A DNA stretch of 64,000 nucleotides from Carcharhinus longimanus (Eukaryota), in assembly GCA_030264375.1 (NCBI GenBank), contig JASCQW010000081.1, positions 93,040,923-93,104,922 on the forward strand. The letters run 5' to 3'. The position numbers were made by a program, and so were the translations under genes. Within the stretch, counting starts at the first letter, position 1. Every line of letters begins with the position of its first letter. The notes beneath the pieces were generated by a model that was not told where the DNA came from, did not search any database, and saw nothing but the letters and a program-made list of their open reading frames with translations. Positions 1-64,000 of the stretch are shown piece by piece.

Positions 1-464
1 ATAGTTTAGCAAACACCTCAAAATATGAAGAGCGGCAATGAGGTACACTTACATTTCTCGAGGAAGAGAGGTATGGACAGTTGACTTCCTGAAATGTTGC
101 CAGGTCTTATGGTCATCTTGTCTCGATCTGCTCAGATGGAGAAGTAAAGCTATTTAATCGATCCAAAGCTCGAAGCACCGCGAAAAAGTGATGGGATTTC
201 AAACGACGTGTCATAGATGTTTGTGGCTACATCGCGTTCTTTCTAGGACGCTAATTATTCTTCTAATTGAAAAGATCCATTATCGCCAGTATTTTGTTTT
301 CAGTCTTGTCGAAAGTAGGTTGACGTGATGGGAAGCATATGGCAAATAATGAATTCCAATTGAGTGAAATCTATTTATTTTCTTGAACTTCCCCATTATG
401 TCGGCCGAGACCACAACTCGAGATTACTCTTACTAGGAGAAAAAACACATATTTTTCAATTCTT

Positions 465-1260
465 TATATTCATTAAAAATGCTCGCTGCCGGACTGACCT
501 AAATTAATACTCATCCGAAGGCGGTGGTGATCTGCATCCATGAAGCCATGCAGACCATGCAGTGCACGGCTACGCACAGTGCTAACGATAAGAATACACT
601 ATTATTTTGATACAGAAATTGATGCACGCCAATATCGGTTAACGTCGGCTGGTGTTGTCTAAGGCTTGGTGTGGCTGAAACCTGAAGTTTCCCGAGGAAT
701 TACGTTTCCACATGTAAGTCGTCAGTTTGTAATTTGCTGTTGGAGTGATTTGATGAATTGCAGCAAACGAATTTTGTGAAAGTAGATGCAAGTGCGTGAG
801 TTTGGCTTGTGTGGGTAAGGCGCTACATGCGGCTTAATGTAGTGGTGGCTGAAGGCGTGCCGCTGATCGTACAGCTGTTTGTTTCCTTTTGGGTATCTTT
901 TAGATGATGAGTTTCGTTGGAGCGTTTTCTATCATAGCAGAATGCGGCAATTCATTCATACTTCTTCATCGTAGGTTGTAGATGTCGAACAGGTCTTTGG
1001 GGAGAAGTTGGGTGGGACAACAGTCGCTGGAAGCTTCCTATCCACTAATCTGCTTTTCTAGCCAGAGTTTATTTTTGGCCAGCACTGTTCAGCTTCCAGT
1101 CAAGAGCGAGTCCAAGGAGTTTGATAACTGTAGATTTACCAATTGTATTGCCAATGAATTTTAATAGACTACGTTTATGCCTTTCTCTTTCTGGGGCACT
1201 ATGTTGCCTCCTGATAATTTGGCCCGGGTCCCAATTGTCTACTTGTCGCACCAAACCGGG
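465..1260 (-). mobile_element. Representative LINE half of the monomer: 5'-truncated CR1/L2-group LINE 3' end (RT C-terminus, 3' UTR, tail), present in every unit
   Basis: The minus-strand consensus reads WADKWQVAF...PLRLNGNTIAESTVINILGVVLDQKLN..HINTVA. ORF-track pieces match it: 1069-1329 LKFIGNTIGKSTVIKLLGLALDWKLN and 40922-41110 PLRLNGNTVGESTVI. It ends in CATGAATGAATA, the same tail as the SINE at 28858. Confidence 0.85.
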
Positions 1261-1677
1261 AAAGTCTCCATAACTAAAAATGTTCGTAGTCTGACACAGT
1301 TGCATCACTTTACCAGAGTGTATGACCACTCGCTAAGTGAATGATGCGAAATCATTTCTTTCGCGACAATGGTCAAGCATCACTGTATGATAATTGCAAT
1401 CATCTACAACAAACAATGTTCAACTGAACAGATGGACTAGCGACACACAATGTCTGTGGACATGATGTTTCAAGTAAATGAGCGCCCGCGCCAAGAATAG
1501 TTGAAGTCAACTATCACTAAAGACGAAATGTTACATGATCAGATAACGCCAGAGTGCAAGCGGTATGGGGTTAATGTAGCCTGAGCTAAGCAACCATTCG
1601 AAAATGTTACGAGTGACATTGAGGCTCATTTCGCTTGCTAAAGAGAGGTACGGAAGTTTGATCCCTTGATATGTTAC

Positions 1678-1704
1678 CTGATCTTATGTCCATCATGTCT
1701 CGAT
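1678..1704 (-). other. Representative putative 27-nt micro-exon of the monomer
   Basis: Minus strand CTAATTGCCCTTACTGCTGCATTTCAGCAG|ATCGAGACATGATGGACATAAGATCAG|GTAACA. Homologous copies with AG/GT start at 3859, 5023, 6644, 8602, 20387, 22344, 26088, 31781, 33597, 38741, 42407 and 61813. Confidence 0.45.
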
Positions 1705-2497
1705 CTGCTGAAATGCAGCAGTAAGGGCAATTAGTCGTTCCAAAGGTCGAACCGTCCTACAGAACTGATCAGATATCAAATGACATATCATTGACTTACA
1801 TCAGTAATTCGTTTTTTTTTCAACTAACCGCTTTCCTTCTCAACAATCTATCACTTCTTCAATCAAATTAACATTCCATTTGCTGCAGCATCTTCATTCC
1901 GTTCTTGATAAAATGAAGTTGATGTGATTCGAAGCAAAATGGAACTTATGATTTCCAATTGAAGAAACGGTATTTATTTTCTTTGTCTTCCTATTTTTTG
2001 ACGGTCAATAGTATTAACTTTGAATTAGGAATCCCTCCTTCCCTACCAAAAATGAACACGAACTTTTACGGTCTTTATATTCATTCGTGAGAATCACTAG
2101 TTGCCATCTGGAGTTCGAAATAATTCTCGTCAGAAGGTGGAGGTCATCTGCATTCATAAGAACAGCTGCAGAACATTCAACGCATGTGTAACCACAGTGT
2201 TGACGGTACGTGTCTTTTTCTATAATGTTGACAGAGGGAAATTGTTGCACAAACATATATGTTAATGACGGATAATATTAGAATAGGGTGGGGCGCGATG
2301 TCTTGTAAAGGAATTCCTTTTCTACACCATCACGTGTTTGGAATTTGCTTTTGGAGTTGTTTTGATGAATTCGATCAGACGAATATTGTCCAAGATGGTG
2401 AAACAGTGAATGTTTGGCATGTGGGCGAGCGCATTGTTGGTGTCTTGAAGGATTGCTGGTTAACGCAGCGCGTTTGGACAACCTGCCAAGAAACTCC

Positions 2498-2716
2498 AAT
2501 TCTCACTCTGTTAGCCACTATGCCACATTGCCACTCTAATAATAACAATTCTCACTCCGTTAACCACTGTGTCACCGGGCCACCCTAGTAATTCTAATTC
2601 TCACTCTGTTAGCCACTGTGCCACAGTGCCACACAAGTAATTCCAATCCCCATTGTTAACAACTGTGCCACAGCACCACCCTAGTACTTCTAATTCTCAC
2701 TCTGTTAACAACTATG
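2498..2716. repeat. ~49-bp minisatellite, ~4.5 copies
   Basis: aattctcactctgttagccactgtgccac... units start at 2498, 2547, 2596, 2645 and 2692. Confidence 0.9.
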
Positions 2717-3209
2717 TTGACGTTGTTGAGTGTTGTTGGAGCTATGCATTTTATAGCATGTCGAGGCTTTTCAATCATGCTCCTTAATTGTACGGTGAAG
2801 TTGTTAAATAGGATTTTGCGGAGGGGTCGGATATAACACGAGATGTGTGACTTGTTTCACAATTCCTATCGTCTAATCTCCTTTTCATTCTTACCACCGT
2901 TCTTATTTATACATTAGCCCCTGTTCTTTTATTAATCAATATAGTCGTCCCGGATTGAAAATGTTGGAAACAACGAATACATTGTAATTTACTCTCGATG
3001 GATGACTTTTTCTGCTTATCTAGCTTGGAGTAGTTTTCTGGCTCAAAATTCAGTTCCCCGAAGGCTATTTATCACATCTTGGGCCCAACCCGGTAAAACA
3101 GAAGAACGTGAATTCCGGTTGATAAGCTTACATGTCTTGAGACTCTCAGATAACGAACAGCCTTAGTACATTGTTGAACCACTCGGTCATTGAATAATGG
3201 AGAATCCTA

Positions 3210-3550
3210 TAAGAAACATAGAATCCCTACAGTGCAGAAAGAGGCCATCTGGCCCATCGAATCTGCACCGACAACAATCACACCAAAGCCCTACCCCCAT
3301 ATCTCTACGGAGTTGCCCGTTAATCCCTCTAACCTACGCATTTTAGGACATTAAGGGGCAAATTCAGCGTTAACAATCAACATAACCCGCACATCTTTGG
3401 ACTGTGGGAGGAAACCGGGGCGCCCGGAGGAAACCCACGCAGACACGAGGAGAATTTGCAAACTCCGCACGGACAGTGACCCAAGCACGGAATCGAACGC
3501 AGGTCCCTGGAATTGTGAAGCAGCAGTGCTAACTACTGTGCTGCCATGCC
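3210..3550 (-). mobile_element. HE1/V-SINE-type tRNA-derived SINE
   Basis: Minus strand: A-box head GGCAGCACAGTAGTTAGCAC, B-box GTTCGATTCC, V-domain GCGTGGGTTTCCTCCGGGCGCCCCGGTTTCCTCCCAC, CR1-like tail ending TTCTATGTTTCT. Confidence 0.9.
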
Positions 3551-6500
3551 TATTATTATCGCGCATCAATGTGTAATAATTACAGGCAACTGCATGAAGC
3601 ATTTGCGAACTGAACAGTTGGACCAGTGGCAGGCAATGACCAGAAAATAAATCTTCAAGGAAAAATAAGGAAGAGTCAAATAAAATTGATGTCAAAACGA
3701 CTAATGACGGGACATGAAGAGACGAGATCAGGCTAGAGTGCAATGGATATGAGTTTAACTGGTGTCTTGCTTCAGCAACCCCTCCAAAACATTGAAAGCA
3801 GCTTTTAGGGAGATTTCGATCAGGGAAGAGTGATAGTAATGAATTCTTGACATGTTACCTGATCTTGTGTTCAGCTTGTCCCGATCTGCTCAAGGAGAGA
3901 TGTCAAATGATCATTCCCAAGATTGAACCACCCTCATAACTGATCCAATCACAAATAGCATGTGATTGACCGCCATCAATGTCTCGCTTAGTATTCAGAT
4001 AGCATCCTACAAGCTCAAATTTTCATCATTCACCTCTTAATTAAAATTACTTTGTGTGCAGTTTTCTCATTCCAGTCTTGTCAAAATGAAACTGTGATGG
4101 GAAGCTAATGGGAATTAATGAATTCCCAGTGAAAGAATGGTATTTCTTGTTTTGGTCTTCCTCTGTTTTGGCTATTAATAGCGTTGGCATTAATTTAGGA
4201 ATTCCGCTTTTTGTGTTAAATTAGAAAAAAATCACCAACTCGCATGTCCTTCTGTTCAATCAAGAGAAGTGCTTGCTTCTTGCTAGGCCAGAAACTAATG
4301 CTCATTAGAGGGTCGAAATCTTCTGCATTAATGAAACCCTGCAGCCATGTCAGCGGTGGTGTATTTAGAAATTGCTACTGAAGTTGTTTGGATGAATTTC
4401 AACAGTTGAATCTTGTGCACAGTGGTGCAACGGCGTGAGATTGACTTCTGTGATTGATGTGATCGGTGGGGCATTTGACGATTGTTGGCTTCCGGAGTGC
4501 GTATGGATATCAAGCCAATTGCATTATATAGTTTGGCGTTGCAGTTGTTCAGTGCTGTTGAAACTATATCTATCATGGCAAGCCGCAGCTATTCTATTTT
4601 AGTCTGAATTGTATATTGCTGATGGTGAACAGCATTTTGGGCAGTTGCCGGATGGAACAGGAAGAGATAAGGTCATTACTGAACAATCCAAATTGCTATT
4701 ATTCGCGGAATTATCCAGCATAGCCGCTTAATAATTACAATGAAAGAAATCACCCGTTTTGCAAATTGAACAAATATATCAATTACACACAATGACTGCG
4801 GATATCATTGTCCAAGGTAATGGAAGCAAACGCGAAAAACAATTGGAGCCAATCAAATACAGACGAAATGTTGCCGAACGAAATATGTCCAGAGTGCAAC
4901 AAGTATTCGTTTTGCTGATGACTTAGTTATGGAAACCCCTCAAAATAATAAGAGCGGCAGTGAGGTACACTTACATTTCTCGATGAAGAGAGGTATGGAA
5001 AGTTGACTTCCTGAAATGTTACCAGATTTTATGTTACTCTTTTCTCGATCTGCTCAGATGGAGAATGAAGCTACTTAATCGATCCAAGCTCGAAGCGCCT
5101 CGCAGAACTGATGAGATTTCAAATGACGTGTCATAAGCCTTTGTTTGTAAATCGTTTTCTTTCTAGAACGCCAATTATTCTCCAAATTGAAAAGATCCAT
5201 AACCGGCAGTATTTTGTTTTCAGTCTTATCAAAAGCAAGTTCATGTGGTGGGGAACATGTGGAAAATAATGATTTCCCATTGAAAGAAATCTATTTGTTT
5301 TCTTGTCCTTCCCCGTTATTTCGGCTGACAGCACAATTAGAGATTACTCTTATATAAAAGAACTTATTTTGTTTGGTTCCTTAAATTCATTAATACAAAC
5401 AAATGTGCGTTGCCGGATAGACCTAAATTAATACACATCAGGAGGCGGAAGTGGTTTGCATTCATGAAACCCTGCAGACCATGCATTGTACGGGCACCCC
5501 CAGTGCTGACGGTAAGAGTGCACCATAATTTTGGTTCACGAATTGATGCATGGCAATGTTTGTTAATGTCGGCTGGTGTTGTCTAAGACTTGATGTGGCT
5601 GGAACATGAAGTTTCTCGAGGAATTAAGTTTTCATATGTAAGTCGTCAGTTTGAAATTTCCTGTTGGAGTTGATTTGATGAACTGTAGCAAACGAACTTT
5701 GTGAAAGTAGATGCAAGTGTGTGAGCTTGCCTTGCGTGGATAAGGCGCTATATGCGGCCTTAATGTATTGATGGCTGAAGGAGTGCCGCTGATCTTACAG
5801 CTGCTTGCTTTCTATTGGATATCTTCAAGATGTTGAGTGTTGTTGGAGCGGTATCTATCATAGCAGGGCGCGGCTATGCCTTCATACTTCTTCGTAGGTT
5901 AAAGATATTGAACAAGTTTTTGGGGAGAAGTCGCACTGGGACAAGATTTCGTTAGCTCGGTGGACGTTTGCTATCCACTAATCTGCTTTTCTAGCCAGAG
6001 GGTTTTTTGTTTGGCTGGCACTGTTCAGCATCCAGTCAAGAGGGATGCCAAGAAATTTGATTATTGCAGATTTCGCGATTGTATTGCCAATGATTTTTAA
6101 TGGACTGTAGTTGTGCCTTTCTCTTCCAGGAGCACGATTTTGCCTCACGTTTCTTTGGACCGAACTCTACTTGGCTACTTGGCGGGCAAAACTTGCCTGG
6201 CTAAAATCTGCGTAACATAAGTTTCCGTTAAGCAGCTTGACAATGTTCGTAGACTGACACAAATGCATCAAGTTACCAGAGTGTGGGACCACTCGCTAAT
6301 TGAATAATGCAGAATCATTGTATTTGCGATAATGGTCATGCATTACTGCATGATAAATGCAATCGTCTATATCAAACAATGTTCAACTGAACAGATGGAC
6401 TAGAGACACACAAAGACTGAGGACATTATTCCGCAATTAAATGAGCGCCCACGGCAAGAATAATTGAAGTCAATATCACTAAAGACCAACTTTTACGTGA

Positions 6501-7952
6501 CCAGATAAGGCTAGAGTGCAAGTGGTACGACGTTTGCTCTTGCCTGAGCGAAGCAAACATTCCAAAATGTTACGAGTGACATTGAAGCTAATTTCGCTTG
6601 GTGAAGAGGAGAGGTGCGGAACTTTGATTTTTTGATATGTTACCTGATTGTATGTCCATCATGTCTCGATCTGCTGAAGTGAAGAAGTAAGGCCAATTAG
6701 CCGTTCCAAAGCTCGAACCGTCCCACAGAAGTGATCAGATTCAAATGACGTATCATTGATTCACATCAGAAATTCACTTTTTGTTTCAACAAACAGCTTT
6801 GCTTCTCAACAATCTATTGCTTCTTCAATCACTTTAACATCTCATTAACTGTAGCATCTTTATTCCGTTCTTGATAAAATGAAGTTGATGTGATGTGAAG
6901 CAAAAGGGAACTTATGATTTACAATTGAAGAAACGGGACGATTTTCCTGGCCTTCCTAGTTAACAGTATTAACGGTGAATTAGGAATCCCTCCTTTTCTA
7001 ACTGAAAGAAACACAAATAGTTACGGTCTTCACATTCATTCATGAGAATCACTAGTTGACATCTAGAGTTGAAATTAATTCTCACCAGAAGGTGAAGGCG
7101 ATCTGCATTCATGAGTGAAGCTGCAGAACATTCAACCGATGCGTAACCACATTGTTGACAGTAAACTTTGTTTTCTAAGATTTTGACACAGCAAAAATTG
7201 TTCTACAGCAATATATATTAATGTCGGGTGATAATGGAATGGGGCGCGGGGTATTATAGAGGAATTCCATTTCTACACATCAGCGGTTCCGTATTTGGAA
7301 TTTGCTATTGGAGATATTTCGTTGAATTCCAGCAAACGAATGTTGTCCGACATTTTGAGAAGGTTAATGTCTGGCATGTAGGGCCGAACAGGTCGTTGGG
7401 CCTTGAAGGATTGTTGGTTCACAGAGTGCGTTTGGGCAACAGCTGTCTGCTTTCCATCGGAATATTCTGACGTTGATGAGTGTTGTTGGAGCTATGTCTT
7501 TCATAGCATGTCAAGGCTTTTCAATCATGCTCCTTAATTGTAAGTTGGAGATGCTAAATAGGATTTCGGGGAGGATTTGGATATAACATGAGATGTGTGA
7601 CTTGTTTCACACATCCTAGCTTCTAACCACCATTTTGTACATCCGCACCTTTCTGTTATTAATCAGGATAGCCGCCAAGGAGTTGAAAACGTTGTATACA
7701 ACGATTACATAGCCATTTACTTTCAATGGATGACTTTTGCCTGCTTATCTGCTTGGATTACTTTTCTGCCTCAAAATTCTGCCCCCCCCCCCGCCCCCCC
7801 GAATGCTGTTTAACGCATGTCGGGCCTAACCCGGTAAAACGGAAGAACGTGAATTCCGGTTGATATGCGTAAATATCTTGAGAATCTCAGATAAGGAACA
7901 GCTTTAGTACATTCTAGAACCACTCGGTCATTGAATAACGCAGGATCCTATT

Positions 7953-8289
7953 TGAATAATATAATCCCTACAGTGCAGAAAATGGCCATCTGGCCCATCG
8001 AGTCTGCAAAGGCCACAATCTCATCCAGACCCTACCCTCATATCTCCACGCATTTACGCGTTGATCCCTCTAATCTACGCATCTCAGGACACTGAGGGGC
8101 AGTTTCAGCATGGCCAATCAACGTAACACGAACATCTTTGCATTGTGTGAGGAAACTAGCACACGAAGGACACCCACACAGACACGAGGAGAATATGCAA
8201 ACTCCACACGGAGAGTGACCCAAGCTCGGAATCGGACCCAGGTGCCTGGAGCTTTGAAGCAGCAGTGCTAACCACGGTGTACCGTGCCG
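7953..8289 (-). mobile_element. HE1/V-SINE, duplicate of the 3210 copy
   Basis: Same element at the same host position (after aatcctat, before attattagcgg). Confidence 0.9.
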
Positions 8290-11200
8290 ATTATTAGCGG
8301 ACGTGATGTGGATCAATGTGTAATAATTACAGGCAATTTCAGGAAGCATTTGAAAACTGAATAGGTGGACCAATGACAGGCAATGACCAGAAAATAATTC
8401 TACGAAAATATAGCAACACCAAATAAAATTGATATCAATACCAGTAAAGACGGAAATTGAAGAGAGGAGATCTGACGAGAGCGCAATGGATGTTTGTTTA
8501 ACTGATGCCTTGCTTAAGCACACCCCCCAAAATATTGAAAGTGGCATTTAGGAACATTTCGATCAGCGAAGAGAGTCACTAATGAATTCTTGATATGTTA
8601 CCTGATCCTATGTCCATCTTCTCCCGATCTGCTCAAAGAGAGATGTAAAAGGCAATTAATCGTTCCAAAGATTTAACCGTCGCACATAGCTGATGCAATC
8701 TCAAATGGCATGTGATTGGACGTAATCAATATCTCGCTTTCTATTCAGATAACATCCTACCAGCTCAAATTTCCATCATTTCATCTCTTAATTGAAAATT
8801 ACTTTGCGTGCAGTTTTCTCATTTCAGTCTTGTCAGAATGAAATTGATGTGATGGGAAGTTAATGGGAATTATGAATTCCCAGTGAAAGAATGGCATTTT
8901 GTTATTTGGCTGTCCTCTGTTTTGGCTGGTAATCGCGTTAGCATTAATTTGGGAATTCCTCTTTTTGTGTAAAAAAAGGAACACCAACTTGCATGTCCTT
9001 CTGGTCATTCATGGAAAGTACCTGCTACTCGCTAGGCCATAACCTAACGCTCATCAGAAGGCCGAGATCTTCTGCATCGATGAAACCCTGAAGACAATGC
9101 AATGTACATATGCCCACATTGCTTACATTAAGAGCGTTCTTTGTTTTTGACACAACGAAATTGATGGCACGGCATTTGTTTTTAATTCTGCTGGTTTTGG
9201 CATGTTTTGGGAGAGACTGGAAGGATGTCGAGGAATTCAGCTCCTACCGTCTAGACCTCATGCCATTGGACATTGCTATTGAGATGCTTTGATAAATTTC
9301 AGCATGCGACTGTTTCCCAAAACGATGCAGCCTTGTGATTTTGTCTTCTCTACGTAGGGAGAACCTTTTACCGACTGTTGGTTGACGGAGCGCAGTTGAA
9401 CCTCAAGCCACTGTTTTGTTTTGTATTGCGTTAAAGCTGTCGAGCATTGTTGGAGTATCATCGATCATGGCATGTCGAGGGTATTCGAGCCTCTTGCCAA
9501 GTTATAAGTTGTAGATGGTGGGCAGCATTTCGGGGAGGTGCAAGATGGAACTGGAAATAATTGACATGTTAGCCGATTCTTGGACTCTTGTGGAACTGAG
9601 AGATCAGTTGGGACCTTTAAGGATTGTTAGTTGACAGAGTGTGGTTGAACATCAAACTGCCTGTTTTCCATCGGAATTCTTTTAAATTGGTGATTGTACT
9701 TGGATGGACGTCGATCATGACAGTTCCACTGAATCTTAGTCCTTAGTTGTACGTTGTAGATGCTGGAGAGGATTTTGGGGAGGAATTGCAGGATAAAAGA
9801 ATTGTTTAAGTCGTTACACACTTCCCAACCTCAAATCTGCTTTTCTCGACACAGGATTTATATGCCCTACATCGTTCTTTTTCTAGTCCAGATCGACCAT
9901 CCGGATTGTATTGTTATTTAATATCAATAGATAACGGTTAAGCATTTCTCTTATTGGTGCAGTTTGTTGCTTCAAAATTTCATGGCGGGAATGGTACTTC
10001 CCACCTCTCCGGCCAAACCATGAAAATCAGGAAACTTGAATTTCAGTTGATAAACTTGACAATCGTTATAATCTCAGACAAATGTATCACTTCAGTACAA
10101 TGTGTGACAACTCGCTCATTGAATAACGCAAAATAGGGAAATTGTGGATCCTGACTCTGTCATAATTACAATCAACTGAATCAAATATTAAAAAAAATGA
10201 ACAGATGGACCAAACACACATGATACCTGAGAAAAAGAAACATTCTACAAGTAAACGGAAGCAAACGTCGTCAAAAATTGAAGCCAATCCACTAAAGACT
10301 AATTATTTAGAGACGACGTATAACCAGAGTGCAACAGGAATTCGTTTTAATGATGTCTCGATTAAGCAGCACATCCAAATAAATCATCTTAATGCAAAAT
10401 AAAAGATTGTTCATCGTTTATATTCATTTTGAGAAGTAGTGATTTCCGGCTAGACCAGAAATTAGTGTTCATCAGAAGGCAGAGATAATATGCATTCATG
10501 AAGTCCTGCAGATCATGCACTCCATGTATACTCTCAGTGCTGACGGTAACTGTGTACTATTGTTGGCTGACGGAACGCATTTGGACATCAAGCCGTTTGC
10601 TTCTTCTTGGATGGTGATAGTTGTTGGGTCATTATCTATTTTGGCAGCTCGCGACAATTCATTCATACTTCTTAATTGTATGTTGCAGATGTTGGACTGG
10701 ATTTTTGGGGGAAGTCGGAGGAGACAAGAATTTTTGAACTCGTTACACGCTTCGTAGCCAATCGTCTGCTGCTCGAGCAATGGGATATTTCTCGCTGGCA
10801 CTGTTCAGTTTATAGTCAAGGACGACCCAAGGATTTTGTAAACAGTGGATATCGCGATTGTATTGCCAATGAATCTCAACGGATGAAGCTTCTGTCCTTC
10901 TCCTCTTGGAGCAGTTTGTTGCCTGACAGTTGTCTGGCCTGAATGCTACATTATATAAGGATTTTTTTTTATGTTAACAAAAACAGGAACACCAACTTCT
11001 ATTCGTCAGGCCAAACTGGTAATATCAGAACTTGACGTTCGGTTAATAAGCTTGAAAATCTTGATCTTCTCAGATACATTCATCACTTCAGTAGACTGTG
11101 TGATCATTCACTCATTGAACAATGCAAAATCCTATTATTAGGGAAATTGTCAATCCTCGCTGTCTGAGAATAAGAGTCAACAGAATCAAAAATTTTAAAA

Positions 11201-12714
11201 TTGTAACGATGGACCAGCGGTACACAGTAACTGAGGAGATCATTCGTCAAGTGAAGGAAAGCAAGAGCTAAGGAAAATTGAAGCCAATATCACCAACTAA
11301 GAAATATTACTGGACAATATATGACCAACGCACAACAGGTATTAGTTTCATTAATGTCATTGCTAAGGAAACCTTCCAAAATAGTGAATTTAAGGCATAT
11401 TTAGATAATTGGAAGAAGAGAAGTACAAAACTGGCTTATTGATATCTTGCCTGAACTGATGTCCATCTTCTCTCGATCAACTCAAATTGAGAATTAAATC
11501 TAATTACTTGTTCCAAAGTTCGAAGCGCCCGAGAGAGCTCATCAGCTTTCAAATGACTTTCCACTAACTTTATTAGTCACTCGCTTTCTTTCTGGAAAGC
11601 CACACTATTGTTCAATCATCCAACACTTCTCATCTCAATTTAAAATTCAATTTGCTACAGTATTTTGCTTTCAGTCTTGCCAAACGAAATTGATGTGCTG
11701 GGAAACTAATGAGAATTAATGGTTTCGAATTGAATCAAAACGCTATTTTCTGTCCCTCCTCCGTTTTGCCGGCTGATAGTGTTAACGTTAAATAAGGAAT
11801 CCTCCTTATGTCAAAAAAATTGGAACACCAGTTTCTATTTTCTTTATATTCACTTAAGCGAAGTAATGTTTGCAGGCAATAACAGAAGTTAATGCATATT
11901 GGATAGCGGAGTTGAAGCCCTCCAGACCATGCAGTGTAGATATGCCCAGAGTACTGATGGTAAACTTTTTTCATAATTTAGACACAGCAAAACTGATGGT
12001 ATGGCAATATATTTCAAAGTCAGTTGATGTGGTCCACGATTTGTTGCTGAAACTCAAATCTTGTTGAGGAATTCCGTTTCCACTGGTTAGTTGGTGTGTG
12101 TTTGGAAATTACTATTGGAGATGTTTTAATGAATTGAAGCTGAATAATCGGATGCACAATGATGCAACGATGTAAGCTTGGCTTGCGGCGTTTTGAGTGC
12201 AGTTAAAGGCTTTACCTAATTTAGGCTGATGGAGTGTGATCTGGTTTCAAACCAGTTGCCTTCTATGACACGCTATTGAACTTGTCCAGTGTGGTGGAGC
12301 TATATCTATCATAGTAGGTCGAGGCCATACAATTATGCTCCTTACGTGTACGTTGTAGATCGTGGACAGGATTTTGGGGAACGGTCACATAGAGTTGGCG
12401 CATGCTTCCTAGCCTCTAATTTGCTTTTATGCCCATAATATGTATTTCCTGACACTGTTCACCTTCCAGTCAAAATTGACCCCAGGAATTTTAACAACGA
12501 TAGTATTGCGATAGCATTGCCAATTAAACTCAATTAATGAAGGTTCTGTAATTTTCCTCTTAGACCAGTTTCTTGTCTGACAATTGTTCGCCCAAATGCG
12601 ACGTGCTGCTTGTCAGGCGAATCTGGGAAAATGTGGAGAACTTGAATTTCTATGAATCAGATTGAAACTTCAATTGATCAGATTGACAATTTCAGAAAAA
12701 TACCTAACCTGTTA

Positions 12715-13235
12715 CCTGACCTCCTCCACGATTATCCTCAACAAATGTTCCCAAAATAGCTGTGTTCTCTGCCTCCTAATATACTCCTTTGACATATATG
12801 ACTGAGTGGCCAAATTCCCCTCCAATTTGCTTTTCGAGTTCACTGACGACTTCACCGTAGCGGGTCAGATCTCAGACAATGATGAGACGGAGTACAGGAA
12901 TCTGATAGAGAATCTGGTGACCTGGTATGGCGATAGCATTCTGTCCCTCAATGTGAACAAAGTAAAGAATATTGTCAGCGACTTCAGGAAATGTAAAGGA
13001 AAACATACCACTGTCTACAACAACGGGGACGAAGTTAAACGGGTCGAGAGCTTCAAGTTTTTAGGTGCCCAGATCACCAACAACGTTCCTGGTCCCCCCA
13101 TGCTGACACTATAGTTAAGGACGCCCACTAATGCCTCTACTTTCTCAGACGACTAAGGAAATTTCGCATGTCAGCTACGACTCTAAAGAACGTTTAAAGA
13201 TGCACCAGACAAAGCATTCTTTCTTGTCGTATAAC
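12715..13235 (+). mobile_element. Rex1/Babar LINE RT fragment
   Basis: ORF 12806-13114 EFTDDFTVAGQISDNDETEYRNLIENLVTW...LSLNVNKVKNIVSDFRK...VESFKFLG matches the Rex1 KFADDTTVVGLISNNDET..LNVSKTKELIVDFRK pattern. Confidence 0.85.
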
Positions 13236-13241
13236 AGTTTA

Positions 13242-13285
13242 GAACTGTGTTTACCCCAGTCCAACGCCGGCATCTCCACATCAAA
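13242..13285 (-). mobile_element. Penelope-like terminal fragment
   Basis: Reverse complement of ggagatgccggcgttggactggggtaaacacagt, also seen at 20873 and 43650. Confidence 0.6.
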
Positions 13286-13289
13286 CACA

Positions 13290-14330
13290 CAGTGCAGGTC
13301 TTGGAGAACGTTCGTTTTGTTATGCTCTACCCTTTCCATCGCAGCTCAGATGTTGATGATGGACTAATGTAACTGTGCTATTCCAAAACCATGAAAAACT
13401 TCCCAAAGCTGATGAAACAACGTATCCGTATTGATAAGGGGGTTTGGGAAATCATGTTTGTGTCGTCCCACTAATAGGGACGCAATTTTAAATTGAGTGG
13501 ACACAGATTAATTCCATGCCATAAGTCTCAGGGGAAATGTACCTTATGTGCATCTGGCAGCCCAGTCGACAGGTAATGTTTTATAGGCATTGGAGCCACA
13601 AAGTCAATAGGTCCTGCATGCACACGAGTGTGAACCAGCCGGTGTGGATTTAATAAAGCAAAAGGTAATCAAATTATAGACTAACAAGGAGTTGACTTCA
13701 TGCTACTGAACGGTACAGATTAGGCCGATCTTCAGTGCAAAGAGGGCGGTAAGGTTTTTGCACACTCCCTGAGTCCCACATCCTCAAATAGTGGAAGTGA
13801 TGCTGCTAAATGAGGTGCTGGATGACCAGAGGTGAGAACTGACTCGTCTCGTGGGAGAGATACGTGGCCAGGAGATTCTGCCAGTCCGCATTCCCAAATG
13901 CGGGACATGATGGCAGTGATATTTGAGAACCGGAATCACATTCACTAGTATTGTTGTCAGCAAACTACTGGCAATGACTAAAGTCGGTACTTTCTGCTCT
14001 AGCACTTCCCTTTGAGAAATTCCTCAGGACGCATTGCTTTACTCCTCCCTTTGGTACGATTGTGATTGGCTGCAGCCTCCAAGTTGATACATTTCTAATT
14101 AGGACTAACATTCTCTCCTCGTGCTAAATACTATGAGAAAGGAATGCAAGGGATCTCTGTGATGAGGAGGAGGCGGTAGAAGGGAATTGGCAGAACCAGC
14201 AATTTGTATGCTTCACTTGTGAGGCTATGGCCTGCATTTGCAGAAAAATAGTGTTATTTCCTCAGGCCCCTTTGACACCATGAGGATTCATGGCACTAAT
14301 CAACAGAATTAAATAATGTTCAAACATCAC
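13290..14330 (-). pseudogene. env: ERV env (SU) remnant
   Basis: GNNTIFLQMQAIASQVKHTNCWFCQFP, with the CXXC motif of gamma-type SU at 14190-14201; colinear with ~27785-28830. Confidence 0.75.
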
Positions 14331-14479
14331 TCCAGTACGGAACACAACTTTCAACGCAAAGCATGTATTCATGTTCGCTTCCTTTCAAGCTTCAGTGTTG
14401 TGTGTGTGGTGAGCAGCAATTCCGGTAGGTCCATCCCAGCGCAGTTTGAAACAATTCCTCCGTCATTATGCCATCACTG

Positions 14480-16440
14480 AAATATATTTCCCTGCTGATA
14501 ATCGTCCCATGTCTCGCTGTTGAGTTCCCTTTGGGTTTCGACGACCTGTGAATGAAGATTTTTTTAGTGCAGTGCAGCATCTCTTCAATAATGCTTTCCA
14601 TTTCCACTGCTTTGGGTGTTATGAGGCGCTTATTGCGTGCCTCACAGATCTCCCCATAATGACTTTGTAGGATACTCGTCCGATGGTTCTGTTGGGGCTT
14701 GCTGTCATTATCATCGGTGCAATGGACAAGGCCTCTGGCAATTTTAAACCAGTCTCCCTACACAAATTATCTTTTTTTTTGTCAGAATGTCCTTCAGTTT
14801 TTCTACTGCTGCAATGTATTGTGGCTGATAGATACAGGACAGTCCTTGTATACATTCAAGTCCTTTAATGATCTACTTAACGACATCACCAAAGGTAAAA
14901 TGAGGTCCATTGTCACTTGACATGATGTCAGGTATGCCAAACCTAGACATGGTTTCCCTTAGTAAGACCCTGACTTCCGTTATTGAATCATTTCTTCCTG
15001 TAGGAACTGTTTCTGTCCAGCTGGAAAGTAGATCTACAATTACCAATACTTCATTAAAATTCATGAACTTGAGTATTTGCATACTACCCGTCTGGAAATG
15101 TACGAAACAGCCCCAAGTCTGTGCTTGTAAAGTAGCTTGTAAGCTAGTTCTTTCCCCTTATTAAATTTAAGAAGCTGCGGAATACGAGGCATGTCATGTC
15201 TGTTGCAAAATATGCCCCATTCCCCCCTTTCCTGCATGATTGAAGTGAGGACATGCACGAGCAAGCCAAGGGAGTTGTTTGTCTTGTGGTGACCATGCGG
15301 CCGTCGTGGGGCAACCAAAGACCAGATGGGATTTGATAACAACTGTTGTCAGCACAGGTCAATTTCTCTGTCACATCAACAGTGGCTTGCAGTTGTACGT
15401 CGTCAATCGGCAGATAGCGCCAGCTGAGCAGGTTGCTATTTGTAAACACTGAGCTACCGCTTTCCCGTTGATTCAGATGGCTTCGGATCGAGCTGAATTG
15501 TCAGCTCGAGCTCTTAACAGGGACACATCATCCCGTCCGCGAGTATGAGCGACACATATAATTAATGCAAGAAGGACGGCATTTCTATTGCTTTTGATAT
15601 TTCATTCAATAAGAGATCTACGATCGATTTGTATCTTGGAAGAGGTGAGAACGACACGTAAATTGAGAGCTTGTCAAACTCATGAACGACTCCATGCAAT
15701 AAGCAGACTCTATATAGATAATGACTGCAGCGTTCTCTGGTCAGATGCAGGCCCGTGTGAGAGCGAGAAGCTCAGCCGTCTGTGCAGAGCAGCCGGAGGA
15801 AAAAAATTCCAATTTCTTGGGCAGAGCGTGGATCCGGATTTGAGGCTTCCATCGGCTGCTGTCGTGCCGAGCCATAAGTAGAACATATGAAGCCAGGATT
15901 TGGCAGAGGATAATCTTTCAGATCGTGCCTCAGAGTTTTGATCATTTGTACCACTTGTTCAATGGTATCTGGTCGCTATGACGGAAAGTGTACTATTACA
16001 CCGAAATGTTTGCCCATATAATGTCCTGTACCACATAGTATAACACGGAGGGTGGTACCTCTGTGGGTCTTAAAGAGGCTTTAGGCGACCGGGGATAATT
16101 CGAGTGTCATGTTTAGGTCTTTAGGAACACAGTAAAGGTATGCTGTATGAAACAGAATATGTTAATCGATGTGCGGTTTTGCAATATGTACTTGTTGCCA
16201 CCGCAACCTTTGGGTCATAATAGGTAATAGGTACAGGTGCCAACTTTTAAGTGTTGTTTCAAAATGTGGAAACCTCACCTGGACGACGTTTTTCTGCAGC
16301 AAACCTTGGGTGACTGTTATAGTCTTTGAGAAAGATGCATCATTGTAATCTGTCACCACTATACAGCAAGACTCGTAGGCAAAGTGTGTTCTGTGAGTGG
16401 AAATATATTTCCATAAGTTGTTCAAACAAAACTTGCAAAC
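14480..16440 (-). pseudogene. pol: ERV pol remnant (integrase, RNase H; RT largely missing)
   Basis: Integrase core VLVIVDLLSSWTETVP...RFGIPDIMSSDNGPHF (14873-15082) and LPEALSIAPMIMTASPNRTIGRVSYKVIMGR; RNase H-like YPLPNPGFICSTYGS...SAQ (15772-15954). Many stops and frameshifts. Confidence 0.85.
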
Positions 16441-16740
16441 TAATTGCTCGCGGCATACGGACGAGTGTGCAGCGCAACTTGCACAGTAAATCTCTGCCCA
16501 GAACGTGGATCGGGACATTATTAGAACTTTTATGAAAACCTTACTCTCCTGAATGAATCTGAACGGAAAAGGGGACTCTGTCTGACAATGACACTGAGAG
16601 GGGTTACTGTTCGCCCTACTGCATGAACAGAAGACGTGCGTTTCTGCAAGGTGGAGTAATCGGCGCTTTAAACCGAGTGTAAGATGCCCCTATATCCATC
16701 AGGAAATCCCGAACGTTGACCCTGTTAGTAATTGGAACTA
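16440..16740 (-). pseudogene. ERV protease remnant
   Basis: RDFLMDIGAS (degenerate DTGA) near 16685-16712 and PIHVLGRDLLCKL near 16475-16517. Confidence 0.75.
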
Positions 16741-16899
16741 TTGTTTCCTATGAAATTCGATATTTATCTGCTGTTACTAATTGCGAAAATGCCTGGCAGT
16801 GTCTGGCAGAAAATCTCTTGTCATGGGGTGAACATGAGCCTGAGGACTTGAGCCTAATGCTTAGACAGGATATATGGGCGGGCTGTCCTCAGGGCTGCA

Positions 16900-18372
16900 G
16901 AGACCCCTGATTAATATTGGGTGCATCTCGACAGTTGTAAGAGGCACCAATAGAACCCTGTTCTGTAACCTTTCTGCTCCTCGGCCTCCTCCTCTGCCTG
17001 TTGTGTTTGGACCCGGATATTGTCGCTGAGGCGCTCCCTGAAGGGCAGCGGGACCAACTACCTTTACTTCCATGGATTTTCGTTAGCCCTCTTCCGCTTG
17101 TGTTCAACCTGGCGCTGGCAATGTAAAACATTTATAAATTCTTGCAATGGTTTTGTTATCTATACAATGTAAGTTGTCCTGAACATTTGTTTCATAAGAG
17201 ACTGCAATCCGATTACAATGCCACTCAGAGATTCCGACCCTCCTTGGTCTGGACTAAAGCCAGAATGTTTCACGAATGCACTGTCCACACTTTCCACGTT
17301 ATATCCAACATCCTGGCAGCGTTTTTATACAAAGTGATTAATGTTACGCTAAATAACCGGAGACGGAAATTGATTGAGTAAAGAAGCATGCTATTCAGAC
17401 CACAAAACATAGAGGTAATACTCCCCGATGTCCACATTAGGCTAGTTACACTTCCCTCAATTTGCCTCCACCTGACTGACCCCATACAAGCATCAAGGGC
17501 CACATCAGTATTATGAGATCGTGGGGTCATGAGGCTTTCGCAGAATTTTCAATTTGCTTGTTGTCGTTTGTAAGTTTAATATTTAGGATTAGGCATGGAA
17601 TCGACAATCTCTCTTAATTCTGAGGAGTCCTCGGTTCGAAGACGCGAGCATGGACGCCATCACGTCCACGGAAGCATTCACGGGGTATCTGGTGCGCTGA
17701 CCCTTGGTGTTCCCTAATTGTCTTGCCTCTCTTTCTCACCGCATTTAGAGTAAACCTCTCAGTACTGTGGTAAAGAAGCACTGGGGTAAAAATCAGTGGA
17801 GGTCAACTCATTGGTGGCGCTGAAGGAGCCGGAATCGTTTCAGTAATGGATTCAGTAAAATTGCTGGGTCGAGGAAGGGTAGGGGAGAGCGGAATCCAGT
17901 CACTGTCTTCATTGTCCCCGCCATTTCTTAGTACTTATGTTCTAGAAATCATTATACTCCTGGATCACTACATCTATTTTGGATCGCTCCACGCGCTTTA
18001 GATTGGATCAACCTTTCTCTCCTCATCTTCCTGACTTTTCCTTTCTCTTTCCCTCTGCTTATAGTTTGGATCATATCCACTCCTAAGTCTGGACCTTTCC
18101 TTGCTTTCCTCAGCTTCCTGTCTCCAGCTCATAAAATGTGACCGTCCCACGTTTCTCTTGCCTTGTTGCTCTTTTCCCCTAAAAGATTCTTCCATAAATT
18201 CTATTATATCTTAATTGAACGCTGCATTTGGAGGAAAATAGCCAATTTTCCCCAATGATTATTTCATCCATTTGTTGACATGCGGAGCACTTCCGTATCT
18301 GCAATATATGCACATGTAGGCGACAGGTGTCCCCTTTGGTTGGCAATTTTATCTAGACTCGGAATTTCCCAT
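16900..18372 (-). pseudogene. gag: ERV gag remnant
   Basis: ATG at 18372 gives MGNSES..PKGTPVAYM (myristoylation-type start). A charged region lies at 17998-18195, and an RG-rich stretch plus degenerate knuckle (SYNCR) near 16900-17000, directly upstream of the protease. Confidence 0.65.
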
Positions 18373-18429
18373 TTCCTATTTGCCGGCATATAGAATTTAT
18401 TGATTTTAGTAGACAGTAGTAATGTTCTA

Positions 18430-18710
18430 AGTTTATTTATGAGTCACAAGCCAAGGTTATGCTAAAACTGTAATGAAATCACTGTGAAATCCGTCTAGTC
18501 GCCATACTCTGGCGACTGTTCAGGTCAATGTGAAAAAAACAGCATGACTTTCAGACTGTGGGAAGAAACCAGAACACCTGCTGGAAACCAACGCAGGCAC
18601 GGGTAGAACTCACAAACTTCACACAATCTTTGACCTAAGTCGGGAATCGAAACAGGGTCCCTGGCTATGTGAACTAACCTTGCGAATCATTATGCCACCA
18701 TGCCACCCCA
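18430..18710 (-). mobile_element. V-SINE-type element nested in the ERV leader
   Basis: Minus strand: head GGTGGCATGGTGGCATAATG, B-box TTTCGATTCCC, V-domain GCGTTGGTTTCCAGCAGGTGTTCTGGTTTCTTCCCAC. Confidence 0.75.
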
Positions 18711-19149
18711 ACACGCACGTCGGGCGCTTGTGGATGTTAACACACACGCTGCCCTCCTGGACTTTAACCTGGTTGCCGAAGTCGCGGGGACATTAACCCG
18801 TAAGTCATAAACCCAAATACATAGCTCCTTAGGAATCTAACCATAAAAACGTGCCCTTTGGGATTTTAAACATCCATTTGCAATCTATTTGCACTCCAAT
18901 TCTGCGGCACCACACCATAATTGCGTGTACGCAGTGTGTACGCAGGAGACCACTGGCAGAGAGTCTCATGTAAGGAAATATCCTTACATTATTTGTTATG
19001 CTGGCTGAGTCATAGGCTTATCTAGTGTCGGAACAGTGGTTCAAGGCTTCGCCTAGGGGAGAGGGATTGCCATCTCGGCGGAACTTCCTGAATACTCGGT
19101 GCTTGAAGATAACAGAACGCAACATTCATGAGTGATCGAACGTTTCTCG

Positions 19150-19548
19150 CCTCCTTATCTATAAGGAGAAAATTACAGAATATTGTAATACTTGTCCAGC
19201 CTGCTGAGATGTTTACTGTTAACTTTGTTGCAGGTCATTTCTTACATCTTCAATTAAACATAATTTCTTCAGGCCATGAAAACTGGAAATTTATTTGCAT
19301 ATGATGCAAAAAGGTAGATCCGAAACTATGACTATTTTGTTACGTTCGATCTGTAATGTCAGAATATTAACTGCTGGACTGATGGAATATCCGTTCAGAC
19401 AATGGTCACTTGACCATATCCTTATTACATTTTGGGGGCCATTATCAAAAATACTTAATGATATCTTGTGTCAGGATACTGTTGCTGATGTGCTAATAAT
19501 CTTGGTCCCCTGCTCGACCCTGTCGTGAGTTCAGTCTCCTTTCCCACA
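19150..19548 (-). repeat. ERV 5' LTR
   Basis: Begins TGTGGG on the minus strand where the host monomer resumes. Homologous to 21501-21775 and 26910-27240 (ggtcatttc...aaaggtagacccgagac...aatatca). Confidence 0.7.
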
Positions 19549-20079
19549 GAGAGATGCTAAAATAATAATACCGGTGGATTCTAGGATTGAATTGCCATTT
19601 AATATCAGTTAATGAGGTCTATGTTGTCTCTCCACTTGGATCAAATGCTTACCTCACAATTCTGTCGCGTGAGTGCTACTTGTCACTTGGCAGCACAGGC
19701 ATGAATATCACGAAAACCTGAATTGTGCTTGATAATCTTGAAAAAAACTTGATAATCGCAGACAACTATACCATTTTAATGCAGCCAGTAACCACTAATT
19801 CGTTAAACAATGCAAAATCATATTATCCACGGAAATGGTCAAACAGCGCTGGGCAGTATTTATAGTCAATCATTGTACGAGAGAAAGGAAGGAAGCACCT
19901 AGAAAAAACGCAATAAACACGAGGAAAAGAGAAATGAATGTTACGAGGCTTGATGGAACTAGAGTGCCATACGTATTAGTTTCGCTGATGCCTTAGAAAA
20001 TAAAGGCTTCCGAAATACTAAGGGTGGCATTGAAGGACATTTACAATGTTGGAAACAGAGAGGTAGGAGCAAATGATAC

Positions 20080-20380
20080 ATTCTTATATCAAGATCACTT
20101 ACCAGCCTATTCAAGAACAGCATCTTCCCTGCTGCCGTCAGACGTTTGAATGGAACTACCTCTCATTAAGTTGACCTTTCTCTCCACCCTAAGTATGACT
20201 ATAACACGATATTCTGCACTCTCAAGTTTCATCCTCGATGAACAAAATGCGTTGCCTGAACAGTGCACAGGGAATAATACTTTTCACTTTATAGTAATAA
20301 ATGCGACAATAATCAATCAAACCAAATCAAATTAGATTCAATAATTCTAATTCAATCTAATCCAATCAATTCAACTCAAA
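20080..20380 (+). mobile_element. Rex1/Babar LINE 3' end with (AATC)n-like tail
   Basis: Encodes RSLTSLFKNSIFPAAVRRLN (Rex1 C-terminus), followed by a UTR and a degenerate aatcaa/attcaa tail. Confidence 0.8.
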
Positions 20381-20872
20381 CGTTACCTGATCTTAGATTC
20401 ATTCTGTCTCGGTCTTATCAAATGGATAAATAAAGTGAATATGTAATTCCAAAGATCAAACCGCGCCACAGGACTGGTCAGATTTCAAGCGGTGTTTCCT
20501 TTACCTTCATAAGTAACTCGTAATCTTCTCAGGAAAACATTTCCTACTCAAACATCCATCACTTGGCATTTTAGTGCATAATTGTAATATCTGCACAAAA
20601 TGCTTCACGTCGTTTACAGCACAAATTGAAGCGATGGAAAGCTAATGATAATTAACCTTATCGAATTAACAGGCAGCTGTTTATGTTATGTTGTTCTTTC
20701 ATTTTAGTCTGATAGCAATCGTAGCATGAAATTAGAGACGCCTTTTAAGAAAATATACAAATAATATCCTTCACTCTCTTTATGTTCAGGGGAAGAAACG
20801 GTTTCTAGCGGGAAAAGAATGTGATATAAATTACAAGGCAGTGGTGATCTGCATCCGCGAACAACGTCATGA

Positions 20873-20957
20873 TGTGGAAATGCCGGCGTTGGACTGGGGT
20901 AAACACAGTAAGAAGTCTGACAGAAAGAAACCTGGTGTTGTCAGACTTCTTATTGTC
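20873..20957. mobile_element. Short Penelope-like foldback remnant
   Basis: gccggcgttggactggggtaaacacagtaagaagtctgaca...tgtcagacttcttattg (inverted arms). Confidence 0.6.
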
Positions 20958-21500
20958 TTTCCATGAACAACTGCAGACCATACCATGTACGTACACGCAC
21001 AGTGTTTTTAGTAATGGAGTTTCATGATTTTCACCTACCGAAATTTAAGGCACGACATCAAATTTCAATGTCAGCGTGATTTTGCTAGAGATGCGGCGCG
21101 GGTGTGTGGGGAAGGGCGGTTAAGACTGTAGTGGTATTCTGTTTCTGCAGGTCAACGGCCGTGTGTTTGCAATTTTCATTTGCAATTCTTTTGATGAATT
21201 CCTCCAGAGCATCAATGCAAAATGATACCATTGTATGAGGTTGTGTGATCCCACAGTGTGGTTGGAAATCAAGCAGTCTGCATTCATTTGTGCGCCGTTG
21301 GGGTTGTTGAGAATTGTTATACCGACATCTATCAGGGCAGGGCGAAGATATTATTTTCCTTATTTGAAAGTTGTAGATGGTGTTGATTATTTTTTGGAAA
21401 GGGGCGATTGGGGTAGGAGCTGATTAAAGCGTTACACGCTTCATCGACTCCCATAGACCTGTTGCTCCAGCTACGGTATTTAGATAATGACACAGTTCAC

Positions 21501-21775
21501 TGTGAATACCCTAAGACTCCTCCGGACTGGTCTGCTCAGTTGTTTTCAATTACCTATTTGAGTGGTCATTTCTTTTCCCTTCTTGTAAAGATAACTGCTT
21601 CTGTTGTGCTTCACACACACCGGAAAGTTATTTATAGATGATAGATAAAGGTAGACCCGAGACCACCACTGTTTCGTAATGTCCCATTGGTAATATCATA
21701 TTATTTATTGCTGGACTGGTAGAATGCCCTTTCAAACAATGGTCACTCAATCATACCTTTATTACTTTCTGGAAT
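21501..21775 (-). repeat. Solo/partial LTR of the same ERV family
   Basis: Interrupts a monomer; aligns by eye with 19190-19440 and 26910-27100. Confidence 0.7.
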
Positions 21776-23263
21776 GAAGAACGACACTTGGGATATTGAT
21801 AGTGGTGGAGTCAGCGATTGTCTTGCGATCTAATCTTAAAGCAGATGACTATACATTCTCTACTATTTGAACAAGCCGTTCCCTTCCAATTCAGTGGCGT
21901 GAATACTACTTGAAACTTGGATGTCCAAGCCGGAATGATCAGGAAAAAGTGACTAGTAGATCATAATATTTAAAATATTATATTCACAGACAATTGCACT
22001 GCTTTAGTATCGTGCATGACCGCTCACTCATTGAACAATGCAGCATGCTATCATTGATAGAAATAGAAATGTTCAATAAGGACTGTAAATTGAAGGGATG
22101 GCTCATAGACACATAACTGTTGTGGACGTAATTTTACCAAATTAATGGAAATAATCTGCAAGGTAACTTGAAAATAACACAAAAGCCGACATTCAACAGG
22201 CGGGACAAAATAAGACTAGAGTGCAACATGCATTACTTTTACTGAAACCACAGTTCAGTAACACTCCAACTTATTATGAGTGCAATCGAGGCACACGGAG
22301 AAAACTGGACGAAGAAAGGGAGGACATTCGGACTTGCATTTACCTGAATCCGTGTCCAACATGTCTCCCTCTGCTCAAATGGACAAATAAAATTGATTAA
22401 TCTTTCCAAAGTTGGAGGTGTGCCACAGAACGTTTCAGATTTCTGATGATGGGACATTGTCCATCATCATTAGCCTGCTTTCTTTTCAGGAAGTCAACTT
22501 TCCTGTTCAAACTTCGATTGCTTCTTACCTGAATTTTAAATTCCACTACCTGCAGTAATATGTGTTTAATGTCTTCAAAATTAAATTGAATTAATGGGAA
22601 GATAATAAGAATTAATGATTCCCAATTGAGGGAAAATCGTGTGTTTTCCGGTGTTCTTGCGTTTTTTTTTGGATAACAGTGTGGCACTAAATTATGAATA
22701 TGAACTTTTGTACAAAGAAACACGACCTTGTCCATTGTTTGCATTCATTCATGAGAAGGAGATGTTGTTACCTATATCAGAACGTAATGTGCATCAGATG
22801 GTGGTGGTATATGCTCCCTTGAAACCTGGCATAAAATGCTGTCTACGTACAACCACAGTGCTGTTAGTAAGGGTGTTCTTTGATTTCGACACGACCATTT
22901 TGAAGGTTCAGCAACATATTTCAACGTTGTGCTGGCTTTTACATGGTGGGTGTGGGATGTGGGCGGTGTGGTGGTGAGGTGGTGCGGGGAGAGAGGTGGG
23001 AATTGAAACTTGTAGAGGCATTCCGTTTCTACATGCCCGTGGTCAGCTGTTTCGAATTTGCTATTGGGATCTTCTTCATTAATTCCAGCAGGCGTATTTG
23101 TTACATAATACTGTCATTGCGTAATGTTGGCTTGTGGGGTTGTGGGCGATGGTGGAGAGAGGGGTAGGTCTTTAATGAATTTTTGCTATCAGAATGAGTT
23201 GAGCATCAAGCCTCGTGCGTTCTATTAGATGTCGCTGAGGGTGCTGAATGTTGCAATATCCAT

Positions 23264-23580
23264 CAGATGTTTCCACTAGTAGGACAGTCTTAGGATAAGG
23301 AATAGCAAATTTAAAACAGAGTTGAGGAGAAATAACTTATCCCAAAGCGTTATGAGCCTGTGAAATTCTATATCCAAAATTATGGTTGATGCTGGGACAG
23401 TGAGTAAAGTTGCGGATTTGTTATATAGATTTTTAAATGGCAATGGTTTGAAGGGTTATGGGGAAAAGGCAGGAAACTGGGAAGTGGAGCGGATCAGTCT
23501 AATCGAACGTTGGAGCAGCTTCGATGGGCCGAATGGCCCAATTCCGCTCCTGTATCTTATGAACATTTGAACGTACGAAC
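23264..23580 (+). mobile_element. CR1 LINE 3' fragment
   Basis: FKTELRRN-like C-terminus, aagggttatggggaaaaggcagg UTR, gatgggccgaatggcc stem-loop and tail. Confidence 0.85.
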
Positions 23581-24401
23581 TATCAAAGCAGGACGTGACG
23601 ATTCAATTGAACTCCTTAAATGTACGTTGTAGATGGTGTAACACATCAGAGGCGTCCAAGCTTCTCATCAGCCATTCTAGCCGTTCATGCAGCTGGCACT
23701 GTTCAGTTTCTGTTTAAGATCGATACGAAATTATTGATAACGGCGAATTCAGCGAATTCCGCGATTGCATTGCCATTTTATCTCAAAGTTGACGATCAGA
23801 TAGTTTTTCTCTTGGATATATTTATTGCTTTTCACTGACGTAGCGCGAATTTTACTTGCCACTTGTCAGCCCAAACGGAGAAAGTCAGAAGAAATTGAAC
23901 TTCGGCTGGTATAATTGAAAATCTTGATAATCTTCGGCAAATACATCACTTCACTTCAGTGTGCCACCGCTCGCTCATTAAATAATTCAAAATCATATTA
24001 TTAACAGAAATGATCAATCATGACTTTTTAATAAATAAAATCGATTGATTCAAGCATTTGCAAATTGAACAGATGGACCAATGAAGCCCAATGACTGGAA
24101 GGATCATTCGATAAATAAATTGAAAGAAGCGCGAAGAAAAAAAAAATGAAGTACACGCACACATTCACTTTCAGACGCATTGTTTTTACCTCAAACACCC
24201 TAAAAGTTAACCAAGTGTCCAAATGGAGCTTAAGGAACGATCTATCGTTTGTTAATATTCGCGAGTTAAGGGATGATCGTCGTGAAAGAAAGGGTCGGGG
24301 TATCCGGAAGGGTTGTAAAATTTTTAAAAGGGTTGAAGAATACAGTCGAAATCGCACGTGTCCGCGACGCTCGGCCATCTGGTGGCAGAAATCAGGTAAA
24401 A

Positions 24402-24501
24402 NNNNNNNNNNNNNNNNNNNNNNNNNNNNNNNNNNNNNNNNNNNNNNNNNNNNNNNNNNNNNNNNNNNNNNNNNNNNNNNNNNNNNNNNNNNNNNNNNNN
24501 N
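24402..24501. other. Assembly gap (100 N); other gaps at 40061-40427, 43052-43238, 46715-46814, 55450-55468 and 60203-60302
   Basis: Runs of N. Confidence 1.
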
Positions 24502-26909
24502 AGTGGCATTGAAGCACACTTATGTTATTGAAAGAGGAGATCACAAGTTGTTGAATTCTTGACATGCTTTCTGATCTTAAGTCCAACTTGTCTCGATCTG
24601 CTCAAATGAATAAGTAAAGCGAGGTAACCGTTTCAGAGCTCGATGTGTCCAACAGAACCCATCAGATTTCAAATGAGGTTTCATTGACATTCATCAGCAA
24701 CTCACTTTCTTTTCAGGAAATCGCGTTCCGTCTCAAACTTCCTTCACTTCTCTGCTTCTTTTAAAATCCCATTATCTGTAGTACTTTATTTCACCCTTGT
24801 CAAAATTAAAATGGTGTGATGGGAAGCTAATAGGAATTAATGATTTCCAATTGAAAAAAACATGTTATTTATTTTCCGTCCATCCTACTTTTTCCTCTGT
24901 TGGTAACAGTGAATTTAAAATTGGAATCGGTTTTTTTTGCAAAATGAGGAAACACCAACTTCTACGCCCTTTATCTTCATTAATGGGAAGTATCGGTTAG
25001 GCAAAAAAAATGCAGATCAGTAAACGGAGGTGACCTGCATTCAGGGAAGCTTGCAGACCACGCAGTATACATGTAAACATAGCTCTGAAGTTAAGTGGTT
25101 TCTATGATTTTGACAGAGCGAAACTTACAGCATGGAACATATTTTAAGGTGGGATCATGTTGGCATGCAGTGGGGCTGCGGGAAGTTTGCCAAGAAATCT
25201 GGTTTCCACATGTTGAGGGGGTAATTGAGGCCTTTAAGAATTGTTTGCTGATGGAGTGCGGTTGAACACCAATCCATCTGCTTTTTTTTTGATTGTGTTG
25301 AAGTTGTTAAGTGTTGTTGAACTATACCTATCATTGTAGGTCAAGACTAATAAATCGTGCTGCTTAATTACATTTTTCAGGTGGAGGGCGGGATATGGGG
25401 AGGCGTTGGATGGAAAGCTGACTAACTTGTTTCACTCTTTCTACTCTCTAATCTGTTTTTCTACCCACAGCGTTTATATAGGTGGCACTGTTCAATTTCC
25501 AGTGAAGGACAACCCCAAGGTTTTGGCGACGTTCGAATCAGCGAACTTATTGCCACTTAACCTGAACGGATAACGATTATGTATTTATCCTCTCGGAAAA
25601 GTATTTTGCCTCACAAGTCTTTGGTCAAAATGTTACATGCCACTTGTCAGGCCATCCCGGGAAAATCATGAGGACTTTAATTTCGGATGATAAACTGGAA
25701 AAATATGATAATCTCAGGCAAATACACCATTATGTAAATTGTCTAACCACACGATCATTGAATATTGCAAAATCTTATCATTAGCGATAAAGGCTAAGTA
25801 TTGCTCTGTCATAATTTCGCTTGACTGAGTGAAATGTTTGCAAATTGAAGATATGGACGAAAGACACAGAATGACTGAGGACATTATTCTGTATTATAAC
25901 GAAGGAAGCACCAAGAAATAAGTCAATACTACTAAATACGAAACTCTACGAAATGGGAGAAGATCAGCGTGCAAATAATTTTAATCTTTCCTTAGATAAG
26001 CAACCCCTCCAAAATATTAAAAGCGTCACTGAAGTATATTTAGATTTTTGGAAGAAATGAAGTAGAAAACGTTAATTGGTATGCTACCTAAACTTCTTTC
26101 CAACTTGTCTCGATCTGTTCAAATGGAGAAATAAATATAATTAATCTTGCTAAACCTCGAGGCATCCCACAAACCTGATTAGATGTCACATGACGCGTCA
26201 TTGGCATTCATCAGTAACTGTCTATAATTTCAGGCAGTAACTACTTTTCAAATTTCAATCAATTATCCTCTTCATTCAAAATTTCATTACTTGCAGGATT
26301 TTGTTTTCAGTCTCGCCAAAATGAAATTGATGTGATGGGAAGTTAACGGGAAATAATTATTTCCAATTGAAAGTATGCTGTTTGCCTTCTGGCCCTCCTC
26401 CGTTTCGTCAAATAACAGCATTGAAATTTCATTCGAAATTCATCTTATTGTAAGAAAATAAAATCAGCTTGTACGTTCGTTGTATGCATTCATGAGAAGG
26501 AGTGTTTACCGGCTGGACGAGAAGGTAATGTTCAGCAGCAAGCAGAGGTGCTCAGCATTCATGAATACCCTGCAGACTATGCCGTGAACGCATGCACACA
26601 GTGCTGACAGTAAGCATGTTTTATGACTTCAACGCATCGAAATTGATGGAAAGTCAATATAATCAATGTCGTGTGTGTTTTGCCGTAGGGTTTTGGGATG
26701 GATAACTGAAAGTTTTTGAGAAACTACGTTTCCACTGGGCAGTGGTCAAATGTTTGGAACTTACGGTTGGAATTGTTTTGTTGAATTCCGGCAGACAGTT
26801 CTTGTGCATAACCATGGAACAGTGTGAGTATTGTTTCTGGGTTGAGGTGGTCGGTGGGGTCTTTAATGATAGTTTGCCGTTGGGCTGCGGTTGAATATCA
26901 AACCACCGG

Positions 26910-29478
26910 AGGGCATTTCGTACACCTCATTGTAAAGTTATTTGTTTCTAGACAAGCACAACATTCATATGCGTATGCATTTGATACAAAGACAAAGACC
27001 CGAGACTGCAGCTGTTTTATCGTATCCCATAGGCAATATCACAATCTTTCTAGGGAGATGAAAGAAATATCAGTTCAGATAACAGTGAATTATTCCAGTC
27101 ATTATTTCACGTTCTTTGCTGTGAGCAAGGACATTCAGTTCTGTACTGTTAGTGATGTATTAAAACATCCAATTTTACCTACGCTGTCCACTTAATGCAA
27201 ATGCATATACAGCAAGAGTATAGTGCATGATGCTGCTGCTAAGATGCTAATTTTCCTCGTTCCCTGGAAGACCCTCTAATGAGCTGAGTCTCCTCTCACA
27301 CGTTTCTCCTGTTTGTCCTCCACGGGCAACATCATGAAGTGCTGACGTTTGCGACGGCAGAGAACCCGGCTTGTAAAATAAACAACACAGGAAGGTTGAT
27401 TTGGTAAGGGAAAACTGTGCACGTCTGATTGGTGCGCATGGCTCTGCATCAGCACAGTGACAATTACATTTGGACGTACATTGCAATGACTATAACCGGA
27501 ATGAAAAGTGCACATTTTGGAATGTTCTTGAGTAAGCCCCCTAACCATCCTCCTACACCACAAGATTATCCACACCAGTCATTTTTTTCCCCTCTAGCAT
27601 TGGATGTAAGAGCTGCAATTGATCATGTGTGATTTCAACATTTTCTTCTACGTATCCGTTCTGACTGTGATAGAAAAAAAAACAAGGCTCATTTATGACA
27701 GAGCATGCACATGCCTGAGCTGCACGGTGAAATTCCAAAGCCATACGATTATGTATGACCAAGATAGACAGGGAGTGGATCTCAGGTTGCAGGTATTAGA
27801 AAGCTTCCACTCCGTTATTTTCTATCATTTCCGTGCTGACTGAGATGTTGATGATGGCTCTCTCTTAGGAGGTTATACTAAGACCACGGAAATGACTCTC
27901 AAAAATCAGTGGAAGCCAGTTTCCCTAATGACAAGCGGGTTCAGGACATCACGCTTATGGCGTCCCACAAAAGGGACATAATTTTAAGTTCAATGAGCAT
28001 AGATTTGTTTTATGCCACAAGCATCAAAGGCTATGTACCTTACGGGGCCTGTGCTAACCAGTCGATCTGTGATATCTAATAGGCATTGGGGCCACAAAGC
28101 CAAAAAATCCTAGATGCAAAATTGTGGGGTAACAGTGGGTGTGGATTTAATAAAAAAAGTAATCAAATTGGAGGCTAACAAGGAATTGAATTGAAGTCGA
28201 CAATTTTGTCCCAGCCTCAATACACAGAGGGCGGTAATATAACCAGACTCGCCCTGAGACCCCCTCCATAAAAAAATGAATTGGTGCTGCGAAATCAGAC
28301 ACTAGATGACCACAGCCAACAAGTGCTATTATAGATGAGATTGCGAGCCCACAGAGAGCCCCACTTCGTGTTACTGTTTAGGTGACTGAAGTGGCTGAGA
28401 GGCGGATTCTGCCATGCGGCATTCTAAAATGTTGGGGATGATAGCAGTTGGGCTTGAGAATCGGAATAACGTTTCAATGGTGTTGTTCTCAGCAATATAC
28501 TGGCAATGACTATAGTCTGTATTTCCGACTTCAATACTTCCTTTGGTGAAATTCCTGCGGGCTCACAGATGTGCTACTCCCTTCGGGACCGTTTGGCTTT
28601 GCTGGCACCGCGAAGTTGGCATATTTCTAATTGGGACTACCATTTGGTCTTCATGCGTAAATTATTAGAAACGAATGCAAAGCAATCACAGTTCTGGGGA
28701 CGAGGCGGTATTGGGAAATTGGGTATGGGACCAGAAATTTGACTGCTTCGCTTCTGAGGCGATGGGTTGCATTTCTAAAACAGAAGAGCTATTTACTCAT
28801 CTCCCGATGAGACCATGCAGGGACATGGAGATAATTAGTACAATTAAACGACGTTGTTTTTTTTTTATTCATTCTTGGGACATGAGCATTGCTGGTTGTT
28901 CAGATTTTTGCCCATCCCTAGTTGCCCGAGGGCTGTTGAGAGTCAACGACATTGCTGTGGTTCTGGATTCACGCATAGGCCAGATCAAGTAAGAGAGTAA
29001 ATCTCCTTCCACAACAGACAGTAGTGAATCAGATGAGTTATTTCCCACAATGGACAATGGTTTCACGTTGATAAGTGGATTTTTAATTCCAGATTTATTT
29101 AACTGAACTCAAATCCCACCATCTGCTATGCTGGGATTTGAATTCTATCATAACACCACGAGGTCATCACATCCCCAAGTTGATACAGTGTTCTATTCCT
29201 GTGTTGAAGTATGCCAGTTCGGGGAACCATTTGCGGTGTCAAACATGTATTTTTCGCCGCTTCCTTTCAAGTTTCAGTGTTGTGTATATTGTTAGAAACA
29301 CCTTCTGTGATCCTTCCCAATGCGGTTCCTGACAACTCCTTTGTTATTGAACCTTCACTATTATATAGTCCATCGGCGAGTGAACGTGCAGCTCTCGCTG
29401 ATGAGTTACCTGTAAGTCTTTGGCTACCTGTGAATAAAATCCTTTCAAAGATTGTGTTAGTGCATTGCAGCATATAGT
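26910..29478 (-). mobile_element. env: Second ERV fragment: integrase C-terminus, env (SU+TM), 3' LTR
   Basis: ORF 27553-27762 VIHNRMALEFHRAAQACACSVINEPCFFFY is a degenerate immunosuppressive domain plus CX6CC. 27785-28830 and 29240-29475 are colinear with 13290-14580. LTR at 26910-27240. Confidence 0.85.
28858..29150 (-). mobile_element. Deu-domain SINE (SacSINE1/AmnSINE1-like) nested in the ERV
   Basis: Deu-like core ctccttccacaacagacagtagtgaatcagatgagtt, B-box remnant GAATTCAAATCCC, and tail GGGCAACTAGGGATGGGCAAAAA...GAATGAATAAAAA shared with the monomer LINE. Confidence 0.7.
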
Positions 29479-29479
29479 C

Positions 29480-31255
29480 AAAGGAATCTATGCTTTGAAC
29501 CAGAGGAAATGGGCGAGATATTAAATCAATCCTTTGCTCCAGTATTTACCAACGAGAGAGACTTGATGAGTGAAGAGCCTGTTGTAGAGTTTGTCGATAT
29601 TCCAGAACATCTCGACATTAAAGAGGAGGCGTATTGGGCGTCATAAACAGCATTGAAATAGAAACGTCCCCAGCGCCTGATAGGATGAACCCCATAATAC
29701 TGGGGAAAGAAAGGGCAGAAATTATTGGGGCCTTGACAGAAACCTTTGTATCATCTTTGGCTGCAAGTGAAGTTCCATAGGATTGAGGATAGCCAATGTC
29801 GTTCCATTGTATTAGAAGCGCAGCAGGGATAATTCAGAAAATTATCAGCCGGTGAACATTAGGTCAAAGGTAGGGAAATTATTCAAAAATATTCCTTGAG
29901 ACAGATTTTATTCCCATTTGGAAAGAAACAGACTTATTTGTGATAAAAAATATATCGATTTGTGTAGGAGAGATGGAGTTTTTCAGAGAAAGGAAGGAAA
30001 ATGATAGACGAGGAAAGATAATAGAAGTTGCCTATATTCACTTAATTAAAGCCTTTGACAAGTTACCTCATGGTAGATTGGTATAGAAGGTGAAGTCACA
30101 CGGGATCAGAGGAGAGTTGGCAACATGGATATGGAACAGGTTTGGCTATGGACGACAGAAGTTAGCAGCAGGGTGGTGTGTTCCGAATGGAAGGATGTGA
30201 CTAATGATTTTCCACAGAGATCATTTCTGGGATCTTTGTTGTTTGTAGATGTACATGATTTGGAGGAAAATGTAGCCGCTGTGTTTCAAAAGTTTGCAAA
30301 AGGCACAAAAACGTTTCAGAGTTGTGGATAATGAAGACGATTTTTAGGTGATACAGCAAGACATAGCACGTTGGAGGCGTGGGCAGACAAATGGGAGATG
30401 GAGGTTATTCTGAACAAGTGTTGCTAACGTATTTTGGAAGGTCCAATACATGTCGGAATTATGCAGGAAATGGTAGAACCTTTAGAAGTATTAACAGACA
30501 GAGAGATCTGGGTGTACACGTCCAACGATCACTGAAAGTGGCAACACAGCTGTTATTAAGCAAGAAGCCATGAGGCATGCCTGCATTCAACAGTCGAGGT
30601 ATTGAGCATGCAAGTTCGCAGATCATGTGGGAACATAAATTGGGCCTCACTTAGAATATTGTGTACAGTTTTTGTCACCACACTACTAGAAGGATGTTGG
30701 TTTTGGCAAGGGTACAGACGAGGTTTACCAAGATGTTGCCTTGTCTCGTGGCTAATAGTGATAACTAGAGGTTGGAAAAATCAGTTTGTTCTGAATAGAA
30801 CAACAAAGGTTGCGGGATGACCAGATAAAGGTTAACAGGGTTTTTTTGGTACATCAACAGAGTAGATCGTCAGATGATCTTTCCGAAGGTAGAAAAATCA
30901 ATACTTTGGGGCGTAAGTTTAAGGTGAGTGGGGAAAAGTTTAGAGGAGATACGCGAGGAAAGTCTATTACATCGAGTGTGGTGAATGTCTTGAATGCACT
31001 GCGTGGGAGCAGGTGCAATAGCGGTTTTTTACGCGACAACTGGACAAATACATGAATGTGATGGGAAAGGAACATACAGACTCCGTAAATGCAATCGTCA
31101 TCATTCTCTGGTGGTATTAGTTACGAAGAAAGGTTGGAAAAATCGTGTTGTTCTGAATGGAATGACGGAGGTTTGGGGGTGACCAGATAAAGGTTAACAA
31201 AGTTTTGTGTCGCAGCTTGGAGATCCGAAGGGCCTCTCCTTGTACTTTACTGTTA
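29480..31255 (+). mobile_element. CR1 LINE, 5'-truncated, degenerate ORF2
   Basis: SPAPDRMNP, ANVVPLY, KAFDKLPHGRL, FPQRSFLGSLLF, RDLGVHVQRSLKVA motifs; CR1 tail near 31230. Confidence 0.9.
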
Positions 31256-32919
31256 TTTGATCTTGGATTCATCGAATGTATTGCTTTTAAATCTCAATGG
31301 ATAATGGTTATGTGTTCTCTATTCTTCGAACAGATGGTCTTTCCCTATTCAGTGGCAGAACATTATTTGCCACTTGGGGTGCCCAAGACGAGATAAGGAA
31401 CAAGGGTTGGATTTCACTTGATAATCTCTAAAATGTTGACATTCGCAGGCAATCACACCCCTTGGTAGAGTACATGACCGCTGGTTCATTGGAAATGGAC
31501 ATGTGCGTTAACTAACAATTGGTCATTGAACGGATGATCCAATGGCATATATTGGCTGTGGACCTCAGTTTCCGAAATTGATGGAAGCAATCTCCAAGCA
31601 AACCTAAAGAAAGTAACAGGGAAGCTGAAACTTACGACGAGGCAAGACCAGATTGCAATATCTATTACGTCTACGTGCGCCACAGTTAAGCATCACCTCC
31701 GAATTATTAGCAATGCAATCGAAACACATGTAGACTCTTGGAAGAAAATAGGTGTTGAAAATGTCTTCCACATATGTTACCTCATCCTATGTGCAACATG
31801 TCTGGCTCTGCTCAAGTGGACAAGTAAAACTGATTGATGTTTTCAAAGTTTCATACGTGCCACAGAATGCATCCGATATTTAATGATGAAAAATTGCCCT
31901 TCATCATTAGTTCACTTTCTTTTCAGGAAGCCCCTTTCCTGCTCAAACGTTCTTTGCTTCTCCTTTTAATTTTAAATTCCAGTGCCTGTATTTTTTTTTA
32001 TCTTTTCAAAATTAAATTGAGGCAATGGGAAGCAAAAGGGCACTAATAATTTCCAATTGACGGAAAACTACTTATTTTCTGGCATTCTTGCGTTTTATTG
32101 CGTAACAGCGGTAATATAAAATTATGAACACGACTTTTTTTGTAAAACAAAAAAAAGAAATTTGTGCATTGTGTGTATTCATTCATGAAACGTAGAATTG
32201 TTGTTTTTACCCTATTTTAATGCTTATCAGAACGCGGCGTTAATCCGCCCCCATTAAGCCCGACATAACATACCGTTTATGTGTAACCACAGTGCTGTTA
32301 GAAACTGCGTTTCTTGATTTTGGCCTAGAGAAATTGCAAGTATGGCAATATATTTCAATGTCACGCTGGTTTTGCAATGACTGTAATGGGTGGGGGGGGG
32401 GGGGGTGGAGGTGGAGGGGCGAGTGGGTAACTTGAAATTTGCAGAGCCATTCTCTTTCTACAGGCCAGCGGTCAGGTGTATGGAATTTGCAATTGGAACA
32501 TTTTTTCTTAAATTATAGCAGACCCGTCTCTGAAACAATGTTGCCATTATGTGAAGTTGGCTTGAAGGTTTGAGGGGGATGGTGGGGAGAACATCAAGCC
32601 TTATGTCTTCGATTGGATATCGTTGAGTTTGCTGAATGTTTTCGGAACAATATCTATCCAGTTCGGTCGAGATTATACAATTGCACTCCTTAATTATGCT
32701 TTGTAGGTGTTAGTCTGAGCTTTTGGAAAGAAGTCGGCTCGGGCAAGACGTAATTAAAACATTGCACTCTTCCGAGCTTTTTGTTTTCTATTCCAGCCAC
32801 AACATTTATATGGTTGGCACTGCTCAGTTTCTAAATATGTTGATAACCGTGGATTCAGTGATTTCATTGCAATGTAATGTCAATGTTTGACATTATGTTT
32901 TTTCACTTCTTGGATCAAG

Positions 32920-33118
32920 AGGCACAATATGCATTTAGGATATTGTCCGTTTCCTCTGGTTCCAACCATAGATTCCCTTCACTATCCATGACAGGCCAAA
33001 CCCTCCCCTTCGCTAACTTCTTTCCCTTTACATACGAGTAAAATGCCTTTGAATGTGACTGAGTCCTGTTTTCCAAGGATGATTCATGACCTCTTTAAGC
33101 ACTCCTAACTCCTCTCGA
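32920..33118 (-). mobile_element. CR1 ORF2 internal fragment
   Basis: Minus strand KAFYSYVKGKKLAKGRVWPVMDSEGNLWLEPEETDNIL. Confidence 0.75.
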
Positions 33119-33724
33119 CTCACAATTCTGTAGTGCCTATGCTGCTAGACAATGGGCTGCCCAAACCGAAAAAAAAAAGTTTAATTTCGGTTGATAAGCT
33201 TGAAAACTTTGATAACTTCTGACAAATACACCATTTTTGTGCTATGTGTGTCCACTCCATCATTAAATAATTCAAAATCATGTCCTTAGCAGAAATTGTT
33301 TTATACCACTAAGTAAAAATTAAAGTTAGTTGAATCAAACATTTACAAATTGAACAGATGGGCCAATGGTGCACAATTGCTGTGCAAATCATTCTGCAAG
33401 TACATGGAAGCAAGAGCCAGGAAACATTGACGTCAACACCACTAAATGCGAAATGTTAATCGACGAGATTAGACAACAATGTTTAGTTTGTTGATGCCTG
33501 AGTTAAGCAATCCATTCAAATTATTAAATGCAGCATTGAGGCACATTTAGATGATTCGAAGAAGAGGTATGAAATGTTCACTTCTTGATGTGTTACCTGA
33601 TCTGATGTCCATCTTTTCTAGATCTGCTCAAATTGATCATTAATCATAATTAATCATTCCAAATCTTGAAGCGTCTAAGAGAACTCTTCAGATTTCAAAT
33701 AAAATGTAATTTGTCCCTTAGTTT

Positions 33725-35110
33725 CAGAACGTTAGCACGGATAATCAAGGTAATTTCAGGTCGGTGAGCCATATATCAGTGGTAGGGAACTTATTGCGGA
33801 GAATTCTTCGAGACAGGGCGTATTCCCACTTGGAAATAAGTGGACGTATTATCGAGGGGCAGCATCGTTTTGTGAAGGGAAGGTCGTTCTCACTGTTTTT
33901 TGGAGAAAGTGACGAAGATGATTGACGAGATTAGGACAGTTGATCTTGTCTAAATGGACTTCAACAACACCATTGACAAGTCCATCAGGGTAGATTGTTA
34001 TTGACGATGCAGCCACATGGGATTAGAGGTGAGCTGTCAAGATGGATGCAGAACTAAGCCATCCATAGAGGACAGAAGGTAGCAGTGCAAAGGTGCATAC
34101 CTGAATTGAGGGCTGTGACATGTGACGTACCTCAGAGGTCATTGCTGGGTCCTTTGCTGTTTGTAATACTTTTTAAATAATTTGGAGGAAAATGTAATTG
34201 ATTTAATTGTTAAGCTTCCAGATAACATGAGGTTGGAGAAATTGTGGATAGTGATTTGAAAATCAGGGAACATAAACTTTAGATCGGTTGGAGTCTTGGG
34301 TGGAGACAACACAGGTCGTATTTGATCCCGATAAAAGTGAGGAACTGCATTTTGGTTGGACTATTACAGATGGTAAATACACAGTAAATGGCACATCACT
34401 CAAGAGTATAGATGGGCAGAGCGACCTGGGTGTACAGGTACACAGCTCCCTTGAAGTGGCAACGTAGGTGGACAAGTTAGTGAAGAAGGCAAATGACATG
34501 CTTGTCTTCATAGGCCGGGGCACTGAGTTTAAAAATCGGCAAGTCATGCTACGGTTTTATAGAACATGTTTAGACTGCACTTAGAACATAGTGTTCTTTA
34601 CTGGACAACACACTGCCAGAAGAATGTGGGGGCTTTGCAGAGGGCAAACTAAATATTTACCAGAGTGTTGCCTGACATGGAGGACGTTAGCTATGAGGTG
34701 AGGTTGGATAATCTTCGTTTGCTCTCATTGGAACGTCGGAGGTTGAGGGGCGAACTGATAAGATTACAGTGTGGATAGCCAGAAGGTTTTTTTTCCAAGA
34801 TGCTAGAGTCAATTACGAGGGAACATCAGTTGAAGGTGCGCGGGACAGGATTTACAGGAGATGTACGAGGCAAGATATTTACACAGAAGTTGGTGAGTGC
34901 CTGAAATTTGCTGTCGGGGGAGGAAGTGGAAGCAGATATGAAAGCAAACGTTAATAGGCCTCTTGTTAATTATATGAACAGGATAGGAATAGAGGGATGC
35001 TGTTCCCTGAAAGATAGGACTTTTTTTTTCATTCGGCCAATATGTTCGGCGCAGGCTTGGAGGATCGAGGGGCATGACCCTTTGCTGTAACTGGATTTGT
35101 TCCTTGTCAT
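33725..35110 (+). mobile_element. CR1 LINE, 5'-truncated
   Basis: QHRFVKGRS, VPQRSLLGPLLF and DLGVQVHSSLEVAT motifs, plus 3' tail. Confidence 0.9.
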
Positions 35111-35694
35111 TGACTTTCATCTTTAACTTGTTTTCTTTTCAGCAATCCACTTTGCTGCTCAAACTTCTGTGACTACTCCTCTTAATTTAGAATTTAATTT
35201 TCTGTAGTATTTTGATTTCAGACTTGCCACAATGTGACTAAAGAGATGGGAACTGATGGGAATTAATGATTTCCAACTGAAAGAACGTTGTTTATTCTCT
35301 GCCTTCCTTCGTTTCCTTGTTAAAAGCAACAATATTAAAATAGGATTCCTACTTTTTTTGAAAAAAAAACTTGTCCATTCTTTATATTCACTGAGAAGTA
35401 GTGGTTGCTAGCTAGACAAGAAATGAATGCTCATCAGATGCGGAGATGATCCATGTCCCTCAAACACTCCAGACCAAGTAATGCACGTATGTACACAGTG
35501 CTGTAGTTAAGCGTACTTTACTATTTTCACACAGCGAAATTTATGGCATTGCAATATGTTTTAATATCATTTCGAGTTGGCGGGTGAGCAGATTTGAAGT
35601 TTGTGCAGGAATTACGTTTCTGCAGATCAACGGTCATGTAATCAGAATTTGCTTTTGGAGTTGCTTTGACCAATTACAACAGAAGAAAATAAAT

Positions 35695-37020
35695 AATTGG
35701 AAAACATTCTGAGGGACGGTATTCACTCATATTTAGAAACAAGTGGACTTATTAATGATAGAGGGAATGGTTTTGTGAAACATATGTCATGCCCCATTAC
35801 TTTAATAAAGTTTTTCGAGGGCGTGACCAAGACGATTGATGAGGGAAATACGGTGGATGATGTGTACATAGACTTCAGTACAGTCATTGACAAGATACAT
35901 TATAGTATACGGACGATAAAAACAAATGGGATCAACTGACTGCTGGGAATATGAATACAAAACTGGTTTGGCCACAAAAGACAAAGAGTAGCAGTTGAGT
36001 TTTTTTTTCGTTTTCTGAGTGGAACGCTGCAACTAGCGATGTTTCACAGTGATCAGCTCTGGGAGCTTTATTTTTGTTGTATATATAAATTATTTGGAGG
36101 AAAATGTAACTGTTCTGATTATCAAGTTCGCAGACCATGCAAACACTGATGGATTTGCGGATAGTGAAATGGATTGTCAGAGGATTATGCACGATGGAGG
36201 CCGGGTAGGGACTTGGGGAGAAAATTGGCAGATAGCGGATAATCCATACAAGTGGGCGATAATGCGTTTTCGAAGGTTCAATGCATATAGGGTGTATATA
36301 CAGTGAATGGCAGCATTCTTCGGAATATTGACAGGCAGATATCTGAGTGTGCATGCTGGCGGATCCCTGAAAGTGGCAAGGCAGTTGGATTTGGTAGTCA
36401 AGAAGGCAGAGAGCATACTGCATACATTGGTCGGAGCTTTGATCTAAAAAATGACAGGACAAACTGTTAAGCCTCATTTAGAATATTGCGTACAATTCTG
36501 TTTGCCACACGACCAGATGGATGTGGATGCTTTGGAGAGGCACAGAACCGGTCACCAAGGTATTGCCTTATCTGGAGCCTATTAGCTATTAGAGGCTGGA
36601 TTAACTCAATTTGCTTTCACTGGAATGACAGAGGCTAAGGGGTGACCTGATAGATGTTTACAAGATTGTGAGTGGCATGCAAATAATGAATAGTCAGATG
36701 TTCTTTCCTCGGGTATAAAAGCCAAGTACTGGGTGACACGGAATTAAGGTGCATGGGGAAAAGTTTAGCGAGATGTGTGAGGCAATTAGTTTACAGAGGT
36801 GGTGGTGACTCTCTGGAACGTACTGCCTAGGCGTAGGGGCAGACACAATTGCAGCATTTAGGAACAACTGGACGAATATGTAAACGGATGGTAATAGAAA
36901 GATGTGAATTGCATAAGTGAATTCATTTTTAGTTTAAATAGTCATCATGATGAGTACAGACGTAAAGGGCTGAAGGGCCATTCTTCTGCTGTATTAACTT
37001 GTTCTTCGTTGTTATTTGAA
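35695..37020 (+). mobile_element. CR1 LINE, 5'-truncated
   Basis: ORFs 35697-35939 (GFVKHMSCPITLIKFFEGVTKTIDEGNTVDDVYIDFS) and 36049-36306 (IIKFADHA); tail gggctgaagggcc. Confidence 0.9.
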
Positions 37021-40000
37021 TTTTGCGCACAATACTACAACAGTGTGCTTTTCGCTAGTTTGGTTCAGAGTGTAATTCTGGCAATAAAGGCGTTTTGGCT
37101 GACGGAATGCAGTTGAGCATCACACCGCCTGTTTTCTTTTGGACGGCGCTGAAGATGATTCATCTCAAGTATTGCCGGTGAAACTAAACGGATGATGATT
37201 ATGTTTTTCTCTTTTTGGAGCAGGTAGTTGCCTCACAATTTTGTGGCGCGAATGCTATTTGCCACTTTCAGCCCAAACCCAGAAAATAAGAAGAATTGAA
37301 TTTCGTTTGAAAATCTTGGAAATCTTGACACTCTCAGAAAAAAAACACTTTCGTGTATCACCATTTGCTCGTTGAATAATTCAAAATTCCATGATCTGCA
37401 TAAATGATCGAGCATCACTGTGTAATGATTACAGTCAATTGAAACAAACATTTGCGAAGGAACAGATGGACCAATGGTGCATGATGACTGGGAAAATCAT
37501 TTCTACGTAAACAGAAGTAAAACCAAGGAAAAAATGAATCCAGTGCCAATAAAGACGTTTTTTTACGAGATGAAATAAGATCACTGTTCTTCTGGAATTA
37601 GTTTCACTGATGCCTGAGTTAAAAACCACTCCAAAATATTAAGAGTGGCTTTGGGGTACATATACTTCATGAAAAATAGAGGTGAAAACAAAAGTTGGCA
37701 TGGAGTGGGGGTGCGGGACTTGGATGTTGTCTAGGAATTCTGTTTCTACAGGTCAACGATCATGCAGTTGCAATTTGCTGTTGGAGTTGCTTTGATGAAT
37801 TCCAGCGAAACAATATGATGCAAAGGTGTGAGTTTGACTAGTGTGGTTCAGGGGGTCGTTGTCACCTTTAAATATTGTTGGCTGTCGGACTGCGTTTGAA
37901 CACCAAGACATCTCCTTTCTATTGGGTGTCGTTGAATTTGTTGAGAGATTTCTGGAGCTACATCTATCATGGCAAGTCGAGGGTATTCAGCAATATTACT
38001 TAATTGCACGTCGTCCATGGTGATCACATTTTTCGGGTGATCGTTGGAACAAGAGGTAATTAGCTCATTCGGGGCTTCCAAGCCTCTCATCTGTTGTTCC
38101 AGCCGCAATATTTATATGACGGTTACTGTTCAATTTTTATGCAAAATTTACTCCAAGGATTTTGGTAACGGTGGATTCAGCGATTATATTATAATTTTGT
38201 CTCAATGGCTGTCGGTTATGTATTTCTCTTCTTGGCACAGTATGTTGCCTCATAATTCTGTGGCGTGAATTGTACTTGCTGTTCATCAGGCAAAATGGGG
38301 AACATCAGAAGAACCTGAACTGTTTGTTGATAAGATAGAAAAACTTGAGAACTCAGACAAATATACCACTGTAGTACACGTGCGACCACTGACTCATTTA
38401 TTAATGCAAGATCCTGTTACGAAAATGGTTGATGCTCAATGTGTAATAATTACAGTCAATCGAATCAAGCACTTGTAAGTTGAACAGATGGACTAGTGAA
38501 ACACAATGAGTAGGGACACGATTCCATAAGTAAATGGAAACACGCGCCAAGGAAAGAAAATGCAGACAATACGAAAGCAAACGAAATTTTACGAGACGAG
38601 ATAACAGAAAAGTGCCATAGTTGTTAGTTTTAATGATGTCTTAGTTAAGCAAAGTCTCCAGGAATTTACGAGTGGCATCGACACAGATTTACTTTATTGG
38701 AAGAAAAGAGATACGAAAATTGGACTTCTTTATGTATGACCTGATGTAACGTCCAGCTTGTCTCGATCTGCTTAAATGCAGAAGTAAAGCAAAGTAATCT
38801 TTCCAAAGCACGAAGGATGCCACAGAACTTATCAGATTTCAAATGACGTGTCCGTTATAAGGCGTAGCCACTTTCCTGCTCAAACTTCCATCAGTTCTCC
38901 TTTTAATGTTACATTCCATTTTGCTTTCATCTTGCAAAATTAAATTGATGAGATGAAAATTGAATGGGAATTAATCATTTCGAATGGAGAAAATGCTCTA
39001 TTTCTGGCCCTCCTCCACTCTGTAGGTTAATCGCGTTAGCATTAAATTCAGAATTCCACTTAAAAAGAAAAACACCAACATGAACGTTCTTTATATTTGT
39101 TAAAAAGAAGTAGTGGCTGACTGCTAGAGCAGAAATTAATGGTCATCACAAGGGGTGGTGATCTCTATTTCTGGAGTTCATGAGATGTACCTATTCCCAC
39201 AGTGTGGCTAATAAGCGTGTTCCATGATTTTGACTATTCAAAATCGATGGCATGGCAATACACTGTCATTTCAAGTGGTCTAGATATGGAGTTCGGGGCG
39301 TGCATCTGTAGGTTGTCAAGGAATTCCGTTTCTACAAATCAGCAGTCATCAGTTTGGAATTTGCTATTGGAGTTGTTTTGATGAATTCCAGCAGACAAAT
39401 CGTATGCACAATGTTGCAACGGTTTGAGTTTGGCATGTGATGTTCAGGAATTAGTTGCGGCCTTAAACGATTGTTGGCTGACGGAATGCGGTTGGACATC
39501 AAACTGTATGCTTTCTATTGGATTGCGTCGAAGTGAATTTATATGTTGCATTAACATTGGTCTCAATGAAAGGATGTTATATAATTCTCTTCTTGGAGCA
39601 GCTTTTTGCGACACAATTCTGTGGTGCAAAAGTTAATTGCCAGTCATCATCTCAAGACAGGATGATCAGAAATGCGTGTATTTGAATTGATAATGTCTAA
39701 ATCATTGCTATTGGCAGACAATTACTCAAGTTTTGTAAAGTGCATGGCCGTTCGGTCATTGAGCAGTGCAAAATCTCCTTATCAATTGAAATTGCCAAAC
39801 AGCTCTGTGTAACAATTAAAGCCAATTGAATCAGGTATTTTTAAAATGACGAGATGGATTCATGGCACACAATGACTGGGGGCATTATTCCACAAGTAAA
39901 TGAAAGCAAACACCAAGAAAAATTGAAATTTTTAACACAAAATCTAAATTTTACAACAGCAGAATACTGTAGGTGTTCGTTTCACTGATGCATTAACTAA

Positions 40001-42594
40001 GAAACTCCTCCAAAATATCAAGTGCGGCATTGAGGCAAATTTACGCTATTGGAAATAAAGNNNNNNNNNNNNNNNNNNNNNNNNNNNNNNNNNNNNNNNN
40101 NNNNNNNNNNNNNNNNNNNNNNNNNNNNNNNNNNNNNNNNNNNNNNNNNNNNNNNNNNNNNNNNNNNNNNNNNNNNNNNNNNNNNNNNNNNNNNNNNNNN
40201 NNNNNNNNNNNNNNNNNNNNNNNNNNNNNNNNNNNNNNNNNNNNNNNNNNNNNNNNNNNNNNNNNNNNNNNNNNNNNNNNNNNNNNNNNNNNNNNNNNNN
40301 NNNNNNNNNNNNNNNNNNNNNNNNNNNNNNNNNNNNNNNNNNNNNNNNNNNNNNNNNNNNNNNNNNNNNNNNNNNNNNNNNNNNNNNNNNNNNNNNNNNN
40401 NNNNNNNNNNNNNNNNNNNNNNNNNNNTGAAACCCTATTTTCTAAAACAAACAAAGACCAACTGTATTGATATTCATTCATGACAAGCAGTGGTTACCGG
40501 CTAGACCAGACATTAATGCTCACCAGAAGACAGAGGCGATCTGCATTTGTGAAACACTACAGATCATCCAGCGTACGCACACTCACAATGCTGAAAGAAA
40601 GAGTGTTCTGTGATTTTTGACACAGTGAAATTGATGGTCTGGCAATATATTTCAATGGTGTTAGCATTTGGTGTGGGAGGCGGAGGGGTGGTGGTGGTGG
40701 GGTGGGGGAGGGGGGGCGTGGGTACGGGGGATTGACTTGAACGTCGAGGAATTCCGGTTCTGCAGATTGCCGGTCATGTTTTTGGAATTTGCTGTTGGAG
40801 TTGTTTTGGCGTATTCCAGCAGGGGACTTCTGTAAACAATGCATAAGAAGTGTTTAACTCGTTGCATCCTTACAAAACTCTGTTGCTGTTATAGCCACAG
40901 TAGTTAGAAAACTGGAATTGTTCAGTAACTGATAACGGTGGATTCACCGACTGTATTTCCATTTAATCTCAATGGTTGACTGTTGTCAGCCGAAACCGAG
41001 AAAATTGGGAGAACTTGAATTTTGGCTGATAAACTTGAAAGTGTTGATAATCTTAGTCGAATATAACACTTCTGTGCAGCACCTGACCAAACACTCACTG
41101 AATAGTTCAAATGCTATTATTAGTGGTAATGATCTAATATCAGTCTGTAATAATTCAAATCAATTGCACCAGCACACTGACATTGGACAGACAGTAATGA
41201 TGCACAATGACGAGTGCAAAATTATACAAACAAATGGAAGCAAGCATCAGCAAACATTGAAGTCAATACGAATGAAGACGGCATTTTAGTAGACGTGATG
41301 AGGCTATAGAAGCACGAAGATGCATTCTGACATCGGGTGGTGCTAGGTTTCTCGAAGAACCTTGCTTCCGCCTGTCAGCGGTCATGGTGTTGGAATTTGC
41401 TATTGTAGTAGTTCTGATACATTACATAAGATGAATCTTTTGCACAATAGTGCAACGGTGTGAGTGTAGCTTGTCGGGGTGAGGGAGTGCTCCGTGTCTT
41501 GAATCATTCTTGCTTAAAGGAGTGCGATTAAACGTCAAGTCGTCGGCTCTCTGTTGGATGGCATTGAAGTTGTTGTATACTGCTGGAGTTTTATCAATCA
41601 TGGGAGATCGATGCAATTCAAGCTTACTCCTGAACTGTACATTGTTTTTGAAGAAGAATCTATCAAGGCAGGTCGAAGCTATAGATTTACATTCCGCAAC
41701 TGTATTTTGCAGATGGTGGACAGGATTTGTAGCGGGTTCGGCTGGAACAAGAGATGTTTAACTCGTTACACACTTCCTAGCGTCCCTTCTGCTATTCTAG
41801 CCACAATATTTGTATAGCTGGCACAGATCAGTTTCTGGTCAAAACGACCCCGAGGATCATGATGCCGGTGGAGTGAGGGATTGGGTTGCCATTTTTTCTC
41901 AGTTAATTAGGGCTATGTATTGTCGCTTCTTGGAGCAGATTCTTACCCTATAATGCTGCAGCACGAATTCTGCATGCCACTTTGCAGTACAAGACGTGAA
42001 AATCAGCACAGCTTGAATGTATTTGGATAATCTTGATAATCGCTAACAATAACACCGCTTGAGTACAGTGTGTGACCACTGGATCATTCAATAGTGCAAA
42101 ATCCTCTCATTTGCGGAAACGTTAATTTGTATCAAATGAATCAAGTGTTAAGTTGAACGAATGAACCGCTGGTACACAATGTTTGGGGAAAACATAGCAC
42201 AAGAGAATGGAAGCAAACACCAGGAGCAATTAAGTCAATTCCACTGAAGACAAATTTTATGAGTCGAGATAAGACCAGGGTGCAGTGAGTATTTTCATTG
42301 CTGAGGCCTTAATAAAACAACCCCGACAGGATATTCCGAGCGGCATTGGGGCACATTTACTCAGTGAAGCAGAGAGGTAGGAAATATTGATTCATTGTTA
42401 TGTTACCTGATTTTTGGTCCATCCAGTCTCTGTCTGCTCAAATGGACAAAAAAAGCTCATTAAACATTCCGATGTTTGACGCATGCCACAATTTGAGCAG
42501 ATTTCAAATAACGCGTCATTCACCTTCATGAATAATTCACATTGCTTTTCAGGAAGTAAGTTTTCTGCCGAGTCAATCAGTTCCTAAATGTTAA

Positions 42595-44410
42595 TCGAGA
42601 ACACAGAAGAGTACAGCACAGTACAAACGCTTTGGCCCTCGATGTTGTGCCGAGCTATTTCCAAACCCAAGACCAAGCTATCCCATTCCCTATCATTCTG
42701 GTGTGCTCTATGTCCCAATCCGATAACCGCTTGAAAGTTCTTAAATTGTCCGACTCAAGTATCAAAGTGGGTATTGCATTTGACACCCCAACCACTCTCT
42801 CTATAAAGAATCTAACTCTGACATCCTTCCTATATCTCCAAACATGAGCCTTATAGTTATGGCCTCTAATAACAGCTACGTCCCCCCGAGGAAATAGAGT
42901 GGACGTGCAGAGACTATCCGCCTCATCAGCTTATAAACTTCTATTAAATCGCTCTCATCCTCCTCCGCTCTAAAGAGAAAAGCCCCAGCTCCCTCCACCT
43001 TTCCTCATAAGACCTACCCTCCAAACCAGGCAGCATCCTGGTAAATCTCCTNNNNNNNNNNNNNNNNNNNNNNNNNNNNNNNNNNNNNNNNNNNNNNNNN
43101 NNNNNNNNNNNNNNNNNNNNNNNNNNNNNNNNNNNNNNNNNNNNNNNNNNNNNNNNNNNNNNNNNNNNNNNNNNNNNNNNNNNNNNNNNNNNNNNNNNNN
43201 NNNNNNNNNNNNNNNNNNNNNNNNNNNNNNNNNNNNNNAGTGGCAACCTTCAGAGATCTGTGAATATGAACCCCAAGATCTCTCTGTTCCTCCACATTCC
43301 TCAGAACCCTGCCGTTGACCCTTTAATGCACATTCAAGTTTCTCCTACCAAAATGAATCACCTTGCACTTATCAGGGTTAAACTCCATCTGCCACTTTTC
43401 TGTCCAGTTCTGCACCCTATCAATGCCTCTTTGCAGACTACAACAACCCTCTATCTCATCCACTACTCCACCAATCTTTGCATCATCAGCAAATTTACTA
43501 ACCCAACCTTCAACCCCCTGTTTCAAGTCACTAATAAAAACCGCAAATAGCAGAGGATCCAACACTGATCCCTGTGGTACACGGCTGTAAATTGGCCTCT
43601 CGTCTGAAGATTTTTCCCTCCACCACCATCCTCTGTCTTCTATGACACATGTGGAGATGCCAGCGTTGGACTGGGGTAAGCACAGTAAGAAGTCTCACAA
43701 CGCCATGTTAAAGTCCAACAAGTTTATTTGCTAGTAAACCCACTAGCTTTCGGGCTTTGCCCTTTCATCAGGTGAGTGGAGTGTCCACTCGTCTGACGAA
43801 TGGGCAAACCCCAAAAGCTTGTGGGTTTACTGTCAAATAATTTTGCTGAACTTTAACATGGTGTTGTGAGACTTCATTCTGAGAGACAGCTGGTTACTTA
43901 TCCAATTAGTCAAATTTCCTTCTTTCCCACACATCCTTACTTTCTTCATGCGCCTACATTGGGGAACCTTATGAAACGCCTTACTATCATCCATGTATAT
44001 GGCAACAACTGCTCTACCTTTGTCTACACACTTAGTTACTTCCTCAAACAATTCAGTCCAATTTGTGAGCCAGGATTTACTCCTCAAAACCGTGCTGACT
44101 ATCCCGGATAAAATTGCATTTTTTCCCAAATGTCCATAAATCCTATCTCTTCGGATACTTTCCATTAAGTTACCGACCACTGAAGTAAGACTAACGAAAC
44201 TATAATTACCAGGGTAATTCCTATTTCCTTTCTTGAAGAGAAAAATAACATTCACCACATTCCAGTCCGCTAGCACAATCCCCATGGACAGTGAGGAACC
44301 AAAGATCAAAGCTATCTCATCTCTTGCCTCCCGAGATATCTGAGGATGGATCCCGTCTGGCCCACGGGACTTATTGACCCACACGTTTTTGTAATTTTGT
44401 AATGTCTGCA
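42595..44410 (-). mobile_element. CR1 LINE, 5'-truncated, spanning a gap, with a nested Penelope-like foldback
   Basis: ORFs 43833-44411 (KSRGPDGIHP...SKAFHKVP), 43323-43565 (VSKFADDAKIGG..WQMEFNPDKC) and [31 protein letters not shown]. Confidence 0.92.
43648..43878. mobile_element. Penelope-like inverted terminal repeat (foldback) with hammerhead-like cores
   Basis: Arms ~43688-43780 and ~43784-43876 are reverse complements. The minus strand reads CTGATGAAAGGGCAAAGCCCGAAAGC. Confidence 0.75.
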
Positions 44411-45949
44411 AACTTTTGTATTATGTGTTTTGCAAGTGACATTGATGCGATTGGAAACTAAAGGGAATCAACCTTATCGAATTGACGGAAAGCTATTTAT
44501 GTTTTGGTGATCTTGCATTTTGTCGGATAACAGGGGTAACCTTAAATTAGGAATGTATATTTTTTTCTTGTAAATTATAAACAGCACATTGTACTTTGTT
44601 GATATTCATTCAGGACAAAAAAAACAGTCTCTGGCTTGACCAGAATTTAATATACACCACAAGGTAATGGCGATCCACATCCATGGAACCTTGCAGATCG
44701 TGTTGTGTACGTCCTCCGAAAATGGTGTTACTCAGAGTTTTCCATTATTTGGACAAAGCAACATTGAAGATGCGGCAATACATTTTATTGTCAGGATGGT
44801 GCTGCATATGGTTTGGCACGGGCCTGGGGAATGACTTGATGATACTGGCATTCCGTTTCTATAAATTCTTGGTCATCTGTTTGCAATTTTCTGTCAGCTT
44901 TCCTGCTGAGTCATCTGTTGCACAATCACCCCAATGCGTGGCGCTGCCTTGCGGCATTGACGCCATGATGTGGGAAGATGAGTTTAAAGGATTGCTCAGT
45001 GACAGAGTGTTGTTGCATATCAATCTGCCTCTTTCCTTTGTTTGTCATTGATGCTGTTGAGTATTGCTTGAGCTATATCTTTTAAGGCATATCGACGACA
45101 TTTTGATTCCTTATTCGAATAGAGAAGATCGTTGATAGCTTTTCTTTCGAAATGGGACGAAAATGGCAAGTGGTGATTACTGTTTTACACATTTCTTAGT
45201 CTCCTGCATGTTGTTCTAGCCATAGGATTTATATGATGGCATCGTTCAGTTCCTTGTCAAGAAAGACCTTCTGGATATTCATAAATATGGATACAGCGAT
45301 TGTGTTGCCACTTAATGTGAAATGATGATTGTTATGTATCCTCTTTTCTTCGGACAGTTGGTTCCAACACAACTCGTTGACATGAATGGTCTTTGCTGCT
45401 TAGCTGCCAAACAGGGATAATCATGAAACTGGAATTTCGCTTGATAATATATAAAAGTTGATATTCGCAGGCAATTACACAGTTTTAGTACAGTTTATGG
45501 CATTAAACAATGTAACATCCAATTGTCACTGCCAATGAAAACGTGTAATAATTACAGTCAACTGAATCAAATAAATGGAAATTGAACGATGACACAATGA
45601 CTCAGGATTGCTGAGGGACATCGTTTTACCGAGTTAATGGAAGCAGTCGCCAATATAATTTGCGCGAAATTAAAGAGAAGAGACGAGATAAGTCAAAAGC
45701 GCAATTGGTACTACTTTTACTGATGCCACAGTCATGTAATACCTCCGAGACATAACTTTGGCAGCGAGACAATTGTGGATTATTAGAAGAAGAGACGTAA
45801 GACAAATTGCCTTCTTGATATAAAACTGATCGTATGCCCATTTTGTCTAGCTCTGCTCAGGTGAATATGTAAATATTTAGAACCTTTTCTATACCTCGGG
45901 CGTGCCATAGAATTCCTCCGATTTCCAATGACCGGTCGTTCACCTTCAT

Positions 45950-46025
45950 CAGGTTGGAAGGCTGAAGGGCCTGTTTCCTATGTTCTACTGTTCTTTCTTT
46001 GCTCTTCGTTTTTTTGTTCTATCAG
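45950..46025 (+). mobile_element. CR1/HE1 3' tail fragment
   Basis: ggctgaagggcctgtttcctatgttctactgttct. Confidence 0.6.
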
Positions 46026-46849
46026 CCAGGCTCTTTCGACTCAGGAATCTCCTTTAGTACTGAAACTGTCATAACCGTCATCATTTCACCTCCGTATTAA
46101 AATTGCAAAATCTGCACTATTTTGCTTTTAACATTTTTCAATATTATACTGATATGTTGGTAAGCTTATTGGAATCTACATAACTGTTTCTGTTTAGACC
46201 AGAATTTAATACTCATCCAAAACGCTGTTGATCTGCATCCATGAAGCCCTGTTGTCCATACCATGTACGTACACCCACAGTCATGTCAGTGAGGCTGTTG
46301 CATGATTTTCAGCCAGCAAAATTGAAATACCGCAATAAATTTTAAAGTTGGGTTCTTGTTGGCTATGGTGTGTGTTTGAGGCGTTGGGGAGCAGGGGGGT
46401 TGGGTTAATTGAATGTGTTACTTCCAAATCCAGTGGGCATAAATCGGCAATAATAATTTCAAATAGAAATAACGCTTTCCATCTTTGCTTCGTCGTTTAA
46501 TACCGGTTAATCCAGAATCGTTTCTGTACGCTGCTCGGGAGAACAATGAGGTGGTTCCTCGGGTGAATACCTGATTTATATCCCCGCGCTCCCTTTCCGA
46601 TTGCCCCCGCGCCTATCTTCCTCTACGGTAAAAAAAAACACACAAAAAAATCCCGGGATCCGGCAATAGAGAAAAAAAAAACTCGAACGAAAATCGAACA
46701 CTCACCGCAGCCACNNNNNNNNNNNNNNNNNNNNNNNNNNNNNNNNNNNNNNNNNNNNNNNNNNNNNNNNNNNNNNNNNNNNNNNNNNNNNNNNNNNNNN
46801 NNNNNNNNNNNNNNGTGACTATCACTGTTTGCTGTGCAGATACATGGAT

Positions 46850-47125
46850 TTGGGCCAGTGTCTGTGGGAGTTTGCACATTCTCCCTGTGCTTGTGTGGGT
46901 TTTCTCCGGGTGCTCCGATTTCCTCCCAGACCCCAAAGATGCGCTCTTAGGCTGATTGGTGTAACAAATTGTCCCTAAATTAGTCTCCCCTCAATCGGTT
47001 TTCCAATGTGGAATGCCATAAGCATAGACAAGGCTTGTGAGGGAACTCACAGTGTTGAATTGGCGGCGCGGGCTCGTTGGGCCGGAGGGCCTGTTTCCCG
47101 TGCTGTGTTGTTTTTTGTTCTTTGT
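46850..47125 (+). mobile_element. V-SINE/HE1-type SINE
   Basis: ggagtttgcacattctccctgtgcttgtgtgggttttctccgggtgctccgatttcctccc, then a CR1-type tail gggccggagggcctgtt. Confidence 0.85.
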
Positions 47126-50100
47126 TTTTCTGTGTAAAATAATGCGCCAGCTTGTACGTTTTTTTTTAAATATTCTTTCATGAGATGTAGTGATTACCGA
47201 CTAGACCAGAAATCAAATGCTCATCAGGAAGCGGAGCTCAACTGGTCCATTAAAACCTTGCACCATACTATGCAGGTATACACAGAATAATCATAACAAG
47301 TATATGCTATGCTTTTGGCACAATGAAATTGATGGCACGACAACGTATTTTAATCTTTGGATATGTGTTGGTAAGGCACGGCGGGGAAGGTGGGGTGGTG
47401 GGAGATGGGACCTGAACATTGTGGAGTAATTGAATTGCTAAAAATCAACGATCATGTGTTTAGCATTTGCTATTGAGTTTGTTTTCATCAATTCCAGCAG
47501 AAGCATCCTGTTCAAAATGATGCAACGGGTTGAGTTGTTTTGTGGCGTTGAGTGGGTGGTCAGCGCGTTCAAGAATTCTTGGCTGAGGAGTGCGGTTGAA
47601 TATCAAGCCGCTTGCTTTCGACATGATGACGTTAAAATGATTGAGTGCTGATGTACCTTCTTTACGGCAGGTACAGGCTATCCAATCACGTTCCTTAACT
47701 CTACGCTGTAGATGGTGGACAAATTTTGCAGAGATATCGGCTGGAACAAGAGGTGATTAACTTGTTACATTGTCCTTATCCTCTTGTTATCGGACAACAA
47801 ATTTTATGAAATTGGGCAGACAGTATGGAAGCAGACTAAAGTTACACTCAGAGCCTCTCCACTAAAAATCACAAAGTACGGACACAGACGAGCAGGCAAG
47901 AGCATCCTTTTAGAATATAAATGAGGGCTAGCACACAAGGGAAGCTGGACAGGATGGCACCTACAGGAACTAAATTAAAAATCACATTCCCACCCCGTCA
48001 AAATCAGCACTTCTAAAACAGTCAACAACCCATGGAGACACCTAAAATTAGCATAGCTAAGGAACGTCCATGGCCCCTCAAACCTCTTCTGGGATCAATG
48101 ACCTATGATTCAAACTTCAAAAGTTCTAGACCAATAATAACCAATCAGACAAAAACGATTAACACACACTTAAAAAAATTTCCCCAACTCTTGTAAACAT
48201 CGAGACCGGATAGCTAAGGTCGAATACTGTAAATAAAGTATTAGCATTTGAATCGCATACTGCAACGAAGTTCAGGTATAACTATAGCCCGCTGCGGTGA
48301 ATCATTAGAGCGCTTTCGGGACAGTCCGATTGCATGCCCTGACTGCACTTCTCCGTCGACGTAAAAGAAAACAAAGCTATGCCGTTAGTGAACTTCACCC
48401 TGAGTCCGTAGTGGTCGTTTCGCCCACTCGCGCTAACACTCTCATCCGACCACATCAATTATATAGGTTGAATTGTTCAGTTTCTGGTCAAGAAGGAGCC
48501 CGAGTTACAGATGGAATTAGGAATTGAATTGCCATTCAATTTCAGTTAATGAGGGGTTTGCTGTCTCTCTTCTTGTTGCGGATGCTCACCTCAAAAATCT
48601 GTGCCATGACTGCTACTTGTCACTTGGCAGTCCAAACCAGGATAATCGGTAATACTTAAATTTGTTTTGATAATCTTGAACATCTTGACAACAGCTGACA
48701 GTTGCACACGTGAGAACAATGTATGAGTTTATTGAACAATGCGAAATCCTCTTACGAGAGGAAATGATCAAAGATCAACGTATTATATGTATGGTCAATT
48801 GAATCCAGCATTTGTAAAATTGAGCAGATGAACCAACGACATAAAATGGCTGGAGACATCATTGTACAAGGAAATGGAAGCATGCACCAGGAAAAGTTGA
48901 AGTCAATTCCAAAAAAGTTAATTTTTACGAGACGAGATAAGAGCAGACCTCAACAGGCGTTAGTACTGCTGCGTGACTTAGTAAACTAACCTACTCCAAA
49001 ATATTTAGAGTGGTACTGAGACATATTTGGGCTATTGGAAGCAGAGAGGTACGAACAAATGATTTACTCATCTGTTGCCTAATCTTTGGTCTATCCTGTC
49101 TCCAATGGACAAGTAAAATTCATTCGTCGCTCTGAATTTCGAAGTGTGCCACATAACTGAAGTAGGGAAAAGGTGAATGCGTTTTGTACCTGAAGGGAAT
49201 GCGTTAATGGATTTTGTACCTAGAATATGTCACACGCATAACCCTTTCGCGCGGCTGATCTCCTTTAGCTTACACTGCTCCTGGCAGTAATATACGTTAT
49301 TTGTTCATGTGTTTCATGTTTTAACTCTCATTTTATATATAAAAAAAAGTTTAATGTCGCTGTTATTTTGTAGAATTTGCAATCTTACCTATTTGTGTTA
49401 TAGTCATCGTTACACAGATGGCAGTTTACGATATCGGTTTTTAACAGCTTCTGACGGCAGATCGCGATACCGGCTTTTAACAGGAAGAATCCTGTTGGAA
49501 CAGCCACGATCGCTCAAGTAACTTCAAAGACAGGGATGGCCGTACTGCTGCAGAAGGCGTCTCTGTGTCCTGACTGCAGGACTATAATTCCTGATTAACT
49601 CTGGGACTGCATCACGATCTAGGAAGGAAGAACTGGAGGTTTGGCAGGATTTGAAACTTTGAATCGTGATTCCTGCTGGAGCTCATGATGTATAAATACC
49701 CACTTGTGTTTTTGCTCTATGAGAAGTCTGTAGTCCAACTTCTCCCAAAGCTCTTGAATGAACACAGGAGCTTTGAAATAAACACCACAGTATGTTGACT
49801 CACTCACGAATACTTTGAGGTATTATTTTACCTACAACAGAAATGATTAGATTTCAAGCCACAGCTGATTATTCTTCATGAGGAACTCGCGTTTGTTTTC
49901 AGGACTTTGCTCAAAATCCAACACTTCCCATTTTAATCTAAGGTTGCAATATCTGCAAAAAAAAAGTGTTGTAAATCTTTTACAAATTAATTGTTGTGGC
50001 GGGAGGCGTCGTGAAGTCGAGCTCATAAAGTTGTACAGCATCTCTGTGAAGGATGTAAAATAATCGATGGAAAGAAAACAGTGTATGGTCTCTTTACATA

Positions 50101-51879
50101 TTGGTTGCGTCAGTGCTTTCAGCAGCTGTTTTTTTTTGGTCAATGCTAAGAAATTTAAATGCCAAGCATACAGAATCTAAGTTACAACGTTTGTTTCGAA
50201 CACCATGACTAAGGGTTGCCTTGGTAACAGACTCTGTAGGTTTTTGCAATTTGTTAGCCTAAAGTTTAAAGGAGACACTCCACTAAAGGGAACATTTCAG
50301 ATTTGAATTCGTTGTTGTTGTCAACAACAAACCTATTCTGATGTAGGTCATCAGGCATATGACAGAATTACTCAAATGCTTTCAGTTCAGTTGAACCAGC
50401 AAATGAGCTCGGTGTTGAACCAGAAGAAGAGCCAGATCAACTGAAGCAGTTAAAGATATTCAAGGGAAGTTAGATCAACTCGAGCAGTTAGGTCTTAACT
50501 TTGCCAGCTTCAGATTACTCACGCTCTAACTAGTGAAATGTGGCAAATCATACAGCACTTACTGAGGGCGGACAACCACCGAAGAACTCCAAAACTTCTG
50601 AACACTATGAAACCAAGTAGTACATTTTCTTTGAGAGTGACAAAAATTCGATTATACTCTTTAGATAATGAATGTTCCCTTGTGTTTACTTGAACAACAT
50701 TTCAACCGAACTTTCCACTCAACAAAATGTGACTGATTTGTTAAGGTTTCTGTTGCGATATAAAGTAAAACAATTTATTAATTATTCTCTTAAAACGAGT
50801 GAAGTTTTCGGTCTTTACGTTAATGAACCTCCAAATGTTAAGGTAGTAACACCTTCTCAAATACTTTTGCCAGGTTTCCAAGCAAGGTGAAGGGAATTAA
50901 TCTCTGCGCTGTAATAGAAGTTCATAGAATAAACCTTATCCATTTGTTGGAGAGTGCTTTTTTTTCTGGTGCTCTTGTTTTTTGTCAGATGACAGTGACA
51001 ACATTAAATTAGGAGTACGTCATTCTCTTAAATATATATAAAAAAAATTTACTTTGTTAATATTCATTGAGTAGAACTAGCAGTTTCCGGCTAAACAAAC
51101 ATTCAATGCGCATCAAAAGGCGGTGAAGATCTGCATCCAAGAACACTGCAAATCGTACCGTACACATACAATCATAGTGTTTTTCGTAACGTTGATTTGG
51201 ACCCAGTGAAATTGAATGATCAGCCATATACTTTAAGGTTCGGGTAGTATTGCTTGGGGTGTGGTGCGGGTGTGGGGTGGCGGAGTACATTGACGGTACT
51301 AGCGGTCTGACCCAGCAGTTCAGCGGCTATGACTTTCCAATTTTATCTTGGAGTTATTTTGGTCAATTCCTGCAGAAGCTGTTTGTGCACAATTACCTCA
51401 CGGCATGAATTTGCCTTGTGGGAAAGACAGTGTCAATTGGTTAGGGCGGCCTTTGCAGAATGGTTAGCTGATAGAGTGGGCTTGCAAATCAAGCTGTCCA
51501 TTTTCTTTTGTATATCGCTGAGGCTGTTTAGTATTACTGGAGTTAAATCTATCAAGACAGGCCGAATGTACTCCTATTCCTTATTTTAACGTCGCCGATA
51601 GTGGACAAGATTTTTTGGAAAGGGGTAAAATGGGACAAGAAATGATTAACGTGTGACGCGATTCGTAGCCTCTCACTTGCTGTTTCCAGTCAAAGTATTT
51701 ATATGATGGCACTGTTTGCTTTCTGGTTGAGAACGACCCAAACAATCATGATAACGTTGGATTCCGCGATTGGTGTAAATGGATGATTTTCTCCTCTTCC
51801 AGAAAGCTGTTCCCTCGCAATTTTCTGGCGGGAATGTTACTTGCACTTGGCAGCCCAAGCCGGGCTAATGAGAAAAAAT

Positions 51880-52730
51880 AACATAGAACGAAGTAAAGCA
51901 AAGGATAGGGACAGACCCTTGAGCCTTAAAGCCTGCGCCGGTCATGATACCTGCCTGAACTAAAGCCGTATGCAATTACGAAGTCATTATCCTCCTACTA
52001 CCGTCCTATTCATCTATTTGCCTCGTTGGCCCTTATTGCCGCTATCGTACCTCGTCCCACCAACTCCCCGCGGAATGAAATCCAGGCATTTTCCGCATCC
52101 TATATAAAACGCTTGTCTTTACATCTCCTCTAAACTTCTCCCTAGCACCTTAAATCTATGTCTCCTAGTACTTGACATTTCTACTCCAGGAAAGGGCATC
52201 TGACTGTACGCTGTGTCCGTGCCACGAATAAACGTCTATCAGGTCACCATCAGCCTTCTTCGTTCCATTGAGAACAAACCAAGTCTACCCAAAATCTCAT
52301 AGCTAATACACTCCAGACAAGGCAACGTACTGGTAAAACTCTTCTGCACCCTACCCAGAGTATCCACATCCATCTCGTATTGTGGCGACTAGAAATGCAT
52401 TCTAAATTAGGCCTAAGTAATATTCTGTATAGCAGCAGCATGAGCTACCATGTTTTTTATACTTAATGTTTCGATTGATGAAGGCAAGAATGTTGTATTT
52501 TTTCTAAACTAGCTAATCGACCTACGTTGCAATCTTCACTGATCCGTTGACCTCTCAACCTTCCTGTTCCTAAGGTTTGTACCATTTACTGTACAATCTC
52601 TACTTGCATTAGACCTTCAAACATGCATTACTTCACAGTTCGCTAGACTAAACTCCATCTGTCTTTTCTCTGCCCAGGCCTCCAACCGGTCTGCATCTTG
52701 CTGTGTCCTCCGGCAATCCTACTCACTGCA
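51880..52730 (-). mobile_element. CR1 LINE 3' fragment
   Basis: ORF 52250-52441 MLLLYRILLRPNLEC; CR1 UTR and tail at 51880-51990. Confidence 0.85.
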
Positions 52731-55700
52731 CCAATTTGACTTTCACAAAAAAAAAGCTTCGTATTGATTATTTTCAAATCCTTGATACTCGCAGGCATTC
52801 ACAACGTTTTGACACATTGTATGACGGGCCACACTTTTAACAATGCAACAACCTGTTATTAGCGGAGATGTTGGAGCAGCGCTATGTAATAATTGCAGTC
52901 AAACAATTACTATTTGTACAGCTGGCCCAATGAGGCACAATGTCTGAATAAATCAATTTTGCAAAAAAAAGGAGTAATCGCCAAGGAAAATGGAAGTCAG
53001 TGGCACAGACACATTGACCAGACGAGTCGTGTTAAGGCCAAAGCGAATCAGGAATTTATTTTCTCACTGCCACAGTCAAACAACCCCTGCAAAATAATAG
53101 GAGTGACATCGAGGAACATGAAGATTATTGGAAGGAAATTCAAACAAAAAAAAACAAATCGCTACTACATATATAGGTTATTTTCGAAGTGTCTTGTCTC
53201 ATTCTGCTGAGATAGCGACGTAAAACGAATTAATCTTCTCAAAACTCGTACTGTGTCATGTAATCCATCAGATCTGAAATGATGGACCGTTGACCTTCAA
53301 CAGTAAGTTACTTTCTCTTCAGTGGGAATCTCGCCTGCTGAATTCTCTTAATCTAAAATACCGGTATTTGCAATATTTTGCTTCTAACCTTTCCAAAATT
53401 AAACTACGGGCTGCTGACTGGAATTAATAATTTCCAACTGCCGGAAAGCAATTCAGTTTCTGTTGTTCTCTGCATTCCTCTGTATAACAACATTGACATT
53501 AAATTAGGAATACCTGTTTTGCAAACAAAGAAAAATACAAATTGACCGTTGTTTTCATTACGTCATGGGATTTTATGTGTTTGTTGTCGAGTCCAATATT
53601 TTGTGTTCATCAAAAGAGTCTGGTGATCTGCATCTTTGAAGCCTGTAGATCGTACGGTGCGCATACACCCACAACGATGTTGGACTGGGTGTTCCATGAC
53701 TTTCGCCCAGTGAAATTGAAGCTACGCGATATATTGTAATGTCGGGTTGGTGATGGCTAAGGTATGTTTGTGTGCGGTAGGGGTTGTTGAGAGCGTCCAG
53801 TGATAATTGTCCTGACAATTCCGTTTCCAGAGGTCATGTGTTTGGAATTTGCCATTGTTTGATGAACTCCTGCAGAGGCATCTTATTCACAATGATACCA
53901 CTGAGGGAGGAGGTTGGCTTGCGACATTGTAGGGTGAGGTCTTTATGGAATTTCAGTGCATGGAGCGGGATTGAACATCAAGGCGTCTGCTTTCTATTGG
54001 ATGTCATTGTGGCTGTTGAGTACTGATGGAGCTTTGCCTAACAAGAGAGTTCTTTGGTATTCATTCACAATATGCGTTGGAGGTGATGGAAACTTTTTTT
54101 TTTGGAAAGCATCGACTGGGACAACGAGTTACACATTTCACAGCCTCCAACTTGATGTTCTAGCGACAGCATTTATACAGCGGGCACAGTTCTATTTCCG
54201 ATCGCGAACAACCCGAAGGATGTTAATAAAAATAGATGCTGCGATTGTATTGCCGTTTAATCTAAATGAGTGATGGCCACGTTCTCTTTCATCTTGGTGC
54301 AGTTGGTTACATCGCAATTGTGTGGCGTAAATGCTACTTGCCACTTGTCACCCCAAGCCTGAATTGATCTCGAGATGATAAATTCCACTTAACAATCATT
54401 AATACCTTTACATGTGCAACCGATTGCAGCATTTCAGTACACTGTATATATCTACTCGCTTATTGAACAATAAAACATCCGATTATTAACGGAAATGCTC
54501 GAGCATCACTGTAGTGATTACAGGAATTTGGCGCAAACAATTGCAAATTGGACGTTTGGCCTCATGGCCCACAATGGCTTTGGGCACCATTGTACGACCA
54601 AAGTGGAAGCAATCGTCAAGGAAAGTGAAGGCAACACTGGAAATCGAGGCTGTCACCAAGCAAGATGAGATAAGACCAGAATGCAAAACATTTTAAGTGT
54701 ACTGGTGCCACAGGAAAGTAAACCCTCCAAAACATTAAGAGTCACATTGAGGCACATGTGACAGATTGGAAAAGAGGTACGAAAAATGGACTTATTCATA
54801 TCTTACCTGATCCGGTGTCCAAAATGTCTTGCGCCACTTAAATGGACAAATATAACTGATTAATCATTCCAAACCTCGAAGCGTGCCACAGAACATAAAA
54901 GTATTGAAATGACTGGTGGTTGCCCTTAATGCATAATAACATTCCTTTCTGGGAGACTGTTTCATGCTCACACTTCCATCTCCTTTCTTTTAAAAAAAAA
55001 GTAATTCAAGTGTCTGCAGTATCTTGCTTTTACTGTCTTCAAAATTAAAGTGATGGGACGAGAGCGAATCGGAATTAGTCATGTTCAGTTGATGGAATGC
55101 TGTTCACTTACTGTGTTGTCTTTCGTTAGATAACAACAGTAATACTAAATTTGGAATACATGTGTTTGCTTCCAAAAAAGAAAGCATGAATTTGTGTCAT
55201 TGTTTACCATCATTCATGAAATGTAATGGTCGCTAGCTGGACAAGAATCCAATATTCATCAGAAGGTGGTGATTATCTGCATCCTTAAAGCCCAGAAGGT
55301 CATACCGTTTATATGTTCCCACAATCATGTTAGAATAGGTGTTCCATGATTACACCCGGCGAAATATAAGTTACTGCAATATATTTTAACCTTAGGCTTG
55401 TGTCGGCTTTTGGTGTGTGTGTGGGGATAGGGGGGGGGGGGGGGGGGGGNNNNNNNNNNNNNNNNNNNTTACATGCAATTCCATTTCTATAAGTCATCGA
55501 TCATGTGATTGCAATTTGCTATTGGAGTTATTTTGATAAAATGCTGCATAGGCCTACTGTTCACAATGACGCCACTGAGGGCGGATGGCTTGCCGGAGTG
55601 TCAAGGTGGAGTCTATACGGATTGTTGGCTGACGATGTGGTTTTCAGTATCAAGCCGTATGTTTTCTGCGGATGTCGCAGACGTTGTTGCGTGTTGTTGG

Positions 55701-58700
55701 AGCCGAATCTATTGACCACGTTCGAAGCTATTCAATCACGCTCCCCATTTGTACGCTGTGGATGGTGAACAGTGTTTTTTTTAAGTAATAGGCTGGGCGA
55801 AGAAGTGATATAACTCGTTGCACGCTTCCTAGCCTCTTGTTTGTTTGTCTAGCAACAATATTGTACAGCTGGCATAGTTAGGTTTCTGATCAGGACAGAA
55901 CAACACTTACGGGGTTAAATGGCAGTGGATTCAGCGATTTTCAGGCCATTTAATCTAAATGAATGGTTGTCATGTATTCGCAACTCTTGGAACAATTGGT
56001 TACCCGGCAACACTTTGACACAGATGCAACAAACGTCTTGTCCGCCCAACCTGGCATAATCAGGAACGCGTGGATTTCACTAGATAATTTTGCAAAACTT
56101 GACATTCGCAGAAAATTGAAAAGTTTTAGTGGTGTATGACGATTCGCTCATTGAGCAATTGAAAATAGTGTTATTAACGGACATTTTCGAGCAGCACTTA
56201 GTAACAATTACGCGCTGTTGGATCAATCACTTAAAAGGGACCCGATGGCCCAGTGACACACAATTACTGGGGCATAATTTTACCAAAAACGCAGAAGAAG
56301 GCGCCTAGAAACGTCGAATTCAATTCTACAAATGAAACAATTTACGAGATGAGAGTGTAAACGGTTCTAGTTTTAAATGTGCCATCATTTCCAATCCCAC
56401 GAAATCATTAACCGAGGCATTGAGCCGCATTAATATTATTGGAAGGAGAAAGACACGAAAAATTGACTTCTTCATAAGCGATGTGATCGTGTGTCCCAAA
56501 TGTCTCTCTCTGCTCAAATTGGGGACTTACACGGATTATTCATCCCAAAGCTCGAAGTGTGACACTGAGTTTACCCGATTTCAAATGGCGAGATATTGAA
56601 CTTGATGAGTAACTGTCTTTCCTTTCCTGCTCAACCTTCTAGCATTTGTCATTTTCACTTAATATTCCAATATCGCTATATTGTGCTTTAAATATTTCCC
56701 AAATGCGATTGATGTCGCGAGAATCGAATGGAAATTAATGATTTCCACTTGGCTGAAAGCGATTCACTATCTGCTGTATTCTGCGTTTCGTTGTATAACA
56801 ACGGTGACATTAAATTTGGAGTACCTCTTTTTGAAAACAAAACAAAACGTACGAACTTGTCCGTTGTTTGTGTTAATTCATGAAAATCCACGCGTTTGCT
56901 GTCGAATCCACTACTTCGTATTCATTAAGACGCCCTGGTGACCTGCATCTATGAAACTCTCTTGGCCATACCGTGCACCCAACAGCCCTGTTAGTTCGGA
57001 TGTTCTATGACTTTCGCTCAGAGAAATTGAAGTTTCGGCAGTACATTGTAATGTCGAGTTGGTGTTGGCTACAGCATGTGTGCATGGTGGGGGCGGAAGG
57101 ATCGAACAATTGATTATGCTACTGACAGTTCCGCTTCGACGAATCAGCCTTCTTATGTTTGGAATTTGCCATTGTCTGATGAATTCCTGAAGGGGAATCT
57201 TGTTGACACTCGTTATTTGTACATTGTAATTGGCAGATTTTCTTTTTTGTGAAGTGGTCAGCTGGGACAAAAAAGTGCTTAACTTGTTATACACTTCGAA
57301 GCCTCTACCTTATTATTCCAGCCGCATTGTGTATACAGCGGCACAGTTCTCTTTCTGGTTAAGAACGATACCAAGGCTCTTGATAACAATGGTTTCAGCG
57401 ATATTTTAGAATTGAAACGATGGTCATGTACTGTTTCACTTTGGAGTAGGTGGTTATATCTCAATTCTGTGGCATGAATGTTATTTGCTGATTTTCGGCT
57501 ACAGCAGTGATTAATCTAGAAATCATGAATTCCACGTAATGATGATCGAAACCTTAACAGAGACAGGCAATTGCACCTTTTTAGTACAGTGTATGCCACT
57601 CGCTTATTGAACGGTGCAACAATCTATTACTAACGGATTTTTTCAAGCACAACTGTGCAGTAATTACAGTAACTTGCATCAAATTATTGCAAATTGGACT
57701 GTTGTCCTAATTGCCCACAAGGTCTGTGGACGCCATCGTACCATAAAAAAGTTGGAAGCAACCATCAAGGAAAAGCAAAAGCAATACGGCGAATCAGGAA
57801 TTTTATGTTACCAGACGAGATAAGGCCAACATACAAAACATATTAATTTTGCAGTGCCACAGGAAAGCAGACCCTCCAAAATATTAAGAGTGGCTCTGAG
57901 GCACTTCTATTAGAAGAAGAGGTCCGAATGTTAGACTTCTTCATATGTTACCTGATCCTGTGTCCAATATGTAGAGCTCAAGTCAAATGGACAAGTAAAA
58001 CTGATTAATCTTTCCAAACCTCAAAGTGTGCCGCACAGCATATAATAATTGAAATGACTGCTAGTTGACTTTCATAAGCAACTGGAAGCCGGTTTTCTGA
58101 AGAAGATCCCATCTCACTTTTTAAAAAAAATTAAAATCCAATTTTCTGCAGTACTTTGTTTTTACTCTTTTCAAATTTAAACTGATGTGTTGGAGAACTA
58201 ATTAATAATTTTCAATGGATGGAGAACTATTCATTTTCGAGTGTTTCTGTCTTTCGTAAAGTAATACAGTCACACGAATATGGGAGTACATGCATTTGTA
58301 AACAAAACAAAAACGAAAATGTAGTTTGCTTATCTTCATTCATGTAATGAAGCGGTTGCTATCTAGACCAGAACTTAATGTTGATCAGAAAGTGTTGGTG
58401 ATCTGCATTCTTGAAGTCCTGCACATCCCACTTCCATGTCAATCTAGGTGTTCCTTGAAATTTACCCTCCAAAATTAAAGACACTGCAATATATATTAAT
58501 GTCGGGTTGGAGTTGGTTACGGTGTGTGCGGTATATGTGATTTTGGGCGTGTCGGGGCGGAGGCAGCTGGATGTGTTACAAACAATTTCGTTTGTACAAC
58601 TCTGCCGTCGTGTGATTGAAATTTCCTGTTGGAGTTATTTTGATAAATTCCTGCAGGGCCCTATTGTTCACAATGATGTCGTTGAGGAAGGATAGGTTGC

Positions 58701-59234
58701 AGGATTGTGGGAGTGGGACCTTTATTGTTTGAAGGCTAACCATGTGGTTCTCAACATCAAGCTGTGTGTTTTCTATTCGATGTCGCCGATGTTGTTGAGC
58801 ATTGTTAGCGCAATATCTATTAAGACACGTTGGGACTATTCCATGAAACTCAGGACTTGTAGATTGGAGATGGTGGGTGGTGGGCCGAGTCCTGGAGTAG
58901 GAGCGGCAGGAACAACAAATGGTTAACTTGTTCTCAACGTCCTCGCCTGTCACATGCTGTTTGAGCCATCTCATGTATATAGCCGACCCAATTCATTTTC
59001 TGGCCAGAAACAATCAGTGCAATCAGTGATTGTATTGCCATTTAATCTCAATGGAAGATAATCATTTTGTCGTTCTTCTTGCAGCAGGTTGTTGTTTCGC
59101 AATTGTGTGGTGTGAATGTTTCTTGCCAGTTTTCCACCCAAGACAGAGGAACCCTGAATTTCAACGAGTAATCTTGAAAACCTTGATATTCACACACAGT
59201 TACATCATTTTAAAGTTCAAAATTGTTTGTTAGA

Positions 59235-59410
59235 CACAAGTAGGCTTGTATTAAGACTGCAATGAAGTTACTGCGGTAATCCCCAATCAAAACACGCTGG
59301 TTCAACTTTGGATACGCCTGAGGACAAATTTAGCATGGCGAATCAACGTAACCAGCACAACTTTCGACTTTGAGTGGAAACTGGAGTACCCAGAGGAAAG
59401 CCACACAGAC
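59235..59410 (-). mobile_element. V-SINE fragment truncated by CR1
   Basis: ggaaactggagtacccagaggaaagccacacagaca; the tail resembles the SINE at 18430. Confidence 0.65.
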
Positions 59411-60202
59411 ATAAGAACATGAGAACTAGGAGCAGGAATACACAATCTGGCTCCTCAAGCCTGCTCCGCCCTTCAGTAGGATCATGGCTGATCTTGTCCT
59501 TGTCTCAGTCCCCTTATCCACACACTCACCAGAACCCTTAATTCCTTTACTGTTCAAAAAATGTATCTATCCTTGCCTTAAAAAAAACATTCAATGGCAT
59601 AGCCTCACCTGCTTCACTGGGCAGGCAATTCCACAGATTCACAACCCTTTGTTTGAAGAAGTTCCTCCTCAGTTCAGTCCTAAATCTGCTTCCCAATATT
59701 TTGAGGCTATGTCGCAATATTCTCGTTTCACCTGCCAGTGAGGAAAAAAAAAACTTCCCTGCTTCTAACTTATTTATTCCCTTCATAATCTTTTTTTTCT
59801 ATAAGGTCTCCTCTCATTCATCTGAACTCCAATGAGCATAATCCCAGTCTAAGCAGTCTCTCCTCATAAACTAACCCTCTCAATTCCAGAATCAACCGAG
59901 CGAATATCCACTGCACCCCCTCCAGTGCCAGTTTATCCTTTTTCAAGTAAGGAGACCAAAACAGTACACAGTATTCCAGGTGCGGCCCCAGAAGCACCAT
60001 ATACAGCTGCAACGTAACATCATTCCGTTTAAACTCCATTCCTGTAGGAATGGAGGATAAAATTGAATTTGCCCTCTTAATTACCTGCTGCACCTGCAAA
60101 CCAACTCCTGGGATTATTGCACAAGGATACCCAGGTCGCTCTGCACCACAGCACGCTGTTTTTTTTTACCATTTATAATTTGGTCCATTTTGCTGTTATT
60201 CC
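59410..60202 (-). mobile_element. Relatively young CR1 LINE 3' fragment
   Basis: ORFs 59818-60099 (LLGPHLEYCVLFWSPYLKKD) and 59547-59786 (HSLKILGSRFRTELRRNFFKQRVVNLWN); tail TTCTTATGT. Confidence 0.92.
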
Positions 60203-60302
60203 NNNNNNNNNNNNNNNNNNNNNNNNNNNNNNNNNNNNNNNNNNNNNNNNNNNNNNNNNNNNNNNNNNNNNNNNNNNNNNNNNNNNNNNNNNNNNNNNNN
60301 NN

Positions 60303-60450
60303 TTGGTAGGCAAGGGGATTAAGGGTTATGGGGAGAAAGCGGGAAAGTGGAACTGAGCCACTTCAGATCAGCCATGATCGTATTGAATGGCGGGGCAGGC
60401 TCGAAGGGCTAGATGGCCTACTCCTGCCCCTACTTCTTATGTTCTTATGT
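60303..60450 (+). mobile_element. CR1 3' UTR/tail
   Basis: aagggttatggggagaaagcggg...gggctagatggcctactcctgcccctacttcttatgttcttatg. Confidence 0.85.
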
Positions 60451-60473
60451 TAATCTGCGTCGAAACGACACCT

Positions 60474-60575
60474 CTAAGGAAGGGTCACCTTCATAGGAAA
60501 CATTGGTTCCCTTCTCTCTCATCTGATGTGGTCAGACTGCTGAGATTTTCTAGCTTTTTTTGTGTTTTTGTCATC
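60474..60575 (+). mobile_element. Short Penelope-related repeat (degenerate hammerhead-bearing end); second copy at ~62283-62380
   Basis: ctaaggaagggtcacc...gaaacatt...gtcagactgctgagattttctagc versus ctgatgaagggtcaccttgacc...gtcacactgctgggactttcc. Confidence 0.5.
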
Positions 60576-62883
60576 AGTGTGTACGTCGTATACGTTCCTC
60601 TATGCAATGTAACAGTTGCGGCTTGAATCAGAATTTCACACCTCATATGAGGCAATGTGCTCCTTCAAATAATCCCTGCAGACCATGCCTTCGACTTACA
60701 CTCATCGTGCAGTAATGGCAGTGTTCGATGACTTTGACTCGGTGAAATTGAAGGAAGGGCAATATATTTTCATAAGCGTGGTGTTGGATTGGAGGATACA
60801 TTAAACATAGTTGTGCGATTGCCCCTATAAAGGTTAGTCCCTTGCGTTTGGAATGTGCTAATCGAGTTCTCCGCATGAATTCCTGAAGAGGCATCCAGTA
60901 TTCAGATACGAAATTATGACACCTTTCTTTTAAGTGGGTTTAGTGATTTAACAATCCTGGTGTGAGTAGGGAGGGGGAAAGGTGTGCTTGGGGGCAAGGG
61001 TAAAATTCAAGCCGTCTGTTTTTTTTCTCCCATGCAGTTGAAGTTGTTGAGTATTGTTAGAGCATCACATATGAAGCCAATTTAAGGGCATTCAATCAGA
61101 CTCCTCATTTGTTCATTGTAGACTGTTTTCTGGTTTTGGTAGGAAGTGAAAAAAACTGAGTTACTCGCCACATGATTCCCTGATTTTAACCTGCTGTTCT
61201 CGCCATATTATTTATATATCGGCGCTAATTCACTTTCTGATCAATGCTGACTCCAAGGTATTGATTACGATGGATTCAGTGGTGGTGTTTCAAATCACTT
61301 CAATGGGAATAGTTATGTATCCTGTCTATTGGAGCAGCTGGTTGCCTCGCAATTCGGCGGCGAATGCTTCTTGTCCAATTTTGGCATACGCCTGGTAGTC
61401 CGGAAAACGTGAATTCCATTAAAGTAAGCCTGTTAATCTCAGATAATTCCATCATTTTAATACAGTGTATAACTATTCCCTCTTAACAACAACGGAAAAG
61501 GAAAGTTGTGATCGGAACTAATAGAGCAGCATTGTATAATATTTACAGTCAATCGGATCAAACATTTGCAAATTAAACAGGTGGCCCTATGACACGCAGT
61601 GGCTGGAAAGATCATTGAACCAAACAAATGGGAACAAGTGTGGGAAAAAAATGAAATGAATAGCACAAATAACAGTAGAGCGCGCAATAGGTATTCGTTT
61701 TCTTGACACTACAGAAAAGCATTTCCTCTAAAATGTTAAGAGTGACATTAAGGCCCACTTAGATTATTTGATGAGGAGTGGTCTGAAAATAAATGACTTT
61801 TTCATATGTTACCTGCTCGTATATCCAAGCCATCTTTTTCTGTTCAAATGGATAGGTAAAACTAGTTAATTGTCCCAAAAATTGAAGTGTTCTATAGAAT
61901 TTCACAAATTTGAAATGGCGAGTCATGGACCTTTCTCAGTAACTCGCTTTATTTTCAGGAAGACCCATGTGTGCCTGACTCTCCACCGCTTATTTTATTT
62001 TAGATTCCCAGCATCGACAGCATTCTGCCTTTGAACCTTTGAATCTTACATTGATAAAATGGGAAGTTAAATGGAATGAATAATTTCATATTGAACGAAA
62101 GATATTTATTTACCCGCCGCTTTACATTCTGTTGGATGAAAATTGAATTAGCAAGGCCTGGCTTGGTGAAAAAAAAAGTGACGGTTGTGTGCATTAAGAT
62201 AAGGCAAATACAACGGATTTTGGGATCTGAAATTAAAATAAAAATAGTTCTGATTAAGGGTCATGGCGACTTGAATAGTGAGCTCTGATGAAGGGTCACC
62301 TTGACCTGTTATGGACTCTATCTTCTCCCAAGGCTTGCGGTCACACTGCTGGGACTTTCCAATATTTTCAGCTGCGTTTTACTGTCTTGTTCGTATTCCT
62401 TCTTCAAACGTGGCAGACCATAATTTCACACCCGTAAGAAAAAAAGTGGTGAATTGCATCAAATAACACTCTGGGGATATGCCTTGTAGGTACACCGACA
62501 GTGATTTTAAGTAAGGGTTCCAGGACTTTTACTCAGTCGAAGTGAAAGAACGGCCATTTATTTCCATGTGGCTTGCCTGGGAATTTGAAGTGCTGGTGGC
62601 AGTGCCTTTCTGAAAGTTATGGTCTGGCGATTGGAATATCCTACTTGAATTATGATGATGAATTTCTGCAGAGACACCCTGTACAAGTTTTGTTATTTTG
62701 ACGGATTTCGTTGGATGGGGTATATTTACCAGTTGAAGATAGACGGAAAACCGGCTTGCAGATGCAGCATTCCGCCATGTTTTCCATGATTTGGAAGTCT
62801 ATGAGTCCTGCTGGAGCAACTCTATCAAGGCAGTTAGACGTTATTCAATCAGGCTGCAAACCTGTTCGTTGTAGAAGGTGAAC

Positions 62884-63182
62884 GGCGTAGTGGCACAATT
62901 GTTAGCACTGTGCCAGGGACACGTATTCAATTCTGCCTTCGTGCACTGTCTGTGCGGAGTTTGCATGTTACCTCTGTGCCGCGTGGGTTTCCTCTAGATG
63001 CTCCAGTTCCCTTCCAAACTCCACAGATATGCATGTTAGGTTGATTGGCTATGCTAAGTTGTCCTTTCGCGTTAGGGGGACAAGCAGGTTAAATAGATGG
63101 TCTTAACATGATAGGGTGGCATTTTAATAGGTGTAGGCTTGATAGACAAATGTTTCTTTCCGCACTGTAGAATCGTATTCTA
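62884..63182 (+). mobile_element. HE1/V-SINE
   Basis: gtggcacaattgttagcact head, ggagtttgcatgtt..gcgtgggtttcctc V-domain, tail gcactgtagaatcgtattcta. Confidence 0.85.
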
Positions 63183-64000
63183 CGGCTGGTTTCTGGGCGA
63201 GAGTCGGCTTGAACAGCAGTTTGGTTACTCGCCACATGCTTCCAAGCCCCCTAATCAGCTGATGATATTTACGTTCCTGTCCTCGTTCTGTCTCTGGTCA
63301 TGACTGACTTCGAGGATGTTAATAGCACAGTATCTGGCAATGCTTTTGCCATTCACTGCAATGGGTGAAATTTAGGTATTCTCCCTTCTAGCAGCAGCTA
63401 GTTGACTCACAATTATTCTGCGCAAATGTTGCTTGCCAATTGTCAGCCGAGGTCTGGTAATAAGGAAAACTTGAATTTCAATTGATGGTCTTCAAAATGC
63501 TGATAATCGCTGATAATTCCAGAGGTTTAGCGCAGCGCATAACGAGTCTCACATTAAACAATGCCGGACCTATCATTATTGGGAATGGATGAGCAGTATC
63601 GTGTAACAATTGCAAACAATTTAATCAAACGTTTTTTAACTTGAAAGGATGGCGCAAACATACACAATAGCTGCAGGTATCATTGTACAAAGAAAGTGAA
63701 ATAGAGTTTGAATACATGCCCGATTATTCAGGTATCCGGTATATGCAGACATTTGCGTTCAAGCTTTTTTTAAAATATATACTGCAGTTGATGTGTGGAG
63801 AACGTAATGAGAAACAAACATTTCCAGTTGATAGAAAACTATTTATTTTCTGGTCCTCATTGCACTTTGTTGGATAACAAAAGAATAATCGTGTACGTTA
63901 TTCATCTACATTCATGAAATTAAGCTGTTGCGGGCGAATCAGAGCTTAACGTCAATCCGAAGGTGCGGGTAGCTGCTTCTAAGAAAACCCCATAGGCTAT

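Follow-up and report, generated by a model that had tools for sequence, protein, structure and literature searches.

A tandem array of 27-nt exon-like units in a shark genome: the likely concealed repeat region of an unannotated gene

Introduction

The MEGs of schistosomes contain long series of symmetric exons of 6-36 nt, the skipping of which gives rise to variants; exons within one such gene are mostly dissimilar and lie downstream of a signal peptide. Other genes repeat a single tiny exon. SmPoMuc of Schistosoma mansoni is described as carrying a 27-bp exon that encodes a 9-residue repeat and has been duplicated together with its introns as a unit of ~1 kb, forming a variable domain (PMC2576457). 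According to the same account, these units are >94% alike, number at most ~20 per gene and have both cDNA and protein evidence, and a signal peptide precedes the repeats in this 15-exon multigene family (PMC2576457). Among vertebrates, chicken BG genes are reported to have many tiny frame-preserving exons in variable number, which are 21 nt long, encode heptads of a presumed coiled coil and follow an Ig-V domain and a membrane anchor (PMC4046983). The elasmobranch scpp / sparc-L genes are described as having an acidic repeat region that originated by exon duplication, with the first three coding introns in phase 0, a signal peptide and SxE sites (PMC9122587).

Here we analyse a 64,000-nt stretch of shark DNA (the window) that lies within a tandem array of exon-like units. 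Judged from genomic sequence, this array is likely the concealed repeat region of an unannotated shark gene.

Results

Extent and composition of the array

The array is made of homologous ~1.6-kb units on the minus strand and is ~115 kb long in total, so that it exceeds the window and reaches ~51,600 bases (51 kb) past its left end. Contig C81, which holds the array, contains 44 exon-like sites, and 7 additional sites are found on other contigs that are bounded by gaps. The initial annotation listed 22 homologous minus-strand sites in the window, and all of them are present and can be aligned (22/22); a mismatch scan recovers 21 and a weight matrix 20, with the site near 53180 placed at 53177-53203. 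The thirteen copies said to have AG, exactly 27 nt and GT do so, copy 101 has AG/GC, and the eight copies named as damaged are damaged. The features are as follows, in transcript order.

1..64000, minus strand, window part of the tandem array of ~1.6-kb exon-plus-intron units (the array itself ~115 kb)
61813..61839, minus strand, 27-nt exon-like unit with AG/GT, the first intact one in transcript order (weight matrix and alignment)
57952..57978, minus strand, damaged copy, acceptor TG
56483..56509, minus strand, damaged copy, donor AT
54807..54833, minus strand, damaged copy, acceptor GG
53177..53203, minus strand, damaged copy, donor CT, phase-1 stop
49079..49105, minus strand, damaged copy, acceptor deleted
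45826..45852, minus strand, damaged copy, donor TT
42407..42433, minus strand, 27-nt unit, AG/GT
38741..38767, minus strand, 27-nt unit, AG/GT
33597..33623, minus strand, 27-nt unit, AG/GT
31781..31807, minus strand, 27-nt unit, AG/GT, stop in phase 1, open in phase 2
26088..26114, minus strand, 27-nt unit, AG/GT
24571..24597, minus strand, damaged copy, donor AA
22344..22370, minus strand, 27-nt unit, AG/GT
20387..20413, minus strand, 27-nt unit, AG/GT
11451..11477, minus strand, damaged copy, acceptor TG and donor GC
8602..8628, minus strand, 27-nt unit, AG/GT, in a ~4.9-kb three-unit higher-order repeat
6644..6670, minus strand, 27-nt unit, AG/GT
5023..5049, minus strand, 27-nt unit, AG/GT, exon end weakened, open in phase 1, stops in phase 2
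3859..3885, minus strand, 27-nt unit, AG/GT
1678..1704, minus strand, 27-nt unit, AG/GT
101..127, minus strand, 27-nt unit, AG/GC

Damage affects 13 of the 44 sites on C81, including every one of six successive copies at 45.8-58.0 kb. The exon-like site was proposed to occur once per monomer, which is not strictly so: profiles built from the flanks only detect seven partial units without an exon in the window (near 63.7, 51.0, 44.5, 41.3, 37.7, 35.2 and 10.4 kb) and one unit (40.1 kb) whose exon position falls inside an N gap. A truncated unit near 64,000 marks the start of the array. Pairwise identity of units is mostly 63-80%, and the units contain remnants of old interspersed repeats as well as later insertions. 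The 12 youngest copies, which are ~80% alike, form a younger higher-order repeat of ~4.9 kb, or three units. In contigs of a related organism, which tile genomic sequence, the array is colinear and diverges by a few percent.

The surroundings of the array are gene-poor. We further note that the array lies within a 2-Mb CpG-rich domain that has escaped CpG depletion; the strand asymmetry expected of germline transcription was not seen. Only three WDR76 exons lie here, 36 kb upstream, and WDR76 was rejected as the host gene; these are the three exons absent at a gap in the WDR76 gene of contig C163. The assembly is interrupted by gaps and probably includes misplaced contigs. Every off-site unit is on a small contig that is gap-bounded or unplaced, and the unit parts share the high CpG content of the array; such units are accounted for just as well by misplacement or by chimeric joins. 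Mobilisation by a transposon was also considered as their source and rejected, as the element beside the units on C109 and C156 is a high-copy repeat (915 candidates).

Splice sites and exon length are retained above background

Retention of splice sites had been called only modestly above chance, which understates it: 13 of 22 window copies keep both sites against 6.2 expected (p=0.004). Across 48 aligned copies, AG and GT are intact in 35 against 15.5 +/- 4.4 expected (0/3000 draws as high), a count in which some bias remains, since the sites were first found by motif and the alignment was anchored on them, and which the flank-only profiles reduce without eliminating. Outside these 48 rows are a damaged copy at -20.3 kb, an intact copy at -18.7 kb and an intact copy on C27. 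The comparison with the rest of the monomer that had been proposed shows both splice sites and length exceeding background. The 27-nt length is preserved in 0.94 of the 48 copies, against 0.53-0.87 across 27 other 27-column windows, and the acceptor G is invariant (48/48 ungapped rows, from 49 rows with one duplicate), against 0.69 for intron G. Together with its AG/GT, the exon forms the 31-nt block that is best conserved within the unit (z 0.96, unmatched by any non-overlapping window) and has the slowest ML rate (0.88 versus >=0.92 elsewhere); no second conserved block was found in the ~1.6-kb unit. Donors are weak (GTAACA), with generic scores mostly <=3.3. As in micro-exon-duplication genes, a short 3n exon is thus repeated together with its flanking intron, and splice sites, length and open frame are all preserved above background.

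A neutral macrosatellite, or a once-selected gene that is now a relic, in which the motif survives by chance and through the way the sites were picked out, is a very unlikely source of this pattern. Among the 12 youngest copies, AG, GT and 27 nt are preserved in 8, where neutral decay predicts 0.9^4 x 12 = 7.9; with decay so close to neutral, the gene may have come under relaxed selection or have died. The damaged sites on C81 and the window units without an exon are likewise consistent with decay, and a search for a spliced retrocopy found none (5 matches to the junction pattern versus 7 for the control, none with an adjoining repeat). A satellite that was never selected, however, cannot yield 35 intact splice pairs where 15.5 are expected, nor the frame-specific avoidance of stops described below.

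Stop codons are avoided in two of three frames

The phase-1 nonamers first read from these exons, and the stop in copy 31781, are as written. The predicted phase-1 repeat consists of DRDKMDIRS-like nonamers with 30% D/E and 25% K/R and a net charge near zero (-0.05 per residue); it is rich in D, R, M and I, and Ser and Thr together make up ~11%. The proposal that positions 1 and 3 are always D/E is true of the 13 window copies and is relaxed across 36 intact copies, where 35 (position 1) and 31 (position 3) conform. The predicted phase-2 repeat is RSRQDGHKI-like and basic (+0.22 per residue).

Stop-creating changes were counted per tip in 30 splice-intact copies, after thinning six recent duplicates. 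In phase 1 there is 1 such change against 13.0 expected (P 0.0007 after an intron-control correction of 0.74), and the deficit remains significant when the comparison is limited to the more slowly evolving half of the intron columns (p 0.001). Phase 2 has 2 against 13.4 (P 0.003, intron-corrected), both in copy 5023, which belongs to a lineage with weakened donors. Phase 0 shows no avoidance (14 versus 15.1) and is closed, with a stop in 22/29 intact copies and a TAA in its consensus. Phase 1 remains the better single frame, as first proposed, but phase 2 is almost as free of stops, which that reading overlooked.

These stop statistics, with those on splice sites and length, support the proposed symmetric micro-exons under selection, but no codon-position or dN/dS signal accompanies them. 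The three codon positions, whose comparison was suggested at the outset, show no pattern (0.82/0.81/0.82). The ratio pN/pS is about 1 in both frames (phase 1, 1.11-1.16; phase 2, 0.99-1.21), and a codon model with free omega gains barely 0.1 and 0.9 in lnL. Phase-1 non-synonymous changes fall slightly under expectation (91 versus 117.7).

A gene that uses phase 1 only fails to account for the avoidance of stops in phase 2. It is possible, though doubtful, that the array is dual coding, with phase 1 and phase 2 both translated by way of alternative upstream exons or starts. Tentatively, then, 40 or more micro-exons might encode two proteins whose frames overlap, one a neutral Asp/Arg polyampholyte and the other an Arg/Ser/His/Gly protein of strongly basic character, under an upstream splice or start switch. 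Changes that are silent in phase 1 and would create phase-2 stops are absent (0 versus 8.2 expected), while those that are silent in phase 1 and change a phase-2 residue without creating a stop match the neutral expectation (27 versus 24.5). The confinement of phase-2 stops to the copy 5023 lineage, the lack of comparable avoidance in phase 0 and the distinct charges of the two products all fit this reading, and vertebrates are reported to have dual-coding exons selected in both frames (10.64898/2026.05.28.727796). However, the phase-2 signal comes from about six sites with tips that are partly non-independent, and is borderline codon by codon: TGA 1 versus 6.3 (corrected P 0.055), TAG 0 versus 4.3 (P 0.043) and TAA 1 versus 2.9. 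Moreover, splice-enhancer constraint already predicts avoidance of TAA and TAG (PMC7086181), no frame-switching exon was found, and neither frame has a dN/dS signal.

A gene translated in phase 2 only, giving a basic Arg/Ser/His/Gly-rich repeat protein, is scarcely probable. In its favour, phase-2 stops occur in a single lineage, in which donors are weakened, while the phase-1 stop is in copy 31781, whose splice sites are good. Yet phase-2 synonymous changes (O/E 0.57) are scarcer than replacements (0.83), the opposite of a coding pattern, and its amino-acid replacements score as less conservative than those of phase 1 (mean BLOSUM -0.75 versus -0.38, not normalised).

The same constraint on enhancers raises a non-coding reading, in which the exons of a spliced long non-coding RNA would be retained for splicing alone and purine-rich splice enhancers would avoid stop triplets. 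Enhancer-driven depletion of stops has been reported in lincRNA exons (PMC7086181); the exon here is 68% purine with weak donors, and silent and replacement changes are equally reduced. The gene-poor setting and the failure to find a protein homologue among 5,623 candidates also agree with it. We nevertheless consider this reading unlikely. The published enhancer effect concerns TAA and TAG, not TGA, and is blind to frame (PMC7086181), but at this locus TGA-creating changes are avoided in phase 1 (1 versus 8.1 expected) and tolerated in phase 0 (7 versus 4.5), where the consensus even carries TAA. The unit has no second conserved block, and, with respect to the initial suggestion of a non-coding host RNA, Rfam finds no small-RNA cargo in the window (0 matches) or in L006 (none at E<=1).

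Searches for homologues and terminal exons

The homologue search used a phase-1 profile at E<=10, which recovers an own-species control with >=10 repeats at that threshold. The phase-2 profile A3 recovered the control as well; the search itself covered phase 1. The single match of profile A1, P0011, was rejected: it aligned to an intron-derived part, and the 49-position A1 missed the positive control. Longer exons had been anticipated beyond the window ends; in the array flanks, Pfam on 42, 150 and 73 selected open frames revealed no known domain, and a first exon was not found. A last exon is represented by a candidate ~56.5 kb left of the window. The Ig, transmembrane and B30.2 exons that the earlier BG/butyrophilin reading would predict were not found among these selected frames. 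Candidate first and last exons in L012 are both interspersed repeats (150 and 41 matches). A generic exon finder proved too insensitive, because the true micro-exons scored under its cut-offs, and so did a scan of amino-acid composition, in which the WDR76 control ranked >=1235 of 7456.

Discussion

Directly observed are the duplication and how far it extends, the damaged copies, and a surplus of copies in which splice sites, length and frame are intact. We give an even chance to the explanation that they belong to a repeat region in a lineage-specific gene that arose from a tandemly duplicated symmetric phase-1 exon, encodes probably disordered Asp/Arg-rich nonamers and is still losing exons. 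One 1.6-kb intron-exon-intron unit would have been amplified in tandem long ago, with unequal crossing-over as the presumed source of added units, and splicing of the intact exons in phase 1 would join DRDKMDIRS-like nonamers into a chain that is predicted to be disordered. A phase-symmetric exon of 27 nt preserves the frame, which would make copies individually dispensable: any of them could be gained, skipped or lost harmlessly, so that damaged ones would be discarded and the number of repeats would drift by exon birth and death. Selection would act on splicing and the open frame and constrain exact residues little, which fits a charged spacer or low-complexity domain in which composition and length matter more than sequence.

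Such a gene would be missed by standard annotation, because 27-nt exons lie below the usual alignment seeds. The ~50 copies of one exon, mostly diverged in parallel, make it possible to separate three targets of selection: splicing, frame and residues. If both frames are used, the array would be a case of dual coding in a repeat protein, with a switch of charge between the frames; the open-access literature searched, as judged by titles and the openings of abstracts, yielded no parallel. With only one frame in use, the locus would add one more lineage-specific gene of micro-exon repeats, which would interest shark genomics but have an ordinary architecture.

Among the known systems, the scpp / sparc-L genes resemble the putative gene in being shark genes with an acidic repeat region derived from exon duplication; membership among the SCPP / sparc-L genes was rejected, as it needs an open phase 0. 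Unlike the exons of schistosome MEGs, all exons of the shark array are copies of one unit, and no signal-peptide exon was found. Chicken BG offers a vertebrate parallel, a repeat region of many tiny frame-preserving exons, and differs in having 21-nt heptad exons where the shark exons are 27 nt with a period of 9. SmPoMuc differs in that the shark array has at least 44 units, mostly 63-80% alike and 1.6 kb long, at one main locus. The shark repeat is Asp/Arg-rich rather than mucin-like, no sequence homology is implied, and SmPoMuc family membership was rejected on this composition and on the host genome. The likeness lies in a 27-nt exon tandemly duplicated with its flanking introns and predicted to encode a 9-residue repeat, an architecture that is itself already known from SmPoMuc-type genes.

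Extent and composition of the exon array

The array consists of tandem ~1.6-kb units that arose by tandem amplification, most with a minus-strand exon-like site, typically of 27 nt between AG and GT, and it spans about 115 kb with several N gaps inside, reaching in window coordinates (negative values lie to the left) from about +64,000 down to about -51,600. The initial annotation had listed 22 homologous minus-strand sites in the window, and all 22, including the weak site at 53177, fall into one alignment in which, as it had described, 13 have AG, 27 nt and GT, one has AG/GC and eight are damaged; its 9-aa peptides were likewise reproduced. Sites were recovered with a weight matrix and by scanning with mismatches allowed, and the plus strand is without sites (top matrix score -14). 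In the source assembly (2.68 Gb, 68,774 contigs), the array on C81, the contig holding the window, has 44 exon-homologous sites: 40 are ungapped (29 with AG/GT, two with AG/GC and nine with broken dinucleotides), three have deletions and one combines a broken acceptor with a 6-nt insertion. Seven further intact units lie on C109, C156 and C7720 (two each) and C27 (one). Because they sit on small contigs, gap-bounded or unplaced, and the six aligned ones nest within the array's tree, these units may be misplaced pieces of the array.

Copies of the unit are mostly 63-72% alike, with a younger three-unit higher-order repeat at ~80%, and flank-only profiles also detect partial units without the exon. 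The bulk of the unit resembles ordinary intron sequence, presumably carrying remnants of old interspersed repeats; an Rfam search found nothing. Contigs of a related organism tile the array colinearly (for example, 99 differences over 2,435 bases). Other repeats in and around the array are as follows (L-numbers denote stretches flanking the window).

Window 2495-2716: 49-bp tandem repeat, about 4.5 copies, which we take to resemble a repeated SINE end
Window 14876-15157, minus strand: remnant of an integrase core (Pfam rve at E 7e-7, short of the curated cut-off), from a decayed retroelement that has inserted into the array at ~12.6-19.5 kb
Window 47767-48448: ~670-bp LTR-like element, high-copy (915 candidates), likewise present next to the C109 and C156 off-site units
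L051-L054, window-relative about -168 kb to -140 kb: local tandem duplication in several blocks, ~65% alike, unrelated to the array

Selection on the exon and its splice sites

Selection has acted on both the splice sites and the exon length. Among the 1,610 columns of the unit, no 31-column block is better kept than the exon with its splice dinucleotides, which is also the window of lowest ML rate. Of 48 aligned copies, a set lacking one damaged site and two intact ones, 35 retain both AG and GT, versus 15.5 +/- 4.4 expected from random intron columns with the same bases; the counts are 22 of 26 outside the window (9.3 expected) and 13 of 22 within it (6.2 expected). A fraction of 0.94 of copies retain the modal exon length, versus 0.53-0.87 at other unit positions. 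The splice-site and length retention that the initial annotation had proposed to compare with the rest of the monomer is above that background, with some bias left in these statistics because sites were first found by motif. Of 49 rows (one of them a duplicate), 33 retain the exon CpG, and at 21 other CpG columns the CpG is kept in 9-27 of 37-49 rows.

The array and the whole window lie inside a gene-poor ~2-Mb domain, roughly 92.2-94.4 Mb of C81 as delimited by 20 samples of 6 kb, where CpG observed/expected is 0.55-0.8 at 40% GC versus 0.06-0.43 outside; four other loci give about 0.3. Such high values over ~2 Mb suggest that germline methylation may long have been low here. Substitutions have no strand asymmetry.

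Some copies have decayed. Damaged copies cluster, with six in a row at 45.8-58.0 kb, and altered exon ends occur in one young lineage (copies 5023, 101, -5359 and -10061), which includes the following.

L010 about 4640-4670, minus strand: copy -5359, AG/GT intact but 25 nt long

If included, this copy would end translation in either frame. Among the 12 youngest copies eight are fully intact, matching the neutral estimate of 7.9. Because damage clusters and the youngest copies fit the neutral estimate, what the statistics record is selection in the course of the array's history, which need not continue at present. With that neutral fit on one side and the splice-site retention on the other, we consider a relic or satellite very unlikely.

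Reading frames and stop codons

Stop avoidance is frame-specific. Phase 0 is closed, with stops in 22 of 29 intact copies. Across 30 splice-intact copies (36 minus six recent duplicates), stop-creating changes number 1 versus 13.0 expected in phase 1, which would yield DRDKMDIRS-like nonamers, 2 versus 13.4 in phase 2, which would yield RSRQDGHKI-like basic nonamers, and 14 versus 15.1 in phase 0 (9 versus 13.9 without one polymorphic column), a signal resting on about six sites per frame and on tips that share some ancestry. The intron control for this statistic is 0.74, and the avoidance persists when draws are confined to the slower half of the intron columns (p 0.001 and 0.0005).

Splice enhancers avoid TAA and TAG, not TGA, according to one study (PMC7086181). 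TGA-creating changes number 1 versus 8.1 in phase 1, 1 versus 6.3 in phase 2 and 7 versus 4.5 in phase 0; since enhancers do not avoid TGA, a translated frame accounts for these counts better than enhancer constraint does, clearly so for phase 1 and marginally for phase 2. Other results speak against coding: pN/pS lies near 1 in both phases, omega is indistinguishable from 1, and the substitution bias by codon position that the initial annotation had looked to did not appear. A spliced non-coding RNA would accommodate these ratios but not the TGA deficit, and seems rather improbable.

If a single frame is read, phase 1 fits better, because its silent changes are near neutral (1.1 of neutral, excluding those making a phase-2 stop) and its replacements fewer (0.77), whereas phase 2 reverses the order, with silent changes (0.57) rarer than replacements (0.83). 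A gene read in phase 2 alone would share the stop avoidance but meets this reversal, and we hold it highly improbable. Phase-1-silent changes that create a phase-2 stop number 0 versus 8.2 expected, as would follow if exons were read in both phases; such dual coding, with its marginal phase-2 TGA signal, appears unlikely. The two open frames are the array's one surprising feature, and directly testable by transcripts.

For translation in phase 1 the chances seem about even. The intact exons would be included in one mRNA and yield up to about 30-38 nonamers, units would be gained and lost neutrally because each keeps the frame, and the product, predicted to be unfolded (FoldIndex -0.33, 30% acidic, 25% K/R), might serve as a charged spacer or low-complexity domain.

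Search for the rest of the putative gene

The longer exons sought beyond the window ends did not emerge: a first exon was not found, two candidates being repeats. Pfam was run on selected sets of 42, 150 and 73 frames, some of those present, and gave only the integrase remnant, one Arm_3 match and sub-cut-off matches; the unmasked part of 794 kb holds no frame above 264 codons. The phase-1 profile, able to see at least 10 own-species repeats, matched none of 5,623 candidate proteins, and no spliced retrocopy was found. Three flanking features were considered.

L005 about 3330-3490, minus strand, ~56.5 kb left of the window: single-copy stretch in which a long, strong pyrimidine tract with AG precedes short frames that end in stops in every phase, with an AATAAA ~0.7 kb beyond
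L012:5951-6403, minus strand: Arm_3 (importin-alpha-type C-terminal repeat) match over 27 residues where an open frame ends, at E 6e-10 and above cut-off
L014:3928-4861, minus strand, window-relative 97.9-98.9 kb: three exons of WDR76, in CpG-poor sequence

The first is our guess at a candidate last exon of the array's putative gene; the second may be a stray piece of a gene. WDR76 of three sharks shares 90-92% identity with an exon lying 36 kb upstream of the first micro-exon, which marks the genome as a shark's. The three WDR76 exons are unrelated to the array. They are those missing from the WDR76 gene on another contig (C163) at a 3.9-kb gap, and point either to a contig that is misplaced or chimeric, or to a partial duplication.

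Comparison with known systems

The array is a real, unannotated exon array, and probably a functional one. No published description was found in literature listings; shark gene sets were covered through the protein searches. The array does not belong to SmPoMuc (PMC2576457), chicken BG (PMC4046983) or SCPP (PMC9122587). Its architecture is of a known kind: it matches that of SmPoMuc, where a 27-bp exon is duplicated as part of a ~1-kb unit, and more loosely that of the chicken BG tails.
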